Of a stretch of DNA of 64,000 nt, positions 1 to 64,000 are shown piece after piece. The stretch comes from Anaerolineales bacterium. Its GTDB lineage: Bacteria > Chloroflexota > Anaerolineae > Anaerolineales > UBA11858. A program made the position numbers and the translations under genes. The notes beneath the pieces were generated by a model, which was given only the letters and a program-made list of their open reading frames with translations, searched no databases and was not told where the DNA came from. Positions within the stretch are counted from its first letter, which is position 1. Each line of letters starts with the position of its first letter. Where the stretch lies: assembly GCA_021108255.1 (NCBI GenBank), contig JAIORG010000072.1, forward strand, positions 95 through 64,094, in the 5' to 3' direction.

Positions 1-348
1 CCGGTGGAAGGCTACGAAGGCATCATTGATGATGCGGGAAATTCCAACCGGGCAGCTACTATGGAGGACCTGGTTGCAGGAAAAGGGTTAGTGCCCTATT
101 TTGAGAATATTGAGGATATCAAAGACTTCTTTTCTACTCCTGGTGGGGAAGATTTGGATTTTGATTGGGATGAATTTGCGGAAATCAAAATGGATTACGA
201 AGAAGGCACTGGTAAATTGTTTTTCTTCATTGCAGATGCGTTAATATACATGGAAGATGAACTGGCAGCTGAGGATTATGTGCCGTACTATAATGTTTTT
301 ACCGGATCTGATATGACAACAGAAGATTTTAATGAGTGGATAAAATAA
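1..348 (+). CDS. 3' end of a hypothetical, strongly acidic protein (ORF open to the left window edge)
   Basis: The reading frame is open from nt 1, and the track start at 4 is an internal GTG. The tail is D/E-rich with no motif I recognise. A hairpin terminator follows at 457-494. Confidence 0.4.
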   Translation, partial: PVEGYEGIIDDAGNSNRAATMEDLVAGKGLVPYFENIEDIKDFFSTPGGEDLDFDWDEFAEIKMDYEEGTGKLFFFIADALIYMEDELAAEDYVPYYNVFTGSDMTTEDFNEWIK

Positions 349-456
349 AGCCAGCTTATCAGGTATCCTAAAAGAAGATCCCGATTGGATGGATTTTCGC
401 TGAGGATTTGATATCCAATAAGCAAGGAACAGCGAGCGGGGAAAAGCAATAACAAA

Positions 457-494
457 GGCAGCAGCAAATTTTATCTTGCTGCTGCCTTGTGTTT
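457..494 (+). terminator. Rho-independent terminator candidate
   Basis: Perfect 11-bp stem GGCAGCAGCAA (457-467) / TTGCTGCTGCC (476-486) with an 8-nt loop, followed by TTGTGTTT. Confidence 0.6.
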
Positions 495-734
495 AATTAG
501 GCTTTTTTATAAAAAGTGGAAGTTTCACTGTGTTCAGCACGGCGAGGTAGTTTGCGTTCCGACCGGATCGATTGGAATGGAGGAATTCAGTGACTCCAAC
601 TCCCAGCGCAAAGATTGATATTTTTGGTTATAATAGACTTCCCAACGAGAACGCCCCGGATTTCTGGGGATTTCCCTGTTATATTTCGGAATGAACACCT
701 GAATTACTCTTCTGTGGATTTGAGGAAGTTGTAT

Positions 735-1724
735 ATGGAACACATATTAATTATAATTCTCATTACCCTGGCTTTGATCTTTGATTTTCTAAATGGATTC
801 CACGACAGCGCCAATGTTGTAGCGACCATGATTTCCTCCCGGGCAATGACTCCTACAGCTGCGCTAATCATCGCCAGTGTGGCGAATTTTATCGGCCCCT
901 TCATCTTTGGTGTCGCAGTGGCCAAAACGATTGGACAGGATGTGGCGTCACCCAGTTCAATAACCATCGCAGTTGTATTGGCTGCTTTGTTAAGCGCCAG
1001 CATCTGGAATTTAATCACCTGGTTTTTTGGGATTCCCTCCAGCTCTTCGCATGCCCTGATTGGCGGAATTATCGGCGCGGTTTTGGTGGGGTCCGGTGCC
1101 CAAGCTTTAGAATATAAGGGCCTAATCCTGATTGGACTGGCACTGTTTTTATCACCGGTTCTGGGATATTTCTTAGGACAAATCACCATGCGGATCAGCT
1201 TGTGGGCTGTCCGCAACGCGACGCCAAAAGCCAACTTGTTCTTTAAGTACGCTCAAATTCCCACCGCCTTCACCCTGGCACTCAGTCATGGTACCAATGA
1301 TGCTCAGAAAACCATGGGGATTATCACCATGGGCCTGGTTGTGCTGGGCTATCAGCAGGCATTTATTGTTCCCTGGTGGGTCATTCTGTCCAGTGCAACT
1401 GCGATTGCGATTGGTACCGCATTGGGTGGATGGCGAATTATCCACACCTTGGGCGGAAAGTTTTACCGGATTCGGCCCATACATAGCTTCACCTCACAAC
1501 TGACATCCATGGTGGTCATTCTCAGCGCCTCGCTATTTGGTGGCCCGGTAAGTACCACTCATGTTGTCAGTTCATCTATTATTGGTGTTGGTGCTGCCCA
1601 GCGGAAATCAATGGTTCGTTGGGGAGTAATGAGTGACATTTTGATCGCCTGGTTCCTGACCGTTCCAGTGACAGCAGGAATCGCGGCGCTATTATATTAT
1701 CTTGTGGATTATCTCATCCCTTAG
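735..1724 (+). CDS. pit: PiT-family inorganic phosphate transporter
   Basis: Two PiT signature repeats are present: GFHDSANVVAT near the N-terminus and HGTNDAQKTMG in the second half. The protein is polytopic and hydrophobic. Start moved from track 615 to ATG 735 (MEHILIIIL...), because the upstream extension is not membrane-like. Confidence 0.9.
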   Translation: MEHILIIILITLALIFDFLNGFHDSANVVATMISSRAMTPTAALIIASVANFIGPFIFGVAVAKTIGQDVASPSSITIAVVLAALLSASIWNLITWFFGIPSSSSHALIGGIIGAVLVGSGAQALEYKGLILIGLALFLSPVLGYFLGQITMRISLWAVRNATPKANLFFKYAQIPTAFTLALSHGTNDAQKTMGIITMGLVVLGYQQAFIVPWWVILSSATAIAIGTALGGWRIIHTLGGKFYRIRPIHSFTSQLTSMVVILSASLFGGPVSTTHVVSSSIIGVGAAQRKSMVRWGVMSDILIAWFLTVPVTAGIAALLYYLVDYLIP

Positions 1725-1765
1725 GATTGCTGGATGAGGGAAGGATCCAGAAATGGAGGAAAAAA

Positions 1766-2404
1766 ATGGGTGTCGCAGGTATTTTTAAAAGGGGTCCGAG
1801 AGAAGATAAATTTGTTGGTTTATTAATTGAGCAATCTCAGATCACCGTGGAAGGTCTTCGGCTGCTTGAAAAATGGCTCAGTAAATCCGAGCTAAAAGAT
1901 AAAGCTATAGACCAGATGAGGGCGAAAGAGATCGAAGCGGATGAAGTGCGCCGTATCTTGATTGACGAACTGCATAACACGTTCATCACCCCGCTGGATA
2001 GGGAAGATATCTTTATGATCTCCCTTTATATCGATGATATTATCGATTACTGCTATACAACAGTGGAGGAGATGCAGCTGCTGGGAATAGACGCTGATGA
2101 ACACTTGATCAGCATGGTAAAGCAGACCAGGGAAGCGACGGAAGAGCTGGAAATGGCGTTTCACCGCTTGTTTTCTAACCCCCGTGTAGCTGGAGACCAT
2201 GCCAGGCGTGCCAAAAAAATAGAGAATGAAGTGGAGCATCTTTACCGGGTAGCTATCGGAGAGCTGTTTACCCAAGCCAAGGATTTCAGCCCCCTGATGG
2301 TTATGCTTCGCCGCCGGGAAGTCTACCGGCATGTATCTAACATGGCAGACCAGGCAGACAAAGCCGCGGACATTCTGGGTATGGTGGTGATGAAGCTGAC
2401 TTAA
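1766..2404 (+). CDS. DUF47 / PhoU-like Pit accessory protein
   Basis: Helical PhoU-like sequence lying 42 nt downstream of pit, which is the classic pit-DUF47 pair. GGAGGA lies 6 nt upstream of ATG 1766, so the track start 1727 is shortened. Confidence 0.85.
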   Translation: MGVAGIFKRGPREDKFVGLLIEQSQITVEGLRLLEKWLSKSELKDKAIDQMRAKEIEADEVRRILIDELHNTFITPLDREDIFMISLYIDDIIDYCYTTVEEMQLLGIDADEHLISMVKQTREATEELEMAFHRLFSNPRVAGDHARRAKKIENEVEHLYRVAIGELFTQAKDFSPLMVMLRRREVYRHVSNMADQADKAADILGMVVMKLT

Positions 2405-2437
2405 GAGAAGGTGCTGAACGCATTTTAATGAGAAATG

Positions 2438-2472
2438 ACACACCGCTATTGGCTCAAGCGGTGTGTTGGTTT
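2438..2472 (+). terminator. Rho-independent terminator candidate after the pit operon
   Basis: 10-bp stem ACACACCGCT (2438-2447) / AGCGGTGTGT (2457-2466) with a 9-nt loop and a TGGTTT tail. Confidence 0.6.
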
Positions 2473-2859
2473 AAAACAAACTTGATCAAAAACCATCAAT
2501 ATGTAGGTAGAGTCATTCTGATCAGGATGGCTTCTTTTTTCTTTGATTTTTTCCAGCCGTTCTCTATATCCAGCTCAAGTATAATTAAATTTTCCCTTAC
2601 GTAATGGTGTACGACAAACCAGTTCTCGATGGTTCCTGGCTTTGTACTTGAAAGCATATACGGCAGAGCAGAGTTACATATAAGCAATAATGAATAGTGC
2701 AGATGAGATTTGAATTGCCTCGCGAGTTTACTCACAGATATAAATAAGGAACAGGATACGAAGCAAGAGTTCAAAGATGAATATTACAGCTTTCAAGAAG
2801 GCGCGAAACGGTTTGATGAAGCGATGAATGATATCCTTGACCGGGACATCTGTGCCAGC

Positions 2860-3756
2860 TTAACCTTCATCAACTGAAGTTTGACGAAGCACACCGCCGA
2901 TGGCTTGATGGCCTTGTCCTATCACCAGGAAAGCGTGGGGGTCAATTTCGGACACTACTGCCTTGAGTGTATTTACGTCGGATCGGATCACTGTGCAAAA
3001 CAATATCTCGTGTGTAGCTTTGGTAAACATGCCCTTTGCAGACCATGCTGTAACTCCCACTCCCAGGCGATTGAGCAATCCCTGAGCCACTGCATCTGCC
3101 GAGTTGGTCACAATAAAAGTTGTGCGCACAACACTTGGTCCTTCCAAAACATAATCTGCTGCCAGACCAAAAACAAATAGAGACATCAGGGAATAAAGTG
3201 CCCTGTCCCAGCCGAAGACCATACCAATGACCATAAGCAAGACGCCGTCAGTCAAGATATACATTTGGCTGATGGGAACTCCGGTTTTTAGTTGCAGAAC
3301 CCGGGTGACAATGCCTAAACCGGCGGTTGTGCTACGTGCGCGATAGATTATCCCTGTGCCTGTCCCGCCCAGCACACCACCATACAAAGCATTGAGCAGC
3401 AAGTCGTCGGTTATCCCGGCAGGAAGCCAGTCCGCCAGAAAATCTACACCCAGGTTGTACAAAAGAACAACATAGAGTGTGCGGATGAGAAAGTTGAAAC
3501 GCCCCAGGCGGTAAAAACCCAGGATCAGCATAGGGATATTCAAGAGGAGCATGAGCAGCCCAATTGGCCAGTTGGTGAATTTATTAAGGATGATTGCCGA
3601 GCCCGTCACCCCTCCTCCTGGTGAAATATTGGAAGGGGCGAAGAATATATCAATGCTGACGATCAACAAGAACGCGCCAATAGTCAACATTAAGTAGTCT
3701 TTTAGTATCGATCGCCAATCAGCGTTTGAGATCAAGGTTTTTAGTTTTTTTATCAT
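2860..3756 (-). CDS. YitT-family membrane protein (DUF2179 C-terminal domain)
   Basis: Five or six hydrophobic segments are followed by a soluble C-terminal domain (FIVTNSADAVAQGLL...VTAWSAKGMFT...). This is typical of the YitT/DUF2179 family. Confidence 0.8.
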   Translation of the reverse strand: MIKKLKTLISNADWRSILKDYLMLTIGAFLLIVSIDIFFAPSNISPGGGVTGSAIILNKFTNWPIGLLMLLLNIPMLILGFYRLGRFNFLIRTLYVVLLYNLGVDFLADWLPAGITDDLLLNALYGGVLGGTGTGIIYRARSTTAGLGIVTRVLQLKTGVPISQMYILTDGVLLMVIGMVFGWDRALYSLMSLFVFGLAADYVLEGPSVVRTTFIVTNSADAVAQGLLNRLGVGVTAWSAKGMFTKATHEILFCTVIRSDVNTLKAVVSEIDPHAFLVIGQGHQAIGGVLRQTSVDEG

Positions 3757-3878
3757 TGCATAGCCTTTCGCGCTCTTGTCCCCGGCTTACTTTCGCTCAC
3801 AGCGTGCCTACTAGGAATTTATGTCATTAATGAGACGGAAGCCTGATATTCTCCAAGTCGAGCAACTGTTCGAGGCTG

Positions 3879-3907
3879 GTTATAATTGGTACCGGTGTTT
3901 CTATCAA
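3879..3907 (-). promoter_or_regulatory. Candidate sigma70-type promoter for the yitT-like gene
   Basis: On the minus strand, TTGATA (3907-3902), a 17-nt spacer, then TATAAC (3884-3879). This would give a leader of about 115 nt. Confidence 0.3.
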
Positions 3908-4004
3908 TGGCCAATTGAGGGCCCCTCACCGCACACTTTAAAATGTCACACGGGTGTTTTGAGAGGTAGACGCACTAGATAAGGCATTCATGTCAACACC
4001 AACT

Positions 4005-5195
4005 TCACAAGCAAATACTCCTGTTAGAGGTCGTTAAAATATTCCCCAACCTCTGACGCGCGAGTTTGATTTTGGGGCAACAAGCATTAACCAATGATTC
4101 TGGTGAGCAACCAGGATGTTCGATGTAATAATTCAGCGCGATTTTCCCCTCAAAATCACAGTTGGCAAGCCGCAGCGCCAGATTTTCTAGGGCATCCCCA
4201 AAAGCTGTTCCGGGCAACGTGGCGACCTGAATCTTGTCGAGCAGGTGCATTGCCAATTGCTCGCTCGTTTTAACGTCTTTTTCAAAAAGTTGATCCCGAA
4301 AGGCGCCGAAGTTTGGATATAGGTAAAATGCCCCTTCTAGAACAGGATACTTAATACCCAGAGAAATAAGACCATCTCGCACGTATGATGAAATAATGCT
4401 GTGGATTTTGGTGCAGGTATTAATGTAATCTTCAACTACCGGCTCGTTTTCAAATGTTTTGAGTGATGCAAATTGTATCGGGGCAGATACAGCAGACCAG
4501 GTTTCACTGGCAATGCCGATCATTGCCGCATATATTGAATTAAGTGCCTTTGGAACGAACGCGACACCCAATCTGTATCCTCCTAATGATAAATGCTTCG
4601 ACAGACCGCTGGTGACAATGGTTCCCTCCGGGTAAAACTTTGCGATGCTGGCATGGTTTTGCTGGTAATTTACCAGTTCATAGATTTCGTCCGAAATAAC
4701 AAGAATGCCTTGTTTTCTGCACACCTGGGCTATTTGCTCCAGTCTGCTCTGGGGCATGGTCAAACCGGAGGGGTTGTTAGGGTAATTGATGTTTAGTTTT
4801 TTAGGATTCATCCCTTTCTGCCTGGCGACCACAATAGCTTTCTCCAAACTTTCAGCTGTGATATGGTAATTATCTGACATGGTGGCGGGAATTTTTATTA
4901 TAGGATCGCCGATGAGCACAGCTTGTGGCGCATAACTTACCCACGAAGGGATCGGAAGCAGCAAATCTCCTTCAACGGCCAATTGAATATCATAAATCAG
5001 TTCTTTGCTTCCAGGCCCAACGACAGTCTTGAAGTCGTCGGCATTAAACCCAAATTTCTCGGATAAATAGTGACGGGAAAGTTCTCTCAACTCAGGGAGG
5101 CCGGCTGAGGGCAAGTACATATTCTGACCTGCATTGACCGCTAAGGCTTCCCGGATTAACGGATGCACAGGAAAAGGGGATTGACCAAAACCCAT
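4005..5195 (-). CDS. Class I/II PLP aminotransferase (AspC-like); the 5' end appears frameshifted
   Basis: Family motifs are present: GFGQSPFP, NYPNNPSG, SDEIY, SGLSKHLSLGGYRLG (PLP lysine). Conserved N-terminal residues (TFSPTLEINERV...) continue upstream of the ATG in frame but have no start codon. See the corresponding finding. Confidence 0.85.
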   Translation of the reverse strand: MGFGQSPFPVHPLIREALAVNAGQNMYLPSAGLPELRELSRHYLSEKFGFNADDFKTVVGPGSKELIYDIQLAVEGDLLLPIPSWVSYAPQAVLIGDPIIKIPATMSDNYHITAESLEKAIVVARQKGMNPKKLNINYPNNPSGLTMPQSRLEQIAQVCRKQGILVISDEIYELVNYQQNHASIAKFYPEGTIVTSGLSKHLSLGGYRLGVAFVPKALNSIYAAMIGIASETWSAVSAPIQFASLKTFENEPVVEDYINTCTKIHSIISSYVRDGLISLGIKYPVLEGAFYLYPNFGAFRDQLFEKDVKTSEQLAMHLLDKIQVATLPGTAFGDALENLALRLANCDFEGKIALNYYIEHPGCSPESLVNACCPKIKLARQRLGNILTTSNRSICL

Positions 5196-5346
5196 ATGAA
5201 GCAGTTCTTGACCTCGTTCGCGCTCAAATCGGACGCGCTCGTTGATCTCAAGCGTGGGGGAAAATGTATCTTTCCAGCGCTTGCGCGGATATTAAAAGTG
5301 GATTCTCGGGTTTTTGGAGATGGCTTCATTTTATTGATATCTTGGA

Positions 5347-6135
5347 TTATAAAGTGCTATTCCCTGCGATGAGAACTTCCACAGATTGAGCTGATAAAGA
5401 TTCGCGAGCGGCTACATCAAAGGTGTCATCTGTAATCAGGCTGTGGATTTTTTCAATATTGGCAACCATATAATTTGAAACGGTTCCCCATTTGCTGTGA
5501 TCCGCCACAATGTAGACCGGACCACGGGTACGCTCCATCATGGTGCGCACTACTTCAGCCTCATCGCTGGTCGGGAAAGTACAGCCATATTTTAGACTGA
5601 TACCATCAATACCAATGAAAGTTTTATCGGCGTAGACTTGCTTAAGGTTATCAATAGAAAAATATCCGCCCACCGAAAGGGAAATTGATTGATATATCCC
5701 ACCCAGCAAGATCAGCTCAAAGCCAATGGTATTGATCTCCAAAGCAGCAAATAAATTATTGGTGATAATAGTGATGTCGGCGTTTGGGCGTATATGGCGA
5801 ATAATTTCTGTCGTGGTCGTGCCCCCATTGATAAAAACAACATCCCCATCTTCGATTAAAGAGGCGGCTAACTGACCTATCAAACGCTTCTCGTTGGGAC
5901 AATCTAGCAGCCTCTGTTGATATTCTGGTTCCCGTGATAATCGTTGACTGAGTACCGCACCACCATGAGTGCGCTCGAGAAAACCCGTCTCTTCGAGTTT
6001 CTCAAGATCACGTCGAATAGTAGCTTCTGAAGTATCTAACATTTTACTCAAATCAGCAAGGCGCGCCACTTTGTGGGTTGTCAAATATTCTTGAATTCGC
6101 TCGCATCTTTGAGCTGGTATTAAAGATTTGCTCAT
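5347..6135 (-). CDS. DeoR/GlpR-family transcriptional repressor
   Basis: N-terminal wHTH (RCERIQEYLTTHKVARLADLSKMLDTSEATIRRDLEKLEE) and a C-terminal DeoR sugar-phosphate sensor domain (FINGGTTT, IGIDGIS). Confidence 0.9.
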   Translation of the reverse strand: MSKSLIPAQRCERIQEYLTTHKVARLADLSKMLDTSEATIRRDLEKLEETGFLERTHGGAVLSQRLSREPEYQQRLLDCPNEKRLIGQLAASLIEDGDVVFINGGTTTTEIIRHIRPNADITIITNNLFAALEINTIGFELILLGGIYQSISLSVGGYFSIDNLKQVYADKTFIGIDGISLKYGCTFPTSDEAEVVRTMMERTRGPVYIVADHSKWGTVSNYMVANIEKIHSLITDDTFDVAARESLSAQSVEVLIAGNSTL

Positions 6136-6223
6136 AATAATAATCGGTTTTTTAGGTGTTTATGCTGTAAAATGACAGAATTTGAGCTGTTAGTGGTAAA
6201 ATTGTAGCAGATTTTGAAAATAT

Positions 6224-6252
6224 TTGCAAACTTTCTCGTTTATCGGTATAAT
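6224..6252 (+). promoter_or_regulatory. Candidate promoter of the kinase-aldolase-aminotransferase-HAD operon
   Basis: TTGCAA (6224-6229), a 17-nt spacer, then TATAAT (6247-6252). Confidence 0.4.
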
Positions 6253-6261
6253 GCCGATGTT

Positions 6262-6296
6262 ATTACACTTTCAACATTTGGGTTAATTTGTGTAAT
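6262..6296. promoter_or_regulatory. Inverted repeat ATTACAC-N21-GTGTAAT between promoter and start codon (possible operator)
   Basis: Perfect 7-bp arms at 6262-6268 and 6290-6296, in the DeoR/kinase divergent region. Confidence 0.3.
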
Positions 6297-6322
6297 GTAA
6301 AAAATATAATTGAAGCCAAATT

Positions 6323-7237
6323 ATGACTTTGACTATAGATGAAGCAATTGCTCGCGTCCCGCAATGGGGTAACGCTACAGATCTGAAAGCTTCCCCTCTT
6401 GCTGGGGGTATTACCAATACGAACTTCCGCATAGAAGTGAACGGGAAAAATTTTGTTCTCCGTATCCCGGGGGCAGATACCGAATTATTAGGAATTGTTC
6501 GCTCAGCCGAATGTGCCGTCAGTAAAGCTGCGGGGGAAATTGGCATCGGGCCAGAAATTTTTTATGTCATCAAGCCGGAAGGATACCTGGTCACGAGTTT
6601 CATTGAAGGGCACCTGCCTTCGATTGAGGAGCTTGGTCAACCCGGTAACATTCGCCGCGTCGCTGACACAATCAGCCGGATCCATGAAATGGCTCCGATT
6701 TCTGAAAGGTTCTCTCCATTCCGGGTAGTCGAAGATTCAGCTGAAATTGCCCGCCGATTCAATGTTGACTTTCCTGATAATTTCGGCTGGCTTATTAAGC
6801 AGATGAACGCTGCTGAAACAGCGCTGTTGAAATCCCCTTTTACTCCAAGGCTTTGCCACAATGATTTGCTCAACGCAAATTTCCTCGACGATGGTCAAAT
6901 ACGTGTTTTGGACTGGGAATATGCCGGGATGGGCGATCCTGTTTTTGATCTGGCCAATTTCTCTGTCCACCATGAATTCACAGATGAACAAGATCGCTGG
7001 CTGCTGGAATGCTATTTTGGTGAAGTTACCGGGGCTAATTGGGCCCGGATAAAGTTGCTGAAGGTCATTTCCGATTTCCGCGAGGGCATGTGGGCGATGG
7101 TACAGATTGGTATCTCAAAACTTGATTTTGACTTTCGTGGTTATGCCGACAAATATTTCGCTCGCACGACCCAGGGGAAGGAGGGGGAGGAGTGGCAGCT
7201 ATGGCTCAAAGATGTTTGTTTAAACAACAAAGCGTGA
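6323..7237 (+). CDS. Choline/ethanolamine-kinase-type phosphotransferase (APH superfamily)
   Basis: Brenner motif HNDLLNANFL and the choline-kinase motif VLDWEYAGMGDPVFDLANF are present, together with an N-terminal GGITN nucleotide loop. Confidence 0.75.
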   Translation: MTLTIDEAIARVPQWGNATDLKASPLAGGITNTNFRIEVNGKNFVLRIPGADTELLGIVRSAECAVSKAAGEIGIGPEIFYVIKPEGYLVTSFIEGHLPSIEELGQPGNIRRVADTISRIHEMAPISERFSPFRVVEDSAEIARRFNVDFPDNFGWLIKQMNAAETALLKSPFTPRLCHNDLLNANFLDDGQIRVLDWEYAGMGDPVFDLANFSVHHEFTDEQDRWLLECYFGEVTGANWARIKLLKVISDFREGMWAMVQIGISKLDFDFRGYADKYFARTTQGKEGEEWQLWLKDVCLNNKA

Positions 7238-7282
7238 CGGACATAACATATTAATGATATACAAGAGCAGGAGATTTTCCTA

Positions 7283-7420
7283 ATGCCTAAACTTTCTTCA
7301 CCCGCACGCGTTATTACCGTTGGTGGCGTTACCTGCACTTGCAGTGCGGCGCAAGTGTACGGTGAAAAGAAGCGCCCTTACAATTGCTTAAAAACCAAAA
7401 AATATTGGCAAATATCGTAA
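7283..7420 (+). CDS. Possible small Cys-containing ORF (45 aa) in the kinase-aldolase gap
   Basis: AGGAGA lies about 9 nt upstream of ATG 7283. Translation: MPKLSSPARVITVGGVTCTCSAAQVYGEKKRPYNCLKTKKYWQIS. It is below the track length cutoff and I recognise no homology. Confidence 0.2.
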   Translation: MPKLSSPARVITVGGVTCTCSAAQVYGEKKRPYNCLKTKKYWQIS

Positions 7421-7433
7421 ATAGGAGATTACT

Positions 7434-8309
7434 ATGTCAATTGTTACCGCAAAAGAAATTATGTTAGAAGCCGCCGAAGGCAAATATGCTGTTGGGGCAT
7501 TCAATATTACAAACCTGATACAAATGGAAGCCGTTGTCGAGGCTGCTGTTGAAAAGAAGGCACCGCTCATCATACAGACTTCGGTCACGCCCTCAAAATT
7601 CCTGGGCCTGGAGATTCTCGTGTCCATCTATAGGATCTTGGCCGAGTCTGCCCCCATCCCGATTTGTTTGCACCTGGATCACAGCACCAGTGTGGAATAT
7701 TGCAAACAATGCGCCGACGCTGGTTACACCAATATCATGATTGATGCCTCTAAACAAGCCTACGAAGAGAATATCAGTCAGACCAAAGAGGTTGTGGAAT
7801 ACTGCCATGGCATTGGCGGTATTTCAGTCGAGGGCGAATTGGGTACCGTTTCCGGGGTGGAGGATCAGGTAAAGGTGGCAGAAGATGAGGCCGCCCTTTG
7901 CAACCCGGAGCAAGCCGTTGAGTTCGTCGAACGCACCAGTGTAGATATTTTTGCTCCGGCGATTGGAACAGCGCACGGTGTTTACAAAACGAAAAACCCA
8001 AAAGTAGACTTTGAACGTCTGGGCAAAATCAATCAAATGCTCAACGGCAATGGGATTAAAACACCGCTGGTAGTGCATGGCGGTACAGGATTGAGTAAAG
8101 AATATGCTATCAAACTTGTTGAAATGGGAGGCGCGAAATTCAATGTCTCTACTGAATTAAAGCGCACCATGATTGATGCCACTTATGACTATATCTCAGA
8201 AAATCGAGAACAGTATAACCCCGGCAAGATCGATGTTGTTGTCAAAGATGCCATCCGGCAGGTTGTTGCAAGGTGGATTGATATATTAGGAAGCGCAGGA
8301 AAAGCGTAA
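7434..8309 (+). CDS. Class II ketose-bisphosphate aldolase (FbaA/GatY/KbaY family)
   Basis: Family motifs are present: GAFN, LHLDH, MIDAS, VEGELG, and HG..G with the C-terminal KFNV.TEL. GGAG lies 8 nt upstream. Confidence 0.9.
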   Translation: MSIVTAKEIMLEAAEGKYAVGAFNITNLIQMEAVVEAAVEKKAPLIIQTSVTPSKFLGLEILVSIYRILAESAPIPICLHLDHSTSVEYCKQCADAGYTNIMIDASKQAYEENISQTKEVVEYCHGIGGISVEGELGTVSGVEDQVKVAEDEAALCNPEQAVEFVERTSVDIFAPAIGTAHGVYKTKNPKVDFERLGKINQMLNGNGIKTPLVVHGGTGLSKEYAIKLVEMGGAKFNVSTELKRTMIDATYDYISENREQYNPGKIDVVVKDAIRQVVARWIDILGSAGKA

Positions 8310-8324
8310 AGGAGAAATGACACA

Positions 8325-9422
8325 ATGAAACCGATCCAAGACTACTTCGTCCCCTGGGTGAAGGGCATACCCATGTATGTTTCGGAGCATATTGAGCTGG
8401 CCTGGCGAAAGCCAGAACTGCATCGCATGATGTCTAATGAGAACCCGCATCCCCCATCGAAGAAAGTGCAAGAAGCCATTCAAAAATATAGTGATTTTGC
8501 CAACCGCTACCCCGATCAGGGTATGGTTGTGCGTTCAAAGATTGCTGAGATCAGCGGAATGAGCGGACCGGAAAATGTGATGATCGGAAACGGATCGAGT
8601 GAAGTTTTCGATAATATCTTCAGGAGCTTCCTCCAGGTAGGAGAAGAGGTTATTCAGCACACTCCATGCTTCGGCATCTATAAACTACGCTGTAATATTC
8701 TCGGGGGTGAACTTGTCTCTGTTCCGATGGTATATGAGGACAAACAATTAAAATTCGACATAGATGCTATTCTGGCCGCGATCACCAATAAAACCAAGAT
8801 CATCGTCGTTGCCAATCCGAACAACCCCACAGGCAATTTCATGAACACTGAAGACTTCATCAAGATCGCCGAGACGGGCATCCCCTTCATCATTGATGAG
8901 GCCTATATTGAATATTCAGGCCTTGAAAAGTCGCAGGTTGGACTGATCAAGAAATATAAGAATGTGCTCGTCACGCGCACGCTCTCCAAAGCTTACGGCT
9001 TGGCCGGAATGCGCTTCGGATATGCGCTCGGACACGAGGAAGTAATCGGTCAAATATCTGCGGCATTACTGCCCTGGAATGTCGGGACGATTCCGATGTG
9101 GGCTGCGTTGGCGGCTCTGGAAGATGCCGAAGGGCTGACCGAACGAATCGAATTCAACAACCGCGAAGTGGCATATATTGAGGATGCACTCAGCGATATC
9201 CCCGGGTTTATCATCTTTCACTCTGTCTCTAATTACATCCTTTTCGACGGGACGGATACAGGAAAAAAGGGAGATGATTTGGTCGCCTTTGCTCAAGAGA
9301 AGGGCATCATTCTCCGCCCGCAATCCCATCTGTATGGACGAAACGGTTGGTTCCGACTGACCCTGGGCACCCAAGATGAAAATCGTATGGCAGTTGCAGT
9401 AATTCGCGAGTTCTACGCTTAG
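8325..9422 (+). CDS. HisC/CobD-type class II aminotransferase (histidinol-phosphate aminotransferase family)
   Basis: Family motifs are present: SNENP, YPD, GNGSSE, NPNNPTG, IDEAY.EY, RTLSKAYGLAGMRFGY. Confidence 0.85.
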   Translation: MKPIQDYFVPWVKGIPMYVSEHIELAWRKPELHRMMSNENPHPPSKKVQEAIQKYSDFANRYPDQGMVVRSKIAEISGMSGPENVMIGNGSSEVFDNIFRSFLQVGEEVIQHTPCFGIYKLRCNILGGELVSVPMVYEDKQLKFDIDAILAAITNKTKIIVVANPNNPTGNFMNTEDFIKIAETGIPFIIDEAYIEYSGLEKSQVGLIKKYKNVLVTRTLSKAYGLAGMRFGYALGHEEVIGQISAALLPWNVGTIPMWAALAALEDAEGLTERIEFNNREVAYIEDALSDIPGFIIFHSVSNYILFDGTDTGKKGDDLVAFAQEKGIILRPQSHLYGRNGWFRLTLGTQDENRMAVAVIREFYA

Positions 9423-9489
9423 TCATCAGATAAAAAACCGGAGGGGGTGGTTATTCACCATCCGGTTTTGAAAAGAGAGGAGAATTCCA

Positions 9490-10254
9490 ATGATAAAGAT
9501 AAAAGCAGTTTTTTTCGATCAGGATGGTGTCATCATCGATACCGAACGAGACGGGCATCGAGTCGCGTTCAATCAGACATTCAAAGATTTTGGATACGAT
9601 TTTGAATGGGATGTGGAGTATTACCACGAGCTGCTGCAAGTTGCTGGTGGTAAAGAGCGCATGAAACACCACCTGCACACCCAGGGGTTTGGCGTTGAAG
9701 TTAAACCTGAGGAAGTTGATGATCTCATAATAAGAATGCACAAACATAAAACGGCTGTCTTCGTCGAATTGATCGAAAGCGGAGATTTGCCGCTGCGCCC
9801 CGGGGTTAAACGGCTGATGAAAGAGGTCAACGATGCGGGCTTGATTCTGGGTATCTGCACAACATCCAATGAACGCGCGGCACAGGCTGTTGTTAGTGGG
9901 ATGCTCAAGGAGATCAAATTCGAATTTGTCTTGGCTGGCGATATCGTTGATAATAAAAAACCTGATCCCGAAATCTATAATTTAGCCCTCGAAAAGACCG
10001 GGGTAAAACCTGAAGAGTCCGTGGTAATAGAAGATTCGAGGAACGGTGTACTTGCAGCAGCAGCAGCTGGATTGAACATCGTCGCTACCACCAATATCTA
10101 CACTGCAAGCGAGAATCTTTCAGATGCCCATATTATTGTTACCTGCCTTGGCGATCTCGGTGGAGAAAAAGGCATATTAAAGAAAGGAAGTGAAGGTCTC
10201 AAATACGACGGTGTGCTGCGGCTTGAGCAGCTGATGGACTATTTCTCAAAGTAG
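9490..10254 (+). CDS. HAD-IA family phosphatase (CbbY/PGMB-like)
   Basis: HAD motifs FFDQDGVIIDTE (DxD), CTTS, K(K)PDPEIY and EDSRNG are present. Confidence 0.85.
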   Translation: MIKIKAVFFDQDGVIIDTERDGHRVAFNQTFKDFGYDFEWDVEYYHELLQVAGGKERMKHHLHTQGFGVEVKPEEVDDLIIRMHKHKTAVFVELIESGDLPLRPGVKRLMKEVNDAGLILGICTTSNERAAQAVVSGMLKEIKFEFVLAGDIVDNKKPDPEIYNLALEKTGVKPEESVVIEDSRNGVLAAAAAGLNIVATTNIYTASENLSDAHIIVTCLGDLGGEKGILKKGSEGLKYDGVLRLEQLMDYFSK

Positions 10255-10722
10255 AGCCTAACCCGGACAAGCCGGGTACCAGATGGACCTCTGGCCACCA
10301 CAAAAGCATGAGGGATTCGAAGAAAATCTTTGTTACCCCCCCCATGTCCTATATGTTACGAGGATTCCTGAAGACTCCTCAGAAAAGGCAGCAAACTTTG
10401 GTAAACATGTTTTTGTTGTTATTTAGTTTTACAGTATAATAAATTTATTACAGTAACAACCATATCATTTATCATAGATTGGCACAGCAGGCGTAGAGAC
10501 ACATAGGTTGGGGGGTTAGCATATAGTTATTCAATTAAATGACCTATGAGAGGTTCTACTGAGCGCAACTGCAAGCTTCTTGAATTCGACTTTTTATTAT
10601 TCAAATTATTTAACCATTGTTTAGGAGGTGGTCCTATACAAGTTAGAAGAAATGGACAACTCACGATATTACCAAGCAAAAACAATTCGTTCTTCTATCA
10701 AAAAACTATTAAGGAGAAGAAA

Positions 10723-12816
10723 ATGTTCAAGAAAAAAGGACTATGGCTCATCACGTTAGTGCTGCTCTTAGCCCTAATGTTGGGCGCATGCGCCCCTGAG
10801 TCGCCGGCTGAAGAAGAAGCAGCGCCGGCTGAAGAAGAAGCAGCACCAGCTGAAGAAGAAGCAGCGCCAGCCGAAGAAGCTGGCTGCCCCGCCGTTACCA
10901 TCGCAGATCGCGCTGGGGTTGCCGCTGGTGAGTATGAGCGTCTCTACGAATTGGCCGATTACGAAGTTGCAGCTGATTGCACCATGGTTTTTGCTGGCAA
11001 CCCAGACATGGCTGATCTTAATGCCCAAATTACCAACAACCCTGAGCTACCCCCAGTAGAAGAACGTGTTCCTGCTGAGCCGCTAGTCGTTGTGCCTTAC
11101 GAGGCTATTGGTCAATATGGTGGCACTTTCCACGCAACTTCAAACGCAACTGAGTCAGGTACTTCTGACTTTTTAGCAGTTCGGCATGTAAATTTCACTC
11201 GCTTTAGCGATGATTACGTTACGATCGAACCTAATATAGCCATTGGCTGGGAATGGAATGATGACTTCACAGAAGTAACATTCTACTTGCGTGAAGGTCA
11301 CAAATGGTCAGATGGTGCGCCATTCACATCAGCAGATGTTGCATTCTGGATGAATGATATTGTTCTCAATACTGATATTTATGAGAATACACCTAGCTGG
11401 GTTCAATTTGGCGACGGTACAATGACTGTTGAAGTGATTGATGCCACAACAGTCAAATTCGTCTTCCCCGTGCCAACCCCAGGCATTGTGAGCTTCTTTG
11501 CAACCTCCTTCCGCCAACCCTTCCAACCCAAACATTTCTTCGACGCAAAAGTTGCTGAAGGAATGACTTTTGTTGATGCAGTTACACTCTACTACGGTCT
11601 TAGTGACTGGACAGATGTCCCCTCCCCACTACTTGGTGAAAAAGCGGACGATGTAAAACCCACGCTTGAATCCCATATTCTGGTTGAAGAGACCACTGAA
11701 GGGCGTCGCCTGGTTGCCAACCCTTACTTCTATATGGTTGATACAGCCGGAAATCAATTGCCCTATATCAACGAACAAGATGAAATCTACGTCCAAGACC
11801 AAGAAGTTCGTAACTTGAAAATCACCAACGGTGAAGTTGACTACAAAGTTCAGTCAATCTCCATCATCGATTACCCCCTCTACAAAGACCATGAAGCAGA
11901 CGGCAATTACACTGTTGACTTAGGCTCCGGTGTTGGCGCGAATTTGTTCTATGCTTTCAACTTGACCCACGAAGATGAAGGCTTACGCGAAATTTTCATG
12001 GATCTTCGCTTCCGTCAGGCAATGTCTATTGCTATCGACCGAGACGAAATCGTTGAGTTGATCTATCTTGGTCAGGCTGAACCCATGCAAGCCACCCCCG
12101 CAGACGGCAATACTGTCAACTTCGTCACGGCAGAACATGAGAATGCCTATGTTGAATACGATCTGGCTGGTGCCAATGCACTGCTCGACGAAATGGGTCT
12201 AGTGGATGTTGATGGCGATGGTCTCCGTGAGCGTGCAGATGGCTCCGCTCTTGCGATTGAACTCCAATACTCCACCCAAAGTGGTCCTGCTCAAATTCAA
12301 GAATTGGTAAAGAGCTATTGGGATGCCGCTGGCATTGCTACCACCCTTAAAGAAGTTACCTCTGACGAATATCGTGAAAGAGGGACGACTAATGGGGCGG
12401 ATATCGTCACTTGGTTGTATGATGCTACAACTGGTCCAGTTATCGTTCTAGATACCGCCATGCTTTTGCCACCCTTCGGATACGCTTTCAATCCTGGTCT
12501 GGCTTATGGATGGGAAGAATGGCATAACACGGACGGTGCTTCAGGTATTGAGCCGCCAGCCGATGTACTAGAATTGTACGACCTTGTCGCAGAATTCCTC
12601 CAATACCCTCTTGGCTCAGCAGAAAGCGATGCCGTAGGTGAAAAGATTGTTGATATTCATGTAGATAATCTACTCAAAATTGGTATTGCCGGCAATATTC
12701 AAATGCCTATCATTCATACCAATAACTTGGGCAACTTCGGTCCTTATACTGTAGTAAGCTACGACTACTACCGTGTTTACCCAATGATTCCATCACAATG
12801 GTACTTCACTGATTAA
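10723..12816 (+). CDS. ABC transporter substrate-binding lipoprotein, family 5 (Opp/Dpp/oligosaccharide type)
   Basis: AAGGAG lies 7 nt upstream of ATG 10723. A signal peptide with lipobox LGAC is followed by a repeat linker and then a family-5 SBP body. The track start 10546 is rejected. Confidence 0.9.
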   Translation: MFKKKGLWLITLVLLLALMLGACAPESPAEEEAAPAEEEAAPAEEEAAPAEEAGCPAVTIADRAGVAAGEYERLYELADYEVAADCTMVFAGNPDMADLNAQITNNPELPPVEERVPAEPLVVVPYEAIGQYGGTFHATSNATESGTSDFLAVRHVNFTRFSDDYVTIEPNIAIGWEWNDDFTEVTFYLREGHKWSDGAPFTSADVAFWMNDIVLNTDIYENTPSWVQFGDGTMTVEVIDATTVKFVFPVPTPGIVSFFATSFRQPFQPKHFFDAKVAEGMTFVDAVTLYYGLSDWTDVPSPLLGEKADDVKPTLESHILVEETTEGRRLVANPYFYMVDTAGNQLPYINEQDEIYVQDQEVRNLKITNGEVDYKVQSISIIDYPLYKDHEADGNYTVDLGSGVGANLFYAFNLTHEDEGLREIFMDLRFRQAMSIAIDRDEIVELIYLGQAEPMQATPADGNTVNFVTAEHENAYVEYDLAGANALLDEMGLVDVDGDGLRERADGSALAIELQYSTQSGPAQIQELVKSYWDAAGIATTLKEVTSDEYRERGTTNGADIVTWLYDATTGPVIVLDTAMLLPPFGYAFNPGLAYGWEEWHNTDGASGIEPPADVLELYDLVAEFLQYPLGSAESDAVGEKIVDIHVDNLLKIGIAGNIQMPIIHTNNLGNFGPYTVVSYDYYRVYPMIPSQWYFTD
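10804..10880 (+). repeat. In-frame 21-bp tandem repeat (about 3.6 copies) encoding (PAEEEAA)n
   Basis: CCGGCTGAAGAAGAAGCAGCG at 10804, 10825 (1 mismatch) and 10846 (1 mismatch), plus a partial fourth copy. It lies directly after the lipobox cysteine. Confidence 0.9.
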
Positions 12817-12828
12817 TAGCTTGACACG

Positions 12829-12866
12829 AAACCTGACAGGTCTTTAAGACCTGTCAGGTTTTTTGA
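12829..12866 (+). terminator. Strong Rho-independent terminator after the SBP gene
   Basis: 12-bp stem ACCTGACAGGTC / GACCTGTCAGGT with loop TTTAA, followed by a T6 run. Confidence 0.75.
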
Positions 12867-13084
12867 AAATATGGATATAAAGCCGCATCGCACATGATTT
12901 TGGCTGGGGTGCTGAATCTCAAGCAGATTAACGGCGTGAGCAGAAAAATGTCTGCGCCGAGAAGATGTTGATAAATGGCAAGCAAGTTAAAATCACACCC
13001 GCCGCTCCGCTTCGAATGCAGGCGCGCGGCTCGGCTTTTCATCCCATAAAAAAATAACATTTCTTATATTCCCGCATTAATCAT

Positions 13085-13141
13085 TGTAGTAAGGGGTTCA
13101 GCTCTTTCGTTCATAGCACAAGGACTGAAGCCCTTACTACA
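13085..13141 (+). other. Long stem-loop immediately upstream of the permease RBS
   Basis: 17-bp stem with one mismatch, TGTAGTAAGGGGTTCAG (13085-13101) / CTGAAGCCCTTACTACA (13125-13141), and a 23-nt loop. The RBS GGGAG follows at 13143. Confidence 0.5.
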
Positions 13142-13155
13142 AGGGAGAAGAAGAT

Positions 13156-14151
13156 ATGGTCAAATTTCTAGTTCAACGCATTATCGGCATGGCAGTCACA
13201 ATGTTCTTCGTGTCGATCATGGTATTCATTATTATGGAGCTTCCTCCGGGGGATTATGCAGAGCGATGGGCGTTCCGTAAATTTTCGGGGACAGGTGCTC
13301 AGATCACCGAAGCAGACCTCGACAATATTCGGGCGAACTTTGGGCTTGATCGCCCCGCCCCAGAGCGTTATTTTAAGTGGATCAGTGGGATTGTCTTACA
13401 CGGCGATTTTGGCGAAGCCTTTGCTTTTCAAACCTCCGTTAATAATGTTATTGGTCAAAAAATCTGGTTAACGCTTGCAATTCTTTTTTCGACATTGATC
13501 GTAACGTATCTTGTGGCGATACCGGTCGGAATCTACGCAGCTATCAGGCGTGGTTCCGCTGAAGATTATGCGCTGACGGTTTTTAGTTATTTGGGATTTG
13601 CCTTGCCTAACTTTTTGCTGGCTTTGGTCTTGCTATATATCTCCATCACCGTTTTCGATTCCTCTGTCGGCGGGCTTTTTTCACCCGAATACGCAGATGC
13701 CCCTTGGAGTACAGCAAAAGCTCTAGACCTTCTCAGCCATCTTATCATTCCCTCTATTATTTTGGCTTGGTCAGCCACCGCTTTTCAACTCCAGACAGTT
13801 CGAGCGACCATGCTCGACGAGCTTAATAATTTGTCTGTGACGGCTGCCCGCGCACGCGGTGTCCCCGAGTGGAAATTGCTGCTCAAATACCCCGCTCGTT
13901 TAGCGATCAATCCTGTTGTCAGTACGATGAGTTTTGATGCCAATCGTATCTTTTCGGAGCTACCGATTGTTGCTCTTGTTTTGGGATTACCCGAACTTGG
14001 TGAACTCTTGCTCAAGTCCTATCTCGATTTGGATATGTTTGTAGCGGGTGCAATTTTGCTCATCCTGACATTTATGATTGTCTTCATGAATTTTCTCTCC
14101 GATATTTTCCTCGCGATTTTAGACCCGCGAGTTAAGCTAATAGAAGGTTAA
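13156..14151 (+). CDS. ABC transporter permease (DppB/OppB type)
   Basis: Six TM segments, a family-5 system permease, with the EAA-like loop ...VTAARARGV.... Confidence 0.9.
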   Translation: MVKFLVQRIIGMAVTMFFVSIMVFIIMELPPGDYAERWAFRKFSGTGAQITEADLDNIRANFGLDRPAPERYFKWISGIVLHGDFGEAFAFQTSVNNVIGQKIWLTLAILFSTLIVTYLVAIPVGIYAAIRRGSAEDYALTVFSYLGFALPNFLLALVLLYISITVFDSSVGGLFSPEYADAPWSTAKALDLLSHLIIPSIILAWSATAFQLQTVRATMLDELNNLSVTAARARGVPEWKLLLKYPARLAINPVVSTMSFDANRIFSELPIVALVLGLPELGELLLKSYLDLDMFVAGAILLILTFMIVFMNFLSDIFLAILDPRVKLIEG

Positions 14152-14156
14152 GGGAT

Positions 14157-15311
14157 ATGACAACTACCGATTTATCCACTCAAGAAGTACAGGCTCCCAT
14201 TACCCAAATGGAATCAGAAGAGGCACAGCGTTATTATTCAGCCTCCCAATTTCAATTAATTTGGTGGCGATTTCGTAAACATCGCCTTGCGCGAACGGGG
14301 GCACTTATTCTGCTCACAATGGCTCTGGTAGGACTTTTTGCTGAATTTGTTGGTCCCTACTCAGGCATAACCCGCGTCAGTGAAGCTGTCTTAGTTGCTC
14401 CTCAAGCTCCGCAATTTTGCAATGATGATGGCTGCTCCTTACGCCCCTTCTTACCCGGCATCACATCAGAGCGTAACACAGAAACTTTGCGGATGGAAAC
14501 CAAAATTGACCCATCTGTTCGACGAGATATTTACTTCTTTGTCGAAGGCGAAGAATATAAATTACTTGGCATGTTCAAAATGAACACGCATCTCTTTGGC
14601 GTAGAAGAAGGCTCGATTCATCTCTTAGGAACCGATAGTCTAGGACGAGATATTTTCTCTCGTACCCTTCTTGCTACTCGAACATCTTTATCCATTGGTA
14701 TTATCGGTGTCATCATTGCCTTTGTGCTGGCTTTGGTAATTGGTGGCGTAGCGGGCTACTTTGGCGGTGGGCTTGATTACGCAATTCAACGTCTAACCGA
14801 AATTGTGCGCGTTATCCCTGTAATTCCTCTCTATATGGGGTTAGCAGCAGCTTTTCCTAAAGAATGGTCATCTACCCAAGTTTACTTTGCTATGACGCTG
14901 GTTTTGGCTCTCGTTGGTTGGCCCACCTTAGCCCGTCGTATTCGAGGCAAATTATTAAGTCTGCGTGGTGAAGATTACGTCATCGCTGCCAGTCTCGCTG
15001 GTGCCGGACCTAGTCGCATTATTGGGCGGCATTTACTGCCAGCCTTTATGAGCTATATCATCGTTGACTTGGTCATCTCCTTCCCGTTCATGCTCTTGAG
15101 CGAAACAGCACTTAGCTTTGTTGGATTGGGACTACGTCCCCCAACAGTGAGCTGGGGTGTTCTTTTACAGGATGCCCAAACGGTTCGCGCCATTGAGCAA
15201 GCTCCATGGCTCTTTATACCGGCTCTTTTTGTAATCGTCGCAGTGCTATCCTTTACTGTTTTAGGTGATGGCTTGCGCGATGCCGCAGACCCATATCAAG
15301 TGAGTGGCTAG
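14157..15311 (+). CDS. ABC transporter permease (DppC/OppC type)
   Basis: Long N-terminal extracytoplasmic loop followed by the BPD_transp_1 core (YVIAASLAGAGPSRII). It starts 5 nt after the preceding gene. Confidence 0.9.
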   Translation: MTTTDLSTQEVQAPITQMESEEAQRYYSASQFQLIWWRFRKHRLARTGALILLTMALVGLFAEFVGPYSGITRVSEAVLVAPQAPQFCNDDGCSLRPFLPGITSERNTETLRMETKIDPSVRRDIYFFVEGEEYKLLGMFKMNTHLFGVEEGSIHLLGTDSLGRDIFSRTLLATRTSLSIGIIGVIIAFVLALVIGGVAGYFGGGLDYAIQRLTEIVRVIPVIPLYMGLAAAFPKEWSSTQVYFAMTLVLALVGWPTLARRIRGKLLSLRGEDYVIAASLAGAGPSRIIGRHLLPAFMSYIIVDLVISFPFMLLSETALSFVGLGLRPPTVSWGVLLQDAQTVRAIEQAPWLFIPALFVIVAVLSFTVLGDGLRDAADPYQVSG

Positions 15312-15322
15312 GAGATAATTTC

Positions 15323-16348
15323 ATGGCAAAAACAAAAGAAATGACCAATAACAATCTCTTAGAGGTAAAAGATCTCAAAATTTCCTTTAAGACAGATGAA
15401 GGGATTATCACCGCCGTTGACGGAATTAAATTTTCAGTCAAACGTGGTCAAACATTAGGGATTGTTGGCGAAAGTGGCTCAGGGAAAAGCGTAAGCACAT
15501 GGTCGATTATGCGCCTTTTACCCAAGAACTCGATCATAGATAAAAAATCTTCGATTAAATTTCAACAAAAAAGTGGAAAAGTTGTTGAGATTACCAAGTT
15601 CAAATCAAATAGCCGAGAACTTCGTGAAATTCGTGGAGGTGAAGTTGCATTGATTTTTCAGGAACCTATGAGTTCCTTTTCACCCGTTTATACGATCGGC
15701 AACCAAATTATGGAAGCGGTGCTACAGCATAGAGATGTTACGAAGGAAGAAGCGCAAGAAATCGCTATAGATATGCTTGATAGAGTCGGGATTTCAAATC
15801 CCGCTCAGCGTTTTAAACAATATCCTTTTGAACTCTCAGGTGGGATGCGCCAACGAGCAATGATAGCGGTTGCGCTCTCAATGAATCCATCATTGCTAAT
15901 CGCTGATGAGCCGACTACCTCCTTAGACGTAACCATTCAAGCCCAAATTCTTGAGCTAATGAACGAATTGCAAGAAGAATTGGGGATGTCAATCATCTTC
16001 ATTACGCATAACTTGGGTGTTATCGCTCAAGTCGCAGATGAAATTGAAGTTATGTATCTCGGCAAAATCTTGGAACGTGGCACAACAAACGATATTATTC
16101 ACGAGCCACAGCATCCTTATACCCAAGCTTTATTAAAGGCTATTCCACGTTTGGACACCATTGGAGAACGGCTCACTGCGATTAGTGGCGATATTCCCAG
16201 CCCGTTATCACGACCGATTGGTTGCCCTTTTTACACACGCTGTGAAAAAGTAATGCCCGGCATCTGCGATGTTAAAATGCCAGAGCCAACTCAACTCAGC
16301 GATACCCATACTGTATATTGTTTCTTATACGAGGAAAAAAATGTCTGA
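15323..16348 (+). CDS. ABC transporter ATP-binding protein (OppD/DppD type)
   Basis: Walker A GESGSGKS, signature LSGGMRQR, Walker B LLIADEPTT, and the C-terminal oligopeptide-type motif GCPFYTRC. Confidence 0.9.
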   Translation: MAKTKEMTNNNLLEVKDLKISFKTDEGIITAVDGIKFSVKRGQTLGIVGESGSGKSVSTWSIMRLLPKNSIIDKKSSIKFQQKSGKVVEITKFKSNSRELREIRGGEVALIFQEPMSSFSPVYTIGNQIMEAVLQHRDVTKEEAQEIAIDMLDRVGISNPAQRFKQYPFELSGGMRQRAMIAVALSMNPSLLIADEPTTSLDVTIQAQILELMNELQEELGMSIIFITHNLGVIAQVADEIEVMYLGKILERGTTNDIIHEPQHPYTQALLKAIPRLDTIGERLTAISGDIPSPLSRPIGCPFYTRCEKVMPGICDVKMPEPTQLSDTHTVYCFLYEEKNV

Positions 16349-17372
16349 TACCTTACTTGAAATCAAAGACTTAAAAGTTTATTTTCCCATTCGTAGAAAG
16401 AACTTATTTAGTGGGGTTACGCAATATGTAAAAGCTGTGGATGGTGTTAGTTTTCATATCGAAAAAGGGGAAACGCTCGGTCTTGTTGGCGAAAGTGGCT
16501 CTGGAAAAACGACTGTAGGGCGTTCCATTCTGCGCGCAATTGAACCGACTGCCGGAAAAGTTACCTTTAATGTGGACGGAGAAACGATTGATTTATCCAC
16601 ATTATTAGATAAAGAATTGCGTGTTTTTCGTAAAAACATGCAACTAATTTTTCAAGACCCCTACTCTTCGCTCAATCCGCGCATGACGGTGCGCGATATT
16701 ATCGCCGAACCCATCGTCGCGCAGAAATTAGCCAAAGGTGATGAAGTGGACGAGCGTGTGCGTGAAGCCGCAGCACTCTGTAAACTCAACCTAGAATTTT
16801 TACGCCGTTTCCCCCATGCTTTTAGCGGTGGGCAAAGGCAGCGCATCGGCATTGCTCGCGCCCTTGTTTCCCGCCCGCAGTTTATCGTTTGCGATGAGTC
16901 AGTCTCTGCGCTCGATGTCTCTATTCAGGCAGAAATTCTCAATTTGCTGATGGATTTGCAAAAAGAATTCGGTTTCACTTTTCTCTTCATCGCCCATGAT
17001 TTGAGCGTGGTCGCCCATATTTCCAAACGTGTTGCGGTGATGTATTTGGGGCAACTTGTTGAGTTAGCACCTACAGAAGACCTTTTCTACACCCCAAAAC
17101 ACCCCTACACCGAAGCATTAATGTCTGCAATCCCAGAAGTTGACCCGAATCAGGAAATGAATCCTGTAAATTTGAGTGGTGAAATCCCAAGCCCTATTAA
17201 TCCTCCCTCTGGTTGCCGCTTTCATACTCGCTGCCCTTATGTCCAAGATATTTGCAAGACAGATGAGCCAAAATGGGAAGAAATTGAAGAGAAGCATTTT
17301 GTAACCTGCCATTTTGCCAACACGCTCACACTAAAGGGCGCAAAAATGCCACCTTCGGTAGATGCCGCTTAA
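16341..17372 (+). CDS. ABC transporter ATP-binding protein (OppF/DppF type)
   Basis: Walker A GESGSGKT, signature FSGGQRQR, Walker B FIVCDESVS, and GCRFHTRCP. Start set to ATG 16341 (MSDTLLEIKDL...), which overlaps the upstream stop by 8 nt. Confidence 0.9.
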   Translation: MSDTLLEIKDLKVYFPIRRKNLFSGVTQYVKAVDGVSFHIEKGETLGLVGESGSGKTTVGRSILRAIEPTAGKVTFNVDGETIDLSTLLDKELRVFRKNMQLIFQDPYSSLNPRMTVRDIIAEPIVAQKLAKGDEVDERVREAAALCKLNLEFLRRFPHAFSGGQRQRIGIARALVSRPQFIVCDESVSALDVSIQAEILNLLMDLQKEFGFTFLFIAHDLSVVAHISKRVAVMYLGQLVELAPTEDLFYTPKHPYTEALMSAIPEVDPNQEMNPVNLSGEIPSPINPPSGCRFHTRCPYVQDICKTDEPKWEEIEEKHFVTCHFANTLTLKGAKMPPSVDAA

Positions 17373-17420
17373 TCGGTAGCACCCTATCGAGTACAAGTAA
17401 GTGAAAAGGAGAGCGATTCG

Positions 17421-17921
17421 ATGACAAAAAAAATCCTGGTTCCCCTGACAAAATCGGCATTCAGTCATAAGGTATTACGAGAAGTCGAGAAATTTATCCC
17501 GCCTAAAGACAGCAAACTTATCCTGTATTATATAACCAGATCGCCAAAAGGGTCGGGGTTTGCCGCTACCGATTATCGTTCTGATTATGCGCTTGAGCCA
17601 GACGGTGAGCCACTGGGGCCAAAAGCTCATCCCGTTTTTCCCAGCCAAGAAGAAGATAGTATCCAATCTGAGGTTGAGGTTGCCCTACTCTCGGTGACGA
17701 ATGATTTGAAAGAAAAAGGGTATGATGTTTCCATCCAGATTTGCTTCGTAAACGAGGTTGTCAGTGAGATTGTGCGTATTGTAAAACGCGACAAAATCGA
17801 CTTGATTGCCATGTCTACGCGAGCGCGTGTGGGTGTCCGACATTTCTTTTTTTCTAATATAGCAGAGAAGGTTCTCGAACAAGTAGATATTCCTATGCTG
17901 CTAATTCATCCCAAAGGATAA
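17421..17921 (+). CDS. Universal stress protein (UspA family)
   Basis: Usp fold motifs KILVPL... and the C-terminal DLIAMSTRARVG...S..EKVL....PMLLI. AAGGAG lies upstream. Confidence 0.85.
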   Translation: MTKKILVPLTKSAFSHKVLREVEKFIPPKDSKLILYYITRSPKGSGFAATDYRSDYALEPDGEPLGPKAHPVFPSQEEDSIQSEVEVALLSVTNDLKEKGYDVSIQICFVNEVVSEIVRIVKRDKIDLIAMSTRARVGVRHFFFSNIAEKVLEQVDIPMLLIHPKG

Positions 17922-18037
17922 CTTTAGGCTTTATGAATTTAATAAATGAAGGGCTGAAAAGGTGTGCAAATGTTGGATCGCCCACACCCCTTGCTTTGTA
18001 TTTCCCCCTTCAATCTGTGTAAATCCTGACTCGTCAC

Positions 18038-18352
18038 ATGGGCATTAATCCAGTAAGCAAATTCTCACAGTTAATCAATATTAATTTACCAAAAATTGAA
18101 CCGATCGTTTTTGATGCAGCAATTGCCCAAAAACTGTGTAATCGCATAGATGGTATCCAGTTGCATGCTCATTCCTATTCGCTCATCCATAACCTGACAC
18201 ACGGATCGCTCAAACCAACCGACGTCCTGGGATTTGCTTACCAGCACGAGAAGTTAAAGTCTACGGAAATCGCACAAAAGCTGAAAGAAGTTGATCATCC
18301 CCGGATCAATGCCTTGTTCGACTTCACGAGCATGATCAATGCTTACGAGTAG
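18038..18352 (+). CDS. Hypothetical protein (104 aa)
   Basis: ORF only, with no SD sequence and no motif I recognise. Confidence 0.3.
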   Translation: MGINPVSKFSQLININLPKIEPIVFDAAIAQKLCNRIDGIQLHAHSYSLIHNLTHGSLKPTDVLGFAYQHEKLKSTEIAQKLKEVDHPRINALFDFTSMINAYE

Positions 18353-18373
18353 CCTTTACCTGCCCTAAGAATA

Positions 18374-18823
18374 ATGGCTCCCTATACTCGTCAGGTTCAT
18401 TTAAAGGGCGCAAAAGCGATCAAGGAGGGAAAAGGTTATGGGCAAGCAGGAGTGGTGCAGGGTTCAGTCGAAGATGAAATGCCCTATGCGCGTATGTTGT
18501 ATGAACTGCTGATGCTGGGGGAGACAAAACCACAAGTGATCTGTTTTGTATTGGAGCAAGAGGTGAATTATTATGCCCCAGCTTATCGACGCGCGGATGA
18601 AGGAGAAAATCTGATTATCCCGTTTAGAAAACCCAGCGAAACCCCTTATAATGAAGAAGATGGCGAAAGGATATTACTGAATGAGAGACGCTGGGTGAGC
18701 AATCAGGTAAATTTTATCAAGCGCTTGCTGGCAGAAATGCACTGGTTGGCGACCTTATATTTTGAAATCAATAAAAAGGAGATTTCTCAAAATGGGCAAC
18801 AAAGTTGTTTTAGTCCTTTCTGA
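18374..18823 (+). CDS. Hypothetical protein (149 aa)
   Basis: ORF only. Its 3' end overlaps the next gene by 32 nt in another frame, and I recognise no motif. Confidence 0.3.
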   Translation: MAPYTRQVHLKGAKAIKEGKGYGQAGVVQGSVEDEMPYARMLYELLMLGETKPQVICFVLEQEVNYYAPAYRRADEGENLIIPFRKPSETPYNEEDGERILLNERRWVSNQVNFIKRLLAEMHWLATLYFEINKKEISQNGQQSCFSPF

Positions 18824-19604
18824 CGCCTTGCGCTACGACACGGCCGTAGCTAGTATGGGATTTCTGGGGCATTTAGTCGAGGTCAATAAAGCCAATCTTT
18901 ACAAGGTGATAGGTGAACTGCCTTCCATCTCGCGCCCAATGTATGAAACGGTGCACACCGGGGTGCCAGTCATAGAACACGGGGTGGTCTCCAACCAGGT
19001 GGTGCGTCGCTCCGAAGTGCCCAATATCTTCCAGGCCGCGAGAGATGCTGGAAAAACTACCGCGGCAGCGGCTTATTACTGGTTCTCAGAACTCTACAAC
19101 CGTGCTCCCTTCGACCCGATAGATGACCGTGAAGTGGACGACGAATCCTTGCTTATCCAGCACGGACGCTTCTATGTTGAGGACGCCTACCCCGATGCTG
19201 AGTTATTCGCCATAGCTGGGGCATTGGTACGCAAGTTTGAACCAGAATATTTGCTAGTTCACCCGATGGGGATGGATGATTTCGGACATAAGTACGGCGC
19301 GGATTCCAAAGAGTATCGTATCCACGCCATTCGTCAAGACATGATATTGTCCAATCTGATTCCTGAATGGATGGAGCGCGGCTACAATATCCTCGTTACT
19401 GGCGACCACGGCATGAACGCTGATGGGATGCACGGCGGCACCACTCCTGATGTACGCGAAGTACCACTATTTCTCATTCGCCCCGGTGTGCCCGGAGAAG
19501 GGGATACCGGCGAGATAGTCTCTCATCTGCAGCTTGCGCCAACAGTCTGCAAACTGCTTGGCATTCCCATCCCAGAGACGATGAAACAGCCGTCAATTGT
19601 TTAG
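18792..19604 (+). CDS. Alkaline-phosphatase-superfamily hydrolase (nucleotide pyrophosphatase/phosphodiesterase or PhnA-like)
   Basis: AP-superfamily metal and nucleophile motifs are present: LSDALRYD, PSISRP.....HTG..P..HG, HPMGMDDFGHKYG, GDHGM. AAGGAG lies upstream of ATG 18792. Confidence 0.75.
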   Translation: MGNKVVLVLSDALRYDTAVASMGFLGHLVEVNKANLYKVIGELPSISRPMYETVHTGVPVIEHGVVSNQVVRRSEVPNIFQAARDAGKTTAAAAYYWFSELYNRAPFDPIDDREVDDESLLIQHGRFYVEDAYPDAELFAIAGALVRKFEPEYLLVHPMGMDDFGHKYGADSKEYRIHAIRQDMILSNLIPEWMERGYNILVTGDHGMNADGMHGGTTPDVREVPLFLIRPGVPGEGDTGEIVSHLQLAPTVCKLLGIPIPETMKQPSIV

Positions 19605-19874
19605 GGTAGATTTCGGTAAACCTTAATAAATCAAAAACGAGAATGTCATACAAGATCACCTGCAAACCCCTGCATTGCGTATAAGTCAACGGTGATATCA
19701 CCGCCAACACGGCGGGTCTAGAAGGTTTTATTGAGGACCCAATGCCAGCCTTATTGTTATACCACAAGGAGGAGCAGGCTTGCCGGGATGAACCCTTTGA
19801 GGCGAAAAGCTCGAAATGCAGTAGAACAACATCTTGTTATAAACTAACCCAATAACTATTGAATGGGGAGGAAA

Positions 19875-21134
19875 ATGAAAAACAATGCTCGCACTCACTT
19901 AACCCAAGCCTGGTCCCATTACACTGAACTGATGGCCGAACGAGCGGAGGGGATATATATTTATGCAGCCAACGGACGACGCTACCTTGACTTTTCCTCC
20001 GGCATCGGGGTGATCAATACCGGGCACTGTCATCCGGCCGTGGTTGCGGCCGCCCAAGAACAGGTCGCCAAGATGATCCACGGTCAGATCAACATCGTTT
20101 TTCACCAACCGATGCTGGACCTGGTGAGCGAGTTGCTGACGATCGTACCAAAAAGTCTCGATGGCTTCTTTTTCGCCAACAGTGGTGCCGAGGCAGTCGA
20201 GGCGTCCATCAAACTGGCAAGGCAGGCCACCAATCGGCCCAACATCATTGTCTTCCAGGGAGGATTCCACGGTCGTACTGTGGGCACTATGTCGTTGACA
20301 ACCAGCAATACTATCTACCGGGCCGGCTATGGTCCGCTGATGCCTGGCGTTTTCGTCACGCCGTTTCCTTACGTCTACCGGTATGGCTGGAGTTCGGAGG
20401 ACACGGTGGCTTTCTGCTTGCGGGAGTTGAACTTGCTCCTGTCCACTCAGACAGCGCCCCAGGAGACTGCGGCTATATTGGTCGAACCGGTGCTCGGTGA
20501 GGGTGGGTATGTTGTACCGCCAGTGGGTTTCCTCAAGTCAGTGCGACAGATATGTGATGAACATGGCATCCTTTTAATTGCTGATGAAATCCAGTCTGGA
20601 TTTGGCCGGACCGGCCGCTGGTTTGCCCACCAACGCGACGATTTTATACCCGATATCATGGTCATGGCCAAGGGTCTGGCCTCTGGCTTTCCACTAAGCG
20701 GCATCGCCTATCGGTCACCCTTGATGAACAACGCCAGCCCTGGCAGCCACGGTGGCACCTATGGGGGGAACGCGGTCGCCTGTGCTGCGGCTGCAGCCAC
20801 TGTACGGGTGCTACGTGACCAAGCCCTCGTACAGAACAGCGCCAGCATGGGGGAGTATCTTATCGGGCGATTGCGGGACTTGCAAAGCCGATTCCCAGTC
20901 ATTGGAGATGTCCGGGGATTGGGATTGATGATTGGTGTCGAATTCACCACTGCGGAGGGCCAGCCCGACGGTGCAACAGCCAAGGCAGTTCGGCTTCAGT
21001 GTCTGGATGATGGCTTGATAATGCTCACCTGCGGCACGTTCGCTAACGTCATTCGCTGGATACCACCGCTTATCGTCACCGCCGAGCAGATTGACGAGGC
21101 ATTAGCAATTTTTGAAGACGCGCTAAAAGAGTAA
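19875..21134 (+). CDS. Class III (omega) aminotransferase, GabT-like
   Basis: Class III motifs are present: SGIGVINTGHCHP, NSGAEAVE, FHGRT, DEIQSGFGRTG, MAKGLASG (PLP lysine). GGGGAGG lies upstream of ATG 19875. Confidence 0.9.
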   Translation: MKNNARTHLTQAWSHYTELMAERAEGIYIYAANGRRYLDFSSGIGVINTGHCHPAVVAAAQEQVAKMIHGQINIVFHQPMLDLVSELLTIVPKSLDGFFFANSGAEAVEASIKLARQATNRPNIIVFQGGFHGRTVGTMSLTTSNTIYRAGYGPLMPGVFVTPFPYVYRYGWSSEDTVAFCLRELNLLLSTQTAPQETAAILVEPVLGEGGYVVPPVGFLKSVRQICDEHGILLIADEIQSGFGRTGRWFAHQRDDFIPDIMVMAKGLASGFPLSGIAYRSPLMNNASPGSHGGTYGGNAVACAAAAATVRVLRDQALVQNSASMGEYLIGRLRDLQSRFPVIGDVRGLGLMIGVEFTTAEGQPDGATAKAVRLQCLDDGLIMLTCGTFANVIRWIPPLIVTAEQIDEALAIFEDALKE

Positions 21135-21162
21135 TAATATTTACAGACTTGGAGCTGATCTT

Positions 21163-22863
21163 GTGAACATTTGGCGAATCAACACCCGCACCCAAACCCT
21201 GACCATCCAGCCCACCCCTGAGTCGTGGCAACATCTCGGAGGACGTGGTTTGCTGGCGCGCATCCTCGTAGATGAAGTCCCCGCGACTTGCGAACCGCTT
21301 GGAGCGAAAAATAAGCTCATCTTTGCCCCTGGCTTGATGGTTGGACACCGACTCTCTTCCTGTGATCGCATCTCGATTGGTGGCAAATCCCCGCTCACAG
21401 GCGGCGTGAAAGAATCCAACGCAGGCGGCACGACCGGGTTGGCAATTACACATCTTGGCATCAAAGCGCTCATACTCGAAGACAAGCCCGAAAATGATGA
21501 GTGGCAAATTTTGCGTCTTTCTGCTGATGGCGCAACCTTCGACCCTGCGGGCGAGCTGTTCGGGCGGGGTGTCTTTGAAACTGCCCCTCTCCTGCTCGAA
21601 AAATATGGCAAAAAAAATGCCATCGCGCTAATCGGGCAAGGCGGTGAGATGGAATTGCGCGCGGCTGGCATCCAAAATCTCGATAAAGATCTCACCCCCT
21701 CGCGCATCGCGGCGCGCGGCGGACTCGGTGCGCTGATGGGATCGAAACGTATCAAAGCCATCGTGATTGATTTAAGCGGCGGCGCAAAACCGCCTATTGC
21801 CGATCAACCCGCCTTCCGTGCGGCACAAAATACCTATTCAAAATCACTCATGGAGAGCCCGCAAATAGCCACATATCGCGATTTCGGCACCGCCGCCATG
21901 ACTAATATGACCAACCATTTCGGCTGTCTGCCAACGCGCGGCTTTTCCGAAGGTCAGTTTGAAGGCGCAGAAAGAATCGGCGGCGAAAATATGCGCGAAA
22001 CCCTGTTGGCGCGCGGTGGCGAGAGCAACCCTTCCCACTCTTGCATGCCCGGCTGCACCATCCAATGCTCTAATGTCTACGGCGGCGAAGATGGCAAAAC
22101 CCTCGTCTCGCCCCTCGAATATGAAACCATCGGCTTGCTGGGATCGAATCTTGGCATTGACGATCTGGACGTAATCGCCCGCCTGAGTTGGGAAATCAGT
22201 GATCTGGGATTGGACACGATTGAAGTCGGTGCAGCTCTGGGAGTGGCAGCCCAAGCTGGTTTATTGGACTGGGGCGACGGTGAGCGAGCGAGTGAACTTG
22301 TTTCCGAGATCCGAGTAGGTACACCGCTCGGACGGATTCTCGGTAACGGTGCCGCGACAACGGGCAAAGTCCTCGGCGTGGAACGTGTCCCTGTCACCAA
22401 AGGTCAGGCGATGCCCGCCTATGATCCGCGTGCCATCAAGGGGACGGGTGTCACCTACGCCACCTCCCCGCAGGGAGCAGACCACACCTGCGGACTGACG
22501 ATTCGCGCCAAGATCAAGCATACCGACCCCGAAGGGCAAGCTGATATCTCGCGTGGCGGACAAATTAGCATGGCTGGATACGACACTCTCGGCGTGTGCA
22601 TCTTCGCGGGTTTCGGCTTTGCGACTGTACCTGAAACAATCCCTACTCTGCTCAACGCCCGCTACGGCTGGGATGTGGATGAAACTATTTTACAAGAACT
22701 GGGACGCGAAACTCTCAATCTGGAGCGCGAATTCAACAAAAGGGCAGGCTTCACCGTCGCCGATGACCGCCTCCCAGAATGGATGACGCGTGAGCCAGTT
22801 GCACCCACAAATGAGGTTTTCGATGTATCGGAAGAAGATTTGGATAATGTCTTTAATTGGTAA
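21163..22863 (+). CDS. aor: Aldehyde:ferredoxin oxidoreductase family (tungstopterin enzyme)
   Basis: AOR N-terminal domain (LGGRGL, NKLIFAPG, GKSPLTGG), a Cys cluster SCMPGCTIQC plus a distal DTLGVCIF, and GADH. GTG start lies 28 nt after the aminotransferase stop. Confidence 0.9.
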   Translation: MNIWRINTRTQTLTIQPTPESWQHLGGRGLLARILVDEVPATCEPLGAKNKLIFAPGLMVGHRLSSCDRISIGGKSPLTGGVKESNAGGTTGLAITHLGIKALILEDKPENDEWQILRLSADGATFDPAGELFGRGVFETAPLLLEKYGKKNAIALIGQGGEMELRAAGIQNLDKDLTPSRIAARGGLGALMGSKRIKAIVIDLSGGAKPPIADQPAFRAAQNTYSKSLMESPQIATYRDFGTAAMTNMTNHFGCLPTRGFSEGQFEGAERIGGENMRETLLARGGESNPSHSCMPGCTIQCSNVYGGEDGKTLVSPLEYETIGLLGSNLGIDDLDVIARLSWEISDLGLDTIEVGAALGVAAQAGLLDWGDGERASELVSEIRVGTPLGRILGNGAATTGKVLGVERVPVTKGQAMPAYDPRAIKGTGVTYATSPQGADHTCGLTIRAKIKHTDPEGQADISRGGQISMAGYDTLGVCIFAGFGFATVPETIPTLLNARYGWDVDETILQELGRETLNLEREFNKRAGFTVADDRLPEWMTREPVAPTNEVFDVSEEDLDNVFNW

Positions 22864-23073
22864 ATCAGGAATCAGTAGACCAGTTAGACCTAATCCCTAA
22901 TTACCTAATCAACTTAATAAATGTAGAAACTCTATGACTGTTCCGCAGTATGGCTGAAACCGATCTTTCCCAGTCATGTCTGGAGCTATTATTTTTAATT
23001 GAGCACACAAACCCTTTTTTGAGAAAGGTTTATTCAGGAATTGGTGGCGTAGTGATTTATAAAAACAATCGAC

Positions 23074-23102
23074 TTGAATTTCTACGCCACCCCAGATAGA
23101 AT
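23074..23102 (+). promoter_or_regulatory. Candidate promoter of degV
   Basis: TTGAAT (23074-23079), a 17-nt spacer, then TAGAAT (23097-23102). It is partly embedded in a 10-bp-stem hairpin (23043-23091). Confidence 0.3.
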
Positions 23103-23128
23103 AAAGCAATTAAACAAGAGGAGAATCT

Positions 23129-23983
23129 ATGAAACACAAAATAGCCTTGATTACGGACAGCACCTGCGACCTGTCTCTAAATTACAGGAAACAATACGAT
23201 ATTGAAGTTGTCCCCTTGACGATTATTTGGGGGGAGGAGCAATTTCGTGATGGAGTGGATCTGGCACCGGAAGATTTTTACCGGCGGTTGGAAACAGATC
23301 AAGTTATTCCCACTACCTCCCAGCCTACACCACAAGAGATGGTCCAGGTATATGAAAAAGCAAAAAAGAAAGGCGCGGAAGAAATCGTGATTCTCACCAT
23401 CAGCAGCGCTATGAGCGGCACGCACGAATCCGCAAAAAAAGCTGCTGAGCTGGTGGATATTCCAGTCCATGTCCAGGATTCTAAATCCAATACCATGAGC
23501 TTGGGCTGGCAGGTATTGGCCGCCGCCCGAGCCCGCGAAGCCGGGGGAGACGTTCAGGCGATGGTTACTGCCGCAAAACAGGCGCGTGACAACATGGTCT
23601 TAATGATCAGCCTGGACACCTTGAAATTCCTGCACAAAGGGGGGCGTATCGGCGGGGCCAGTCATTTTATTGGTACCCTGTTGAATTTGAAACCGCAAAT
23701 TACGGTCAATCACCAAAGCGGAGAAGTGGAAGGTGGCCGCCGATCACGGACTAGAAAAAAAGCGCTGATAGATCTTTATTCTGATTTTTTTGCCCAGATT
23801 GATTCCAGTAAAAGCCTCCGGGTCGCCGTTCTTCATAACGCTGCCCTTGAAGAGGCGGAAGAGATCGCAAACCGGATTCAGCAAGAGTTCCATCCTGAGG
23901 AACTTGTCCTCGGCTTTGTCTCCCCGGTACTGGGAGTGCATACAGGACCCGGGGCAGTTGCGATTTGCGGCTACACAGAATAA
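23129..23983 (+). CDS. DegV-family fatty-acid-binding protein
   Basis: DegV motifs IALITDSTCDL, TSQP, ISSAMSGT and LKFLHKGGRIG are present. Confidence 0.9.
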   Translation: MKHKIALITDSTCDLSLNYRKQYDIEVVPLTIIWGEEQFRDGVDLAPEDFYRRLETDQVIPTTSQPTPQEMVQVYEKAKKKGAEEIVILTISSAMSGTHESAKKAAELVDIPVHVQDSKSNTMSLGWQVLAAARAREAGGDVQAMVTAAKQARDNMVLMISLDTLKFLHKGGRIGGASHFIGTLLNLKPQITVNHQSGEVEGGRRSRTRKKALIDLYSDFFAQIDSSKSLRVAVLHNAALEEAEEIANRIQQEFHPEELVLGFVSPVLGVHTGPGAVAICGYTE

Positions 23984-24040
23984 CAGACTATCTAGGTGCC
24001 CGATTCAATTATTAATAGAACGAGACATTTTCTTACTGCT

Positions 24041-26173
24041 ATGTCTAATACAAAAAAAATCGCTGAATCCTTGCATATTCCCCTGCCAAAAGTGAATGCA
24101 GTTGTTAAGCTGCTGAATGACGGTAATACCATCCCTTTCATTGCCCGCTACCGGAAAGAAACCACTGGCGGATTGGATGAGGAGCAGCTCCGGCAAATTG
24201 AAGAAAATCTGGCAAGACTTCGATCTTTGCAGAAACGGCGGGAAACAATTGTTAATAGCATTCAGGAACAGGGAAAACTCACTCCGAAAATTAAGGAAAA
24301 TATCCAATCAGCCTCTACTCGTACAGAGTTGGAAGATCTTTATCAGCCCTATAAACCCAAACGGAAAACCAGAGCTGGTACAGCCCGGAAGAATGGTTTG
24401 GAAGGATTGTCCGATCTGATTTCGAAACAGCCGGTAATCAACCAGACGCTGGATGAAGCAGCCAAACCTTTCTTATCCACCCAGGTGAAGACCCTCGAGC
24501 AAGCCTGGCAGGGAGCCAGGGATATTGCCGCTGAAATCATAAGTGATCACCCGGAGACAAGGAAGGTTGTTCGGAAGAAAGCCTTGAGTATCAGCACGTT
24601 AACTACGGAAATGAAAGAGGATACTGATGACCCCAAACAGGTATATCTGGATTACTATGATTTTAAACTCCAGGTAAACCGGCTGCGCCCCCACCAAACA
24701 CTGGCCATTAACCGCGCGGAAAAAGAGGGAGTGTTGAAAGTAAAACTCTCCTTGCCTGAACAAATCTGGCAAAAGGCGGTCTCAGCGCACTTTCCCCAGA
24801 ACCCTTCCTCTCCATTTTCCGGGCAATTATCAAAAGCGATTAATGATGCCGCGAAAAGATTGCTCCTGCCGTCAATTTATAGAGATGTCCGCCGGGCACT
24901 GACAGAAAAAGCAGAAGATCATGCTGTACAAATCTTTGCTAAAAACCTTCATGCTCTGCTTCTCCAGCCCCCCTTAGCCGGACATACTGTGCTGGGTTTG
25001 GACCCCGGTTACCGTACTGGCTGTAAAGTTGCTGTAATTGACCCGACTGGAAAACCTCTCCAAACAGGGGTGATTTATCCCGTCCCTCCCCGCAGCCAAA
25101 TAGAAAAAGCCCGGGACTTCACGAGGGAGCTCATCCGAAAGTATGGCATTACATTGATAGTTATAGGAAACGGGACTGGTTCCAGAGAGACGGAGAATTT
25201 TACAGCGGGGCTGATTAAAGAGTTTGACGATTTGAAATATTTGATAATCAATGAAGCCGGCGCCAGCGTATACAGCGCCAGCAAATTAGCAGGACGTGAA
25301 CTGCCGGACATGGATGTCAGCTTGCGCGGCGCAGTCTCTATAGCTCGACGCGTCCAGGATCCGCTGGCAGAATATGTGAAAATTGACCCCAAATCCCTCG
25401 GTGTCGGCATGTATCAGCACGATCTAGACCAGGCAAAATTAAAGCGGAAATTAACCGATGTTGTGGAAAGCGTGGTCAACCAGGTGGGAGTGGAAATCAA
25501 CACAGCATCTCCAGCTCTCCTGGCGCATATTTCCGGCATTGGCCCCGGACTTGCGGAGAGGATCGTTTCTTATCGGGATGATAAAGGATTGTTTTCTGAA
25601 CGCGACGAATTACTGGAAGTACCCGGAATGGGGGAAAAAACCTATCAGCAAGCGGCTGGTTTTCTGCGCATCCGGGAAGGAGTAAACCCCATCGATGACA
25701 CAGCGATCCACCCGGAAAGTTATCCAGCAGCTTTAGCTGTGCTGGACCTCGCAGGTATTCAAGTAGAAGAAAAACCAAAAATTCGCCAGGCAGCCCTGGT
25801 TGAGCTGAGCCGGGACAAGTCCGCAAAAGATTTGGCCCAAGACCTTAAGGTTGGAGTGCCTACACTGATTGATATCTTCAATCAACTTGCTAAACCGGGA
25901 CGGGATCCAAGGGAAGACCTGCCGAAACCATTCCTGCGGAGTGATGTGTTATCCATGGATGATCTGGTTCAGGGGATGGAACTTCAGGGCACAGTCCAGA
26001 ACGTAGTGGAGTTCGGCGCCTTTGTTGACCTGGGGGTGAAGCAGGATGGCTTGCTGCACCGTACAAAAATCCCGGCCGGAGTGGATCTTAATCTGGGAAA
26101 TATTATCCGTGTGACTATCCTGAGTATAGATAAGGAACGGGGCCGGATTAGCCTGGGATGGGCAGGGGACTGA
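24041..26173 (+). CDS. tex: Tex-like transcription accessory protein (YqgF/HHH/S1 domains)
   Basis: LLNDGNTIPFIARYRKETTGGLDE at the N-terminus, a YqgF-like core (GLDPGYRTGCK), HhH repeats and a C-terminal S1 domain (GTVQNVVEFGAFVDLG). Start set to ATG 24041. Confidence 0.9.
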   Translation: MSNTKKIAESLHIPLPKVNAVVKLLNDGNTIPFIARYRKETTGGLDEEQLRQIEENLARLRSLQKRRETIVNSIQEQGKLTPKIKENIQSASTRTELEDLYQPYKPKRKTRAGTARKNGLEGLSDLISKQPVINQTLDEAAKPFLSTQVKTLEQAWQGARDIAAEIISDHPETRKVVRKKALSISTLTTEMKEDTDDPKQVYLDYYDFKLQVNRLRPHQTLAINRAEKEGVLKVKLSLPEQIWQKAVSAHFPQNPSSPFSGQLSKAINDAAKRLLLPSIYRDVRRALTEKAEDHAVQIFAKNLHALLLQPPLAGHTVLGLDPGYRTGCKVAVIDPTGKPLQTGVIYPVPPRSQIEKARDFTRELIRKYGITLIVIGNGTGSRETENFTAGLIKEFDDLKYLIINEAGASVYSASKLAGRELPDMDVSLRGAVSIARRVQDPLAEYVKIDPKSLGVGMYQHDLDQAKLKRKLTDVVESVVNQVGVEINTASPALLAHISGIGPGLAERIVSYRDDKGLFSERDELLEVPGMGEKTYQQAAGFLRIREGVNPIDDTAIHPESYPAALAVLDLAGIQVEEKPKIRQAALVELSRDKSAKDLAQDLKVGVPTLIDIFNQLAKPGRDPREDLPKPFLRSDVLSMDDLVQGMELQGTVQNVVEFGAFVDLGVKQDGLLHRTKIPAGVDLNLGNIIRVTILSIDKERGRISLGWAGD

Positions 26174-26340
26174 AATCAGCCCCAAAACATTTCTATATTC
26201 TTGCCATTCTTCTCTGAAAAGTTTACCCAGGGAAAGAGATTCGCTAAATCAAGTAGTTCTTAGCGAGTTTAAAGGATGCTAAAATTTACTATAGACCTTA
26301 AACTGTTTATCCCGGTTCAAAAACCCAAAGGATTGAAGAT

Positions 26341-27525
26341 ATGGCAAATAAACAACAGGATTCTGGGGAAAAGGGTTCAAAAACTATTTCTATTGGACTG
26401 GTGGGTTTTGGAGGAATTGGCAAATTGCATACGGTAAATTGGCGCAATCTTCATCTCTATTATCCAGATCTACCCGTTACATTAAAACTCCGGGGAGCAG
26501 CAGCAAGAACCAAAGACTCGGCGGATCAAGCAGTTCAGCAGGGCGGGTTTGAATACGGAACGACAGATTACCAGGAATTAATGGATGACCCAGAAATTAA
26601 CCTGATTGATATCTGTACGCCCAACAATCTCCACTATTCAATCTTTAAGGCAGCTTTGAGAGCAGGTAAACATATTTACTGTGAAAAACCCCTGGCTTTA
26701 AACCTGGAAGAAGCGGAGGAGATGCTGGCCCTGTCAGAGGCATCAGACCGGGTTGTTCAATTAGCTTTTAATTATCGGTTTATTCCTGCGGTGATGCGGG
26801 CTAAACAATTAATCGAGGAAGGGTTCCTGGGGGAGGTCATTAACTTCCGGGCGCAATATTTCCACACTGGCTACCTGAATCCAAATAAACCAATGTCCTG
26901 GCGTCTTGACCAAGGGGCATCAGGGGGAGGGGCTTTGGTTGATCTAGGTTCCCATGTTATAGATTTGATGCTCTATTTAGCAGGGCCGTTTAATAGAGTC
27001 CTGGCGCACACAAAAACATTTATCAAGCAGCGCCCGGTTGAGAAAGGAAGCCGTCAAAATGCGGAAGTTATGGTGGATGATCATGCTCAACTTATGGTGG
27101 ATTTAGTTGGAGGGGGAGTAGGGATCGTTGAGGTTTCTCGGGTCGCCCAGGGGACAACAGATGACCTAAACTTTGAAATTCATGGGAGCAAAGGAGCGAT
27201 CAAATTTGATGTCATGGATCCGAATTGGCTTTATATCTATGATGCCGGGGATAAGAAGGAACCGCTTGGAGGGGAAAATGGATTCAAACAGGTTCAAACG
27301 ATGCACAGTTATCCATCAAATGCTATCCCGGGAGCCAGAAGTATGGTCAATGCTATGGGCATGCACGCCAATTCCCAATACCAGATGATCCTAGCGGCGG
27401 CCGGGCTGCAGAGTGCCAGCCCCACCGCCCGGGATGGTTATCTTGTTCAGCAAGTGTTGGATGCCAGCTATCGTTCTGCCCGGGAAGAAACCTGGGTGGA
27501 TTTACCTTCTAGGAAAGGGGAATAA
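26341..27525 (+). CDS. Gfo/Idh/MocA-family NAD(P)-dependent oxidoreductase
   Basis: Rossmann loop GLVGFGGIGKLH and the EKP motif (CEKPLA), followed by a C-terminal alpha/beta domain. Confidence 0.85.
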   Translation: MANKQQDSGEKGSKTISIGLVGFGGIGKLHTVNWRNLHLYYPDLPVTLKLRGAAARTKDSADQAVQQGGFEYGTTDYQELMDDPEINLIDICTPNNLHYSIFKAALRAGKHIYCEKPLALNLEEAEEMLALSEASDRVVQLAFNYRFIPAVMRAKQLIEEGFLGEVINFRAQYFHTGYLNPNKPMSWRLDQGASGGGALVDLGSHVIDLMLYLAGPFNRVLAHTKTFIKQRPVEKGSRQNAEVMVDDHAQLMVDLVGGGVGIVEVSRVAQGTTDDLNFEIHGSKGAIKFDVMDPNWLYIYDAGDKKEPLGGENGFKQVQTMHSYPSNAIPGARSMVNAMGMHANSQYQMILAAAGLQSASPTARDGYLVQQVLDASYRSAREETWVDLPSRKGE

Positions 27526-27610
27526 AACCGAAAAAACACGAGATTATTTAACTTCATTCTTCTAGTTGTATTCCTGAATTTCAGATTAACAAACAGTGGT
27601 AGCACACAAA

Positions 27611-27639
27611 CGCCTGCTGAAACATCAACTCAGCAGGCG
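27611..27639. terminator. Bidirectional hairpin terminator between convergent genes
   Basis: Perfect 10-bp stem CGCCTGCTGA / TCAGCAGGCG with a 9-nt loop. Both flanks are T-rich when read in each direction. Confidence 0.6.
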
Positions 27640-27702
27640 GATTATTGTTTTGGTATCTTTCTGTTTCAATTACAGCTCTTTGAGGTACTTATTGATAACT
27701 CC

Positions 27703-29097
27703 TTAGGCATGAATAGCATTACCCGTCACAGCTTTGGCAGCTTCGTGCAGCACCTCGCTTAGAGTGGGGTGGGCATGAACGTTGTGTCCAATTTCAGCAG
27801 GGGTGAGTTCCATCTGCTGAGCCAGTGTTAATTCAGGCAGCAATTCTGTCACCTCTGGTCCAATCATGTGTGCGCCCAGTATTTCCCCATACTTTTCATC
27901 AACGACAAGTTTAACCCAGCCTCCGTAATCGTTCATCCCTAATGCTTTCCCGTTGGCCTGGAAATTAAATCGGCCTACAGCAACCTCGTATCCAGCATCC
28001 TTGGCTTGTTGCTCGGTTAAACCGAAGGAAGCTACCTGGGGATGGCAGTAAGTTGCCCGGGGCATATTCTGGTATTTGATTTCAGTTGAAGGAACTCCAG
28101 CAATATGTTCGGCGCAGATTACTCCCATTGCCATGCCAACATGAGCCAGCATTAATTTCCCGGTCACATCACCAATAGCCCAGATGCCAGGAACATTGGT
28201 TGCCATAGACTCGTCAATTTCGATAAATCCATTCTTGTCCACCTTTACCCCCGCTTTATCCAAACCTAAATCCTGGCTGTTGGGGACAAAGCTGGTTGCC
28301 AGTAGAACTTGATCGGTAGAGATTTTTTCCTCTCCCTCCGGTGTTTCCACCACCACATTCACTTTTGTCTTAAGTGTTTCAACTTTAGTTACTTTACTCT
28401 TGATCAGGGTGGTTATGCCTTGTTTGTTAATCGCCTTCTGCAGAGCAGCGCTGATTTCTTCATCTTCATTTGGAACAATTCGGTCAATCATTTCTACAAC
28501 AGTCACCGGTACCCCATAGCTGTTCCAAATGGTAGCAAATTCCATCCCAATGGCTCCCGCTCCGACAACCAGGGCGGATTTGGGCAAAGTGTCCTGCAAA
28601 ATAGCTTCCTTATAGGTAACAACCTGTTTACCGTCAATTTCGATGCCTGGGATGATAAAAGGCCTGGCGCCGGTAGCAATGATGATGTTATCCGCCTGAA
28701 GTTCTTCGGGCCCATTTTCACCGCTGATTTGAACTGTGTTTTGGGAGGTAAAAACTGCGTTGCCGGAGAAGAGGGTAACCTTGTTTTTCTTTAATAAATA
28801 TTCCACACCCTTGGTCAGTCGTTTTGAAACCTGGCGGCTGCGTTTAACCGCAGCGCCGTAATCGAGTTTTAGATTATCAAACGAAAAACCAAAATCTTTC
28901 CCCTGGGTGCGGAGAGTATAAGCTACCTCGGCGTTTTTAAGCAGGCTTTTGGAAGGGATGCAGCCGACATTAAGACACACGCCGCCTAAAAATTCCTTCT
29001 CTACTATCGCGACTTTCTGTCCCAGTTGGGCGGCTCGAATAGCAGCCACATACCCTGCAGGACCCGCACCTATAACAATCAAATCAAATTTACTCAT
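27703..29097 (-). CDS. lpdA: Dihydrolipoyl dehydrogenase (E3)
   Basis: GAGPAGY FAD loop, redox disulfide GGVCLNVGCIPSK, NAD loop GAGAIGME, and C-terminal HAHPTLSE. Start set to ATG 29097 (MSKFDLIVIG). Confidence 0.9.
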   Translation of the reverse strand: MSKFDLIVIGAGPAGYVAAIRAAQLGQKVAIVEKEFLGGVCLNVGCIPSKSLLKNAEVAYTLRTQGKDFGFSFDNLKLDYGAAVKRSRQVSKRLTKGVEYLLKKNKVTLFSGNAVFTSQNTVQISGENGPEELQADNIIIATGARPFIIPGIEIDGKQVVTYKEAILQDTLPKSALVVGAGAIGMEFATIWNSYGVPVTVVEMIDRIVPNEDEEISAALQKAINKQGITTLIKSKVTKVETLKTKVNVVVETPEGEEKISTDQVLLATSFVPNSQDLGLDKAGVKVDKNGFIEIDESMATNVPGIWAIGDVTGKLMLAHVGMAMGVICAEHIAGVPSTEIKYQNMPRATYCHPQVASFGLTEQQAKDAGYEVAVGRFNFQANGKALGMNDYGGWVKLVVDEKYGEILGAHMIGPEVTELLPELTLAQQMELTPAEIGHNVHAHPTLSEVLHEAAKAVTGNAIHA

Positions 29098-29125
29098 GAT
29101 TTTCCTCTTCCTGAAATTTTCTAAT

Positions 29126-30118
29126 TTATTCTTCAAAGGGGAATTTATGCCCCCATTGTTCCCGAACTGTATCCAGCGTTTTCATTATGCTCAGGGTTTC
29201 ATCCAGCGGCATAATATCTGATTCGGTTTTCCCCTCTTTAATGCAGCCCATTACTTCCATGGCCTCGTATTCATATCCGTTATATCCATCAATCGGTAAG
29301 GAGATCAGCTCGGGATCTTTTCCTTCCACATGCAGGGTCATTTTAACCGGTTTGTACCAGGGTGAATGGACCACGATTTTACCCTTGCTGCCAAATACAA
29401 TGGCATCTTTGTCGTCGTAGGAGATCTGGGAGGACATCAGGCACACCAATTGGCCCTGGGAGTAACGCAGCACCAGCGAGGTCTGGTAATCTGCACCGCT
29501 CTCCCCAAAACTTGCCAGGCCGGTAACCGCTTCAGGTTCTCCGAACAGGCTGGAAGCCCAGGATACTCCGTAAGAAGCGGTATCCAGCAGGACCCCTGCG
29601 CCGAGGTTAAGATCAAAGAAGCGGTTCTTTAGGTCATAGGCCGGTTTGGCAAGAAAATTGATTGTGATGCCGTTTGTTTTTCCGATCACCCCTTCTTTCA
29701 ACAATTCCCGAATCCGGACGTGGATAGGGAAGAACCTGGTCCACATAGCTTCCATCAGGAATAGATTCTTTTCCCTGGCCAGGTCAACCATGATTTGGGC
29801 TTGTTTGGCGTTGATTGAAAATGCTTTTTCACACAGGACATGCTTCCCCTGGTTAAGACTCATTGTTACGTCGCGCAGGTGATAAACACCCGGGGTGCCG
29901 ATATAGATGATATCAATATCAGGATCAGCGGCTACTTGTTCGTATTCTGTGTACCGGCGGGAAATATTAAATTTATCCCCGAATGCGTCCGCGGTATCTT
30001 GATTCCTGGAACCGACCGCCAGCAGCTCGGCATGTTCAGGGATATTGTTTAACGCTTCAGCGAAACGGGTGGCTATTTTTCCTGTACCCAGGATGCCCCA
30101 TTTTATTTGATCAGACAT
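29126..30118 (-). CDS. Gfo/Idh/MocA-family oxidoreductase
   Basis: GILGTGKIA Rossmann loop and the CEKAF (EKP-type) motif. Start set to ATG 30118 (MSDQIKWGILG) with GGAGA upstream. Confidence 0.85.
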   Translation of the reverse strand: MSDQIKWGILGTGKIATRFAEALNNIPEHAELLAVGSRNQDTADAFGDKFNISRRYTEYEQVAADPDIDIIYIGTPGVYHLRDVTMSLNQGKHVLCEKAFSINAKQAQIMVDLAREKNLFLMEAMWTRFFPIHVRIRELLKEGVIGKTNGITINFLAKPAYDLKNRFFDLNLGAGVLLDTASYGVSWASSLFGEPEAVTGLASFGESGADYQTSLVLRYSQGQLVCLMSSQISYDDKDAIVFGSKGKIVVHSPWYKPVKMTLHVEGKDPELISLPIDGYNGYEYEAMEVMGCIKEGKTESDIMPLDETLSIMKTLDTVREQWGHKFPFEE

Positions 30119-30156
30119 AAGATTCTCCTCACTTTTTAATAATATGAGACAAAAGA

Positions 30157-30579
30157 TCAATCAAAATCAATTCCTTCCTCAGCCCAGACAATCTTTCCTT
30201 CTTTTTCCCTTCTGGCAGGAATGACACAAAGAAACCCCAGGGGTTCCATCCCTGTATTGGTTATCTGATGAAGAATATCGGGAGGGATATGAATGATATC
30301 TCCCCGGCTTATGAGGTGTGTTTCTTCATCAAGCAACACTTCCCCTTGACCCTGCAGGATCAGGACTCCGTGATCGTATGGGTGCTGTTCTTTTCTGGAG
30401 TACCCCTTGGGGCCAACCTCGTAATAGCGGAAGGCAAAGTTCTCGGCGCCTTCTTTTTTGCCAATAATCCAGGTTTCAGAGACCTGGTTTACTTCCTCGT
30501 TCTGGTACATTCGGGAGCGAGCGCCATCCCATTTGAAAATCTGTTTCCAATCGCCGTTAAATTTACGTATCGTTCCCAT
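30157..30579 (-). CDS. Cupin-domain protein
   Basis: Cupin_2 pattern: HPYDHGVLILQGQGEV...GDIIHIPPDILHQITNTG. Confidence 0.7.
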   Translation of the reverse strand: MGTIRKFNGDWKQIFKWDGARSRMYQNEEVNQVSETWIIGKKEGAENFAFRYYEVGPKGYSRKEQHPYDHGVLILQGQGEVLLDEETHLISRGDIIHIPPDILHQITNTGMEPLGFLCVIPARREKEGKIVWAEEGIDFD

Positions 30580-31408
30580 GTTCAGTTCCTTTTGATCTAA
30601 GTGTGGATGCGCCCAGGATAGCTGCGAGGTCAGCTAATGAAATTCTTGAGGTTAGGTCATAACTTAATGGTGTAATGGATACCAATCCTTGAGCCATCGC
30701 ATAAGCATCTGTGTCTTGACTTAGATACTTGCCTTTGCTGGGAGTGTAAGAGATTTTTTCTGGAGCCCCGAATTGCTGGTTACGATTCTGAATTGAAGGA
30801 GTGTAATAAGGCAAACGGTCCTGCCGGGTTACGACACATTTTGTTTCTGTTGAGGCAGAAAGAGGAATTTCCAATTTAAGCACATCGGCATCAAAAGGAA
30901 GGGACTCGTTCAGCATTTTTTCAGCAATTTTACGAGTGAAATACACAGCGGTGGAGAAATCCACATTTTCGCTGTAGCTGTGATAATCAACGCTATCAAT
31001 TTCCTGGGAGACCGCCAAAGTTGGTATTCCTTTTTCTGCAGCTTCAAGCGCAGCCCCTATTGTTCCAGAGACTGTAACACAACTGCCAATATTCTCGCCA
31101 TAGTTTATACCGGAAACTGCCAGGGCGATATTCCGGTCAGATAATTCGAGCCTGGCGTGTACAACAGCCAGGGCTGGGGTTGCCTTTACGCCGAACCCTT
31201 CCCAAGTATGGTTTTCGTATTTAACGATTGTTTTTGTTATTGTCCCGTCCCCACCACAGTTCTGGGTCCGGCTTCTCCCCATGCTGGTTTGTTGTTCGAA
31301 GGGAGCGACTATTAACAAATCTCCCAGTGGGTGAAGCGCTTCAGCGGCAGCAGCCAGCCCGGGAGATTGAATGCCGTCGTCATTAGTGAGCAGGATTAAT
31401 GGTTTCAT
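30563..31408 (-). CDS. surE: 5'/3'-nucleotidase SurE
   Basis: ILLTNDDGIQSPGL N-terminal signature and SGINYGEN are present. Confidence 0.9.
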   Translation of the reverse strand: MKPLILLTNDDGIQSPGLAAAAEALHPLGDLLIVAPFEQQTSMGRSRTQNCGGDGTITKTIVKYENHTWEGFGVKATPALAVVHARLELSDRNIALAVSGINYGENIGSCVTVSGTIGAALEAAEKGIPTLAVSQEIDSVDYHSYSENVDFSTAVYFTRKIAEKMLNESLPFDADVLKLEIPLSASTETKCVVTRQDRLPYYTPSIQNRNQQFGAPEKISYTPSKGKYLSQDTDAYAMAQGLVSITPLSYDLTSRISLADLAAILGASTLRSKGTEHGNDT

Positions 31409-32220
31409 GACTGGTGCACCTCGAGCAGGGCCTGGTGCAATTGGGAGATATCTTCGTAAATAAAGTCCGGTTTAATATCGCTGCGGCTGATTTCCTCCCG
31501 GGAAGTCACCCCGGTGAGGACTGCTGCTGTCCGAATTCCCAGATTAGAAGCTCCCAGGATGTCAGTCTCCAGGCGGTCCCCGACCATGAGGGTATCCTCG
31601 GGCTTTGCGCCGAATTCCTTTAACGCGGTTTGAAAGATTGCCGGGTGCGGCTTGCCGGCCACAAAAGGCTTTACTCCCGAGGCAAATTGAAGTGCGCCGA
31701 TTACCATGCCTGTTCCTGGGTTTATTCCTTCTGGAGTAGGGAAAGAACCATCTGTATTTGTGGCAATGAAGGCGGCGCCGTTCATGATCAACCTCATGGC
31801 GATTTTAATCTTTTGATGATTGATCTGGCGGTCCATTCCCGCCACAACTGCGACTACTTCTTTCCCTGGATTTTCTTCTCCAATGGATAACTGGAAACCG
31901 GCATCTTCCAGGGTTGTTATCAGCCCATCCATGCCAACCACGTGGAGAGGAGCCCCTGGTCCAAATCGTTCAAGCAGGTACTCTGCCGTGGTGGTGGAAC
32001 TGGTAATCACGGAGTTTGAATTGGCGGAGATGCCAAATTTTCCAAGCTTATCTATGTAATCCTGGGCGGTGCGTGTGCTGTTATTTGTTAACAAAGCCCA
32101 GTTGATTCCGTTCCCAACTAAAAACTCAATAAAGGGATTTATTCCTGGAAGTGGATTGTCCGTTATCCACAAGACACCATCTGCATCCAGAAGGATGGTT
32201 TTGAATTTTACCAACTTCAT
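31405..32220 (-). CDS. HAD-IIA family sugar-phosphate phosphatase (NagD-like)
   Basis: LLDADGVLW (DxDG), LTNNSTRT, GKPHP and GDRLETDI are present. It overlaps surE by 4 nt. Confidence 0.85.
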   Translation of the reverse strand: MKLVKFKTILLDADGVLWITDNPLPGINPFIEFLVGNGINWALLTNNSTRTAQDYIDKLGKFGISANSNSVITSSTTTAEYLLERFGPGAPLHVVGMDGLITTLEDAGFQLSIGEENPGKEVVAVVAGMDRQINHQKIKIAMRLIMNGAAFIATNTDGSFPTPEGINPGTGMVIGALQFASGVKPFVAGKPHPAIFQTALKEFGAKPEDTLMVGDRLETDILGASNLGIRTAAVLTGVTSREEISRSDIKPDFIYEDISQLHQALLEVHQS

Positions 32221-32238
32221 AGTAGGCCTTCAGGGTTG

Positions 32239-33200
32239 TTATTTTTCCTTTTGACAACGTTCCTGTGCCAATTCCAGCACTCGGAGAGCTGTGAGGTTGT
32301 CTGTTACCAGGGAGTTTATGAACCTCCCGCAGGTTGCGCCCAAAATAGCTTCCGCTTTTTCAATATTGCCGGCTACGCCCAGGCGAATAGGAATTTCTAG
32401 GATTCCGGGCAGAGAGGTTCCAATCCGCCGTTGATGAAAATCAATCGGGGCAAGGTTCCCCTCAATGTCAAAATATATCGCACAAACATCTCCCACGGCA
32501 TCAGCCGCTCGAATAGTCTTTATATCTTGCAGGGAGATATGATTTTCTTTATATAGGCTGCAGAATTCCGATTTGGTTGTGCCAATTCCCATCAAGGCAA
32601 TATCACATTCTTTTCCAATTGAGACTGCTTTTTCAACAGTTGGATCTTTTAACAAAGAGGCGGCCGTTTTTTCATTCTCAACAATAAATGGCGAGAATAA
32701 ATAAGTCCCCTCCCCGCCGATTTTTTGAGCCATTTGCTCGACCAGAATCTGGGCGCTATATGAATGACGGGTTGATCCCAATACGCCCACCAACTGAACA
32801 ACCGTAGTGTCCTTGATTGGAATAGTTTCAAAGGCCTCAATGGTCGCTTGAACAGTTGTTTGTGTCCGGGCTTAATGAGATTGGCCAATAATCTTGAAGC
32901 GGCTTTGCCGAGCTGCTTCCTGATTTCGTCATAATCTGGCTGATTGCTGAAAACCACTACAGATACATGTTTAAGGTTGAGTGTTTTCTGAAGTTTACTT
33001 TCCAGTTCACGATCATACTGGAAGGGACGGTGGATAATAATCTCTACAATGCTTTTCTCCCGGGCCTCGGTTAACATCCGGGAGACGGCGGATCGGGTTA
33101 AGCCAATCATCTCCGCGATCTCGGTTTGTTTTTTATCCTCTTGATAATATTTCTCGGCTACAAAGGCTAATAGTTCATCACGCTCGTTGTTATTTCCCAT
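32239..33200 (-). pseudogene. SorC/DeoR(Bsu)/CggR-family sugar-binding transcriptional regulator, interrupted by a frameshift near 32858-32871
   Basis: The N-terminal HTH part (MGNNNERDELL...EIAEMIGLTRSAVSRMLTEAREK...LIKPG) is in one frame. The sugar-binding domain (TTVQATIEAFE...VVQLVGVLGS...DIALMGIGT...GDVCAIYFDIEGN) is in another. The two track ORFs (32649-33245 and 32239-32793) overlap, and the joined length of about 320 aa equals the family norm. Confidence 0.8.
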
Positions 33201-33252
33201 GGGGATAACCCTATTAAATTTTATTAGTGGTCGAATATGTGACAAATTTCCA

Positions 33253-33281
33253 TTGACAGATGGCTAACTACCCACTATATT
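33253..33281 (+). promoter_or_regulatory. Near-consensus promoter of the PTS EIIABC unit
   Basis: TTGACA (33253-33258), a 17-nt spacer, then TATATT (33276-33281). Confidence 0.55.
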
Positions 33282-33287
33282 ATATCA
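33279..33287 (-). promoter_or_regulatory. Extended -10 element (TGaTATAAT) pointing at the SorC regulator operon
   Basis: The minus-strand sequence TGATATAAT equals plus-strand 33279-33287. It overlaps the palindrome at 33284-33297. Confidence 0.35.
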
Positions 33288-33318
33288 CATATGTGATTGT
33301 TCACTTCACGTATGTAAG
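33284..33318. promoter_or_regulatory. Bipartite operator candidate, copy 1
   Basis: Perfect palindrome ATCACATATGTGAT (33284-33297) plus degenerate box TTCACGTATGTAAG (33305-33318). Their centres are 21 bp apart. Confidence 0.5.
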
Positions 33319-33551
33319 TGTTTGAAGAGAGCACTCCATTTTTAGATAAAAAATTAGCTGAATAATTAATGTGATTTGCTGATTGAGCTTGTTTGTATCT
33401 GCGACAGGGTGATAATATTAATTAAACAAGAAAGCAACAGTTCCCCGCTTATAAGGCGTGCGGTGGTCACGAATTTTAAGAATTGTTCAGCAAGGCATTG
33501 GTGAGATTAACTCTAGAGATAACAGAATAGAAAAAGACCAATGGATAATAG

Positions 33552-34007
33552 ATGAAAATCAAAGATTATTTATGTGATGATGCGGTGATAATTGGGCTAG
33601 ATGCCAGAGATTCTGAGCAAGTTATTCGTACTTTGGGTGGGAAGCTGCGCAATTTAGGATATGTCAAGGAAAATTTTGTTGAGGCGACTTTGGAGCGGGA
33701 GGCAAATTTGCCAACCGGGTTGCCTTTAGGGGGAGAGTACAACGCAGCCATTCCCCATGTGGACATTGAATATGTTAATCAATCAGCTCTAGGGCTGGCT
33801 ACTCTGAAACAGGATGTTGTGTTTTGTAATATGGTTGAAAACGATGTGGAAGTACCCTGCAGATTGGTGATTATGTTGGCTCTTGATCAACCAAAATCCC
33901 AGATTGAGATGCTGCAAAGCGTAGCAGCTGTGCTGCAGGATCAAGAAATTGTAAAAAAACTGGTTTCAGCTGAAACGGCAGAAGAAGTTTTTTCCATTCT
34001 GTCATAA
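33552..34007 (+). CDS. PTS EIIA component (EIIA-2: mannitol/fructose/galactitol/ascorbate type)
   Basis: PTS_EIIA_2 layout with the phosphorylatable His in AAIPHVD. EIIB and EIIC follow. Confidence 0.85.
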   Translation: MKIKDYLCDDAVIIGLDARDSEQVIRTLGGKLRNLGYVKENFVEATLEREANLPTGLPLGGEYNAAIPHVDIEYVNQSALGLATLKQDVVFCNMVENDVEVPCRLVIMLALDQPKSQIEMLQSVAAVLQDQEIVKKLVSAETAEEVFSILS

Positions 34008-34031
34008 GCATCATTAGAAAAGGATAAAAGT

Positions 34032-34316
34032 ATGGCAAAAACCGTGATCGTGTCTTGTGGAACTGGAATTGCCACTTCAACCGTAGCGGCAATAGCGATT
34101 GAAGAGGCCTGCAAGGAGGCTGGAATTGATGTCGTCACCAAGCAATGCAAAGGGCAAGAGATCCCTGAATTGCTGAAACAGGGAGCAGATTTGATTGTTA
34201 CCACCTCCGTTATGCGCTTTGATCCCGGGATCCCGGTGGTGAAAGGGCTGGCGTTTTTGACCGGAGTGGGCAAAGACGCGATTGTACAAGAGATTCTAGA
34301 TCACCTGAGAGAGTAG
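34032..34316 (+). CDS. PTS EIIB component (GatB/UlaB type)
   Basis: KTVIVSCGTGIATS with the active-site Cys near the N-terminus, and about 94 aa long. Confidence 0.85.
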   Translation: MAKTVIVSCGTGIATSTVAAIAIEEACKEAGIDVVTKQCKGQEIPELLKQGADLIVTTSVMRFDPGIPVVKGLAFLTGVGKDAIVQEILDHLRE

Positions 34317-34491
34317 TAACCAGAATTTGCTTTTAGTGTTCTTACTGGTACTGGTAAATCCAGCCAATAACTGATTTCAGGGAGATTGTGAGTTCTCTGC
34401 AAGTCTTCAAGGAGGTGATAAGTATTCCAAACAATCAGTAAAGTTAAGTAACGCACCACGTATTTTTTATTATTCTTTGGAGGATAAAAAA

Positions 34492-35886
34492 ATGGATTTC
34501 CTTACCATACTGAAGTCATTTGTTGACACCATGGGTGCCACAGTGCTTCTGCCCGTCTTCATTTTTATTTTTGCCCTTATCCTGGGCGCGAAAGCCGGTC
34601 GTGCTTTCCGGGCTGCTGTGACCATCGGTGTTGCTTTCATTGGTATTAACCTGGTAATCGGGTTGATGTGGGGTGCACTTTCCGGTGTGTCTCAGGCCCT
34701 TGTTACCAATGTAGGCATTGAACGCGATATCATTGACGTGGGATGGCCGGCAGCGGCAGCTGTGGCCTTTGCCACCGATGTTGGCTTGTGGGTAATTCCC
34801 GTTGGCTTGATCGTAAACTTTGCTCTCTTGATTCCTGGTGTAACCAAAACTCTTAACGTGGATATCTGGAACTTCTGGCACTATGCTTTGATTGGTTCCC
34901 TGGTAACCTACGCTTCTGGAAGTCTTCCCATGGGTTTGGCTGCCGCTGCTGTCGCTGCTGCCTTTATGCTCTTCCTGGGTGACTGGACTGCTAAAGGCAT
35001 TCAGGAATTTTATGACCTACCCGGCATCTCCATTCCTCACGGTATGACTGCCCCTATGGTTCCCCTGGCACTTCCTTTCAACTGGCTGTTTGACCGCATT
35101 CCTGGTCTGCGCGACGTGGATGCCGATCCGGATGGAATTGAAAAGAGCCTGGGTTCAACCTTCGGCGATCCGATGGTTATGGGGTTGGTAATTGGCTTGA
35201 TTCTTGGACTGATTGCCTACTTTGGTGAATTTGCCGGTGCCTTTATTCCCACCCTGGGGAAAATCATTGTGCTCGGTTTTGAGCTGGCCGCCGTTATGGT
35301 CCTGCTGCCCCGCATGGTCCGCATTTTGATGGAAGGACTTATCCCGGTTTCTGAAGCCGCCCGCGACTTCATGTCCAAGCGCGCTTCTGATCGCGAAGTT
35401 TACATCGGTCTGGATTCTGCAGTTCTGGTTGGACATCCTTCTGCGATTTCAACTGGTCTGCTTTTGGTACCGATTGCGATCTTGCTCTCCATCATTCTGC
35501 CTGGCAACCGCATGCTGCTCTTTGCTGACCTGGCAGTGCTGCCCTTCCTCTGTGCTCAGATTGCACCGATGGCAAAGGGTAACATCGTCCGGATGGTCTT
35601 TGTTGGAACCATTTTGTTGATCTTTGGTTTCTACTTCGCCAACGCTTTAGCCCCGGCCATTACCGCTATTGCTGGCGGAGCTGGGTTCGCCATCCCCGAA
35701 AATGCTGTACTGATTTCCAGTATTGCTGATGGATTTGTATGGTCACCGCTTGCCTTCATGCTCCTGGGTAAATACCTGGGTTGGATCGGCATTGGCCTGT
35801 TTGCGATCCTCACAGCCGCTCTGTTCTACTTCTACAAAAAGAACGAAGCTGCCTGGGACAAACTTGCTGGCGCAAGTGGAGAGTAA
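34492..35886 (+). CDS. gatC: PTS EIIC component, galactitol (GatC) family
   Basis: The N-terminus MDFLTILKSFVDTMGATVLLPVFIFIFALILGAKAGRAFRAA...IGINLVIGLM aligns by eye to E. coli GatC. GGAGG lies upstream of ATG 34492. Confidence 0.9.
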   Translation: MDFLTILKSFVDTMGATVLLPVFIFIFALILGAKAGRAFRAAVTIGVAFIGINLVIGLMWGALSGVSQALVTNVGIERDIIDVGWPAAAAVAFATDVGLWVIPVGLIVNFALLIPGVTKTLNVDIWNFWHYALIGSLVTYASGSLPMGLAAAAVAAAFMLFLGDWTAKGIQEFYDLPGISIPHGMTAPMVPLALPFNWLFDRIPGLRDVDADPDGIEKSLGSTFGDPMVMGLVIGLILGLIAYFGEFAGAFIPTLGKIIVLGFELAAVMVLLPRMVRILMEGLIPVSEAARDFMSKRASDREVYIGLDSAVLVGHPSAISTGLLLVPIAILLSIILPGNRMLLFADLAVLPFLCAQIAPMAKGNIVRMVFVGTILLIFGFYFANALAPAITAIAGGAGFAIPENAVLISSIADGFVWSPLAFMLLGKYLGWIGIGLFAILTAALFYFYKKNEAAWDKLAGASGE

Positions 35887-35916
35887 ACTACTAAGGTTAT
35901 CTTGACAAATAGAACC

Positions 35917-35957
35917 GGGGTGTGTAATCTCATAAAGGTTGCACACCCCCTTTCTTT
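35917..35957 (+). terminator. Weak terminator-like hairpin after gatC-type EIIC
   Basis: 8-bp stem GGGGTGTG (35917-35924) / CACACCCC (35942-35949) with a 17-nt loop and a CTTTCTTT tail. Confidence 0.4.
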
Positions 35958-35977
35958 GCTCTTGGAGGAAAATAAGC

Positions 35978-36451
35978 ATGGTCCGATCGTTTATTGAAGC
36001 TATATTAGGAGAAGTTGGACGGCAAATTTTATACTATTATGAAGCCAACGCTTATTGGATCAATGTCATAGTGTTGATCTATGGTGTATTTATGTTTGCT
36101 GCCTGGATGAACATGGTTAGAATTTACCGTTTCCTGATTGTGGAAATGGCAAAAGAAGCCCATACGTCCGAAGAACTCAATCGAAAAAAATCCAATAAAA
36201 AGATCCGTGATATCATCGGGATTCCCTGGGAAAAAGCCGTAGAGCAAGCTCCCTTTCCATTTCTCGCTAGAATTGGCGATCTGGTGCCCAAGCGGAACAC
36301 TATTGAAAATCTACAAGGATATTTTGACGAAAAGGACCTGGCCGATAAAACCTTGAAGGCTCTTCAAGGGGAAAATATACAAAAAATGATGCCCAGCTCC
36401 CGAAGAATGCTGCAAAAAGAGCTGGAAGAACGGAAGAAAAAATCAGCCTGA
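35978..36451 (+). CDS. Hypothetical single-pass membrane protein with a Lys/Glu-rich tail
   Basis: GGAGG lies upstream of ATG 35978. There is one hydrophobic segment (WINVIVLIYGVFMFAAWMNMV) and no motif I recognise. Confidence 0.45.
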   Translation: MVRSFIEAILGEVGRQILYYYEANAYWINVIVLIYGVFMFAAWMNMVRIYRFLIVEMAKEAHTSEELNRKKSNKKIRDIIGIPWEKAVEQAPFPFLARIGDLVPKRNTIENLQGYFDEKDLADKTLKALQGENIQKMMPSSRRMLQKELEERKKKSA

Positions 36452-36638
36452 ATGTCTTAAGAAAGACTGTTTCGAACTAATCTTGTCCGGGCAAGCTTAA
36501 CTTAACTAATACTCCCGATAATGTTCCAATGCGGGTGAATTCTCTCGTTTATTAAATATTATTGATCATAATAATTGCCCGGCAGGAAATTTTCTATTTC
36601 CCCTTGGGCAGTTCTGGGTTTAAGGAAAGTGTCAGAAC

Positions 36639-36667
36639 TTGACAAAAAGGCCGACAACCCCTATAAT
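36639..36667 (+). promoter_or_regulatory. Consensus sigma70 promoter of the ulaE-like...DUF89 operon
   Basis: TTGACA (36639-36644), a 17-nt spacer, then TATAAT (36662-36667). Confidence 0.6.
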
Positions 36668-36668
36668 T

Positions 36669-36703
36669 AGCACATACGTGAACACACAAATCACATATGT
36701 GAT
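36669..36703. promoter_or_regulatory. Bipartite operator candidate, copy 2 (inverted as a unit)
   Basis: AGCACATACGTGAA (36669-36682, reverse complement TTCACGTATGTGCT) plus ATCACATATGTGAT (36690-36703). Their centres are 21 bp apart, and the second box ends 12 nt before the ATG. Confidence 0.5.
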
Positions 36704-36714
36704 ATTGGTACTCA

Positions 36715-37593
36715 ATGAAAAAAACCTGGATCAGCACCCTTGACTCTATCCCGGTTGGCCTGTACGAAAAAGCCCTGCCAAAAAACCTCACCTGGGAAGA
36801 ACGTTTAATTCTAACCAGGCAGACCGGCTTTGATTTTTTGGAAATCTCCATTGATGATACCGATGAGCGTATCACGCGTTTAGATTGGACCAAAAAAGTG
36901 AAACAGGATATTAAGAACACTATGGAGCGGACCGGGGTGAAGATCCAATCATTAAGCCTCAGCGCTCATCGCCGATATCCCCTGGGAAGCAAATCTGCTG
37001 AAACTCGCTCAAATGCATTGGATGCTTTTAAGAAGGCAGTTGACCTGGCGGTTGAATTGGGCATTCGGACTATCTTGATTGGCGGCGCAGATAATTACTA
37101 TGGGGAAAGCGACCAGGAGTCTCAGGATTGGTTCTTAACCAACCTGGGAAAAGGCTTCGAATGGGCCAGCGGGGCGGGTGTAATGCTGGCATTAGAAAAC
37201 TGGGATATCCAGATAGACACTTTATCAAAAGCAATGGAGTATGTCCGTTATTTTAATTCTCCCTGGTTCCAGGTTTATGCAGATTTTGGGAACTTGATTT
37301 TTGCCGGAGTGGATGTGGTTTCCCAGTTAGAGGAAGTAAAGGGGCATATTGCAGCCCTCCATATTAAAGACACCCTTCCCGGGCAGCTGCGGTATGTGAC
37401 CCCAGGAGAGGGAGAAGTACCATTTGTGGATGCATTTACAAAATTAGCCCAGATCGGTTTCCAGGCGCCAGTGGTTTTAGAACTCTGGACTGAAGAATTT
37501 CCTGACGCGGTTGAAATCGTTGAGGAAGCTGGAAAATTCATTAGAGCCCGGATGAAAGATGGTTGGAGTAGATTCCAAGCCGGGCAACCATAA
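36715..37593 (+). CDS. ulaE: L-ribulose-5-phosphate 3-epimerase / L-xylulose-5-P 3-epimerase (UlaE/SgbU-like)
   Basis: Collinear by eye with E. coli UlaE: P(V/L)G(L/I)YEKALP, GFDF(L/V)E(I/M)S(I/V)D(D/E)TDER(I/L)(T/S)RLDW, LSAHRR(Y/F)PLGS, NPWFQ(V/L)Y.D.GNL. Confidence 0.85.
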   Translation: MKKTWISTLDSIPVGLYEKALPKNLTWEERLILTRQTGFDFLEISIDDTDERITRLDWTKKVKQDIKNTMERTGVKIQSLSLSAHRRYPLGSKSAETRSNALDAFKKAVDLAVELGIRTILIGGADNYYGESDQESQDWFLTNLGKGFEWASGAGVMLALENWDIQIDTLSKAMEYVRYFNSPWFQVYADFGNLIFAGVDVVSQLEEVKGHIAALHIKDTLPGQLRYVTPGEGEVPFVDAFTKLAQIGFQAPVVLELWTEEFPDAVEIVEEAGKFIRARMKDGWSRFQAGQP

Positions 37594-37614
37594 TAAGAGG
37601 AGTTACACAGTTCG

Positions 37615-38265
37615 ATGACTGACAAACCCTACCTTCAATTAGCTTTAGATTATTTTGATTTGGCACCGGCCCTGGCAATGGCGCAAATTGTTCACAGGGA
37701 AGTTGATATTATCGAGATTGGCACTCCGTTAACCAAAGCCGCGGGTATGCTGGCGGTAAAAACAATCCGGGAGATGTGTCCTGATAATTTGATCCTGGCT
37801 GATATCAAATCTCCTGATGTTGGTGGGGGGGAAGCAAAGATGGCTTTTGACGCAGGAGCTGACTGGATGACAGTCTTAGGCGCTGCACCCCTGGATACAG
37901 TCAAGCTTGCTTTAGAGGAAGCCAACTCCCGACCAGGTAAGGAAATGTTCATCGAACTTACAGGTATTCGAGATATCATTACTCGAGCCAGGGACTGGCG
38001 TGGTATCGGGGTTGAGCGTATGGTTTATCACAGGGGATGGGATGAAGGCAATCTTTCCCGCTCCTGGGATGCCCAAGACAAAGATACAATCCAGGAATTG
38101 ATCCAGATGGGATTTGAAATTTCAGTCGCTGGCGGTCTGGGACTTGATATGATTCCATTTTTCGAAGGATTAGATATTTCCGTTTTTATTATCGGCAGAG
38201 CAATCCGGGAAACTCCTGATCCTGCTGCAACCGCCCGGAAATTCCAGGAAGCGATTAATAAATAG
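37615..38265 (+). CDS. ulaD: 3-keto-L-gulonate-6-phosphate decarboxylase-like (UlaD/SgbH; OMPDC suprafamily)
   Basis: LQLALD, VDIIEIGTPL, LADIK, IELTG, VYHRGWD, GGL, and FIIGRAIR all match UlaD. These motifs fit UlaD better than hexulose-6-P synthase. Confidence 0.8.
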   Translation: MTDKPYLQLALDYFDLAPALAMAQIVHREVDIIEIGTPLTKAAGMLAVKTIREMCPDNLILADIKSPDVGGGEAKMAFDAGADWMTVLGAAPLDTVKLALEEANSRPGKEMFIELTGIRDIITRARDWRGIGVERMVYHRGWDEGNLSRSWDAQDKDTIQELIQMGFEISVAGGLGLDMIPFFEGLDISVFIIGRAIRETPDPAATARKFQEAINK

Positions 38266-38295
38266 AAGATATTTTTTTTGGGGAGGTAAAACGAT

Positions 38296-39261
38296 ATGAC
38301 TTTAACGAAGGAAAAGGCAGAGCAGTATCTATTGCAAATGTATCAAATCCGTGCCTTTGAAGAGCAGGCTGAAAAGAGCTATATGGCAGGCAAAATTCAC
38401 GGTACGATGCACCTTTCAATAGGGCAGGAGGCATCCGCAGTCGGTTCCATCAGCACACTGGAACCAACTGATTTCATTATTGGTCATCACCGGGGACATG
38501 GTCTTTGTATTGCCAAGGGAGCAGATCTCAATTTGATGATGGCTGAATTTTATGGCAAGGAAAATGGATACTGCCGGGGGCGGGGTGGATCCATGCATAT
38601 TGCTGATGTGGACGGCGGTAACCTGGGAGCGAATGGTGTTGTCGGCGGAGGCATCCCGCTGGCTGTAGGAGTTGGTATTGGTTTGAAAATGCAGGCGGAA
38701 AACAAAGTGCTGCTGGCATTTTTTGGTGATGGGGCGGCATCAACCGGTGCCTTCCACGAGTCGATGATTCTGGCAGTGCTATACCAGGTGCCTGTTGTTT
38801 TCATTTGCGAGAACAACCAGTACGCCATGTCTTTTTCAGCAAATGATTGGACAACAAGTAAAAAAATTGCGGCCCACGGAGAAATCTACGGCATGCCCGG
38901 AAGCACATCAACTGACGGAAATGACCTTCTGGAGGTTCAGAAGGCAGTCGAAGCAGCAGTTAAACGAGCGCGTGAAGGGGGAGGACCCTCTTTAATTGTA
39001 AATGATACCTACCGCTGGCGGGGACATTCCAAGAGCGATCGAAATCGTTATCGAACAAAAGAAGAAATTGAGAAATGGAAGAAGAAGGATCCGATTCTAA
39101 GATTCCAGAAGCAATGTATCGGTGAAAAATTGCTGTCGGAAAAAGAAGCTGAAAAAATTAAGGATCAGGGCTATGCTGATATCGAGTCAGCCCGCCTGTT
39201 TGCTGAAGCCAGTCCTGAACCTGACGTCGCAGCACTTGAAGAAGGGGTATACGCGCCATGA
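38296..39261 (+). CDS. TPP-dependent 2-oxo/acetoin dehydrogenase E1 alpha subunit
   Basis: [23 protein letters not shown], and the TPP motif GDGA(X)n NN are present. Confidence 0.9.
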
Positions 39262-40244
39262 GAGAGATCACATACTTAGAAGCTGTACGCGAAGCAATGA
39301 CACAGGAAATGGAGCGTGATTCCCGCGTTTTCCTGATAGGAGAAGACGTTGGTGAATACGGCGGAGCTTTTCAGGTATCCTACGGTATGCTGGAAAAGTT
39401 CGGCCCCGAACGTATCCTGGATACCCCCATTACTGAGTTGGGTTTAACTGGTGCGGCAACTGGAGCTGCCTTGATCGGCATGCGCCCTATTGCGGAAATC
39501 ATGTTCATGGATTTCACTACCCTGGCATCAGAGCAGCTGGTAAACCAGGCTGCTAAATTGCGCTTTATGTTTGGAGGGAACGCTACCGTGCCGTTGGTGT
39601 TGAGGACACCAGCAGGATCCGGAACCGGGGCAGCTGAACATCATTCCCAAAGTTTCGAAAATTGGTTTGTTCATGTTCCGGGATTAAAGGTAGTTATGCC
39701 CACTACGCCTTATGATGCTAAAGGGCTGTTAATTGCGTCCATCCGGGATGATAACCCGGTGGTTTTCATAGAACATAAACTGCTCTATAAAACTAAAGGT
39801 GATGTACCGGAAGAGCTTTATGAGATTCCGCTGGGGAAGGCGGATATTAAAAGGGAAGGAAAGGATCTTACAATTATTGCCACCTCGATCATGGTGCAAC
39901 GCTCTTTGCAGGCTGCAGAAGAGTTGGCTAAAGACGGCATAGACGTTGAGATCGTTGATCCCCGCACGCTGCGCCCCCTGGATACCGAAACTATCGTCAA
40001 TTCTGTCAAGAAAACCGGTAAGGTTCTAATTGTCCATGAAGCGGTTAAAACGGGCGGATTCGGCGGCGAACTCGCCGGCGTGATCGCCGAAAGTGAAGCG
40101 TTTGGCTATTTGGACGCGCCGATCCTGCGTTTGGCGGGACGGGAAGTTCCCATTCCATATAATCGTAATCTTGAACTTAAAGCAGTTCCTCAGGTTGAAG
40201 ATATTATCCAGAAAGCCAGGGAACTGGTAAATTTAAGGGTGTAA
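39258..40244 (+). CDS. 2-oxo/acetoin dehydrogenase E1 beta subunit
   Basis: [19 protein letters not shown], and the HSQS motif are present. ATGA overlap with E1 alpha. Confidence 0.9.
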
Positions 40245-40245
40245 T

Positions 40246-41571
40246 ATGGCAATTGAAATGATCATGCCCAAAGTGGACATGGACCAGGAAACCGGGACAG
40301 TGGTTGAATGGCTGAAAGGTAACGGTCAGCAGGTTGAGGAAGGTGAAACAATCCTGGTGATGGAAACAGACAAAATTGCCATTGATGTTGAAGCGCCGGG
40401 AACAGGGATACTGGATGGTATCTCCGCTAATCCGGGCGACGTTGTTCCTATTGGAACGGTGATAGCTTACATCCTGGCAGAAGGGGAAGATCTACCAAAG
40501 AAACCAATTGAATCAAAAGAACCTGTTCTGGAAATCCCAGAATCATCTGTTCCCGCCGAAATAGAGATATCGGCTACACCAGTTGCCAGAAATATGGCAG
40601 CAGTTCATGGTGTTAATCTGGCTGTTGTGGACTCAACTGGTACTGGCGGGAAAGTCACCAAAGCGGATGTTCAGGCAGTTGTCTCCCGGGCAGCCAAACC
40701 GGTTGATCCCCGGGAAATTTATGCAACACCAGCAGCGAGAAGAACTGCCAGAATTGAGGCCGTGAACATGGGATTAGTTCGGGGCAGTGGGCCGGGAAGT
40801 CGGATCCAGGTAGCTGATGTAAAAGGCTACCTGACCAGTAAAACCCAGGCTGATTTTGCAGCAAGCCCTCAGATACAAGCAGGGGAAGTTATTCCATTAA
40901 TTGGCATGCGCCGCACTATTGCAGAGCGATTAACGGCAAGTTACCAATCTATACCGCATATCCAATTTACTGTTCGTGTTGATATGACTAATTTCTTCAA
41001 AGCGCGGAACGACTACAATGAATTAGCCCTTAAGCGCGGAGATGACAAGGTGTCTGTTACTGCTGTGCTGGTAAAATTAGTGTCAATGGTTTTAACAGAT
41101 CATCCCTGGGTAAATAGTTCGCTCATTGATGACAAAATCATCCTTCATAAGGACATTAACATTGGCGTTGCGGTAGCCCTGGAAAAAGGATTAATTGTTC
41201 CCGTGGTCAAAAACGCAGATCAAAAAGGAATCAGTTTGATCGCCTTTGAAACCAATGATCTCATTACCCGGGCCAGAGAAGAAAATCTGAACAGCGCGGA
41301 CGTCAAAGACGGAACATTTACGATAACCAATCTTGGACCATTTGGTGTAGAGCAGTTTAATGCCATCATCAATCCTCCGGAAGCAGGTATCCTGGCGGTG
41401 GGATCCACAACATCTGAAGTTGTGGCTTTACCAGATGGCACGATTGCTACCAGGCCGATAATGCGGCTGACATTGTCTGCGGATCACAGAATTGTTGATG
41501 GTGCTGTTGCGGCTAGATTTATTGGTGATTTGAAGACCACTTTAGAGAATCCAATCTTGATGAATTATTAA
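40246..41571 (+). CDS. Dihydrolipoamide acyltransferase E2 (one lipoyl domain, two PSBD-like segments, catalytic domain)
   Basis: Lipoyl-lysine motif METDKIA, two ATP.AR...GV/M..V.G(T/S)G..G.(V/I)...DV segments, and catalytic DHR..DG. Confidence 0.9.
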   Translation: MAIEMIMPKVDMDQETGTVVEWLKGNGQQVEEGETILVMETDKIAIDVEAPGTGILDGISANPGDVVPIGTVIAYILAEGEDLPKKPIESKEPVLEIPESSVPAEIEISATPVARNMAAVHGVNLAVVDSTGTGGKVTKADVQAVVSRAAKPVDPREIYATPAARRTARIEAVNMGLVRGSGPGSRIQVADVKGYLTSKTQADFAASPQIQAGEVIPLIGMRRTIAERLTASYQSIPHIQFTVRVDMTNFFKARNDYNELALKRGDDKVSVTAVLVKLVSMVLTDHPWVNSSLIDDKIILHKDINIGVAVALEKGLIVPVVKNADQKGISLIAFETNDLITRAREENLNSADVKDGTFTITNLGPFGVEQFNAIINPPEAGILAVGSTTSEVVALPDGTIATRPIMRLTLSADHRIVDGAVAARFIGDLKTTLENPILMNY

Positions 41572-41583
41572 TTAGGAGAACTA

Positions 41584-41853
41584 ATGCTGGAAATCACTGT
41601 AATTATTATTCACGAAGTAGGGCTTCATGCCCGGCCTGCGTCCCTGTTTGTGCAGACAGCCGCAAAATATTCAAGTGATATTGAAGTCACTCATGGCGAA
41701 ATTACAACCAATGCAAAAAGTATCCTGGGTGTTCTCACCCTTGGCGCTCATAAAGGCGCGGAAATAAACATCAAAGCTGAGGGCGAAGACGCCGAAGAGG
41801 CGCTGAAAGCTTTGGAACAGCTTGTGTTGAATAATTTTGGAGAGGATGAATGA
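41584..41853 (+). CDS. ptsH: Phosphocarrier protein HPr
   Basis: GLHARPA (His-15 equivalent) and NAKSILGVLTLG (Ser-46 equivalent) are present, and the protein is 89 aa long. Confidence 0.9.
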   Translation: MLEITVIIIHEVGLHARPASLFVQTAAKYSSDIEVTHGEITTNAKSILGVLTLGAHKGAEINIKAEGEDAEEALKALEQLVLNNFGEDE

Positions 41854-43577
41854 AAAGCATTTCAGGCATTCCTGCTTCCTATGGCATTGCAATCGGCTCG
41901 GCTTTTGTGTTTGACCGTGCCGAGATAGTCATTGAGACTTATTCGATAAAAGATCCGGCTGCAGAGTGGAAACGGTTTGAAGAAGCCCGGGAAAAAACCC
42001 ACCATCAACTTGATGAAGCCTATCAGAAAACAAAAGACGATTGCGGTGAAGAAGCAGCCGAAATTTTTAATGCCCAGAAATTAATGCTTGAGGATCCTGA
42101 ATTAATCAATACGGTAAAAAACCAGGTTGAAAAAGACCTCACCAATATTGAATCGGCTTTATATAAAACAGCTGAAAGTTATGCCCAACAGCTAGAAGCT
42201 ATCAATGATGAATATCTGAGCGCACGGGCGCTGGATATCCGGGATGTTTCATCTCGCTGTTTGAGAAATCTATTGGGCACAACCGATTCGCCTGCTGCCG
42301 CATTAAAGATACCCTCGATCATCGTAGCAAGGGATCTCACTCCCTCTGATACAGTTCTGCTTGACAAGGATTTTGTTTTGGGGTTTTGCACCGCTGAAGG
42401 TGGATCAACTTCCCATACGGCAATATTGGCCAGAGGACTTGGCCTTCCTGCGGTCGTGGGAGTAGGAACCGCTATTGAAGACATTCAGAATGGCGAAGAG
42501 TTGGTTTTAGACGGTGACGCGGGGGTAATAGTTATCAATCCCGATCAGGGCGCGCTGGAAGAATTTAGCAGTAGACAGGAAAAGTTTTATAAGCTCCAGG
42601 CCGAGGCTGAAGCAATCACCCATCAACCCGCAGTGACAACTGATGGTCATCAGGTGGAAATTGTTGCCAATATTGGGAATGTAGAAGGTGTGCAAACAGC
42701 TCTCGATGCTGGAGCCGAGGGTGTGGGCTTGTTGCGCTCTGAATTCTTGTATCTGGAGAGATCCAGTTTGCCGTCAGAAGAAGAACAGTACCAGAATTAC
42801 AAAACGATCGCCGATGCCTTTGGAGATAAACCGGTTATCCTGCGTTCGCTGGATGTGGGGGGAGACAAGGATATTCCGTATATCGATATGCCTGCGGAAA
42901 CTAACCCCTTCCTGGGAGTTAGAGCAATCCGTCTTTGTTTGTCACGTCCTGAGTTGTTTAAGCCGCAATTAAGGGCGGCATTAAGAGCGGGATATGGGAA
43001 TAATCTGAAATTGATGTTCCCTATGGTTGCAACTGTAGATGATGTGCTCAAAACCCGGGAGGTACTGGAAGAGTGCCGGGGTGAGTTAAAAAACGAAGGC
43101 TTTGATGTTGCTGATGAGATGGATATCGGTATTATGATCGAGATTCCCTCCGCTGCGATTATGGCTGATCAATTATCTGAAGTTGTGGATTTCTTTTCAA
43201 TTGGAACCAATGATCTCAGCCAATATACTTTAGCAGCGGACCGAACCAATGCCCAGGTTGCTCAAATCGCATCCGGTTTCCAACCCGCCGTCTTCCGCTT
43301 GATCAAAGGGGTGATTGACGCAGCGCATTCAAATGGAAAATGGGTTGGATTGTGTGGTGAGATGGCTGGTGAGCTGTTGGCCATTCCTATTCTACTGGGA
43401 TTAGGGCTGGATGAGTTCAGCATGAATCCTCCTGCCATTCCCTTTGCAAAACAGCTAATTCGCTCGATATCTTTTAAGCACGCTCAACAGGTTGCTCAAA
43501 CAGCGCTAGACCTAAGAAGCGACACCGAAATTCGGGAATATATCCAGAAAGTGATCCCGGAAGTAAATATAGGGTAA
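41850..43577 (+). CDS. ptsI: Phosphoenolpyruvate-protein phosphotransferase (Enzyme I)
   Basis: GGSTSHTAILARGLGLPAVVG (active His), LRSEFL, GTNDL.QY, and C-terminal CGEMAG are present. ATGA overlap with ptsH. Confidence 0.95.
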   Translation: MKSISGIPASYGIAIGSAFVFDRAEIVIETYSIKDPAAEWKRFEEAREKTHHQLDEAYQKTKDDCGEEAAEIFNAQKLMLEDPELINTVKNQVEKDLTNIESALYKTAESYAQQLEAINDEYLSARALDIRDVSSRCLRNLLGTTDSPAAALKIPSIIVARDLTPSDTVLLDKDFVLGFCTAEGGSTSHTAILARGLGLPAVVGVGTAIEDIQNGEELVLDGDAGVIVINPDQGALEEFSSRQEKFYKLQAEAEAITHQPAVTTDGHQVEIVANIGNVEGVQTALDAGAEGVGLLRSEFLYLERSSLPSEEEQYQNYKTIADAFGDKPVILRSLDVGGDKDIPYIDMPAETNPFLGVRAIRLCLSRPELFKPQLRAALRAGYGNNLKLMFPMVATVDDVLKTREVLEECRGELKNEGFDVADEMDIGIMIEIPSAAIMADQLSEVVDFFSIGTNDLSQYTLAADRTNAQVAQIASGFQPAVFRLIKGVIDAAHSNGKWVGLCGEMAGELLAIPILLGLGLDEFSMNPPAIPFAKQLIRSISFKHAQQVAQTALDLRSDTEIREYIQKVIPEVNIG

Positions 43578-43584
43578 AAATCCC

Positions 43585-44436
43585 ATGCGAACATTTCCCG
43601 AATGCTACGGATGTCTCCTGCGGCAGGCTGTATCTGCCATGAATTACGGCGGGGTAGACCAGAGGACCCAAATCGATACTATAAAAGAAGTACTGCATAC
43701 CCTGGAGAAAGCCGATGATTCGCTTACTCCATCTAACCATGCCGGTCAAACGAATCGGGTAATAAGAGAGAGGGTTGGGATCGATGATCTTTACCATGAA
43801 ATTAAACAGGAAAGCCACATCTTGGCCGAGGGATATTTGGAGGATTTGATAGATTTATCAAATGGAGGCAGCGACAAACTCGAGCAAGGGCTAAAGATAA
43901 GCGCGGCGGGCAATATTATTGATGTTGTTCACGTAAATGATTATGACCTCTGGAAAGAAGTAATTACTACTGTAAACCAGGAGCTGCAGGGCGGGGGAGT
44001 AGAAGCTTTCCGGCAAAGAATCGCCGAATCGCCCTATTTGTTATATCTGGCGGACAACGTGGGAGAAACTATATTCGATCGGGTATTTATTGAAACTCTG
44101 GACATTCCCGTGATCTATGCAGTCAAAGGTGGCCCAATTCTAAATGATGCCACCCTGGAAGATGCTCTGGCAGCTGGAATTGATCAGCTAGCAGAGATAG
44201 TAGAGACAGGGTCCCGATCACCGGGCACTATTCTTAATCAATGTTCGGAGGAATTCCAGCAGCTTTTTGAGAAATCAAACCTGGTCTTATCCAAAGGACA
44301 GGCAAATTATGAAACGCTGGACGACAAGGGGGATAAAATATTTTTCTTGTTACGGGTAAAGTGCCCCGTTCTGAGCAGGGAGATTAATTCACCTCTTGAT
44401 ACACTGGTGCTGAAGCAGGGAGCCTCTCTGAAGTAA
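43585..44436 (+). CDS. DUF89-family metal-dependent (sugar-)phosphatase
   Basis: FPECYGCLLRQA N-terminus, LADNVGETIFD and SKGQANYETL motifs. It starts 7 nt after ptsI. Confidence 0.8.
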   Translation: MRTFPECYGCLLRQAVSAMNYGGVDQRTQIDTIKEVLHTLEKADDSLTPSNHAGQTNRVIRERVGIDDLYHEIKQESHILAEGYLEDLIDLSNGGSDKLEQGLKISAAGNIIDVVHVNDYDLWKEVITTVNQELQGGGVEAFRQRIAESPYLLYLADNVGETIFDRVFIETLDIPVIYAVKGGPILNDATLEDALAAGIDQLAEIVETGSRSPGTILNQCSEEFQQLFEKSNLVLSKGQANYETLDDKGDKIFFLLRVKCPVLSREINSPLDTLVLKQGASLK

Positions 44437-44475
44437 TCGGTTCAGACACGATTTTTCTCTCTCTACCCTCTCCAA

Positions 44476-45873
44476 TTAAATATTAAACACAGCCCCTTGC
44501 TCTGGATACTCGACATCCTGTATGCCGGCTTCATGCAATTTCTCCATCAATGGCTCTGCGCCGCGGGGTTCGCCGTGAACCAGGAACACCTTTTTAAGGG
44601 TTTCCTGTGTGGCCTGAGCATATTCCAGCAGCAGCTGCTGGCCAGCATGAGCGGAAAAGCCGTTAATGGTGATCACTTCTGCCTGGCGGTTGTAGGTTTT
44701 TCCGAATATTTTGATTTGTTTTTCCTGTTCAGCCAGCCGCCTTCCCAGGGTGTGGGGAGCCTGCCAGGATACAATCAAAATCGTATTGCGCGAGTCCTCA
44801 ATATGGTTCTTTAGATGATGGAGAATGCGACCTGTTTCTGCCATCCCTGAAGCGGAGATGACCACAAATGGAGGTTTTGTGAAATTAATTGCTTTGGACT
44901 CTTCCACTGAAAGAGTGTATTTTAATCCCTCGAAATCCAACGCGGCGTGGTGTTTATCCTGGGAAATAAAATCACGGGTTTCTTCATCAAAACATTCCGG
45001 GTGTTCTCTGAAAACCTGTGAGGCCCGAATAGCCAGTGGACTGTCTACAAAGACCGGGATTACCGGGATATCTCCATCCTCAACCATTTTATGCAAGCAA
45101 TACACCAGCTCTTGGGTGCGGCCAACAGCAAAGGAGGGAATTATCACCCTTCCCTTGCGGGCTATGGTTCGTTGGATCACATTACGAAATTCAAGAAAAG
45201 CTTCTTCTGGATCTCGTTTTTTCTCGTCACCATAGGTTGATTCCATGATCAGGATATCCGCATTGTCAGGAAGGATTGGATCACTGATCAGCTGTAGTCC
45301 GGGTCGGCCAATATCTCCGGAGAACCATAACCGGGAAGTTTTTCCTCTTTCTGTAATATCCAAAACGACCGCAGCGGATCCTAAAATATGACCAGCATCT
45401 ACCAGGTGGGCTTTTACCCCAGGAACCGGTTCAAAATATTCCTGATAATTGACACACGCAAACAGGGGAGCTACACGAGCAGCATCTTCCTTGGTGTAAA
45501 GAGGTTCAATGATCGGTTTGCCTTGTTTTAGGCGCTTTTTATTGAGATATTCAGCATCTTTTTCATGGATATAACCAGAATCCAGCAGCATGATATTGTC
45601 CAGGTGAGCTGTTGCGCTGGTGGTGTAAATAGGGCCGTTAAACCCCTGTTTTACCAGATTTGGCAGGTTGCCGCTGTGATCGATATGAGCGTGGGAAAGG
45701 ATCACAGCGTCAATTTCGTCTGGGCGAAAAGGAAATGTCCGGTTGCGAGTGAAGGATTCTTTTCGGCGGCCCTGGAATAAGCCGCAATCCAGCAGCAGCT
45801 TATGATTGTTGACTTCCACTAGATGCATGGAACCGGTAACTGTTCTGGCAGCCCCGTAAAAACGGATTTTCAT
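44476..45873 (-). CDS. MBL-fold beta-CASP ribonuclease (RNase J/CPSF73-like)
   Basis: LLLDCG, the HAHIDHSG motif, ESTYG, and C-terminal beta-CASP motifs (SGM, SAH..Q..L) are present. Confidence 0.85.
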   Translation of the reverse strand: MKIRFYGAARTVTGSMHLVEVNNHKLLLDCGLFQGRRKESFTRNRTFPFRPDEIDAVILSHAHIDHSGNLPNLVKQGFNGPIYTTSATAHLDNIMLLDSGYIHEKDAEYLNKKRLKQGKPIIEPLYTKEDAARVAPLFACVNYQEYFEPVPGVKAHLVDAGHILGSAAVVLDITERGKTSRLWFSGDIGRPGLQLISDPILPDNADILIMESTYGDEKKRDPEEAFLEFRNVIQRTIARKGRVIIPSFAVGRTQELVYCLHKMVEDGDIPVIPVFVDSPLAIRASQVFREHPECFDEETRDFISQDKHHAALDFEGLKYTLSVEESKAINFTKPPFVVISASGMAETGRILHHLKNHIEDSRNTILIVSWQAPHTLGRRLAEQEKQIKIFGKTYNRQAEVITINGFSAHAGQQLLLEYAQATQETLKKVFLVHGEPRGAEPLMEKLHEAGIQDVEYPEQGAVFNI

Positions 45874-47039
45874 TCAGTGCTCCTTGATATGCTGGCCTTT
45901 GTTAATACAGACAAGATATCTTCGCCAAATCTTTCCAACCTCCAGGGAACATCCGCTAACACCCTGGCTAATTCCTCTCTATTTGACGGATTGCTTGATA
46001 CCAACGCGTAAAGCAGTTCCCGGGGCAGAACCACAGCAGAGTTGACATTCATTTTTTGGGCAGTTCGTTTCCGCCAATCCCGCAGCGCTTTCTCCCTGGC
46101 AAAAATAGAGTCATCGACTCGTTCTCGCCGGGGAGGACGGACTGGATCAGAAGCCAAACCAGCTTTGATGGCTTGGACCAACCCTTCCGTGTGCTTGCGC
46201 AGGGCGTTTTTTCCAACCAGGTTCAAATTTAAAAGCTGCTGGGCGCTGGTCGGGCATTGCTCCGCCAGGTTTAACAAGGACTGGGAGCTGAGTACCTTGA
46301 ATACTGGCTGGTTTCTCTTTTTGGCAACCTGGTCCCGGTATTTAAAAAGCTTCACCAGAACAGCTGCTTTTTGGGGTGGGAGTTTTCTGGCTCCGTTGAT
46401 TCGCCAATAAGGAGCCAGTTTTTCTTCCCGATCCTGGCGGTGCACCTGACAGGCGCGGGAAAAATCTTCTGTGGCAATTGGAGTGAGTCCCTTTTTCTCT
46501 AATTCGGCTGCCAGGACCTGGCGAATTTTAATCAGGTAGTGGGTATCCATTTGTGCATACTGGAGCATGTCCTCAGCTAAGGGGCGCTTGCCCCAGTTGG
46601 CACGTTGATATTTTTTATTTACCCGGACCCCGACAATTTCTTCCAGGAGGGCATCAAGACCAAGTTTTTTTCGGCCTAGAATTTGAGCCGCCAGCATGGT
46701 GTCAAATAAATTGTGGAAATTAAAATGATACTCGTTGTACATGATTAAAATATCATATTCAGAAGCATGGAATATTTTCTCTATTCCGGGATTTGAGAAA
46801 ATATCTCCCAGGGGAGAGAGGTCCTCCAGAGCAAGAGGATCAATAATATAGTCTTTTTTGAAGCTGGAAATTTGAATCAGGCAGACCTGTTCCTGATAAG
46901 CATAGAGACTGTTGGCTTCAGTATCAACGGACAGGGTCTTTTCACCCCCAATATCCTGCAGTGTTTTTTCAAAAACATCTTGCTGGTTTACGAATTGAGG
47001 CGGCTTAAGCTTGATATTGTTTTGTGTCATAGATTTCAA
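45870..47039 (-). CDS. rnd: Ribonuclease D (DEDD 3'-5' exonuclease plus HRDC)
   Basis: VDTEAN (ExoI), FHASEYD (ExoII) and YAQMDTHYL (ExoIII) are present, followed by an HRDC-like C-terminal region. ATGA overlap with the downstream beta-CASP gene. Confidence 0.85.
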   Translation of the reverse strand: MKSMTQNNIKLKPPQFVNQQDVFEKTLQDIGGEKTLSVDTEANSLYAYQEQVCLIQISSFKKDYIIDPLALEDLSPLGDIFSNPGIEKIFHASEYDILIMYNEYHFNFHNLFDTMLAAQILGRKKLGLDALLEEIVGVRVNKKYQRANWGKRPLAEDMLQYAQMDTHYLIKIRQVLAAELEKKGLTPIATEDFSRACQVHRQDREEKLAPYWRINGARKLPPQKAAVLVKLFKYRDQVAKKRNQPVFKVLSSQSLLNLAEQCPTSAQQLLNLNLVGKNALRKHTEGLVQAIKAGLASDPVRPPRRERVDDSIFAREKALRDWRKRTAQKMNVNSAVVLPRELLYALVSSNPSNREELARVLADVPWRLERFGEDILSVLTKASISRSTE

Positions 47040-47100
47040 TTATAGCAGGGAGAAGCGTTTATTCGATCTCTGAAAATCCCTTCAAGACAATCAAATAACT

Positions 47101-47365
47101 TTGTCGTGCAGGAGTGTGTCGCTCTCTTTTCCCGTTTCGCTTGTCCTGAGTCCTTCGTCTCCACTTCGTTTCACTCAGGACGACAAACTCTCCTTTTGTC
47201 ATTCCGAGGAACGAGGAATCCACCAAACGATCAGGGGACTAAATCACCGGATTTTGCCAATTTGGATTGAAGTGATGTCTGGTCTCAGTATGGATCCTTC
47301 GCAAGCTCAGGATGACAGAAGGAAGGGAGGTTGTCATTTTCCCTGCTTGCGTAATCGAAGGACTA
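47101..47365. repeat. Cluster of about 5 REP-like hairpin repeat units (TGTCRTYCYGAG ... GARGGAWC type)
   Basis: Units include a hairpin GTCCTGAGT (47143-47151) / ACTCAGGAC (47173-47181). TGTCATTCCGAGGAACGAGGAATCC lies at 47197-47221. GGATCCTTCGCAAGCTCAGGATGACA at 47292-47317 is the opposite orientation of TGTCATCCTGAGCTTGCGAAGGATCC. Degenerate copies lie at 47101-47125 and 47331-47365. Confidence 0.6.
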
Positions 47366-47375
47366 GGGGTGACTT

Positions 47376-47849
47376 CTAAGTGGAGTGCAAGGTCTTTTCG
47401 AAAACTAGCGCGTCATCCCCCCCTTTGTAATAAGCACTCCAGGTATCAACCTGTTGGTAGGCATGTTTTTTGTAGAGCTGGATAGCGGGGTGATTAGACT
47501 GGCGTACGCTTAACCGGATCCTGGGCAAATTGATCTGAGATTCGCAGGTTTCCAGCAGCGTTGACCCGAGTCCAGCTTTCTGGTATTCAGGAAGCACAGC
47601 CAGGGTGGCTATCCAGGCAGTTTGCTGCATCCGGCGCAAATCGGCTGCGATGAATCCAATCAGCGTGTTTTTATCCGCAGCTTTAAGACGAAGCACTTGA
47701 GGCAGGGTTAGTACTCCCAGGACATCCAGCATCGGCCAGGCATCAACTTGAAAACAGATTCTTTCCAGTTGGTAAAGTTCTCTTAAGTCATGCCAGGTAG
47801 CGGGCATGATTTGAATTCCGCTACCTGGAAGAGTTTTATACTCACTCAT
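47376..47849 (-). CDS. GNAT-family N-acetyltransferase (RimI-like)
   Basis: GNAT motif A, LAVLPEYQKAGLGSTLL, with a size typical of RimI. Confidence 0.8.
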   Translation of the reverse strand: MSEYKTLPGSGIQIMPATWHDLRELYQLERICFQVDAWPMLDVLGVLTLPQVLRLKAADKNTLIGFIAADLRRMQQTAWIATLAVLPEYQKAGLGSTLLETCESQINLPRIRLSVRQSNHPAIQLYKKHAYQQVDTWSAYYKGGDDALVFEKTLHST

Positions 47850-47884
47850 TTATCAATCCAGAATGGCTGGGCCAAGGTAGTCAA

Positions 47885-49030
47885 TTATAAATCTTTTTCA
47901 TAGTAGCGGTAGGTTTTGTACACTTCCCCGCCCATGGCAATAATTGGTTTGTTCATCAAGTCATTATTATCCAGGATCCAGCTCATTTCAGCCATTTTGA
48001 TGCCTTTTTTCAAGGCTGCCTGGGCGGTCTTGAAGTAAAAAAGGGCATCTATACCCAAATTGCGATACTCTGGAATCACACCCAGGGCGAATACCCTGAT
48101 CCAGCTGACCTTGCGGCGGATCTTCCACTGCCAGACCAGCTTTCCCATCGTCCACCATTCCGGTGTATTGGGTTTGGGGTAGGCAAGTCGCAGGGGTTTA
48201 TTTAAATCTGGAAGCGTCAGACTGAAACCAACAGGTTTGCCATCTTTCTCGGCAATAAAGACCAGGTCTGGATCAATGATGGAATGCAGTTCGTCTGCCA
48301 GTTGATCAAATTCAAGATCGGTCATAGGTATAAAACCCCAGTTCATTGACCAGGCATTGTTGTAAAGAAGTTTTAACTTGTTGACTTCATCATCGTACTT
48401 CTTCATATCCAGGTTGTGGATGGTGATGTTCTTACGCGCCAGAATCCGGGTGGTAAGTTTGTCCAGCCGTTCCCCGGTGATTTCCATAAACTTTTTTACA
48501 CCTAGTTTGTAGGCCCAAAGGTCACGTGCGTACTTGTACCCTGACTTTTCAATATAATCTACATAATATGAGGGGTTGTAAGTCATCAGGATGCGGGGAT
48601 TGTCGTCAAATCCATCTACCAGCAAACCGCACTCATCGTTGGTAGACCACTGGGCAGGACCTCGCAGGGCAGTGTGCCCCCTTTCCTTCGCCCATGCTTC
48701 AGCGGTTTTAAACAACAGTTCTGCAGCTTCATAATCTTCCAGTACTTCAAAAAACCCAAAGAAGGCAACATTCTCACTCTGGTATTCATTATGGAGGTGA
48801 TTGGTAAAAACAGCAATCGTGCCTGCTATCCTCTCGCCGCGAAGCGCCATGTAGAACTGGACTTCTGAATGTTGAAAGAAAGGATTTTTCTCTGGATCGG
48901 TAAAGTGCATTCTCTCCGAAAAGATAGGCGGCACCCAATAAGGATCATCTTTATATACCGTCCAGGGGAAGCTTAAAAACGCTTTTCTATCCTCAGTGGT
49001 CTCAACAGACTTAATGATAAGGGAATTCAT
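47885..49030 (-). CDS. Two-domain GNAT-like acyltransferase of unknown specificity
   Basis: C-terminal GNAT-like motif (LGVIPEYRNLGIDALF) and an N-terminal GNAT-like half. This resembles a widespread uncharacterised family. Confidence 0.5.
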   Translation of the reverse strand: MNSLIIKSVETTEDRKAFLSFPWTVYKDDPYWVPPIFSERMHFTDPEKNPFFQHSEVQFYMALRGERIAGTIAVFTNHLHNEYQSENVAFFGFFEVLEDYEAAELLFKTAEAWAKERGHTALRGPAQWSTNDECGLLVDGFDDNPRILMTYNPSYYVDYIEKSGYKYARDLWAYKLGVKKFMEITGERLDKLTTRILARKNITIHNLDMKKYDDEVNKLKLLYNNAWSMNWGFIPMTDLEFDQLADELHSIIDPDLVFIAEKDGKPVGFSLTLPDLNKPLRLAYPKPNTPEWWTMGKLVWQWKIRRKVSWIRVFALGVIPEYRNLGIDALFYFKTAQAALKKGIKMAEMSWILDNNDLMNKPIIAMGGEVYKTYRYYEKDL

Positions 49031-49136
49031 AGAGTTGTCCTTTGAAGATTAGCGATGATCGTTTCATTGAGAAGGGGAATTAACCGGTGTGCCCCTTGAT
49101 TATACTAGATAGGAATCCCTATGGTATGATTTTAGG

Positions 49137-49892
49137 GTGATTACTCAACCCTTTATTTTGGACATATTCCCGCTTTATTCAATCATACTGACCTGTAGCG
49201 CAGCGCTCGGTTTGGGCTTGTCGGCCTGGATGGCTGCAGAGAGGAAACGGTTCATTGTTGATGCTGGAATAGGGCTGATATTTGTAAGTCTGCTGGGTGC
49301 CAGGATTGGTTATGTCTTTTTGAATTTTTCCTTTTTTAGGAACCATGCAAGTCAAATACCCCAAATCTGGCTGGGAGGCTTGAGTTGGCCGGGGGCGCTG
49401 ATGGGTGCCGGCGCTGCTTTATTGGGTATTCATCTGATCTGGAAGGAACCCCTGGGAGAGTTGGCAGACAGCTATCTTCCACTAGTGGGAACTGTCGCAG
49501 CTGCGATTTGGATGACCGGGTGGGGAGCAGGAGTTGGTTATGGTCCCCGAACGAGTGCCTGGTTTGGAATTCCAGTAAGAGATCTTTTTGGTGTTGTAGA
49601 GAACCGCTGGCCCCTCCCCATTCTTGGGACGGTGTTAAGCGCAGGATGGATAACAGGCTTAATCCTGCTTCCACTGAAACAGTGGAATGTTAAACCTGGC
49701 TGGAGGGCAGTGCTTGGATTTATAGGTATCGTAGTAATTAATGGAATTATTTCTGTTTTCCGGGTAGACCCTTCGCCTTTGCTGTGGGGATTAAGAGGTG
49801 AAACCTGGTTTTCCATAGCGCTGATGGTCTGTATTGTGGGAATTATTTTGAACCAGAGGAATTCAACAAACGATGAAAAAACTGAACCTTAA
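49137..49892 (+). CDS. lgt: Prolipoprotein diacylglyceryl transferase-like membrane protein
   Basis: GARIGYV and W.GGLSWPGALMGAG resemble Lgt motifs (GARL.YV, W.GG...HGGL.G). Seven hydrophobic segments, GTG start. Confidence 0.6.
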   Translation: MITQPFILDIFPLYSIILTCSAALGLGLSAWMAAERKRFIVDAGIGLIFVSLLGARIGYVFLNFSFFRNHASQIPQIWLGGLSWPGALMGAGAALLGIHLIWKEPLGELADSYLPLVGTVAAAIWMTGWGAGVGYGPRTSAWFGIPVRDLFGVVENRWPLPILGTVLSAGWITGLILLPLKQWNVKPGWRAVLGFIGIVVINGIISVFRVDPSPLLWGLRGETWFSIALMVCIVGIILNQRNSTNDEKTEP

Positions 49893-50688
49893 TGCCACTA
49901 AGGCTATTGATTCACTAACTAATTTTATTAAATCTACTGTGAATAATGCTGGTTTTTCCAAAGTGGTTCTGGGTGTCTCTGGCGGGGTGGATTCTTCTCT
50001 GAGTGCGTTCCTCTCAGTTCAGGCTCTGGGAGCAAAAAATGTCTTGGTGCTGCGGATGCCGTATAAAACTTCCTCGCAAGAATCTCTTGAACACGCCAAT
50101 CTGGTCATTGAGCAGCTAAGAGTGCCGTCATTGACGATTGATATTTCTGAAGCGGTAGATGCAGTCCTGGTTAACTTTCCAGATGCAAGCCCGGTACGGC
50201 GAGGGAACGTGATGGCTAGGATACGGATGATAAATGTTTATGACCAGTCGGCAGCTTTCCCGGGATTAGTCGTGGGCACGGGCAATAAAACCGAGTCCTT
50301 GCTGGGCTACAGCACCTTACACGGAGATGGAGCATTTGATTTTAACCCGCTGGTCGATCTTTATAAAGCCCAGGTACGGCAGCTGGCAGCCGAATTAGGT
50401 GTTCCCCGGCCAATCATCGAAAAACCACCTTCAGCAGATTTATGGGTGGGACAGACAGATGAAGAAGAAATCGGCTTTACTTATGACGAGATGGACCGCC
50501 TGTTGTATGCGCTTGTAGAAGAAGGACTCAGCTCAAGAGATTGCCTGGAGGCAGGATTTTCTGAAGAGTTTGTGCAGACTATCGTCAGCCGGGTTAAAAA
50601 GTATCGCTTTAAGAGCACCCTGCCCCTGGTGGGTTCAGTTGGTCAATTTCCACTTGCTGATCTAGAGAAGCTTCCAGCTTTTATTTGA
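49873..50688 (+). CDS. nadE: NH3-dependent NAD+ synthetase
   Basis: PP-loop GVSGGVDSS, GTGNKTE and SADLW are present. Confidence 0.9.
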   Translation: MKKLNLNATKAIDSLTNFIKSTVNNAGFSKVVLGVSGGVDSSLSAFLSVQALGAKNVLVLRMPYKTSSQESLEHANLVIEQLRVPSLTIDISEAVDAVLVNFPDASPVRRGNVMARIRMINVYDQSAAFPGLVVGTGNKTESLLGYSTLHGDGAFDFNPLVDLYKAQVRQLAAELGVPRPIIEKPPSADLWVGQTDEEEIGFTYDEMDRLLYALVEEGLSSRDCLEAGFSEEFVQTIVSRVKKYRFKSTLPLVGSVGQFPLADLEKLPAFI

Positions 50689-50780
50689 TTTAATTATTGA
50701 TTGGAGTAAACTATCCGTCCTTTGAAGATATCTCTCTGGAAAACAAGAAAGGGTTTAATGGATTATTTGGAGCAGAAACC

Positions 50781-52586
50781 ATGACAAAAAAAACTTTACC
50801 GGCAAGGAATGAAATACCTCAGGAAGAGACCTGGAATCTGGAAAGCATTTTTCCAAATGTAGAAGCCTGGAAGAAAACCTATGAAAAGGTAGAAAGCCGT
50901 CTGCCTGAACTTGATGAGTATAAAGGAAAATTGGACCAGAACCCCAAAACATTGCTTGACTGCCTGGTCCTTCGAGAAGAGATTCTTCGGGAGGTGGAGA
51001 AAGTCTATGTTTACAGCGGGTTGGAGAGCACTGTAGATGCCTCGGATCAAGACGCCCTGGCACGTTCAGGGCAAGGACAAGGACTGGGGGCCAGGGCATA
51101 TGCCGCGGTTTCCTTTATTGAACCAGAGATAATGACTCTGGGAATGGATCGGCTTAAGAAATGGATGGGCGAATTGGCTGAACTGGCGATTTACAGCCAT
51201 TACTTTGCAGACCTGGAGCGGCAAAAAGCGCATTTGCGGTCCGCAGAGGTGGAAGAGGTGCTGGCGCAGTCAGCTGACCCCCTCGCGCTCTTTCCCAACG
51301 CCTATGGAAGCTTGATAAACGCTGACTTAACGTTCACCCCGGCAAAAGGGAAAGATGGTTCCGAAAAAGAAGTTGGACAAACCAGTATAGATGATTTAAT
51401 CACTGACCCTGACCGGGAGATCCGCCGCACAGCCTGGGAACATTATGCGGACGCATATTTAAAGAATCAGAATACCATCGCTGCCATCCAGACCGGCGGT
51501 TTCAAACGAGATGTATTTATGGCCAAGGCCCGCCTGTATGGTTCCTCCCTGGAAGCATCCATGTATCCGGGTAACATCCCGCTGGAAGTCTTCCATAACC
51601 TGATCAAGGTTTATAAAGAAAACCTGCCTACTTGGCATCGCTATTGGCGGCTCCGGAAAGAAATATTGGGTTATGACGATCTGCATGTTTATGATATCGA
51701 AGCGCCTTTGGCTTCTACAAAACCTCATATCCCTTATCATCAGGCAGTTGATTGGATCTGCGAGGGTATGGCTCCCCTGGGAGAGGAGTTTGTCAAAACT
51801 CTCCGGAAGGGCTGCTTGGAAAGCCGTTGGGTGGATCGGGCACGCAACAAAGGCAAAACACAGGGAGCTTTTTCCTGGGGCGTGTATGATACCCAACCTT
51901 TCATCATGATGAGTTATGCTGACGACGTGTTCAGCCTCAGCACCCTGGCTCATGAGCTTGGACATTCAATGCATTCCTACTATACCCGGGAAAACCAACC
52001 CCATATCTACGGAGATTATTCTCTCTTCGTCGCTGAAGTGGCTTCCAACTTTAATCAAGCGATGGTACGAGATTATTTGTTCCGCACCCAGGAAGATCCT
52101 AATATTCAACTGGCGCTAATTGAAGAGACTATGTCTAATTACCACCGCTATTTCTTTATCATGCCAACTCTGGCGAGATTTGAGCTCGAAATGCACGAAC
52201 GCGTGGAACGAGGCGAACCGGTCAATGCCAGGTTAATGATTGACTTGACCGCTGACCTCTTTAAAGAGGGCTACGGGGAAGAAGTGGTCTTTGACCGGGA
52301 CCGGATCGGCATCACCTGGGCCCAGTTCGGACATATGTACATGAATTATTATGTCTACCAGTATGCCACGGGGATTTCCGGGGCCAACGCGCTGGTCAAT
52401 AAAGTGCTCAAAGAAGGTGAGAAAGCAGCCCAGGAGTATCTTGGTTTCTTAAAGGCAGGAAGCTCATTGTATCCCCTGGATGCCTTGCAGAAAGCAGGAG
52501 TAGACTTAACCGATCCAGAACCAGTGAAAGCAGCATTCCTGGTATTGGCAGATACGGTAGACCGCCTGGAAAAGCTGGCGCTATAG
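50781..52586 (+). CDS. pepF: Oligoendopeptidase F (M3B)
   Basis: HELGHSMH zinc motif with EVAS downstream. The N-terminus EETWNLESIF is typical of PepF. Start set to ATG 50781 with GGAG upstream. Confidence 0.9.
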   Translation: MTKKTLPARNEIPQEETWNLESIFPNVEAWKKTYEKVESRLPELDEYKGKLDQNPKTLLDCLVLREEILREVEKVYVYSGLESTVDASDQDALARSGQGQGLGARAYAAVSFIEPEIMTLGMDRLKKWMGELAELAIYSHYFADLERQKAHLRSAEVEEVLAQSADPLALFPNAYGSLINADLTFTPAKGKDGSEKEVGQTSIDDLITDPDREIRRTAWEHYADAYLKNQNTIAAIQTGGFKRDVFMAKARLYGSSLEASMYPGNIPLEVFHNLIKVYKENLPTWHRYWRLRKEILGYDDLHVYDIEAPLASTKPHIPYHQAVDWICEGMAPLGEEFVKTLRKGCLESRWVDRARNKGKTQGAFSWGVYDTQPFIMMSYADDVFSLSTLAHELGHSMHSYYTRENQPHIYGDYSLFVAEVASNFNQAMVRDYLFRTQEDPNIQLALIEETMSNYHRYFFIMPTLARFELEMHERVERGEPVNARLMIDLTADLFKEGYGEEVVFDRDRIGITWAQFGHMYMNYYVYQYATGISGANALVNKVLKEGEKAAQEYLGFLKAGSSLYPLDALQKAGVDLTDPEPVKAAFLVLADTVDRLEKLAL

Positions 52587-52621
52587 TTTTAGCGACGATT
52601 ATTTACGATTCTTAATCCAGC

Positions 52622-54313
52622 TTACAAAAACACCCCGTGACGCTTCTCTAAGATCTCACAGGTGCGGTTAATCTCTTGACCTTTTTTAGTATCAGTCCAG
52701 TTCAATTCCTCGCCGATAATTTCCGCTGCTTCAATTAGTGAATCCTTCGATAGGCGACCCAACCAGGCCAATTTTGTGCGGCGGATCAGGAAGTCATCCA
52801 GGTGGGTGACCATTTCCTGTTCAACAAGATAGGCAATTTCTCCCCGGGTATACCCGGGGAAATGTTTTAATGGAGGATCAGATTTCTTTGAGAGAAAATC
52901 GGCGATCTCTGTTGTTCTTGTGCCGTAACGGGCAAAAAGCTGCTCTATCCGCTCGAGAGGGATATCGCTCTTTTTTGTGATGTTTTTTATCCATGGTTGC
53001 TGTTTGTCCGTGCCTGCAGGATAATTCTTTCCTCCCCCGATAGGCAGCCTTGAGGTGCTCGCCTGGCGGACTTGGTTCAGGCGGTTAAGGACCTGGTCTG
53101 TGACCTGTTCCGACAACGCCCGGTAGCTGGTCCACTTCCCGCCCACGAGATTCAGAATTGGCCATGACGCACGAGAAGATTTTTCCACGATTTCAATGGA
53201 ATGATCCCGGCTGATCTGCCCGGTACTTCCCGTGGCCACGGGAAGGGGGCGGACACCGGAGAACTGAAATACGATTTGTTCCCTGGTGACTTTCAGAGAG
53301 GGAAAGATTTGAGGAACCATGCCGAGGATATATTCGGTTTCTTCTTCGGTGCAGACAGCATTATCGGGATTATCTATCCGAAGATCGGTGGACCCGATCA
53401 TGACATGATCCTGGAGGTAAGGGAAGATAAGCACGATCCGCCCATCTAAATACTCAAAAAAGATTTCATGGCCGCCGATCGCTTCCCGCAATTCAGGATG
53501 TTTAACAATTAAATGAGAGCCTTTTGTGCCTCCGATGAAGTTTGATTTACCGTTAATCTCATTGTTGATAACGTCAATCCAGGGTCCTCCGGCATTAATT
53601 ATTATTTCAGGGCTAATAGAAATATCTTCCCCGCTGATTTCATCTCTCAGCAGTATCTTGTTTTCTTCAGATCTCACAGGGCGGATGTAATTCAGCGCCC
53701 TGGCATGATTACCTTCACCTTCTCCATCCAGAAGTATTTCCATTGCTAACCGCTCCGGGGAATACATGCCGCCGTCATAATAAGTGGCAGCGAACCGTAT
53801 ATCCGGGTTGAAATCAGGCCACTTTTGAAGAGCTTTATCATGGCTGTCGATCCGGTGTCCAGGCATGGGGCTGTCCCCCCGGACATAGGCGTCGTACATC
53901 ATCAGACCTAATTTGATGATCACTGCGCCCCTCTCGGCTGGCCGATCAAGAAGACCTAAAAATTTAAGGGGGGAATTTAATAAACCAGAAAACCATTTAA
54001 AAATGGGGATCGTAGTTGGTAAGGGGTGGGTCAAATGGGGCGCGTTACGGAGCAAGTTGTTGCGTTCATGCAAGGCTTCGCGAACCAGACGGAACTCTCC
54101 ATTCTCAAGATACCTGATGCCGCCATGCAGCATATGAGAGGAAGCCATGCTGGCACCAGAGCAAAAATCAGAGCGATCAATAATTAAACAGTCAATTCCC
54201 TGCAAAGCTAAATCACGAAAAGTACCTATGCCGTTAATTCCAGCTCCAATGATGAGAACAGTTGTCTTTGGATTATTCTTAATTGACTGAATCGTTTGTG
54301 CCCGGTTCATCAT
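52622..54313 (-). CDS. glpD: FAD-dependent glycerol-3-phosphate dehydrogenase
   Basis: IIGAGINGIG, SGASMASSHMLHGGIRYLENGEFRLVREAL.ERN.LL.NAPHL aligns by eye to GlpD. Confidence 0.85.
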   Translation of the reverse strand: MMNRAQTIQSIKNNPKTTVLIIGAGINGIGTFRDLALQGIDCLIIDRSDFCSGASMASSHMLHGGIRYLENGEFRLVREALHERNNLLRNAPHLTHPLPTTIPIFKWFSGLLNSPLKFLGLLDRPAERGAVIIKLGLMMYDAYVRGDSPMPGHRIDSHDKALQKWPDFNPDIRFAATYYDGGMYSPERLAMEILLDGEGEGNHARALNYIRPVRSEENKILLRDEISGEDISISPEIIINAGGPWIDVINNEINGKSNFIGGTKGSHLIVKHPELREAIGGHEIFFEYLDGRIVLIFPYLQDHVMIGSTDLRIDNPDNAVCTEEETEYILGMVPQIFPSLKVTREQIVFQFSGVRPLPVATGSTGQISRDHSIEIVEKSSRASWPILNLVGGKWTSYRALSEQVTDQVLNRLNQVRQASTSRLPIGGGKNYPAGTDKQQPWIKNITKKSDIPLERIEQLFARYGTRTTEIADFLSKKSDPPLKHFPGYTRGEIAYLVEQEMVTHLDDFLIRRTKLAWLGRLSKDSLIEAAEIIGEELNWTDTKKGQEINRTCEILEKRHGVFL

Positions 54314-54531
54314 GTTTTGTAATCTCCGAAAAAAACCACACTGGATCGAAAATATTCAGTTATTGATTTGATAGGCATGTTTTGATATCTAACAGCCAGC
54401 TAACCTTTCTATTCTTATCTAAAGGTTATAATATGTCAAAGATATTTTATCACCCTGATAGCTACTTAGTTAACAAAGGAAATTGATTTCTTAGTGAACG
54501 GCGGCGACGGCCTGCCCTTCGGGAGGAGAGG

Positions 54532-55590
54532 ATGACTTCATTTCATACCATAAAATGGCTGGACTCTGGGTTGGTGAGCATGATTGACCAGCGCAAGCTT
54601 CCCCACGATGTTATTTACAACGAATATCAAGATCCTGCTGCTGTAGCAGGAGCGATCAAAGATATGGTCATCCGCGGCGCTCCTGCAATTGGAGCAGCCG
54701 CAGCTTATGGTTTAGCCCTGGTCCCCTGGCATGACGAGACAGGAAGCCTGGAAGAGGTTTATCAAAAACTTGGGGGAGCGGCGCAGATTCTGCGGGAGTC
54801 CCGGCCGACTGCTGTAAACCTGTTCTGGGCCATAGACCGCATGATGGCTCTGGTTGAGGAAATCGATTATTCTTCGGTAGCAGAATTAAAAGAACGGTTG
54901 TTGAAGGAAGCACTGCTGATTGCCGAAGAAGACGTGGAAACTAACAAAGCCATCGGTAAAAATGCGATGCCCTTGATTCCGGAAGGTGCTGTGATCTTCC
55001 ACCACTGCAATACGGGCAGCCTGGCAGCCGTGGATTATGGCACTGCGCTGGGTATCATCCGTTTGGCGCATGAAGAGAATAAAAACGTATTTGCTTTTGT
55101 GGACGAAACGCGACCCCGACTGCAGGGTGGGCGATTAACAGCCTGGGAACTGCTGCAGTATGGCGTTCCGTTTAAGGTCGTCGCAGACAGCACTTCAGGA
55201 CATTATATGCGGACGCAAAGGGTGGATTTATGTGTGGTGGGGACTGACCGAGTAGCAGCAAATGGCGATGTAGCAAATAAGATAGGAACCTACAATCTGG
55301 CTGTTGTAGCTCATGAAAACAAGGTGCCGTTTTATGTTGCGGTCCCAAAAACAACCATCGATATGAACACGCCTTCCGGAGATCAGATTGAAATCGAGGA
55401 GCGACCGGCTGAAGAGGTCACTCATGTTGGCAGCTGGCAGATCACACCGAATGGCACACCAGTGGGGAACCCGGCATTTGACATTACACCGGCGAAATAT
55501 GTAACTGCCTTCATTACAGAGGATGGGGTTGTGTACCCGCCATATGAAGAAAACCTGGCGAAATTATTCCTGGATGCTGCGGGAGAGTAA
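54532..55590 (+). CDS. mtnA: S-methyl-5-thioribose-1-phosphate isomerase (eIF-2B alpha/beta/delta-like family)
   Basis: IDQRKLP, IRGAPAIG, RPTAVNL, HCNTG.LA, ETRP.LQG.RLTAWEL, VGTDRVAANGD.ANKIGTY are present. Confidence 0.85.
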   Translation: MTSFHTIKWLDSGLVSMIDQRKLPHDVIYNEYQDPAAVAGAIKDMVIRGAPAIGAAAAYGLALVPWHDETGSLEEVYQKLGGAAQILRESRPTAVNLFWAIDRMMALVEEIDYSSVAELKERLLKEALLIAEEDVETNKAIGKNAMPLIPEGAVIFHHCNTGSLAAVDYGTALGIIRLAHEENKNVFAFVDETRPRLQGGRLTAWELLQYGVPFKVVADSTSGHYMRTQRVDLCVVGTDRVAANGDVANKIGTYNLAVVAHENKVPFYVAVPKTTIDMNTPSGDQIEIEERPAEEVTHVGSWQITPNGTPVGNPAFDITPAKYVTAFITEDGVVYPPYEENLAKLFLDAAGE

Positions 55591-55621
55591 GTATATTAAT
55601 TTCAAAGTGGATGAGTAATAA

Positions 55622-56413
55622 ATGAAATTTGAAAAAATAAAAAGAACCGCATGTTTCCTGTTTGACCTGGATGGTACCGTTTACCTTGGAGACCAGCTTC
55701 TTCCTGGTGTCAGGGACCTGCTGGCCTATCTGGATAAAAATTCCAGACCCTATTTATTCCTGACCAACAATTCTTCCCGCTCCCGGGCGGATTATTCATT
55801 AAAGCTGGCTAATTATGGATTAGATACACCTGACGAGAAGATTTTTTCCTCCGGTATGGCAACTGCAATTTATCTAAAGAAACAACAGCCGGGCGCAAGA
55901 GTTTATCTGGTAGGCACTCCATCGCTGGAAGAGGAGTTTCGCTCTTATGAGTTTGAGCTTGTTGAGGAGGATCCGGACTATGCTGTGCTGGGTTTTGATA
56001 CTACCCTGACCTATGAAAAAATCTGGAAGCTGTCCAATTTTGTAAGGGAGGGAAAACCCTATATCGCCACCCATCCGGACATCAACTGTCCTACTCCGGA
56101 CGGATGTATGCCTGATATTGGTGCCATGATGGCGATGATAGCCTCCTCCACAGGGCGGGAACCGGACGTAATAATCGGAAAGCCCCATTCTCCCATGGTG
56201 GAAGCCATTGTTGAAAAAACCGGATTTGATCCTGATAAACTAACCATGGTTGGAGACCGACTGTATACTGATATTGCTATGGGCGCTGCCGGGATCAGTA
56301 CTGTGCTGGTGTTGAGCGGAGAAACTGACATGGAGGATCTGGTGACATCTCCATATCAACCGGATTTTGTATGTGATAACCTGGGGGAGCTGCTGCGGTT
56401 GTTAGATGAGTAG
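55622..56413 (+). CDS. HAD-IIA family phosphatase (NagD-like), paralog of 31405-32220
   Basis: FDLDGTVY, LTNNSSRS, GKPH and GDRLYTDI are present. Confidence 0.85.
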   Translation: MKFEKIKRTACFLFDLDGTVYLGDQLLPGVRDLLAYLDKNSRPYLFLTNNSSRSRADYSLKLANYGLDTPDEKIFSSGMATAIYLKKQQPGARVYLVGTPSLEEEFRSYEFELVEEDPDYAVLGFDTTLTYEKIWKLSNFVREGKPYIATHPDINCPTPDGCMPDIGAMMAMIASSTGREPDVIIGKPHSPMVEAIVEKTGFDPDKLTMVGDRLYTDIAMGAAGISTVLVLSGETDMEDLVTSPYQPDFVCDNLGELLRLLDE

Positions 56414-56484
56414 TTGGTTTTCTGTAAACGTTATTCAGGACGATATACATCCCCTCGTCTCTCCTACCCCCCGTCCCTCTGTCA

Positions 56485-57117
56485 TCAAGTCCTTTTAATC
56501 GTCACCATGTTAAAGAGAGATAACTTGCCCCACGAGCGCTGGAAATCATTCTCAGACATCCAATACAAGTGATCCTTCCCCGGCCAGGAACTGAGAAATC
56601 CCCAGGGAGTAGGCAGATCCTCGGAGTTTCTGTGCTGTGGATCGTAAGCTCCTAGGATCATCAGATGTCCCCCCACAACGCGGGTGGCCCCCAGGGAGCT
56701 GTAAGAGTTCTTCCCTAAAGCAATGACCGGCTCATTGTTCTGGAAATAGGTGACTGAAACCATGGAAAGAGAATTCCCGAGTAGAAGGTTTTCCTTAAGG
56801 ATTTGAAATGTCCCCCTTCTGCTTCTCACTTCTGGTGCCAACCCGTTAAGCTGCCCCAGCCTGCGGACCAAGTTAGCAGCTTGAAAAACAACACTGCCAT
56901 TATTGTTGCCAAAAATAGTATATATGGGTGTGCCTTTCAAGTACCGGCCGTTGACCCAGTCCACCAACGAATCCCCGCTTAGGGAGGTGCCATAGAGCAG
57001 GTTCAGCGCAGCAGCTGCGGCGTACTTACCGCAGTGGTTAGTCTTACCCTGGTTTTGCTGATAGAAAGCTAGTTGTTTTTCTGTCCAACCCTGCCAGTAA
57101 ATAGTGATATTGGACAT
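56485..57117 (-). CDS. Putative papain-fold cysteine peptidase (C39-like domain), cytoplasmic
   Basis: YQQNQGKTNHCGKYAAAAALNLL (Gln oxyanion plus Cys) and GGHLMILGAYD (His) appear in the order expected for C39-like peptidases. There is no signal peptide. Confidence 0.4.
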   Translation of the reverse strand: MSNITIYWQGWTEKQLAFYQQNQGKTNHCGKYAAAAALNLLYGTSLSGDSLVDWVNGRYLKGTPIYTIFGNNNGSVVFQAANLVRRLGQLNGLAPEVRSRRGTFQILKENLLLGNSLSMVSVTYFQNNEPVIALGKNSYSSLGATRVVGGHLMILGAYDPQHRNSEDLPTPWGFLSSWPGKDHLYWMSENDFQRSWGKLSLFNMVTIKRT

Positions 57118-57246
57118 AATTGTTGGATCTCCTGAAAGTATTTCTTTAATAATCGACCCAGGATAAATAACAAATGGATTGTATGCCTGATATTTGAGGG
57201 TTTCCCCTCAGATTACTGATTTCAGACAACTAAATACCGGACATTT

Positions 57247-59268
57247 TTACTCGTGCAGGGTTTCCCATTCTGCCAGCAGCTTATCAAGCGCTTTTTCGGT
57301 ATCACCATAGCGTTTCCCGAGTTGAACTATCTCTCCGGCATCATCAGGAGGATCGGTCAGCGATTTGCCGAGTTCTTCCAGTAACTTTTCCAGTTCTGAA
57401 ATGAGATTTTCCACTTCCTGCAGCCGGGCAGACCTTTTACGATCATCTGCCAGGGCCTTGTTTTTGGCGGCTTTTCTATCCTTGTACGAATCCAGAGATT
57501 CTTCATCGAGGTTGATCAAATCCTGTGCAGCCGCCCTGTTTTCCCGCAGATAAGTTTGATAGGATTGGTAATTTCCTTCAAAGAGAATCAGGTTTTCCTC
57601 GTTTACATCAATTTCCCAGATCTGGCTGGCAAGGGTATTGATAAGATACCGATCGTGGGAAACCAGAAGAATGGTACCTGGGTAAGAGGTTAACACGGCC
57701 TGCAGGGTTTCCTGAGATGGAATATCAAGGTGGTTGGTTGGCTCGTCCAGCAATAACAAATTTGCTTTACTCAGAGAGAGCTTAGCCAGTGCCAGTCGCC
57801 CTCTTTCCCCCCCGGATAGCACGCCGACTTTTTTATAGACTTCTTCTCCGGAGAATAGATACGCGCCCAGGTATCCCCGGGCCGTGTTTTCTGATTGAAA
57901 TTTCCCTGCAAGTTCGATTTCTTCCAGAACAGTATTGCTGTCATCAAGATCCTGGTGAGCCTGGGCAAAGTATCCTACATCCAGGTTGGCGCCGAGCTTC
58001 ACACTGCCTGACCAGGAATTGAGTTGATCCAGGATTGTTTTCAAGAAAGTAGTTTTTCCCGCTCCGTTGGGGCCGATCAAGGCGGCACATTCTCCACGAA
58101 GCAGAGTGATGTCTGGAACAGAGAAAAGAGGTTTCTTCCCGTCCGGGTAGCCAATTTCAAGGTTAGTTGTCCGTATAACCAGGTCGCCGCCTCTCTTTTT
58201 GGTATTTAAACTCATATTTAATATCTGCGGCTGTTTCACTGGATTCCTTAAGGAAGAGATCCGCTTATGGGCTTCTTGGACACTCATATAACTGGTGCTT
58301 GTTTGGACACTCTGACTGATTTTCCCCCAGGATTTTCCCTGGATTGCCTGTATTCCCAACTGCTCAATTGACTGCACTCGTCGACTTAAGAGGCGCAGTT
58401 TACCTTTGGCTTGGTTTGTGTTCTGCCCGGCGATATTTCTTTTTACGTAATCCAGTTCATTAACCAGACGGGATTTTTCTGCTTCAAAGGTTTCCTGCTG
58501 TCGCTCCCAGCGGGATTGGCGCTGGTTTAGGTAAGCGCTGTAATTTCCACGGTAGGTTTCAAATCCTCCCCGACTCATCTCCCAAATTTGGTTGCAGACC
58601 TGATCTATAAAGTAACGGTCATGGGATACCAACAAGATACTGCCAGGGTAATTTTTTAAATATCCTTCCAGCCACTGGATTGCTTCTATATCAAGGTGAT
58701 TGGTGGGTTCGTCAAATATCAGTAAATCTGAAGAGGTGAGCAGCAATTGGCTGAGAAGAGCCCTGGTTCGTTGTCCGCCTGAGAGATGGTTTACCGGCAT
58801 GTGGAAATCTTGAGCATTGAAACCCAACCCGGCCAGCACCTGCTGAATTCTGCTTTCGTAAGTATATCCACCCCTGTGTTCAAAAGCAGCCTGGAGAGTT
58901 CCGTAGCGGGTTAAGAGCTCTTCGGTTGGCCCGCCGGGTTGGCTCATAGTTAATTCAAGCTCTTGCAGTTCGCGCTCGATCTCTCTCAGGTCATCGAAAG
59001 CGGTTAGGGTTTCTTCCCATAAAGAATGGTTTGAATTTAAATCACTTTTCTGCGGCAAATATCTGATTTTGAGCTGGTTTGCCCGTTGGATTTTTCCCTC
59101 TGAAGGAGATTCCTGGTCTGCCAGGACATTAAGCAGGGTGGTTTTTCCGATGCCATTTTCCCCTACCAGCGCGATCCTGGACTGGGGAGGGATGGTCAGG
59201 TTCAATCCGCTGAAAATATCAACAGAGCCGTATGATTTGGATAACCCCGAGGTGGTGATAAGTGACAT
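57247..59268 (-). CDS. ABC-F family ATPase (two NBDs, C-terminal coiled coil)
   Basis: Two Walker A motifs (GENGIGKTT, GPNGAGKTT), two signature motifs (LSGGQR, LSGGER), no TM segments, and a charged linker plus tail. Confidence 0.9.
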   Translation of the reverse strand: MSLITTSGLSKSYGSVDIFSGLNLTIPPQSRIALVGENGIGKTTLLNVLADQESPSEGKIQRANQLKIRYLPQKSDLNSNHSLWEETLTAFDDLREIERELQELELTMSQPGGPTEELLTRYGTLQAAFEHRGGYTYESRIQQVLAGLGFNAQDFHMPVNHLSGGQRTRALLSQLLLTSSDLLIFDEPTNHLDIEAIQWLEGYLKNYPGSILLVSHDRYFIDQVCNQIWEMSRGGFETYRGNYSAYLNQRQSRWERQQETFEAEKSRLVNELDYVKRNIAGQNTNQAKGKLRLLSRRVQSIEQLGIQAIQGKSWGKISQSVQTSTSYMSVQEAHKRISSLRNPVKQPQILNMSLNTKKRGGDLVIRTTNLEIGYPDGKKPLFSVPDITLLRGECAALIGPNGAGKTTFLKTILDQLNSWSGSVKLGANLDVGYFAQAHQDLDDSNTVLEEIELAGKFQSENTARGYLGAYLFSGEEVYKKVGVLSGGERGRLALAKLSLSKANLLLLDEPTNHLDIPSQETLQAVLTSYPGTILLVSHDRYLINTLASQIWEIDVNEENLILFEGNYQSYQTYLRENRAAAQDLINLDEESLDSYKDRKAAKNKALADDRKRSARLQEVENLISELEKLLEELGKSLTDPPDDAGEIVQLGKRYGDTEKALDKLLAEWETLHE

Positions 59269-59350
59269 AAAGCCTTCAATTTTATAGCTAAGCAGTAAGC
59301 TGACGGGCTAAATAAACCAGTTGAATAACAGATTTTCCTGGTCTGGAGCA

Positions 59351-59359
59351 TGTTATAAT
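59351..59359 (+). promoter_or_regulatory. Extended -10 element TGtTATAAT upstream of the LCP gene
   Basis: TGTTATAAT at 59351-59359, 80 nt before ATG 59439. Confidence 0.3.
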
Positions 59360-59438
59360 CGCGACCATAACAAACAGGACAATCGTGAGCTATTATAGTC
59401 TGGTATAAAAAAATTGACAGGGGTCTTTCCGAGTCGTT

Positions 59439-60863
59439 ATGAATGGTAATTCATCTCAACCAATAAAATCAACCGATTGGACAAAACGTGGTTTGTGGGC
59501 AGCTTTTTTAATTTCCGCTTTAATTACTGCCTTGCTGGCTTTCAAGGGGGCGAATAACAAAACAGGAACACCTTCGCCGGCACTGACAGATGGAGTTGCT
59601 TCCTCATTCTCTGATCCTGAGAACATACAACCCACTCTGGATAACGATCGGCTGCTTCAGGGTAATTCCGATAGGCCAGGTTTTAAAGAACTCAACCTGG
59701 ATCAGACAATTTATTTCTTGCTGACTGGATTGGATAAACGGGAATGGGAAGGAGATACCGGACCGGGATTAACGGATACAAACATCGTAGCTTTTCTCGA
59801 TGTTCAGAAACAATCTGCAGGTTTAATCTCGATTCCCCGGGACACATTTGTAGAAGTGCCCAAGTATGGACCGTTTAAAATCAATCAGGCATTTTCTCTG
59901 GGAGAGGCATACGGTTATCCGGGCGGCGGACCAGCATTGCTGATGGAAAGCGCCGGGAACTTGCTCGGGACCACCATCGATTATTATATTCAGGTGGATT
60001 TTGACGCATTTGTAATCCTGGTGGATTCGGTCAATGGGGTCGAGGTAAATGTACAAGAAAAAATACTGGTTGATCCTGATCCCTCGGTGAAAGGGGATAT
60101 GAAAAAATTATTGCCTGGAAAACAGTTGCTGTCGGGTGACCTGGCTTTAGGATATGTACGGACCAGGGGAACTGCGGAAGGGGATTTCGGTCGGACTAAG
60201 CGGCAGCAGCAAGTCCTGATCGGATTACAAAAGAAGATCTTTTCTTATGAGGTTTTACCGGGGCTGATTCCCAAGCTGCCGTCTCTATACCAGGAACTTT
60301 ATACTCATATTGAAACAAACCTCACTCTAAGCCAGGTAGTGACTCTTGCCTGGGCTGTCAAAGATATCAACCCACAAAGTCTGCAAACCACAGTTATCAA
60401 CAGGCCTCTGGTAGAAGCGGGATTTAATTCCCGGGATCAATATGTGTTATTCCCGGATATTGAACGAATTCAGAAAGTCTGGGGTGACATGCAGCAAGTA
60501 GCAGCTACTCCTGTACCGGAACCAACCCAGGAAATCACCCTGGATGAACATATCCTGGAAGAAAATGCCAAAGTGGCTGTCATGAATGGAACCACTTCAC
60601 CGGGATTGGCAGGAGAAACAGCAGATTTCTTTATCGCGAATGGTTTCCAAATTACTGAAGTGGGAAACTCGGATAAGTTCAAAGACCAAACGTTTATTTA
60701 TGATTATTCCGGGAATCCATATACAATTCAGGCACTGCTGGATTTAATGGGGTATTCTCAAACCCGGCTTTTTTACCGATCTGATCCGAACAGCACTGTT
60801 GATATTGTCATTGAGCTCGGGGCAGATTGGGTCCTTGAAAACACATTTCCAGATCCCGAATAG
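59439..60863 (+). CDS. LytR-CpsA-Psr (LCP) family protein with C-terminal LytR_C domain
   Basis: An N-terminal TM segment, an LCP core (SIPRDT, KIN.A, GG..L, YVR.R....DF.R..RQQ), and a C-terminal LytR_C-like domain (KVAVMNGT...GLAG). Confidence 0.85.
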   Translation: MNGNSSQPIKSTDWTKRGLWAAFLISALITALLAFKGANNKTGTPSPALTDGVASSFSDPENIQPTLDNDRLLQGNSDRPGFKELNLDQTIYFLLTGLDKREWEGDTGPGLTDTNIVAFLDVQKQSAGLISIPRDTFVEVPKYGPFKINQAFSLGEAYGYPGGGPALLMESAGNLLGTTIDYYIQVDFDAFVILVDSVNGVEVNVQEKILVDPDPSVKGDMKKLLPGKQLLSGDLALGYVRTRGTAEGDFGRTKRQQQVLIGLQKKIFSYEVLPGLIPKLPSLYQELYTHIETNLTLSQVVTLAWAVKDINPQSLQTTVINRPLVEAGFNSRDQYVLFPDIERIQKVWGDMQQVAATPVPEPTQEITLDEHILEENAKVAVMNGTTSPGLAGETADFFIANGFQITEVGNSDKFKDQTFIYDYSGNPYTIQALLDLMGYSQTRLFYRSDPNSTVDIVIELGADWVLENTFPDPE

Positions 60864-60920
60864 AAAAACAATTACCCTTGTCAGAACCATACAATAGGGC
60901 ATAAATTGAGAAAATCCTGT

Positions 60921-60949
60921 TTGACACCATACAAGAATACCGATAGACT
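60921..60949 (+). promoter_or_regulatory. Candidate promoter of the FHA gene
   Basis: TTGACA (60921-60926), a 17-nt spacer, then TAGACT (60944-60949). Confidence 0.35.
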
Positions 60950-60987
60950 GTAAGTAACATTCATTTTGCAGAAGCAGGAGGACGTTT

Positions 60988-61617
60988 ATGGGGTATAAAA
61001 AATTTCGTCTGACGGTTATTAAGGGATTTAATAAAGGGGAAGTGTTTCCCTTGGAGGAAGATGAGGTAATCATTGGTCGGGGAGAAGAAAATAGTATAGT
61101 CCTGAACATTGCTGAGGTTTCCAGAAAGCATTCGGTTCTAACCAGGGGGGAAGAGGGCTATATAATCAAAGATCTGGATTCCACAAACGGCACTTTTGTA
61201 GACAAGAAGAAAGTTGGAGATAAGTATCTCCTGAAACCCGGAGACACAATTATGCTGGGGGATGCGATTTACCTCACCTACCAAGCAGATGTAGATCCTG
61301 AAGAAACGCTGGTAGCACTCCGCCCGGTGGAGATCAGCTCGCCCGATGACACAGCTGAGGCACCAAAACCTGCTGCCCAGGAGAGGGCATCTTCCCCGGT
61401 AGCAGCTCAAGGGCAAAGGAAAACAGCAAAAGATAATTTATCCCAGAGCCAGGTCACTGAGGAGAAAAAAGGCCGGACATGGTTATGGGCCGGTATTGGA
61501 TGTGTAGTGGTGATTATTTTCTTGATCGTGATCGGGTTGATCATTTTTGACTACCTGAATCTGTACTGCACACCGCCATTTGATACGCTGCTGAATTTTC
61601 TCTATATCTGCCCTTAA
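60988..61617 (+). CDS. FHA-domain protein with C-terminal transmembrane anchor
   Basis: FHA core (IIGRGEEN.IVL....VSRKH..L......Y.I.DL.STNGTFV) and a C-terminal TM segment (LWAGIGCVVVIIFLIVIGLIIF). Confidence 0.85.
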   Translation: MGYKKFRLTVIKGFNKGEVFPLEEDEVIIGRGEENSIVLNIAEVSRKHSVLTRGEEGYIIKDLDSTNGTFVDKKKVGDKYLLKPGDTIMLGDAIYLTYQADVDPEETLVALRPVEISSPDDTAEAPKPAAQERASSPVAAQGQRKTAKDNLSQSQVTEEKKGRTWLWAGIGCVVVIIFLIVIGLIIFDYLNLYCTPPFDTLLNFLYICP

Positions 61618-61709
61618 TAATGAACCGGGCAAGATACTTGTTAATCCTTTCTTAAGGATTTAACTCACAGATACCGGGAGGATACTGGGCATAGACAGCT
61701 CTGGTTGAA

Positions 61710-62960
61710 ATGAATCAATCCAAGGAATATGAAATTACCCCCACCGTATATGTGTATGGTGGAGAAACCCTCGCCCGACTTCCCGATGGTCGGGCAGTTT
61801 TTATCCCTTATGCCCTTCCAGATGAAAGAATTCGGATCAGGCTCGTAGAGGAAAAAGAACGCTACACAAGGGCCGAGCTGCTTGAAGTCCTGACTGAATC
61901 TCCCGATAGAATTGAACCTCGCTGTGCTCATTTTACCCAATGCGGTGGATGCCACTATCAGCATATTCCTTATCAGGAACAATTAATCATTAAACAAGCT
62001 ATCCTGAAAAATCAACTGGAACGAGTTGGCAAACTCCCTGATCCTCCTGTGAACAGCATGATTCCATCGCCGACCGCCTGGAATTACCGGAACCATATCC
62101 AATTACATATTTCCAAAAATGGAACCCCGGGTTATTTCAAACATCGTTCAAAACAAGTGGTTCCTATTCAAGAATGCCATCTGCCGGAAGAGAGCCTAAA
62201 CCAGATCTGGCCGGCACTGGACCTGGAATTTATACCCGGGTTAGATCGGGTTAGTCTCCGGGCAGGCGAAGGGGGGCAGGATACAATGATTATCCTGGAA
62301 AGCAGCGACCCCAAACCGATTGAGTTTGTGGTTGACCTGCCTTTGTCCGCGGTCCACCAGGGGCCGGATGGAGAGATCGTGCTCTCCGGGGATGATTTTA
62401 CAATTATTGAGGTCTACGGCTTTCCTTTTGTTGTGTCTGCGGGATCCTTTTTTCAGGTAAATACTCCCGTGGCAGAATTGATGGTGGATTATCTTCTGGA
62501 TACCCTGCCCTTGGCGGAACATACAGTTCTGCTGGATGTCTATTGCGGTGTAGGGCTGTTCAGCGTGTTTTTAGCCCCCCTGGTAAAACAAGTAATTGGT
62601 ATTGAATCAGATCCTTCAGCAGTAGAAGATTTCCTCTATAACCTGGCAGGATTTGACTCGGTTGAGCTGTATGATGTCCCGGCGGAAGATATTTTGCCTT
62701 ACCTTGAGGTTTCTCCCGACATCATTTTGCTTGATCCCCCCAGGGCGGGCATTTCAAAAAAGGTTTTGGACAGTGTGGTTTCCTTACAACCGGATTTGAT
62801 TGCCTACATTTCCTGTGATCCGGCGACGCTGGCTCGGGATGTGTCACGGCTGCACAATCAAGGATATCAACTGCAGCAATCAACTCCATTTGATATGTTC
62901 CCCCAAACCTACCATATTGAGAGCATTAATTTATTTCAAAGAGCATCTCAGGATGTATGA
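61710..62960 (+). CDS. 23S rRNA (uracil-C5)-methyltransferase, RlmD/RumA family
   Basis: TRAM-like N-terminus, Fe-S Cys motif CAHFTQCGGCHYQH, SAM motif LDVYCGVG, DPPRAG, and the catalytic SCDPATLARD. Confidence 0.85.
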   Translation: MNQSKEYEITPTVYVYGGETLARLPDGRAVFIPYALPDERIRIRLVEEKERYTRAELLEVLTESPDRIEPRCAHFTQCGGCHYQHIPYQEQLIIKQAILKNQLERVGKLPDPPVNSMIPSPTAWNYRNHIQLHISKNGTPGYFKHRSKQVVPIQECHLPEESLNQIWPALDLEFIPGLDRVSLRAGEGGQDTMIILESSDPKPIEFVVDLPLSAVHQGPDGEIVLSGDDFTIIEVYGFPFVVSAGSFFQVNTPVAELMVDYLLDTLPLAEHTVLLDVYCGVGLFSVFLAPLVKQVIGIESDPSAVEDFLYNLAGFDSVELYDVPAEDILPYLEVSPDIILLDPPRAGISKKVLDSVVSLQPDLIAYISCDPATLARDVSRLHNQGYQLQQSTPFDMFPQTYHIESINLFQRASQDV

Positions 62961-63187
62961 TATTTTGCACTTTGACTGCTATTTACATTAGAGTAAAATA
63001 AAAGGACATAATCTAACTGATTCGAATAGAGGATAATCCAGAGATCGACAGGACATTCTCTCGGGAAACCATTTGATGGTGTTAATTGAACTTATTGCTC
63101 TTTGTCCATTCCAGCGGCTCAATATTCTTACCAGGTTGCTGGTTATGATTCAGTTGACCTTATCCGATACCTGAAAATGGTACCAGG

Positions 63188-63220
63188 CCTGTTTCGACAA
63201 AAACGAAACGGGCTTTTTTT
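63188..63220 (+). terminator. Rho-independent terminator/attenuator hairpin 80 nt upstream of the next start codon
   Basis: 9-bp stem CCTGTTTCG / CGAAACGGG (one G-U pair) with loop ACAAAAA, followed by CTTTTTTT. Confidence 0.7.
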
Positions 63221-63299
63221 GTCACTACTTTTGTATTATTATAGTAATCCACAAATATTCACAGAAACACCCTTTTAGATTCTCTTTGGGAGGGAAAAC

Positions 63300-64000
63300 A
63301 TGGAAGTAAATAACGACTTGAATCGCGAAATCCCCATATTGGATTGGGAATCGCACCTTGCCGAACGGACCAAAGGTATGGGGAGTTCGGTCATACGGGA
63401 ATTGCTCAAGTTTACCCAGGACCCTGACATTATTTCATTCGCTGGCGGGCTGCCAGCCCCGGAACTTTTTCCCACACGGGAAGTCGAAGAAGCATGTATT
63501 TATGTTGCCCGGGAACAGGGAAGAAAGGCTCTCCAGTACGGCGCTACGGAAGGGTATTTACCATTAAAAGAATACCTGGCGGCATCTATTCATAAATATG
63601 GAATTCCTGCTATCCCGGAAAATGTATTGTTAACCAATGGGTCTCAGCAAGCCCTGGATTTGATTGGCAAGATATTCATTGACCCGGGAAGATATGTTTT
63701 GACCGGGCGTCCCACCTATTTGGGCGCAATTCAAGCCTGGCGAGCATACCAGGCGAAATTTCATACCATGCGCCTGGATGAACAGGGCATGGTAGTTGAT
63801 GAGATTGAACGTGCCTATCACAAGGTCTTGGAAGACAGCGGGAAACCGCCGGCCTTTATTTACGTTTTGCCCAACTTTCATAATCCAGCCGGCACAACTT
63901 TGTCATTGGAGCGTCGAATAAAATTGGCCGAGGTTGCCACTAAACTTGATCTGGCTGTTATCGAAGACGATCCTTATGGGCAGCTTCGTTTTGAAGGGGA
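63300..64000 (+). CDS. PLP-dependent aminotransferase, 2-aminoadipate/aromatic (LysN / MocR-core) type, 3'-truncated by the window edge
   Basis: Not in the ORF track because no stop falls inside the window. GGGAGGG lies upstream of ATG 63300. My translation is MEVNNDLNREIPILDWESHLAERTKGMGSSVIRELLKF...ISFAGGLPAPELFP...TNGSQQALDL...PNFHNPAGTTLSLERR...IEDDPYGQLRFEG, which is typical of this family. Confidence 0.8.
   Translation, partial: MEVNNDLNREIPILDWESHLAERTKGMGSSVIRELLKFTQDPDIISFAGGLPAPELFPTREVEEACIYVAREQGRKALQYGATEGYLPLKEYLAASIHKYGIPAIPENVLLTNGSQQALDLIGKIFIDPGRYVLTGRPTYLGAIQAWRAYQAKFHTMRLDEQGMVVDEIERAYHKVLEDSGKPPAFIYVLPNFHNPAGTTLSLERRIKLAEVATKLDLAVIEDDPYGQLRFEG

Follow-up and report, generated by a model that had tools for sequence, protein, structure and literature searches.

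A DeoR-linked gene cluster of Anaerolineales with a predicted route from ethanolamine to xylulose 5-phosphate

Results

The window, a 64,000-nucleotide stretch of DNA from an uncultured Anaerolineales bacterium, carries a DeoR-family gene that diverges from intact genes for a kinase, an aldolase, an aminotransferase and a HAD phosphatase, as judged by ORF positions and family profiles. An initial annotation had described a DeoR gene opposite a four-gene run, and all gene positions and families agree with it. The locus comprises:

4005..5329 (ORF 4005-5195), minus strand: AspC-like class I/II aminotransferase, co-oriented with DeoR (PF00155, 132 bits)
5347-6135, minus strand: DeoR-family repressor (HTH_DeoR, 58 bits; DeoRC, 145 bits)
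6136..6322, no strand: divergent control region (promoter scan)
6323-7237, plus strand: choline/ethanolamine-kinase-family kinase (PF01633, Choline_kinase, 80 bits; PF01636, APH, 68 bits)
7283..7420, plus strand: 45-codon ORF, decayed 5' remnant of a DMGDH-like N-demethylase gene (N-terminal identity to DMGDH_b)
7434-8309, plus strand: class II ketose-bisphosphate aldolase (PF01116, 293 bits)
8325-9422, plus strand: HisC-like class I/II PLP aminotransferase (TIGR01141, 264 bits; cut-off 276.6)
9490-10254, plus strand: CbbY-like HAD-IA phosphatase (HAD-IA, 106 bits)
10723..17372, plus strand: family-5 (Opp/Dpp-type) ABC importer, with a binding protein, two permeases and two ATPases (SBP_bac_5, BPD_transp_1, ABC_tran, oligo_HPY)

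The promoter scan of the control region identified a plus-strand promoter (TTGCAA-17 nt-TATAAT, 6224-6252) overlapped by a minus-strand partner (6229-6201). The promoter hexamers and two upstream blocks are kept in six related loci (L041, L042, L044, L045, L046 and L047), and the conserved blocks are candidate DeoR operators. The DeoR gene, with dN/dS values of 0.08-0.11, stands opposite the kinase in 37 of the 46 loci having enough upstream sequence. Effectors of DeoR-family proteins are typically sugar phosphates, and here DeoR would repress the operon until some phosphorylated intermediate builds up. Apart from the window, only L041/L033 have the AspC-like gene. Relative to its 432-residue orthologue in L041, the window gene is frameshifted at the 5' end near codons 23-28, with residues 23-432 matching one frame and residues 1-28 another. 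This frameshifted gene has no part in the scheme proposed below, and several conserved accessory genes (PfkB, unk263, a CBS protein and NUDIX) also fall outside it.

We found that the core of five genes recurs across many species-level genomes. Among the 48 informative loci, which have at least 6.5 kb of sequence downstream of the kinase, the aldolase was present in 36, the aminotransferase in 37 and the HAD gene in 36; all three lay beside the kinase in 35 of these loci, which come from other species. This strong linkage is still seen where the kinases share only about 50% identity, and the cluster recurs in a second phylum. Moreover, every retained core gene is under purifying selection (dN/dS 0.03-0.18). 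Given this recurrence across species and the selection, the gene arrangement exceeds chance. On the other hand, about a quarter of the informative loci lack the trio near their kinase and DMGDH_b genes, which counts against the reading that we favour.

The four genes might still be chance neighbours, namely an aromatic or histidinol aminotransferase, a glycolytic FBP aldolase, a generic sugar phosphatase and an unrelated kinase. In the window genome, the aminotransferase is indeed the best match to the hisC model. The aldolase is the sole strong PF01116 gene, a point against our reading, as it makes a dual housekeeping role possible in this genome. A further point against us is that, among solved structures, the aminotransferase comes closest to a putative phenylalanine aminotransferase (4r2n, 163 bits); the cluster enzyme may therefore use a carboxylate substrate. 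However, hisD and hisB are absent from the window genome, which has no histidine pathway, and a separate bona fide HisC is present in three cluster-carrying genomes (G042, G043 and G044). The PLP and phosphate/carboxylate-binding residues are retained, including both arginines that we take to be substrate-anchoring, but Asp85 (E. coli numbering), presumably the imidazole-binding residue of HisC, is replaced by Ser. Together with the sub-cut-off TIGR01141 score, these features indicate that the cluster aminotransferase, which falls in a narrow clade, is not HisC. Nor is the cluster aldolase the housekeeping FBA of the genus: a homologue is absent from 27 of 30 same-genus genomes, and other FBA copies are present elsewhere in cluster-carrying genomes. 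The cluster aldolases, including that of the window, group in their own clade (support 97/96). The kinase was likewise not found in any of 24 same-genus genomes. Linkage and distribution thus largely refute a chance assembly, to which we give next to no credence.

The initial annotation called the HAD protein a HAD-IA phosphatase. It is not a generic one but a close relative of CbbY, matching AtCbbYA (4uav) with 202 bits and about 50% identity across the full length and RsCbbY (4uar) with 148 bits, against 77 bits for the next solved structure. We predict that it is a xylulose-1,5-bisphosphate (XuBP) 1-phosphatase yielding xylulose 5-phosphate. CbbY strips only the C1 phosphate from XuBP, a compound that has been made enzymatically through aldol addition of DHAP onto glycolaldehyde phosphate (PMC10212915). 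No RuBisCO-family match was found in G041, G042, G043 or G045, and those in G044 and the window genome reach only about 100 bits and resemble RuBisCO-like proteins. This lack of true RuBisCO in cluster-bearing genomes indicates that XuBP has another source there. Since the HAD protein is of the CbbY type, the aldolase most likely joins DHAP to a C2 phospho-aldehyde rather than splitting a ketose 1-phosphate.

Some relatives lack the aldolase/CbbY pair and have a transaldolase instead, which in one of them is accompanied by a transketolase. L116 combines kinase, transaldolase and aminotransferase without aldolase or CbbY, in a genome without any PF01116 gene; L119, also without the pair, has a transaldolase, a transketolase, an APC permease, the kinase and the aminotransferase. 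A transaldolase using glycolaldehyde phosphate would yield xylulose 5-phosphate directly. In G044, DhaK/DhaL genes adjoin an aldolase/CbbY/transaldolase set and would supply DHAP. Finally, an independent cluster of a probable Bacteroidota genome (L130/L131) comprises an aldolase (42% identity), a CbbY-like HAD (48%) and an aminotransferase (37%); in place of the kinase, it has an organophosphate antiporter of the GlpT/PgtP family.

Among solved structures, the kinase is closest to 3dxq (137 bits) and to the choline kinase LicA (4r77, 70 bits). Alignment A1 shows no variation in its Brenner motif (H179, D181, N186) or its D197-W-E199-Y motif, and the kinase scores 295 bits on the GntI model, under the cut-off of 357. 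We predict an ethanolamine kinase, possibly acting on choline too. Most Anaerolineales relatives have a longer version of the cluster with two DMGDH/sarcosine-dehydrogenase-like N-demethylases, one of which, DMGDH_b, has its place between the kinase and aldolase genes and was found there in 41 of 48 loci. The window ORF at the same position and strand shares 11 of 23 residues with DMGDH_b N-termini and has lost the GxGxxG motif; it is the deletion scar of this gene. Some relatives further carry an MttB-family methyltransferase, which accompanies the kinase in 14 of 46 loci, or a GbcA-like oxygenase, and an APC permease is frequently present too. The N-demethylases suggest choline-type substrates: the extra genes of the relatives would demethylate choline or N-methylethanolamines to ethanolamine, and the window version, having lost these genes, would handle the primary amine only. 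The cluster MttB lacks the equivalent of MtgB R312, an Arg reported to be conserved in those characterised MttB members, the phosphocholine enzyme MthB among them, that use acidic substrates. This counts against our reading, and demethylation may accordingly come before or after phosphorylation. The substrate is likely to be ethanolamine, choline-derived in the relatives.

The initial annotation had instead proposed serinol or a 2-amino-alditol, phosphorylated and transaminated to DHAP or a ketose 1-phosphate that the aldolase would then cleave. There is a precedent in Campylobacter jejuni Cj1437, a DHAP/(S)-serinol-phosphate transaminase (PMC11800397). Moreover, R-CH(NH2)-CH2-O-P esters are substrates of HisC-type enzymes, and the two arginines are retained. 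Nevertheless, this substrate leaves the demethylases of the relatives unmatched, as we know of no natural N-methylated serinol, and the kinase family and permease type indicate choline or ethanolamine. Because serinol phosphate would give DHAP directly, there would also be no need for a dedicated aldolase and a CbbY-type bisphosphatase, or for the transaldolase/transketolase that take their place. We therefore regard serinol as improbable.

For the HisC-like enzyme, we predict phosphoethanolamine transaminase activity. The gene of a sister aminotransferase (L127, 46% identity) comes after that of a PhnS2-type transporter, whose annotated substrate is 2-aminoethylphosphonate (TIGR03261, 325 bits), the phosphonate isostere of phosphoethanolamine, and this context points to the same substrate class. 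Counting against the prediction, transamination of a terminal amine is unusual for a HisC-family enzyme.

The binding-protein ORF of the family-5 importer opens at 10546, with a probable start at 10723; in L041, L044 and L047, the binding-protein gene comes immediately after the HAD gene. We looked for an operator common to operon and importer and found none. Conserved adjacency in window-type loci is the sole tie between them, and the importer may deliver the amine or an amine conjugate. Its presence would also suit the same logic applied to another amine, such as aminopropanol or an imported conjugate, with the aldolase and HAD acting on FBP or tagatose bisphosphate, since family-5 systems usually carry peptides, opines or oligosaccharides. 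The aldolase scores above the cut-off of TIGR00167 (258 bits) and below that of TIGR01859 (287 bits; cut-off 343), and such a reading gains from its nearly equal scores on FBP and tagatose-bisphosphate aldolase models. PfkB sugar-kinase genes in 15 of 46 left arms also fit, and the substrates of kinase and aminotransferase are predictions only. Yet the HAD is clearly akin to CbbY, transaldolase/transketolase stand in for the aldolase/CbbY pair, and the choline-type accessory genes, the ACT-type permease and the aminoethylphosphonate-type transporter all speak for ethanolamine, so that another amine seems unlikely.

The transport genes also bear on the direction of the pathway. The aminotransferase and aldolase reactions are reversible, and lipids or surface polymers could receive phosphoethanolamine, ethanolamine or phosphocholine head groups made from sugar phosphates, much as PLP enzymes and a HAD phosphatase make the ethanolamine phosphate and serinol phosphate of the C. 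jejuni capsule (PMC11800397). However, the kinase and the importers (APC permease, organophosphate antiporter, ABC systems) indicate uptake, DMGDH-like oxidative demethylases with ETF are catabolic, and a CbbY-type phosphatase would render the step from XuBP to xylulose 5-phosphate irreversible. Cytidylyltransferase/transferase genes are absent from the cluster as well, and we hold a biosynthetic role to be highly improbable.

Discussion

Altogether, our results favour, with a probability of roughly 0.57, a catabolic operon that feeds ethanolamine into xylulose 5-phosphate. The kinase would convert ethanolamine to phosphoethanolamine, whose amino group the HisC-like aminotransferase would shift to a 2-oxo acid, giving glycolaldehyde 2-phosphate. 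The class II aldolase would then condense this aldehyde with DHAP to D-xylulose-1,5-bisphosphate, and the CbbY-like HAD would take off the C1 phosphate. Every substrate and reaction here is predicted from observed gene families, linkage, selection and alternative gene sets. The arguments are the CbbY affinity, the lack of RuBisCO, linkage and selection, the transaldolase/transketolase replacement, the Bacteroidota cluster, the transporter beside the sister aminotransferase, the distinctness from HisC and housekeeping FBA, the DHAP supply and the precedent of MthK. If the scheme is true, ethanolamine enters the pentose phosphate pathway. The initial annotation had combined an amino-alcohol kinase, a HisC-type transaminase acting on an O-phosphate ester, a DHAP aldolase and DeoR control, which we retain; its ketose 1-phosphate cleavage most probably does not hold, as the HAD is CbbY-type. 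Its suggestion of an undescribed route is apparently right, as we found no ethanolamine-to-pentose-phosphate route in the literature.

The window aminotransferase shares its fold, PLP residues and two substrate-anchoring arginines with HisC and with Cj1437 and Cj1436 of C. jejuni, which we take to be HisC/CobD family members. It differs from HisC in its sub-equivalog score, the Ser at Asp85, a genome without the histidine pathway and the separate true HisC of relatives. One kind of C. jejuni PLP enzyme acts on serinol phosphate and one makes ethanolamine phosphate (PMC11800397); the literature searched held no description of an enzyme that transaminates phosphoethanolamine to glycolaldehyde phosphate. 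The PhnW/PhnX pathway is similar in that a 2-aminoethyl-phosph(on)ate is transaminated to the corresponding aldehyde, and the PhnS2-type transporter of the sister clade recalls it. However, PhnW is a class V aminotransferase whose product is cleaved by phosphonatase, whereas the window would use a class I/II HisC-like enzyme followed by aldol condensation.

The EutBC ammonia-lyase/microcompartment and ethanolamine-phosphate phospho-lyase routes use the same substrate as the predicted one, and the latter also starts with a kinase and phosphoethanolamine. Both give acetaldehyde, and EutB is absent from the window genome. In contrast, the predicted route would involve no free aldehyde, adenosylcobalamin or microcompartment, and would retain both carbons by adding them onto a C3 unit.

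In Eubacterium limosum, the genes for a LicA-like choline kinase and an MttB-family methyltransferase are linked in divergent orientation; MthK phosphorylates choline and MthB then demethylates phosphocholine, so that one methyl group is taken off and dimethylaminoethanol is excreted (PMC12155760). The relatives resemble this system in pairing the kinase with an MttB-family gene, and would likewise phosphorylate an amino alcohol ahead of further steps. The conserved Arg of MthB is missing from their MttB, and the window has no demethylase at all. Unlike E. limosum, the Anaerolineales clusters would use the whole molecule, since they also have two DMGDH-like demethylases and the module of aminotransferase, aldolase and CbbY.

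Finally, the HAD protein shares cap-domain motifs with Rhodobacter sphaeroides CbbY, in addition to its likeness to Arabidopsis CbbYA (of CbbYA/CbbYB), and is predicted to catalyse the same reaction, from XuBP to xylulose 5-phosphate and phosphate. Known CbbY enzymes serve organisms with a Calvin cycle, where they dispose of a product of RuBisCO misfiring (PMC10212915). In contrast, the cluster-bearing genomes have no true RuBisCO and their HAD gene lies inside a putative catabolic operon, which would make XuBP a main-line pathway intermediate.

Results

The genes under study are a DeoR gene and a divergent four-gene operon of an uncultured Chloroflexota/Anaerolineales host (assembly of 2.98 Mb in 298 contigs, 93.7% complete). 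The open reading frames lie exactly where the initial annotation had placed them, and its family calls are backed by Pfam and NCBIfam:

5347-6135, minus strand: DeoR regulator, divergent from the operon (Pfam/NCBIfam)
6323-7237, plus strand: choline/ethanolamine-kinase/APH protein (PF01633, 80 bits)
7434-8309, plus strand: class II aldolase (PF01116, 293 bits)
8325-9422, plus strand: HisC-like aminotransferase (TIGR01141, 264 bits against a cut-off of 276.6)
9490-10254, plus strand: HAD-IA hydrolase (Pfam/NCBIfam)
4005-5329, co-oriented with DeoR: AspC-like aminotransferase, frameshifted
downstream of the HAD gene: family-5 ABC importer

All the core genes are under purifying selection (dN/dS 0.03-0.18), and the kinase promoter (TTGCAA-17-TATAAT, 6224-6252) is conserved among relatives together with two upstream blocks. 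The AspC-like gene, which a 432-aa orthologue from the related locus L041 matches over residues 23-432 in one frame and 1-28 in another, may be a pseudogene, or its frameshift may reflect an assembly error. A PHO4-family phosphate transporter gene and a PhoU_div gene lie near the cluster in the window (615-2404) and in 16-18 of 80 related loci. These neighbours occur on either side of the cluster and in either orientation (L031, L044, L058, L116 and others), and their proximity may reflect a functional tie to phosphate release or mere synteny. Downstream of the ABC operon, an NPP-type phosphodiesterase gene (PF01663, 18762-19604) is followed by genes for a class III aminotransferase and an aldehyde:ferredoxin oxidoreductase.

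With a probability of about 0.57, we read the operon as a route from ethanolamine to xylulose-5-phosphate (Xu5P). The kinase would convert ethanolamine into phosphoethanolamine, the HisC-like aminotransferase would turn this into glycolaldehyde phosphate, the aldolase would join the latter to DHAP to give xylulose-1,5-bisphosphate (XuBP), and the HAD would dephosphorylate XuBP to Xu5P. The initial annotation had proposed a chemically continuous route for an amino alcohol or amino-polyol such as serinol. The continuity stands, but the chemistry differs, since the closest solved relatives of the HAD are the CbbY XuBP phosphatases. As drawn, the route would need neither an adenosylcobalamin-dependent lyase nor a microcompartment. 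EutB was not found in the host genome; nor was a phosphoketolase gene, and this enzyme was discarded as the way out of Xu5P.

The evidence for the last step is a marked gap in similarity. Arabidopsis CbbYA (4uav) and Rhodobacter CbbY (4uar) match the HAD at 202 and 148 bits, and the next solved HAD at 77 bits. The HAD and CbbYA are about 50% identical from end to end, including the cap domain, and an overall motif comparison gives HR.AFN, GGKER, H..KT and LRPG as cap motifs common to the HAD and the CbbYs. The eight catalytic and 13 signature residues of CbbY were defined on the RsCbbY-XuBP structure; the enzyme takes off only the C1 phosphate of XuBP, yielding Xu5P, and the enzymatic preparation of XuBP uses the aldol addition of DHAP to glycolaldehyde phosphate (PMC10212915). 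No RuBisCO-family match was found in G041, G042, G043 and G045, four of the five cluster-bearing related genomes examined, and the matches in G044 and in the host genome reach only about 100-108 bits. Hence, XuBP must have another source in these bacteria. The low-scoring proteins are probably RuBisCO-like proteins; those of the host are RuBisCO-large-family reading frames of 388 and 393 aa, at about 100 bits (C38:7263-7766 and C34:12499-13203).

The aminotransferase scores 263.9 bits on TIGR01141, under the equivalog cut-off of 276.55. The cluster copies of G041, G042 and G043, encoded beside the aldolase, also stay under it (259, 271 and 258 bits), and separate genes in G042, G043 and G044 exceed it (325, 292 and 310 bits). 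It had been feared that this gene might be the sole hisC and serve plain histidine biosynthesis. It is indeed the top match to the hisC model in the host genome, but histidinol dehydrogenase (PF00815) and IGP dehydratase (PF00475) were not found in that 93.7% complete assembly, in a search whose controls gave matches in all of 14 genomes. A host lacking hisD and hisB implies that the gene does not belong to a histidine pathway, and for this reason, together with the score below the cut-off, we reject a plain HisC function.

The protein has the class I/II fold (PF00155, 165 bits) and falls in a narrow clade; among solved structures, a putative Phe aminotransferase is closest to it. Aligned with E. 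coli HisC (1fg3), it keeps N157, D184, Y187, K214, R222, R322 and R335, as well as the N-terminal Tyr. In E. coli HisC numbering, we take the first five to be the PLP lysine and cofactor-binding residues, R322 and R335 to anchor the substrate, and Asp85 to bind the imidazole. Asp85 is replaced by Ser, the motif being GSSE in the window and GS[ST]E in the near clade, as against G[AV]DE in solved HisCs (1fg3, 8bj1, 3ffh). A terminal amine would be an unusual substrate for a HisC-family enzyme. A sister aminotransferase with 46% identity is encoded directly 3' of a PhnS2-type ABC transporter (TIGR03261, 325 bits; locus L127), a type annotated for 2-aminoethylphosphonate, the phosphonate isostere of phosphoethanolamine. 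This stretch (L127:3755-10385), in which the transporter genes are followed by those for the sister enzyme and a 361-aa protein without a family match, may be an undescribed catabolic unit of the aminoethylphosphonate type. In locus L048, a class V aminotransferase considered as a PhnW-like substitute is actually a cysteine desulfurase of the NifS/IscS type.

The aldolase covers PF01116 completely (293 bits, positions 1-277 of 277) and exceeds the cut-off of the TIGR00167 ketose-bisphosphate aldolase subfamily (258 against 215.6 bits), but remains under the TIGR01859 equivalog cut-off (287 against 343 bits). The worry that it might be the sole glycolytic Fba holds in part, as no other gene of the host genome matches PF01116 strongly. 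Among 30 genomes of the same genus, however, 27 have no homologue and three have only relatives of 32-37% identity; it is therefore not the housekeeping fructose-bisphosphate aldolase of the genus, a role that the TIGR01859 score also speaks against. Candidate PF01791-type aldolases were found across the genus; the search for class I fructose-bisphosphate aldolase (PF00274) was uninformative, its control matching nowhere. In genomes that have the complete cluster, PF01116 is represented by two or three copies, and the cluster aldolases form a clade of their own (support 97/96, with some long branches), apart from the other copies of G041 and G043.

The kinase matches the choline/ethanolamine kinase family PF01633 at 80 bits and LicA (4r77) at 70 bits. 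Its Brenner motif (H179, D181, N186) and choline-kinase motif (D197, E199) are invariant in nine orthologues. We rejected an identity with GntI, the pre-guanitoxin N-oxide kinase of guanitoxin synthesis, because the score on NF041256 (295 bits) is below the cut-off of 357 and the other gnt genes are absent beside the kinase.

The association of these genes extends well beyond the window. We collected 80 loci from species-level genomes and regarded as informative the 48 in which 6.5 kb or more of sequence follows the kinase. Among these, the aldolase is present in 36, the aminotransferase in 37, the HAD in 36 and all three in 35; DeoR is divergent from the kinase in 37 of 46 loci. Linkage in related genomes, without which the initial annotation would have given up its proposal, is thus strong. 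Of 16 further families in the order, five have the kinase; it was not found in any of the 24 same-genus genomes searched. About a quarter of the 48 informative loci have the kinase with a demethylase and the other three genes not nearby. Some conserved accessory genes (PfkB, a 263-aa protein, a CBS protein, NUDIX, PHO4/PhoU) lie outside the proposed scheme.

Many relatives carry a longer cluster. Its commonest left arm comprises genes for a metallophosphoesterase-like protein, an MttB-family protein, PfkB, a DMGDH/sarcosine-dehydrogenase-like N-demethylase (DMGDH-like a) and DeoR; the commonest divergent right arm comprises the 263-aa protein, a four-CBS protein, the kinase, a second such demethylase (DMGDH-like b), the aldolase, the aminotransferase and the HAD. 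The 263-aa protein, which has faint nucleotidyltransferase-like matches and no clear family, and the 269-aa four-CBS protein are encoded directly 5' of the kinase in 34-35 of 46 related loci (for instance L031:8306-9923), and this pair is absent from the window. An APC permease is found in 27 loci (the L119 copy in subfamily TIGR00907), a GbcA-like Rieske oxygenase in six, and ETF genes are also recurrent. Demethylases, permease, oxygenase and ETF together point to N-methylated amines, with choline as the obvious candidate. In the alternative reading, the accessory genes merely run glycine betaine to glycine. This reading, which may hold for the DMGDH-like enzymes, is weakened by the cluster MttB, in which the four residues that bind betaine in MtgB are all replaced in the alignment (Y97S, R312G, H348N, F356L).

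With ethanolamine as the predicted entry compound of the core operon, the window holds a reduced version. Its cluster has no demethylase, and no FAO_M-containing gene was found anywhere in the host genome. The 196-nt gap between kinase and aldolase contains a 45-codon reading frame (7283-7420) whose first 23 residues are 48% identical to the N-termini of DMGDH-like b, in the same position and strand, and whose FAD-binding GxGxxG motif is decayed. DMGDH-like b is still present in the close relatives L042 and L045, and in L041 an acetyl-CoA-synthetase-like gene takes its slot. By its sequence, 7283-7420 is a deletion scar of DMGDH-like b. The loss of the demethylase with this remnant left behind indicates a reduced module, still under selection, which would act on a primary amine only. 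Elsewhere in the host genome, which has no DMGDH-like gene, there are four MttB-family matches (C174, C17, C194); other quaternary amines are probably demethylated by this organism. In the window-type loci L041, L044 and L047, too, the HAD gene is immediately followed by the family-5 ABC importer. A DeoR operator common to operon and importer was discarded, as 6136-6322 and the ABC leader (10255-10722) share a single, unconvincing 9-mer.

The proposed route predicts that the aldolase/CbbY pair can be exchanged for a transaldolase, which would shift a dihydroxyacetone unit to glycolaldehyde phosphate and give Xu5P directly. A divergent transaldolase gene lies between DMGDH-like b and the aldolase in 13 loci, and four loci have a transaldolase with neither the class II aldolase nor the CbbY-like HAD. 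The order is GntR, permease, kinase, transaldolase and aminotransferase in L116, whose whole genome has no PF01116 gene, and DMGDH-like, ETF beta, ETF alpha, GntR, transaldolase, transketolase, APC permease, kinase and aminotransferase in L119. Moreover, a contig probably of another phylum (L130) encodes relatives of the aminotransferase (about 38% identity), class II aldolase (42%) and CbbY-like HAD (48%) side by side, under GntR control. It is probably from Bacteroidota, because a neighbouring protein has a Por_Secre_tail domain. This cluster has no kinase and includes an organophosphate antiporter of the GlpT/PgtP/UhpC family, as expected if the substrate of the aminotransferase is already a phosphate ester. 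Two further proteins of this locus (4679-6109 and 10800-14783) are unexplained by the proposed route: one of 476 aa, with faint likeness to isomerases of sulfoquinovose and arabinose, and a secreted metallophosphoesterase of 1327 aa.

In G044, apart from its kinase/demethylase locus, a GntR-controlled operon (L141, G044:C7:405000-424000, at about 5700-10600) encodes a class II aldolase, a CbbY-like HAD, DhaL, a cluster-type transaldolase (67% identical to that of L093) and DhaK, with no aminotransferase; its DhaL and DhaK may bear on C3 supply. In the closest relative (L033:1-6195), the cluster is immediately preceded by a bacterial microcompartment locus, absent from the window, with genes for EutN/BMC shell proteins, an aldehyde dehydrogenase, a DeoC-like aldolase, an RpiB-like isomerase and GntR.

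Discussion

Ethanolamine and choline are among the commonest nitrogen-containing products of membrane breakdown, and Anaerolineales are abundant in sediments, digesters and soils. The known bacterial routes for these amines lead through acetaldehyde (Eut), trimethylamine (CutC) or glycine betaine. We lean, slightly less firmly than for the operon itself, towards an undescribed carbon-conserving ethanolamine route in Anaerolineales and at least one other phylum, in which phosphoethanolamine is transaminated and the resulting glycolaldehyde phosphate is combined with a C3 unit to give Xu5P. The C3 unit would be joined by a class II aldolase with a CbbY-type phosphatase, or by a transaldolase. 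Extended to its full form by the N-demethylases, the route would use up choline wholly and release neither trimethylamine nor acetaldehyde. All the enzyme families have been described, but their proposed combination has not, and neither have two of the predicted reactions. Full-text literature searches gave nothing relevant on phosphoethanolamine transamination, on glycolaldehyde phosphate or XuBP as intermediates of a catabolic pathway, or on the breakdown of choline or ethanolamine by Anaerolineae, which agrees with the initial description of the route as undescribed. If true, this would be a fourth way to use ethanolamine and choline, with all carbon kept, and would include a new enzyme activity, phosphoethanolamine aminotransferase. 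It would also provide a means to annotate a gene set widespread in Anaerolineales.

The nearest known counterpart of the longer clusters is found in Eubacterium limosum, where choline is phosphorylated by the LicA-like kinase MthK, and phosphocholine, not choline itself, is the substrate that the MttB-family protein MthB demethylates (PMC12155760). Similarly, the kinase is paired with an MttB-family gene in 14 of 46 related loci. Unlike the E. limosum system, the window's cluster lacks an MttB gene, and the cluster MttB of locus L030 has Gly in the alignment with 9yce at the position of MtgB R312, an Arg that binds the acidic group and is conserved in MthB. As for the phosphatase, known CbbY enzymes accompany RuBisCO and the Calvin cycle and clear its by-product, whereas here the CbbY-like HAD belongs to clusters of genomes without a true RuBisCO. 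If the proposed route is true, CbbY would also act outside the Calvin cycle, in the main line of a catabolic pathway, and there would be a reason for CbbY-like phosphatases in bacteria that have no RuBisCO.

Follow-up and report, generated by a model that had tools for sequence, protein, structure and literature searches.

The window analysed here is a stretch of 64,000 nucleotides from an uncultured Anaerolineales bacterium. Below, G numbers are genomes (G000 is that of the window) and L numbers are loci. The region of interest contains the following features:

18038..18823, + strand: broken AP_endonuc_2 gene (xylose-isomerase-like TIM barrel), two ORFs of 104 and 149 aa
18792..19604, + strand: AP-superfamily ORF (AP), ATG start, 270 aa, PF01663 (E 1.6e-15)
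19605..19733, + strand: spacer 3' of AP, aligning collinearly with L060 and the AP-larA spacer of L128 but not with G016
19735..19785, + strand: remnant of larA (malate-racemase family), its last 17 codons, located by tblastn with L128 LarA
19863..21134, + strand: class III aminotransferase (AT), GabT/PuuE-like, 423 aa, PF00202 (E 4.5e-131)
21022..21100, + strand: recombination breakpoint zone in the AT 3' end; L128 homology ends at 21100, L062/L069 homology begins at 21022
21163..22863, + strand: aldehyde:ferredoxin oxidoreductase (AOR), short type, GTG start, 566 aa, PF02730 and PF01314
22864..23062, + strand: A+T-rich scar from AOR to the degV promoter region

The PF01663 match confirms the AP hydrolase that a first-pass annotation had placed at 18792-19604. 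The AP-AT gap is 258 nt, not the 270 nt given there, and contains the larA remnant; the spacer 5' of AT shows nothing resembling a promoter. AT and AOR are separated by 28 nt, in agreement with the earlier figure, with GGAG 8 nt upstream of the AOR GTG start.

All three genes are confirmed, and so is the GC step. AT and AOR have 55.7% and 55.8% GC (GC3 0.63 and 0.58) against 45.7% for the genome (mean GC3 0.458). Among the 2110 ORFs of at least 150 aa in the whole genome, AT and AOR rank 10 and 8 by GC, that is, in the top 0.5%, and 12 and 62 by GC3. Of 1578 3-kb segments of the genome, only one is richer in GC than that starting at C1:19501. GC is 52.5% in AP (GC3 0.58), 43.7% in usp, 50.4% in degV, 48.9% in tex, and 43.4% and 36.6% in the spacers 5' of AT and 3' of AOR. 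The step of about +10 points is far beyond the genome spread, the standard deviation of ORF GC being 0.039, but it is smaller than the earlier hand counts suggested (53-65% vs 38-48%).

It could be argued that amino-acid composition or high expression of enzyme genes, not foreign DNA, produced this step. GC1 and GC2 are likewise somewhat higher in AT and AOR, and AP exceeds its neighbours in GC in all relatives compared. However, GC3 is raised too, and there is no GC enrichment in the other five AOR-family genes of G000 (46.6-52.3% GC) or in the ribosomal-operon ORFs (C105; GC3 0.36-0.49). Moreover, synteny, dS and the tree together show import, as described below. For AT and AOR this explanation is already refuted and we give it almost no weight, whereas the milder GC excess of AP is likely to come from composition or expression rather than foreign origin. 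Donor-like loci are GC-richer (L128 AT, 59.3%; L062 AOR1, 59.1%; L067 AOR1, 60.5%). The step marks two imported pieces, AT and AOR, and not the single three-gene unit proposed at first.

AP is a resident backbone gene, outside the AT-AOR unit and unrelated to it; its place is kept in relatives without AT-AOR. The conserved backbone, Opp-ABC/Usp/(TIM-barrel)/AP/(mevalonate-kinase-like GHMP)/DHH, occurs without AT-AOR in G016 and L131. The G016 order is usp-TIM-AP-[octopine-DH-like, GHMP kinase, DHH]-degV-tex, with both AP and Tex 86% identical to their counterparts in the window. Homology between the window and G016 ends at the AP stop codon and restarts at 23063; this we count as support for the idea that AT-AOR replaced the resident cassette carried by G016. 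The broken TIM-barrel gene also belongs to the backbone. It is intact in G016 (L052:1033-2103) and L060 as one 356-aa ORF with PF01261, and about 311 nt of it are missing in the window (window 18249/18242 vs L052 1244/1555). AP is missing at all 14 other orthologous AOR loci examined in relatives and was not seen in the full Pot/ALDH/AT/AOR/AT/AOR/SacDH clusters. It adjoins AT-AOR solely in the window's own lineage (L060) and elsewhere has other right-hand neighbours.

Residues D11, S47, D162, D205, H206 and H214 of AP are conserved; its bimetal ligands are kept, with Ser at the nucleophile position. The best folds for its AF2 model (pLDDT 98) are the nucleotide pyrophosphatase-phosphodiesterases Xanthomonas NPP and ENPPs (TM 0.77-0.78, E 3e-13), which share these ligands and this Ser, and PhnA is outside the top 50 structure matches. 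The model thus folds like a minimal NPP-like metallo-phosphoesterase, of 270 aa versus about 380 aa in NPP/ENPP and at 14% identity. By sequence, AP is equally distant from PhnA, iPGM and NPP (22.6, 25.9 and 25.0 bits in a PDB profile search), and its NCBIfam matches include no PhnA model. AP carries no signal for secretion and none pointing to a substrate.

These results bear on the proposal that AP, AT and AOR form a 2-aminoethylphosphonate route like PhnW-PhnY-PhnA, built from non-orthologous parts. In the window as in L060, AP, AT and AOR lie side by side in the same orientation, the AP fold is capable of C-P hydrolysis, as in PhnA, and AT resembles PbfA, although distantly and below the cut-off (290 vs 525 bits). 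However, AP is a backbone gene that stands without AT-AOR in G016 and L131 and is missing at the 14 other orthologous AOR loci, its fold groups with pyrophosphatases and its sequence is no closer to PhnA than to NPP or iPGM, the spacer with the larA remnant separates it from AT, and AT has dicarboxylate-type GabT residues. The phosphonate reading is largely refuted, and we regard it as very improbable. That AP is functionally independent of the genes to its right is part of the explanation that we favour, which as a whole we hold with moderate confidence.

AT-AOR is of mosaic origin. Window positions 19734-21100 share 92% DNA identity with L128, whose order is Opp-Usp-AP-LarA-AT without AOR, and positions 21022-22862 share 77% with L062/L069. 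In the last 40-residue segment of AT, identity to L128 goes down to 0.72 and that to L062 up to 0.80; elsewhere identity to L062 is 0.38-0.75, mostly 0.45-0.62. These comparisons show that AT is chimeric, with about 385 first codons from a larA-linked AT lineage and the last 35 or so from the AT1 lineage of a polyamine-type cluster; the AT body is 56% identical to AT1. Upstream, window 18801-19737 matches L128 5650-6586 at 76.6% (blastn). The larA remnant, which matches residues 399-415 of L128 LarA at 82% (tblastn), was left by deletion, and L058 retains the last 67 larA codons at 94%. L128 LarA scores 534.9 against NF052593 (cut-off 500).

Divergence and phylogeny show transfer. Between the window and L058, dS is 0.10 for AT and 0.25 for AOR in the cassette, versus 0.47 for degV and 0.46 for tex in the backbone; between the window and L128 it is 0.22 for AT versus 1.70 for AP. 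AOR is 85% identical to AOR1 of L062/L069 (73-85% across cluster AOR1s) and nests with these in the tree (SH-aLRT 99), separate from same-genus AORs; it is the orthologue of AOR1 in the Pot/ALDH-type cluster. It is 85% identical in G047 although Tex of that genome is just 56% identical, whereas in same-genus genomes Tex is 61-89% identical and the AORs only 63-68%. Purifying selection has acted on AT as well as AOR from the time they were joined (dN/dS about 0.13, range 0.12-0.15).

The following history is plausible. An ancestor would have gained a larA-AT unit whose donor was an Anaerolineales relative of higher GC. Recombination within the AT 3' end would then have fused the larA-linked AT to AOR1 and the start of AT2, derived from a cluster of anaerobic Chloroflexota for ferredoxin-linked catabolism of polyamines or omega-amino acids. 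The larA gene and the AT2 fragment would have been lost in subsequent deletions, together with an IS remnant. At the position of the scar, the relatives L058/L060 have the AT2 fragment, a GATase gene, a remnant of an rve transposase, the DHH 3' end and a second copy, 55-62 nt long, of the AP 3' end. Scar positions 22930-22994 match L058 4906-4970, just 5' of rve, at 92%. A chimeric assembly of the contig is unlikely, because L058 and L060 are independent assemblies showing the same joints.

AT-AOR is an imported mosaic and the remnant of a larger amine-breakdown cluster. This parent cluster comprises genes for an AsnC regulator, a PotD/PotF-like ABC importer, an aminobutyraldehyde-DH-like ALDH and an FAD oxidase, as well as AT1, AOR1, AT2, AOR2 and a saccharopine-DH-like gene. 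It is the source of the window's AT 3' end and of the lost AT2 fragment, and its AOR1 has the same C-x3-C-x3-C motif as the window AOR. The window retains only 2 of about 12 parent-cluster genes, the AT body being from another lineage. At E 1e-20, G000 has no relative of the SBP, ALDH, DAO or SacDH genes anywhere, and its best matches to AT2 and AOR2 are only 30% and 38% identical, too distant for close orthologues. G000 also has no glutamate decarboxylase; therefore, neither a substrate source nor an importer is evident. Our literature search found no publication on such clusters of anaerobic Chloroflexota, which link polyamine or amine catabolism to ferredoxin.

AOR retains the EYE and DH motifs and the four cluster cysteines when aligned to 9MQX. 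It has the two AFOR domains of Pyrococcus furiosus AOR (1AOR) and the bacterial AORs 9MQX and 8C0Z (Aromatoleum), and the metal-site Glu and His and the cysteines of these proteins align with it. The window AOR is, however, at most about 35% identical to them, shorter by some 40 residues (the AFOR_C match reaches position 346/385) and spaced C-x3-C-x3-C instead of C-x2-C-x3-C, and no AorA/AorC-type subunit or MoaD gene adjoins it in the window. Searches of G000 (93.7% complete) yielded no MoaA, MoaC, MoaE or WtpA and no clear ModA, and MoaA and MoaC are likewise missing from its nearest kin. AOR would presumably obtain its cofactor, but this supply is doubtful and is the main caveat.

The nearest solved relatives of AT are PuuE and GabT (E 1e-95 to 5e-92). 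All GabT key residues are present (I50, R141, E211, V241(I), Q242, K268, T297, R398), and those other than V241 are in common with the E. coli GabT/PuuE enzymes, close structural-family relatives. Nevertheless, AT is below every NCBIfam GABA-AT equivalog cut-off, and GabT-like scaffolds also cover racemases and epimerases, so that its assignment as GABA-type is not certain.

The likeliest function of AT-AOR is conversion of an omega-amino acid via the semialdehyde to a dicarboxylate with reduction of ferredoxin. AT would move the amino group to 2-oxoglutarate from an omega-amino acid that carries a carboxylate (GABA/5-aminovalerate type), and AOR would oxidize the semialdehyde to succinate or glutarate. 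In effect, the pair would correspond to GabT-GabD with a pterin enzyme in place of the NAD(P) dehydrogenase. A horizontally acquired, recombinant two-gene operon with this predicted activity, beside an unrelated resident AP, is the explanation that we consider reasonably probable; its substrate and direction are inferred.

An unlikely alternative is that recombination made AT and AOR accidental neighbours that work independently, AT in an amino-acid or 2-hydroxy/2-oxo-acid route from the larA-AT unit and AOR as a broad-range aldehyde scavenger. The AT body does come from a larA-AT pair without AOR, and for this reason its native substrate may differ from that to which AOR1 is tuned. About half of AOR1 orthologues have no AT neighbour, some adjoining isochorismatase, ROK or ThiS genes; G000 has five further AOR-family genes; and characterised AORs are broad in substrate range (PMC6365974). 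Against this, the incoming segment started within AT1, so one GabT-like AT was swapped for another with the AT-AOR order retained, and both AT lineages share all substrate residues. The short gap with its ribosome-binding site and the selection on both genes also argue for joint work. Of 32 informative loci, about 16 have an AT beside AOR1, with several architectures among them, and L130 has a 73%-identical AT in the order AT-ThiS-AOR with an AOR from another clade. The amine/amino-acid to aldehyde to acid module of the first-pass annotation holds up, and its interpretation as a whole is partly supported. Of the observations that it named as counting against the trio, the grouping of AP with pyrophosphatases is seen, but AT and AOR do stay linked in other genomes.

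Transaminases are reversible, and the pair might run reductively, AOR with reduced ferredoxin turning a dicarboxylate into a semialdehyde that AT aminates, as a biosynthetic or electron-sink route. AORs are also reversible and reduce acids in acetogens (PMC12727526). However, the PotD/PotF-type importer, Lrp/AsnC regulator and NAD-type aldehyde dehydrogenases of the parent cluster are a catabolic make-up, and the window has no downstream consumer of the amino acid; we consider this direction improbable.

The proposed oxidative AT-AOR pair can be compared with two known routes. In E. coli, the 4-aminobutyrate aminotransferases GabT/PuuE with the succinate-semialdehyde dehydrogenases GabD/Sad supply the final two reactions of putrescine breakdown by transamination (PatA-PatD-GabT-GabD), again an aminotransferase followed by an aldehyde-oxidizing enzyme, and the Pot-type importer and aminobutyraldehyde-DH-like ALDHs of that route recur in the parent cluster. 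The E. coli aldehyde step is NAD(P)-dependent and of the ALDH superfamily, whereas the window has a predicted pterin/[4Fe-4S] AOR reducing ferredoxin, and the window AT scores under the GABA-AT equivalog cut-offs. In the anaerobic phenylalanine route of Aromatoleum aromaticum (a study cited in PMC12041015; PMC6365974), an aminotransferase and a decarboxylase act first, and AOR then works alongside an NAD-dependent aldehyde dehydrogenase. Decarboxylation of a 2-oxo acid supplies the aldehyde in that route, whereas direct omega-transamination by an AT of a different class is proposed for the window. Both remove an amino group before aldehyde oxidation, and the tungsten AOR and ALDH of Aromatoleum occur together as in the parent cluster.

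The first-pass annotation had placed three genes in a GC-rich block, coding for an AP-superfamily protein (AP), a class III aminotransferase (AT) and an aldehyde:ferredoxin oxidoreductase (AOR). All three were borne out by ORF listing and Pfam/NCBIfam scans.

Genes of the GC-rich block
18792-19604, + strand: AP-superfamily protein, 270 aa, PF01663; GC 52.5%, GC3 0.58
19863-21134, + strand: class III aminotransferase (AT), 423 aa; GC 55.7%, GC3 0.63
21163-22863, + strand: AOR-family protein, 566 aa, AFOR_N and AFOR_C; GC 55.8%, GC3 0.58

AP and AT are 258 nt apart and AT and AOR 28 nt, and GGAG lies 8 nt upstream of the GTG start of AOR. The genome (G000) consists of 2.98 Mb in 298 contigs, is 93.7% complete and has 45.7% GC. 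Computed GC showed that the compositional step is real but smaller than hand counts had suggested: the 3-kb window covering AT-AOR ranks 2 of 1578 in G000, AT and AOR are 10th and 8th in GC among 2110 long ORFs, and the spacers flanking the pair have 43.4% and 36.6% GC. Since the five other AOR-family genes of G000 have 46.6-52.3% GC and the GC3 of its ribosomal-operon ORFs is 0.36-0.49, the step cannot be put down to gene family or to expression.

AP is a gene of the resident backbone and stands outside the AT-AOR unit. In G016, a genome of the same genus whose Tex (the backbone protein used as a yardstick of relatedness) and AP are each 86% identical to those of the window, the genes run usp, an AP_endonuc_2 TIM-barrel gene (356 aa), AP, an octopine-DH-like gene, a GHMP kinase gene, a DHH protein gene, degV and tex; the kinase is mevalonate-kinase-like (161.3 bits against a cut-off of 163.05). 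DNA homology between the window and G016 stops precisely at the AP stop codon (19605) and restarts at 23063, so 19606-23062 represents the replacement of another three-gene cassette. The broader backbone, Opp-type ABC, Usp and AP and then GHMP kinase and DHH, was also found in the relatives' loci L131 and L132 (AP 77% identical). The displaced cassette (L052:3096-6457 in G016; L131:7880-11378) combines genes for a GHMP kinase and a DHH/RecJ-like protein with an octopine-DH-like or MFS gene. In every case the small AP-family gene directly precedes it, and the group of AP, kinase and DHH is conserved. Upstream of AP, two ORFs of 104 and 149 aa (18038-18823) represent the two halves of one AP_endonuc_2 TIM-barrel gene that is disrupted in the window but intact (356 aa) in G016 and in L060, another relative's locus; the window lacks about 311 nt of this gene.

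AP, AT and AOR had also been read together as a trio with the logic of the phosphonate route PhnW-PhnY-PhnA. This reading fails on linkage and family placement, because AP is not linked to AOR loci outside the window lineage and is no closer to PhnA than to NPP or iPGM. At the 14 other orthologous AOR loci of relatives there is no AP gene nearby, and it is also absent from the full amine-catabolic clusters; it adjoins AT-AOR solely in the window lineage (L060) and is present without AT-AOR in G016, L128 and L131. The PhnA model was not among the NCBIfam matches of AP at E 0.001, and a PDB profile search put AP about equidistant from iPGM (25.9 bits), NPP (25.0) and PhnA 3t02 (22.6). AP keeps its bimetal ligands and a Ser nucleophile: across 45 diverse homologues, D11, S47, D162, D205, H206 and H214 each show at least 90% conservation. 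An AF2 model built from the 45-sequence alignment of diverse representatives had a pLDDT of 98 (45.6 when built from 17 close homologues), and its best folds were Xanthomonas NPP and ENPPs (TM 0.77-0.78 to 2gsn/7n1s). The top 50 of this fold search were mostly NPP/ENPP, with some sulfatases and one phosphonate monoester hydrolase, and did not include PhnA. AP thus has the AP-superfamily bimetal site with a Thr/Ser nucleophile, and its model has an NPP-like fold; neither profile nor fold points to a specific kinship with PhnA. With backbone AP present without AT-AOR, the absent linkage and the fold, a phosphonoacetate hydrolase route is not supported, and the phosphonate idea is removed as a false lead.

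The DNA between the two backbone junctions is a mosaic. Window positions 19734-21100 are 92% identical in DNA to L128 (GCA_048634895.1), a locus of about 59% GC that carries the Opp-Usp-AP backbone, then a LarAH6-type malate-racemase gene (larA), AT and phosphate genes, and no AOR. The last 17 codons of larA remain in the window as a remnant at 19735-19785, and the last 67 codons are still in the relative's locus L058. Positions 21022-22862 match AT1 and AOR1 of L062/L069, two loci with a larger amine-catabolic cluster (77% in DNA, 85% in AOR protein), and the window AT is 56% identical to their AT1 across most of its length. In the last 40-residue window of AT, identity to L128 goes down to 0.72 and identity to L062 goes up to 0.80. 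Because identity switches from L128 to L062 there, we place a recombination breakpoint in the 3' end of AT, at about 21022-21100. The nearest relatives by AOR are L058 (93-94% identical) and L060 (91%), and both carry, 3' of AOR, a 73-aa AT2 fragment 54-57% identical to AT2 of the full cluster in L067 and a 55-62-nt duplicate of the 3' end of AP. L058 additionally has a GATase gene there, along with what is left of an rve transposase gene and the 3' end of the DHH gene that was displaced; the window retains just 65 nt (22930-22994) of these traces. A chimeric contig is unlikely, since the junctions are common to two independent assemblies. LarA, a LarAH6-type nickel-pincer malate racemase, is paired with a GabT-like AT in at least three assemblies (L128:6657-9269, L129 and L058:1-1554), and these ATs are 91-97% identical to the window AT.

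A palindrome, GGTGATATCACC, lies at 19691-19717, within the spacer downstream of AP that is common to L060 and L128, where its counterparts are AGTGACATCACC and AGTGGCGTCACC; a small conserved hairpin, CCGCC-AACAC-GGCGG, lies 3' of it. The palindrome is therefore on the AP side, outside the imported AT-AOR. An Rfam scan of 18000-23300 gave two chance-level matches only, and therefore a known riboswitch or leader is absent upstream of AT. In a promoter/terminator scan of 19400-23300, the number of sites was not above that of shuffled sequences and was zero in the AP-AT spacer.

Divergence supports transfer, the dS of the cassette being far below that of the backbone in all three comparisons.

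dS between the window and relatives' loci
L058: AT 0.10, AOR 0.25; backbone degV 0.47, tex 0.46
L060: AT 0.21, AOR 0.35; backbone AP 0.66
L128: AT 0.22; backbone AP 1.70

The AOR of genome G047 (L069) is 85% identical to that of the window but its Tex is only 56% identical, whereas same-genus genomes with 61-89% Tex identity have AOR orthologues that are only 63-68% identical. A quick maximum-likelihood AOR tree grouped the window with L058 and L060 (SH-aLRT 99) within a clade with L062/L069, L071 and L064 (SH-aLRT 99), and put the same-genus AORs in three separate groups apart from this clade. AT-AOR is what remains of an amine-catabolic cluster after truncation, recombination and horizontal transfer. 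It shows how such modules spread: a two-gene piece of the big cluster was grafted onto a different AT by recombination within the gene, and then replaced a resident cassette.

The parent cluster is carried in one gene order by L062, L067, L069 and L072, with an AsnC/Lrp regulator first.

Gene order of the parent cluster after the regulator
PotA-like ATPase with TOBE_2, two permeases and a PotD/PotF-like binding protein (238 and 214 bits)
aminobutyraldehyde-DH-like ALDH and DAO-type FAD oxidase
AT1 (GabT-like) and AOR1 (565-566 aa)
AT2 (HemL/GntE-like, NF041362 578 against a cut-off of 525) and AOR2 (617-628 aa)
second ALDH in some loci, then a saccharopine-DH-like gene (SacDH)

The simplest reading of this cluster is import of a polyamine or diamine and its stepwise oxidation, with two rounds of transamination and aldehyde oxidation, of which AT1-AOR1, the latter orthologous to the window AOR, would be the omega-amino-acid round. 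When the cluster proteins of L067 were searched against G000 by tblastn, close matches were AT1 and AOR1 only, at the window; relatives of the importer SBP, ALDH, DAO and SacDH were not found at E 1e-20, and the best matches to AT2 and AOR2 were 30% and 38% identical, with no close orthologue. The importer, second AT-AOR pair and SacDH-like gene of a complete Chloroflexota polyamine cluster are therefore missing from this genome. In our literature search, no paper was found on the polyamine import and oxidation reading or on AOR together with putrescine, an aminotransferase and a gene cluster, and the sole Anaerolineae paper naming both enzymes draws no link between them. Aminotransferases, Chloroflexi and polyamines do not appear in the main text of a 2026 paper classifying tungsten-containing oxidoreductases (WOR). 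A further form of the amine cluster recurs in three same-genus loci (L022, L024 and L030, in G024, G002 and G020): after AT-AOR1 come, in tandem, three paralogous saccharopine-dehydrogenase-like genes whose products share 26-70% identity with L067 SacDH.

AT has the class III fold and the PLP lysine (PF00202, 437.7 bits; K270 aligned with GabT K268), and its closest solved relatives are PuuE and GabT. The substrate residues of E. coli GabT (I50, R141, E211, V241, Q242, T297 and R398, with roles from 1SFF and the mutants 1SZK/1SZS/1SZU) align with I48, R138, E213, I243, Q244, T299 and R398 of AT. GabT-type residues are also found in the AT of L128 and in full-cluster AT1 (L062/L067 AT1 is identical except for V at 243), so one GabT-like AT displaced another. 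AT is below every GABA-AT equivalog cut-off of NCBIfam (413 against 724, 410.6 against 506.65), its top model overall is PRK08117 (538.6 against a cut-off of 574), and its scaffold family also includes racemases. AOR matches PF02730 (E 2.3e-53) and PF01314 (E 7.3e-72); the AFOR_C match stops at 346/385, as it does across the whole 565-580-aa clade. In P. furiosus AOR the cluster cysteines are C288, C291, C295 and C494, with E313 and H448 beside the metal. Alignment of the window AOR to 9mqx gave SCMPGCTIQC, GVC, PLEYE and GADH, the cluster cysteines and Glu/His being kept. Its cysteine spacing is C-x3-C-x3-C instead of the C-x2-C-x3-C of P. furiosus-type AOR, and both this spacing and its shorter C-terminus typify the large Chloroflexota clade to which it belongs.

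The proposal that AT and AOR form an amine-to-aldehyde-to-acid module is supported by recurrent pairing and by selection. Both ORFs are intact, and a dN/dS of 0.12-0.15 indicates purifying selection since they were joined. Of 32 informative loci, about 16 have an AT next to AOR1, arranged as AT-AOR1, AT-AT-AOR1, AT-AOR2-AOR1 or AOR1-AT; about half of AOR1 orthologues have no AT neighbour. A 73%-identical relative of AT lies in an AT-ThiS-AOR unit, with an AOR from another clade. The AOR-x-AT arrangement in a 41%-identical paralogous clade (Leptofilum/Promineifilaceae, L107 and similar) was not counted as further linkage, because a ClpS gene intervenes and DHDPS/HAD genes come after.

Intact selected ORFs, GabT residues, AOR motifs and recurrent AT-AOR1 pairing favour a route from omega-amino acid through semialdehyde to dicarboxylate, with substrate and direction predicted from sequence. 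AT would convert an omega-amino acid and 2-oxoglutarate into a semialdehyde and glutamate, and AOR would oxidize the semialdehyde to a dicarboxylate while reducing ferredoxin. The pair would be a variant of the GabT-GabD step that is linked to ferredoxin. A counterpoint is that the body of AT is derived from a larA-AT context. Glutamate decarboxylase was not found in G000. It is conceivable, though somewhat short of probable, that the short C-x3-C-x3-C AOR clade is a dedicated semialdehyde:ferredoxin oxidoreductase forming with a GabT-like AT a portable self-sufficient module, which converts GABA or 5-aminovalerate to succinate or glutarate and yields reduced ferredoxin (a ferredoxin-linked GABA shunt) and moves among Anaerolineales via recombination within the AT gene.

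If the coupling is true, anaerobic Chloroflexota would oxidize amine-derived aldehydes by a ferredoxin-reducing pterin enzyme and not by an NAD(P) dehydrogenase, and the low-potential electrons of amino-acid and polyamine breakdown would stay available for conserving energy or producing hydrogen. The coupling would also give a physiological function to a large WOR clade that has no known role; such functions are known for only 5 of 92 WOR clades, according to PMC13328260.

The most serious caveat on AT-AOR function is cofactor supply. G000 carries six AOR-family genes in all, two MoeA genes and a MoeB-like ThiF-rhodanese gene; MoaA (C-domain), MoaC, MoaE, WtpA and ModA were not found above cut-off in this 93.7%-complete genome. 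A ModA-like match on contig C8 was rejected, being closer to a sulfate/thiosulfate binding protein and adjoining PstB. Among 25 same-genus genomes, MoaA was present in 9 and MoaC in 13. Neither was found in 12, among them the nearest kin of the window's genome and three genomes of 96% completeness, and all 12 still carry several AOR-family genes (2-9 matches). Such genomes could scavenge a pterin precursor. The question sharpened here is that half of an AOR-rich genus seems to be without the first enzymes of pterin synthesis. The main interest of AT-AOR lies in its clear mode of spread and in this cofactor puzzle. On another contig of G000 (C55; L032:6485-10377), a short AOR paralogue with 46% identity follows a ThiF and rhodanese (MoeB-like) gene at a distance of about 1 kb, and the two small ORFs between them have no family matches.

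Follow-up and report, generated by a model that had tools for sequence, protein, structure and literature searches.

A co-regulated island joining a sugar phosphotransferase system to a pyruvate/acetoin-dehydrogenase-like complex in an uncultured Anaerolineales bacterium

Does a multienzyme complex resembling pyruvate dehydrogenase (PDH) or acetoin dehydrogenase act as a housekeeping enzyme when its genes lie among those for sugar uptake, or does it carry out a step in the breakdown of that sugar? The question is raised by an island in an uncultured Anaerolineales bacterium, in which a complete phosphotransferase system (PTS), two ascorbate-pathway-like enzymes and such a complex are co-regulated. 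The window analyzed, i.e., the whole stretch of DNA, comprises 64 kb. An initial annotation of it knew of no pathway described for this combination of genes, and likewise none was found in the literature we searched. Judged from its sequence and neighborhoods, the complex is probably a dedicated, still undescribed step of sugar breakdown and not a housekeeping enzyme.

Gene content and regulation of the island

ORF calls, Pfam and NCBIfam agreed on every gene named in the initial annotation, each at its given position. On the plus strand, an EIIA of the EIIA_2 type (33552-34007; PF00359) is followed by a Gat/Lac-type EIIB (34032-34316; PF02302; 69 bits against NF007643, under the cut-off of 95) and a Gat-family EIIC (34477-35886; PF03611, 276 bits). 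HPr (41584-41853; TIGR01003, 100 bits vs. a cut-off of 48) and Enzyme I (EI; 41850-43577; TIGR01417, 627 bits vs. 342) are encoded further along the same strand. By sequence, the PTS looks functional, as the phosphorylatable His of EIIA (in AIPHV), the Cys of EIIB (in VSCGTG) and both His15 and Ser46 of HPr are kept. The EIIA, EIIB and EIIC are of the type found in the galactitol (gat) operon; however, the EIIC remains below the TIGR00827 cut-off (428 vs. 542 bits), the GatY/GatZ aldolase and the GatD dehydrogenase are absent, and EI and HPr are encoded in the island itself. To the earlier description we add a strong terminator-like hairpin 3' of EIIC (35917-35949, plus strand; stem of 14 bp, then a T run). 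Behind it lies the gene of a conserved membrane protein (35978-36451, plus strand), which follows EIIC in 9 related loci and matches no Pfam or NCBIfam family. Its ORF, within 35939-36451, probably starts at the ATG at 35978, giving 157 aa, as called in the related contig L001.

The proposed tight run on the plus strand, from the UlaE-like gene through those for the UlaD-like enzyme, E1alpha, E1beta, E2, HPr and EI to DUF89, was borne out by inter-gene distances of 21, 30, -4, 1, 12, -4 and 7 nt, and the promoter preceding it (36639-36667) indeed matches 12 of 12 consensus positions. It was also correct that E1/E2/E3 is complete only across both operons, with the E3 component Lpd supplied by the divergent one. 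Lpd is the last gene there and is followed by a terminator-like hairpin at 27639-27611. By tblastn, the 64-kb window holds no second E1/E2/Lpd, no transketolase, no deoxyxylulose-phosphate reductoisomerase-like enzyme (DXR-II) and no class II aldolase of the AraD/UlaF type, the last in agreement with the reported lack of a 4-epimerase.

The divergent operon begins with a SorC-family repressor with a sugar-binding domain (32239-33200, minus strand; start ATG at 33200), whose gene is split into the ORFs 32649-33245 and 32239-32793, PF04198 being detected on both fragments. The gene had been called frameshifted; it is broken, and the lesion can now be specified as a 19-bp deletion at about 32859, with L001 as the reference. 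This contig is 99.7% identical over 16.7 kb, lacks the deletion and encodes an intact SorC of 326 aa. Phosphorylated sugars are the usual signals for regulators of this family. Two plus-strand promoters carry a common operator, the exact 14-bp palindrome ATCACATATGTGAT, just 3' of the -10 box. At the PTS promoter (TTGACA-17-TATATT; 33253-33315 with operator), the palindrome occupies 33284-33297 and a second shared element, the half-site TTCACGTATGT, 33305-33315. At the promoter upstream of UlaE (TTGACA-17-TATAAT; 36639-36703 with both elements), the half-site lies at 36672-36682 on the minus strand and the palindrome at 36690-36703. Neither element has a further copy anywhere in the 64 kb. In relatives, the operator motif recurs between SorC and EIIA and 5' of UlaE, and it stands directly 5' of E1alpha in the related loci L029, L015 and L018; the PTS genes, UlaE and E1alpha thus belong to one putative SorC regulon. 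The shared operator and the recurrence of the locus architecture in relatives uphold the view that the two operons form one unit.

The E1/E2/E3 complex and its accessory enzymes

The complex consists of E1alpha (38296-39261; PF00676), E1beta (39258-40244) and the E2 dihydrolipoamide acyltransferase (40246-41571; PF00364, PF02817 in two stretches, PF00198) on the plus strand and the dihydrolipoyl dehydrogenase Lpd (27703-29136; Pyr_redox_2, Pyr_redox_dim) on the minus strand. E2 contains a single lipoyl domain, in which the lipoyl Lys is kept; it also has two E3-binding segments and a catalytic domain, with DHRIVDG at residue 413. The domain set is that of PDH complexes with an alpha2beta2 E1; E1beta passes the PDH-E1beta model NF006667 (423 vs. 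321 bits), which is a subfamily-level model, and Lpd passes TIGR01350 (565 vs. 409 bits). The best solved relatives are true PDH E1 proteins, the closest to E1alpha being human PDHA1 (201 bits). In contrast to PDH, E1alpha remains under the cut-off of the PDH equivalog TIGR03182 (341 vs. 394 bits), E2 is under the PDH-E2 cut-off, and the genes of the complex share regulation with a PTS. The active-site loop of E1alpha, RGHSKSDR, reads [R/K]GHS[K/R]SD in all 80 related loci, compared with HGHSMSDP in human PDHA1 and YGHFEGDE in an aco-type protein of Enterococcus. The extra positive charge would suit an anionic substrate.

The acetoin dehydrogenase system AcoABCL shares the heterotetramer-type E1alpha-beta, the lipoyl E2 and the E3, and an aco-type cluster has an E1alpha about 46% identical to that of the island. 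However, the island differs in its active-site loop, its setting in a sugar-uptake operon and its regulator, which is of the SorC type and not a sigma-54 AcoR. One studied SorC-linked relative, Clostridioides difficile CD0035-39 (46.9% identical), shows no acetoin phenotype: acetoin is neither consumed nor an inducer, and the promoter is repressed by acetoin and pyruvate. CD0035-39 is the sole studied member of the SorC-regulated group.

The UlaE-type ketopentose-5-phosphate 3-epimerase (36715-37593, plus strand) passes both TIGR00542 (277 vs. 272 bits) and NF009689 (292 vs. 200 bits) and matches the E. coli UlaE structure 3cqh with 241 bits. Adjoining it, the UlaD-like protein (37615-38265, plus strand) belongs to the family of 3-keto-L-gulonate-6-phosphate decarboxylase (KGPDC, the UlaD activity) and 3-hexulose-6-phosphate synthase (HPS). 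While its membership of this family stands, a canonical KGPDC it is not: it scores under the NCBIfam cut-offs of both KGPDC and HPS, and, mapped on E. coli UlaD (1kv8), it forms a non-canonical subgroup with Trp139 and Ala169 in place of Arg139 and Thr169, Trp139 being invariant in 15 orthologues. Since both residues of true KGPDC are missing, 3-keto-L-gulonate-6-P is unsafe as an assumed substrate. The E. coli L-ascorbate (Ula/Sga) and Sgb pathways likewise pair a KGPDC-family enzyme with the epimerase and have a PTS of the related EIIC superfamily, but their UlaG lactonase, UlaF/SgbE/AraD 4-epimerase and SgaT-type EIIC are absent from the window, and the island adds E1/E2/E3.

The remaining minus-strand genes encode a Gfo/Idh/MocA oxidoreductase (29126-30160; PF01408 and PF22725), which reaches no NCBIfam equivalog threshold and has dimeric dihydrodiol dehydrogenase 2o48 as its best solved relative (167 bits); a small cupin_2 protein (30157-30579; PF07883), whose solved relatives are all uncharacterized cupins and which has a counterpart close to E1alpha in 18/80 related loci; a SurE-family phosphatase (30563-31408; PF01975; TIGR00087, 146.6 vs. 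135 bits), found in L024 directly between SorC/HAD and E1alpha; and a HAD-IIA sugar-phosphate phosphatase-like protein (31405-32220; TIGR01460, 147 vs. 100 bits). The best named match of the latter is the 2-phosphoglycolate phosphatase family NF053752, under cut-off, and its homologues lie directly 5' of E1alpha in L018 and L026. A DUF89/ARMT1-type phosphatase (43585-44436; PF01937, 175 bits; 171 bits against NF040824, under the cut-off of 440) ends the plus-strand run.

Neighborhoods of the complex in relatives and on plasmids

Using E1alpha, 80 GTDB species-level loci were found, and neighbors were counted within 10 kb. SorC was present in 45/80, PTS parts in 32/80 and some sugar gene in 64/80, leaving 16/80 with no sugar genes nearby. 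The linkage to SorC and PTS is conserved across Chloroflexota and persists down to 53% identity, e.g., in Thermanaerothrix daxensis (L069) and in L086, the latter with the order SorC-E1alpha-E1beta-E2-IIA-IIB-IIC-HPr-EI. Two paralogous clusters occur on a single MAG contig, at a distance of 24 kb from each other. The initial annotation speculated that Gfo oxidation, UlaD-type decarboxylation and UlaE-type epimerization might precede cleavage by E1/E2. In L029, with a 92% identical E1alpha, the complex stands beside a Gut-type PTS and DXR-II instead of the Gat-type PTS and UlaE/UlaD, and L016 (77% identical) has both sets. UlaD/UlaE therefore represent an interchangeable feeder and not an obligatory partner.

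Relatives of the complex accompany sugar-uptake genes in three phyla. The nearest plasmid homologues (51-58% identical) belong to Rhizobium, Sinorhizobium, Aminobacter, Agrobacterium and Priestia, where they are accessory copies adjoining SorC regulators and either a PTS with its own EI or HPr, or an ABC transporter and a sugar kinase. In the modules with DXR-II, E1alpha is of the same family (52-58% identical) and shares the RGHSKSD loop. HAD phosphatases are also found there, and some clusters have their own lpdA and lipA. DXR-II is encoded in the same locus in 33 of the 35 top plasmid hits, directly 5' of E1alpha in 32 (2 nt apart in Rhizobium rhododendri) and about 8 kb off in Priestia. 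This partner matches Brucella DRL (structure 3upl) with 312-357 bits and keeps Thr229 and Arg320, both critical for DXR-II function (PMC3847144). Unlike these modules, of which no description was found in the literature searched, the window has no DXR-II or Gut-type PTS and carries a Gat-type PTS, UlaE/UlaD-like proteins, Gfo and a cupin. As the SorC/PTS linkage is kept across Chloroflexota and the nearest homologues outside the phylum are accessory plasmid copies beside sugar uptake, we read E1/E2/E3 as a pathway enzyme that is unlikely to be merely a housekeeping PDH.

A possible role in sugar breakdown and its rivals

Our best explanation, which is tentative and to which we would give slightly less than an even chance, is that the island represents a SorC-repressed catabolic unit for a polyol or keto-sugar, with E1/E2/Lpd as a cleaving exit step in the style of acetoin dehydrogenase. 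The private phosphorelay of EI, HPr, EIIA, EIIB and Gat-family EIIC would import and phosphorylate the substrate, and the Gfo-type dehydrogenase, the KGPDC/HPS-family enzyme, the 3-epimerase and possibly the cupin would convert it into a phosphorylated alpha-hydroxy-ketone. As the committed exit, E1alpha-beta/E2/Lpd would then cleave the bond beside the carbonyl, transferring the acyl group via lipoamide to CoA and releasing an aldose phosphate to central metabolism, while HAD-IIA, SurE and DUF89 may serve as overflow valves for sugar phosphates. In this scheme, substrate, step order, type of cleavage and phosphatase function are all inferred. Among candidate substrates, a 1-deoxy-2-ketose phosphate, e.g., 1-deoxy-D-xylulose-5-P (DXP), is the most economical; it would yield acetyl-CoA and glyceraldehyde-3-P. 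The DXR-II partner points to DXP, as does the precedent of a Gut-type PTS importing 2-C-methyl-D-erythritol (Testa 2004). Cleavage of L-xylulose-5-P or L-ribulose-5-P would give L-glyceraldehyde-3-P and glycolyl-CoA, an unattractive outcome. However, DXR-II is not in the window, there is no simple chemistry from a UlaD/UlaE-type product to DXP, and canonical UlaD/UlaE products need just a 4-epimerase, whose gene could lie outside the window. With only about 54% identity to the DXR-II-linked plasmid proteins, the function of E1alpha may have diverged, and if the complex drains DXP, a broken repressor would be costly to the strain.

A serious rival, rather unlikely in our estimate, is a true PDH under a sugar-phosphate-sensing SorC repressor, comparable to CggR on the glycolytic genes of Bacillus. 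It would oxidize pyruvate from the PTS (PEP to pyruvate) and from downstream glycolysis, with UlaD/UlaE leading to L-ribulose-5-P and, via a 4-epimerase encoded elsewhere, to the pentose phosphate pathway. The PDH-E1beta score, the canonical Lpd, the human PDH as closest solved E1alpha, the UlaE above its equivalog cut-off and the position of HPr and EI immediately after E2 all suit this reading, and the very diverse sugar modules beside the complex in Chloroflexota, together with the 16 loci that have none, form a pattern equally expected of a hub enzyme such as PDH. Yet E1alpha and E2 miss the PDH cut-offs, the loop is unlike that of PDH, two paralogous clusters occur within one genome, and pyruvate represses the C. 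difficile relative instead of inducing it. Rhizobiaceae and Priestia have chromosomal PDH genes; their accessory plasmid copies, the coupling of these to DXR-II and the combination of some with ABC transport and a kinase, which supplies no PTS-derived pyruvate, further argue against a true PDH.

That the complex is instead a true acetoin (or diacetyl/2,3-butanediol) dehydrogenase, recovering overflow acetoin of sugar fermentation and merely sharing regulator and neighborhood, appears improbable. Close homologues are labeled acetoin:DCPIP oxidoreductase in some database annotations, PGAP assigns the name acetoin dehydrogenase E2 in some plasmid clusters, and the 46% identical Enterococcus cluster has a sigma-54 AcoR-type regulator. 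However, the island has a SorC-family regulator and no such activator, its loop reads GHSKSD against the aco-type GHFEGD, the C. difficile system points away from acetoin, and the coupling to DXR-II or PTS genes would be left unexplained. We give similarly little credence to a reading in which the UlaD-like protein is a lyase of the HPS type, releasing formaldehyde from a 3-keto-sugar phosphate, and E1/E2 oxidizes a 2-oxoacid formed downstream; in microcompartment relatives the formaldehyde would be joined to a 2-oxoacid by PanB, and the window would contain a shell-less version of this pathway. KGPDC variants engineered for HPS activity likewise have Ala at position 169, an invariant Trp replaces Arg139, and L012, L014, L019 and L023-L025 combine in one cluster E1/E2, a long-form UlaD-like gene, a true PanB and genes for a BMC shell, L025 also having a SIS (PHI-like) gene. 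Conversely, Glu112 and His136 are KGPDC-like, no shell gene, PanB or formaldehyde-handling gene was found in the window by Pfam and tblastn, and the chemistry is wholly inferred.

Regarding the cleavage favored in our best explanation, the TPP enzyme of the QncN/QncL system (Peng et al. 2012 PNAS) reportedly detaches a C2 unit from a ketose phosphate and transfers it via lipoyl to a thioester. Such transketolase-E2 systems of natural-product biosynthesis offer an analogy only, being biosynthetic and loading an ACP.

Gene content, transcription units and a shared operator

ORF listing and profile searches recovered, in place, every gene that the initial annotation had named for the island (27703-44436) of this uncultured Anaerolineales bacterium (Chloroflexota). 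The minus-strand operon comprises a SorC-family regulator, a HAD-IIA phosphatase, SurE, a small cupin, a Gfo/Idh/MocA oxidoreductase and Lpd. The plus strand carries EIIA, EIIB, a Gat-family EIIC and a small membrane protein, followed by a promoter and the genes for a UlaE-like and a UlaD-like protein, E1alpha, E1beta, E2, HPr, EI and a DUF89 protein. The tight packing and consensus promoter described for this second run also hold: the gaps from the UlaE-like gene to DUF89 measure 21, 30, -4, 1, 12, -4 and 7 nt, and the promoter upstream of the UlaE-like gene (36639-36667) matches 12 of 12 consensus positions. A strong hairpin terminator is located 3' of EIIC on the plus strand (35917-35949). 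It is followed on the same strand by a conserved single-pass membrane ORF of 157 aa (most likely start 35978, to 36451), which had no family match in profile searches and whose gene recurs 3' of EIIC in nine relatives. The DUF89 protein has an ARMT1-like domain (PF01937, 175 bits) and scored 171 bits with NF040824, below the equivalog cut-off of 440. Within the 64-kb window, tblastn found no second E1/E2/Lpd, AraD/UlaF-type class II aldolase, transketolase or deoxyxylulose-phosphate reductoisomerase-like enzyme (DXR-II), and an Rfam scan of the whole window yielded neither a riboswitch nor an antiterminator.

The SorC gene had been described as frameshifted. The break is a 19-bp deletion near 32859, flanked by TTGT microhomology and absent from a contig (L001) in which the regulator (326 aa) is intact and which matches the window at 99.7% identity over 16.7 kb. 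The PF04198 sugar-binding domain was found on both SorC fragments. The break is either strain-level or an assembly artefact; if the deletion is real, island expression would be constitutive. A dead, pseudogenised locus was ruled out, since the 17 other genes are all intact and so is the regulator in L001.

An exact 14-bp palindrome, ATCACATATGTGAT, lies just past the -10 box of both plus-strand promoters (33284-33297 and 36690-36703), which also have a second element, TTCACGTATGT, in common; neither occurs anywhere else within the 64-kb window. When up to two mismatches were allowed, the operator motif gave 31 matches in 1.23 Mb of related loci, most of them in promoter regions of these operons. 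Its places in the relatives are the SorC-EIIA intergenic region, the region 5' of UlaE and, in loci L029, L015 and L018, the position directly 5' of E1alpha. As the motif is common to their promoters, one repressor appears to control both the PTS genes and the UlaE-to-DUF89 operon, as well as the E1 genes of relatives; the obvious candidate repressor is the SorC protein encoded next to them. In the homologous plasmid loci, whose regulators are only 26-30% identical, the operator sequence of the Chloroflexota loci is not conserved.

The flanks of the island are of housekeeping type (Tex, DegV, a beta-CASP RNase and RNase D). A recent horizontal insertion was considered and rejected, because the island has the GC content of its flanks and its downstream neighbours show synteny among relatives. 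A second Gfo/Idh/MocA gene (26341-27525) is convergent with lpd just beyond the island edge, and a second HAD-IIA paralogue (34% identical) is found 11 kb downstream at 55622-56413. The stretch 20001-24000 has a GC content of 0.51-0.56 versus 0.44-0.49 elsewhere in the window, and contains an aldehyde:ferredoxin oxidoreductase-family gene (21163-22863) and a class III aminotransferase.

The lipoamide complex and its neighbourhoods

Lipoamide-dependent E1/E2/E3 complexes are the textbook enzymes for 2-oxoacids and acetoin. E1alpha scored 341 bits against a pyruvate dehydrogenase (PDH) equivalog cut-off of 394, and E2 scored 312 bits against 445. E1beta exceeded the cut-off of its PDH model, which is a subfamily-level model (423 versus 321 bits), and Lpd that of the dihydrolipoyl dehydrogenase equivalog (565 versus 409 bits). 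The lipoyl lysine, two E3-binding segments and the DHRIVDG motif are all present in E2. Among solved structures, human PDHA1 comes closest to E1alpha (201 bits); sequence identities of E1alpha amount to 52-58% with SorC/DXR-II-linked proteins, 46.9% with the SorC-linked "aco" E1alpha of C. difficile and 46.4% with the protein of an Enterococcus cluster that has a sigma-54 AcoR-type regulator.

A loop of the form [R/K]GHS[K/R]SD was present in E1alpha from all 80 related loci and in the plasmid proteins, mostly with an extra Arg or Lys after the Asp. The same loop reads HGHSMSDP (His263, Ser264) in human PDHA1, as taken from a PDB alignment, and YGHFEGDE in an aco-type protein. The loop borders the entrance to the active site in human E1. 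The extra positive charge would suit a phosphorylated substrate, and the loop may be usable as a family signature.

The acetoin dehydrogenase system has the sigma-54 activator AcoR, whereas the island is without a sigma-54 activator and has a SorC-type regulator. Among SorC-regulated members, C. difficile CD0035-39 is the only one with an experimental study: there was no growth on acetoin, the acetoin level of an acoA mutant was unchanged, and both acetoin and pyruvate repressed the promoter (bioRxiv 10.1101/2023.07.28.551048). The equivalent of CD0035-CD0043 (L094) has a SorC-type regulator and acoABCL, then a sigma-54 regulator and PTS IIA/IIB/IIC, so that a cultured pathogen displays the same association of complex and PTS.

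Scanning for E1alpha with one genome per GTDB species gave 80 loci, all of Chloroflexota type. Within 10 kb of E1alpha, a SorC regulator was present in 45 of the 80, any PTS component in 32, DXR-II in 13, UlaD plus UlaE in 12 and any sugar-related gene in 64. Linkage of the complex to SorC and PTS genes is conserved across the Chloroflexota. The whole window architecture was found again in four loci (L009, L010, L017 and L021), and a fifth, L011, on a contig that ends early, has the same order as far as E1alpha. This last contig (CAXMRF010000017.1) is labelled as a Nitrosomonadaceae MAG, yet it carries an Anaerolineales-type locus with an E1alpha 89% identical, probably owing to a binning error. 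Minimal operons exist at 53-55% identity, with the orders SorC-E1a-E1b-E2-IIA-IIB-IIC-HPr-EI (L086) and E1a-E1b-E2-IIA-IIB-IIC (L069, Thermanaerothrix daxensis). Locus L029, whose E1alpha is 92% identical to that of the window, keeps SorC, HAD, cupin, E1/E2, EI, DUF89 and Lpd, while a glucitol-type PTS and a 432-aa oxidoreductase (DXR-II) replace the Gat-PTS, UlaE and UlaD. Both feeder sets surround a single E1/E2 in L016 (77% identical), where DXR-II is present. One 2.9-Mb contig (CAWEDV010000001.1) has two paralogous E1alpha-beta/E2 clusters 24 kb apart (L023 and L025), one with SorC, HPr and EI and the other with UlaE, UlaD and shell genes.

Such bacterial microcompartment shell genes (PF00936) are absent from the window. 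In six relatives (L012, L014, L019, L023, L024 and L025), E1alpha-beta/E2 are clustered with PF00936 genes, a true PanB (PF02548, 321 bits) and a long UlaD-like form (e.g., L014:4402-9363). This long form is restricted to shell-gene loci, measures 354-363 aa (L012:1189-2253, L025:7423-8493, L023:7460-8551) and has a conserved C-terminal extension of approximately 140 aa with the Cys motif ..WGVSEMGL.LTVDGRDCPGC..RFC... The combination of shell, PanB, long UlaD and E1/E2 may represent an undescribed microcompartment locus type. The sugar-phosphate-utilisation type is defined by DeoC, RpiB and an aldehyde dehydrogenase, not by E1/E2, and was for that reason rejected as an explanation of the island (Sutter et al., PMC8217296).

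The phosphotransferase system and the feeder enzymes

EIIC scored 276 bits with PF03611 and 428 bits with TIGR00827, below the cut-off of 542, and is therefore called Gat-like (Gat family, TC 4.A.5), with no assignment as a galactitol transporter. The EIIA_2-type EIIA retains its phosphorylatable His, EIIB its phosphorylatable Cys and HPr both His15 and Ser46, so that, on these residues, the phosphorelay looks functional. The Gat-family PTS is common to the island and the galactitol operon gatYZABCD; however, the GatD dehydrogenase and the GatY/GatZ tagatose-bisphosphate aldolase, already noted as missing, were absent among the locus proteins in profile searches, and a DeoC/LacD-family aldolase query had no tblastn match in the window.

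Regarding the L-ascorbate Ula system, the likeness is divided. The UlaE-like protein passes both of its models (TIGR00542, 277 bits, cut-off 272; NF009689, 292 bits, cut-off 200), matches structure 3cqh with 241 bits and is a good L-ribulose-5-P 3-epimerase homologue. The UlaD-like protein, with 197 and 190 bits, stays below its cut-offs of 250 and 294, respectively. It retains the metal and enediolate residues of 3-keto-L-gulonate-6-phosphate decarboxylase (KGPDC), namely Asp11, Glu33, Asp62, Lys64, Asp67, Glu112, His136 and Arg192, but differs from canonical UlaD (Glu112, His136, Arg139, Thr169) in that Trp replaces Arg139 and Ala replaces Thr169. Trp139 is invariant in 15 Chloroflexota orthologues. 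Work from the Gerlt laboratory reportedly has positions 112, 139 and 169 tuning decarboxylase versus hexulose-phosphate-synthase activity. Homologues in a large protein collection are of Chloroflexota type and occur as a 216-aa and a 354-aa form. The absence of UlaG, a 4-epimerase and a SgaT-type EIIC was borne out within the window, which has no class II aldolase fold and in which the sole nearby MBL-fold protein is the beta-CASP RNase.

The Gfo protein is similar to dihydrodiol and D-xylose dehydrogenases, and solved-structure matches gave it no specific function. The cupin had no characterised relative and no specific function among such matches. HAD-IIA and SurE lie directly between SorC and E1alpha in three relatives (L018, L024 and L026), which makes both of them part of the core module.

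Plasmid homologues, DXR-II and the candidate substrates

A translated plasmid search returned 735 records, the best 35 of which, at 51-58% identity, are from Rhizobium, Sinorhizobium, Aminobacter, Shinella, Agrobacterium, Paracoccus, Priestia and others. The Rhizobium rhododendri plasmid encodes GutM, Gut-PTS IIC/IIB/IIA, EI, a SorC-type regulator, an NAD(P)H oxidoreductase, E1alpha, E1beta and E2. On the Priestia plasmid, a Gut-PTS with HPr is divergent from pdhA-E1beta-E2-lpdA-SorC and the oxidoreductase is 8 kb away, while a Pseudoroseomonas plasmid has a Gut-type PTS and a second PTS (IIC, IIA, IIB) directly after E2. S. meliloti pRM41A carries an ABC transporter, a sugar kinase, SorC, the oxidoreductase, E1alpha, E1beta, E2, lpdA and lipA. 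These hosts possess chromosomal PDH genes, so the plasmid complexes are accessory.

The partner oxidoreductase matched the Brucella DXR-like enzyme (3upl, 3upy) with 312-357 bits and retains Thr229 and Arg320, two positions critical for DXR-II function (PMC3847144). Comparing the coordinates of two plasmid searches placed DXR-II in the same locus as E1alpha in 33 of the best 35 of the 735 records, in 32 directly upstream (2 nt apart in Rhizobium rhododendri) and in Priestia at approximately 8 kb. The window differs from this module in having no DXR-II. Most bacteria that have DXR-II possess a complete MEP pathway, whether or not canonical DXR-I is present as well (PMC3847144), a distribution that leaves room for a non-biosynthetic role. 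According to Testa et al. 2004, as cited in PMC3994034, a glucitol-type PTS imports 2-C-methyl-D-erythritol in Salmonella. The plasmid loci L089, L091, L092 and L093 suggest a catabolic DXR-II that converts methylerythritol to 1-deoxy-D-xylulose-5-P (DXP), a role for which the literature searched has no description.

Most likely, E1/E2/E3 serves a sugar or polyol pathway as its dedicated exit step under SorC control, and the modules for uptake and conversion that feed it are interchangeable; the Gat-PTS/UlaE/UlaD-like set of the window is most likely one of them. The initial annotation is partly supported, by the probably dedicated role of the complex and by the conserved SorC/PTS linkage; its proposed cleavage of L-xylulose-5-P or L-ribulose-5-P is ranked low, as it would give L-glyceraldehyde-3-P and glycolyl-CoA. 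Indirect evidence, consisting of the accessory plasmid homologues and the two-copy genome, points against the complex as the organism's housekeeping pyruvate oxidiser, and metabolic models of Anaerolineae should not include these E1/E2 genes as housekeeping PDH. A co-regulated oxidation of pyruvate, instead of a dedicated sugar-phosphate step, would be in keeping with the PDH-like E1beta; as no PTS accompanies the complex on pRM41A, the removal of pyruvate released by a PTS cannot explain such loci in general, and we consider this explanation rather unlikely, albeit a serious one. Should the dedicated exit step be true, a complex for a PTS-derived sugar phosphate would constitute a new exit from sugar and polyol catabolism and account for the extra "pyruvate dehydrogenase" annotated inside sugar loci of hundreds of genomes.

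DXP is a chemical analogue of acetoin, with a methyl ketone and an adjacent carbinol. A more specific and quite doubtful proposal is that the GHS[K/R]SD family is a 1-deoxy-ketose-phosphate dehydrogenase complex that closes a new polyol route, with DXR-II reversed and often primarily catabolic, and with the window as a variant. [quoted passage not shown] The substrates would be 2-C-methyl-D-erythritol, 1-deoxy-xylulose and related methyl-branched or deoxy polyols, taken up through ABC transporters or through a PTS of Gut or Gat type. In the window, a new enzyme of the KGPDC/3-hexulose-6-phosphate synthase family and a UlaE-type epimerase would supply the complex from another substrate. A DXP-like substrate would account for the puzzling spread of DXR-II among bacteria that already have DXR-I, and show how plant and microbial methylerythritol-type compounds are consumed.

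The literature searched contained no description of a route from methylerythritol via DXP to acetyl-CoA. In agreement with the earlier remark that no described pathway has this gene set, none was found in work on microcompartment PDH, DUF89 with PTS, methylerythritol catabolism, DXR-II with sorbitol PTS, or deoxyxylulose with acetoin dehydrogenase. Since S. meliloti Rm41, Rhizobium, Priestia, C. difficile and Thermanaerothrix daxensis, all of them cultured and tractable, have members of the family, the question is directly testable.

DXR-II-family genes are also located in SorC-GutM-Gut-PTS operons from which E1/E2 are absent, in Listeria monocytogenes (L096) and Ligilactobacillus salivarius (L097), the latter operon additionally containing fsa and tkt; DXR-II and the Gut-PTS thus form a module of their own.
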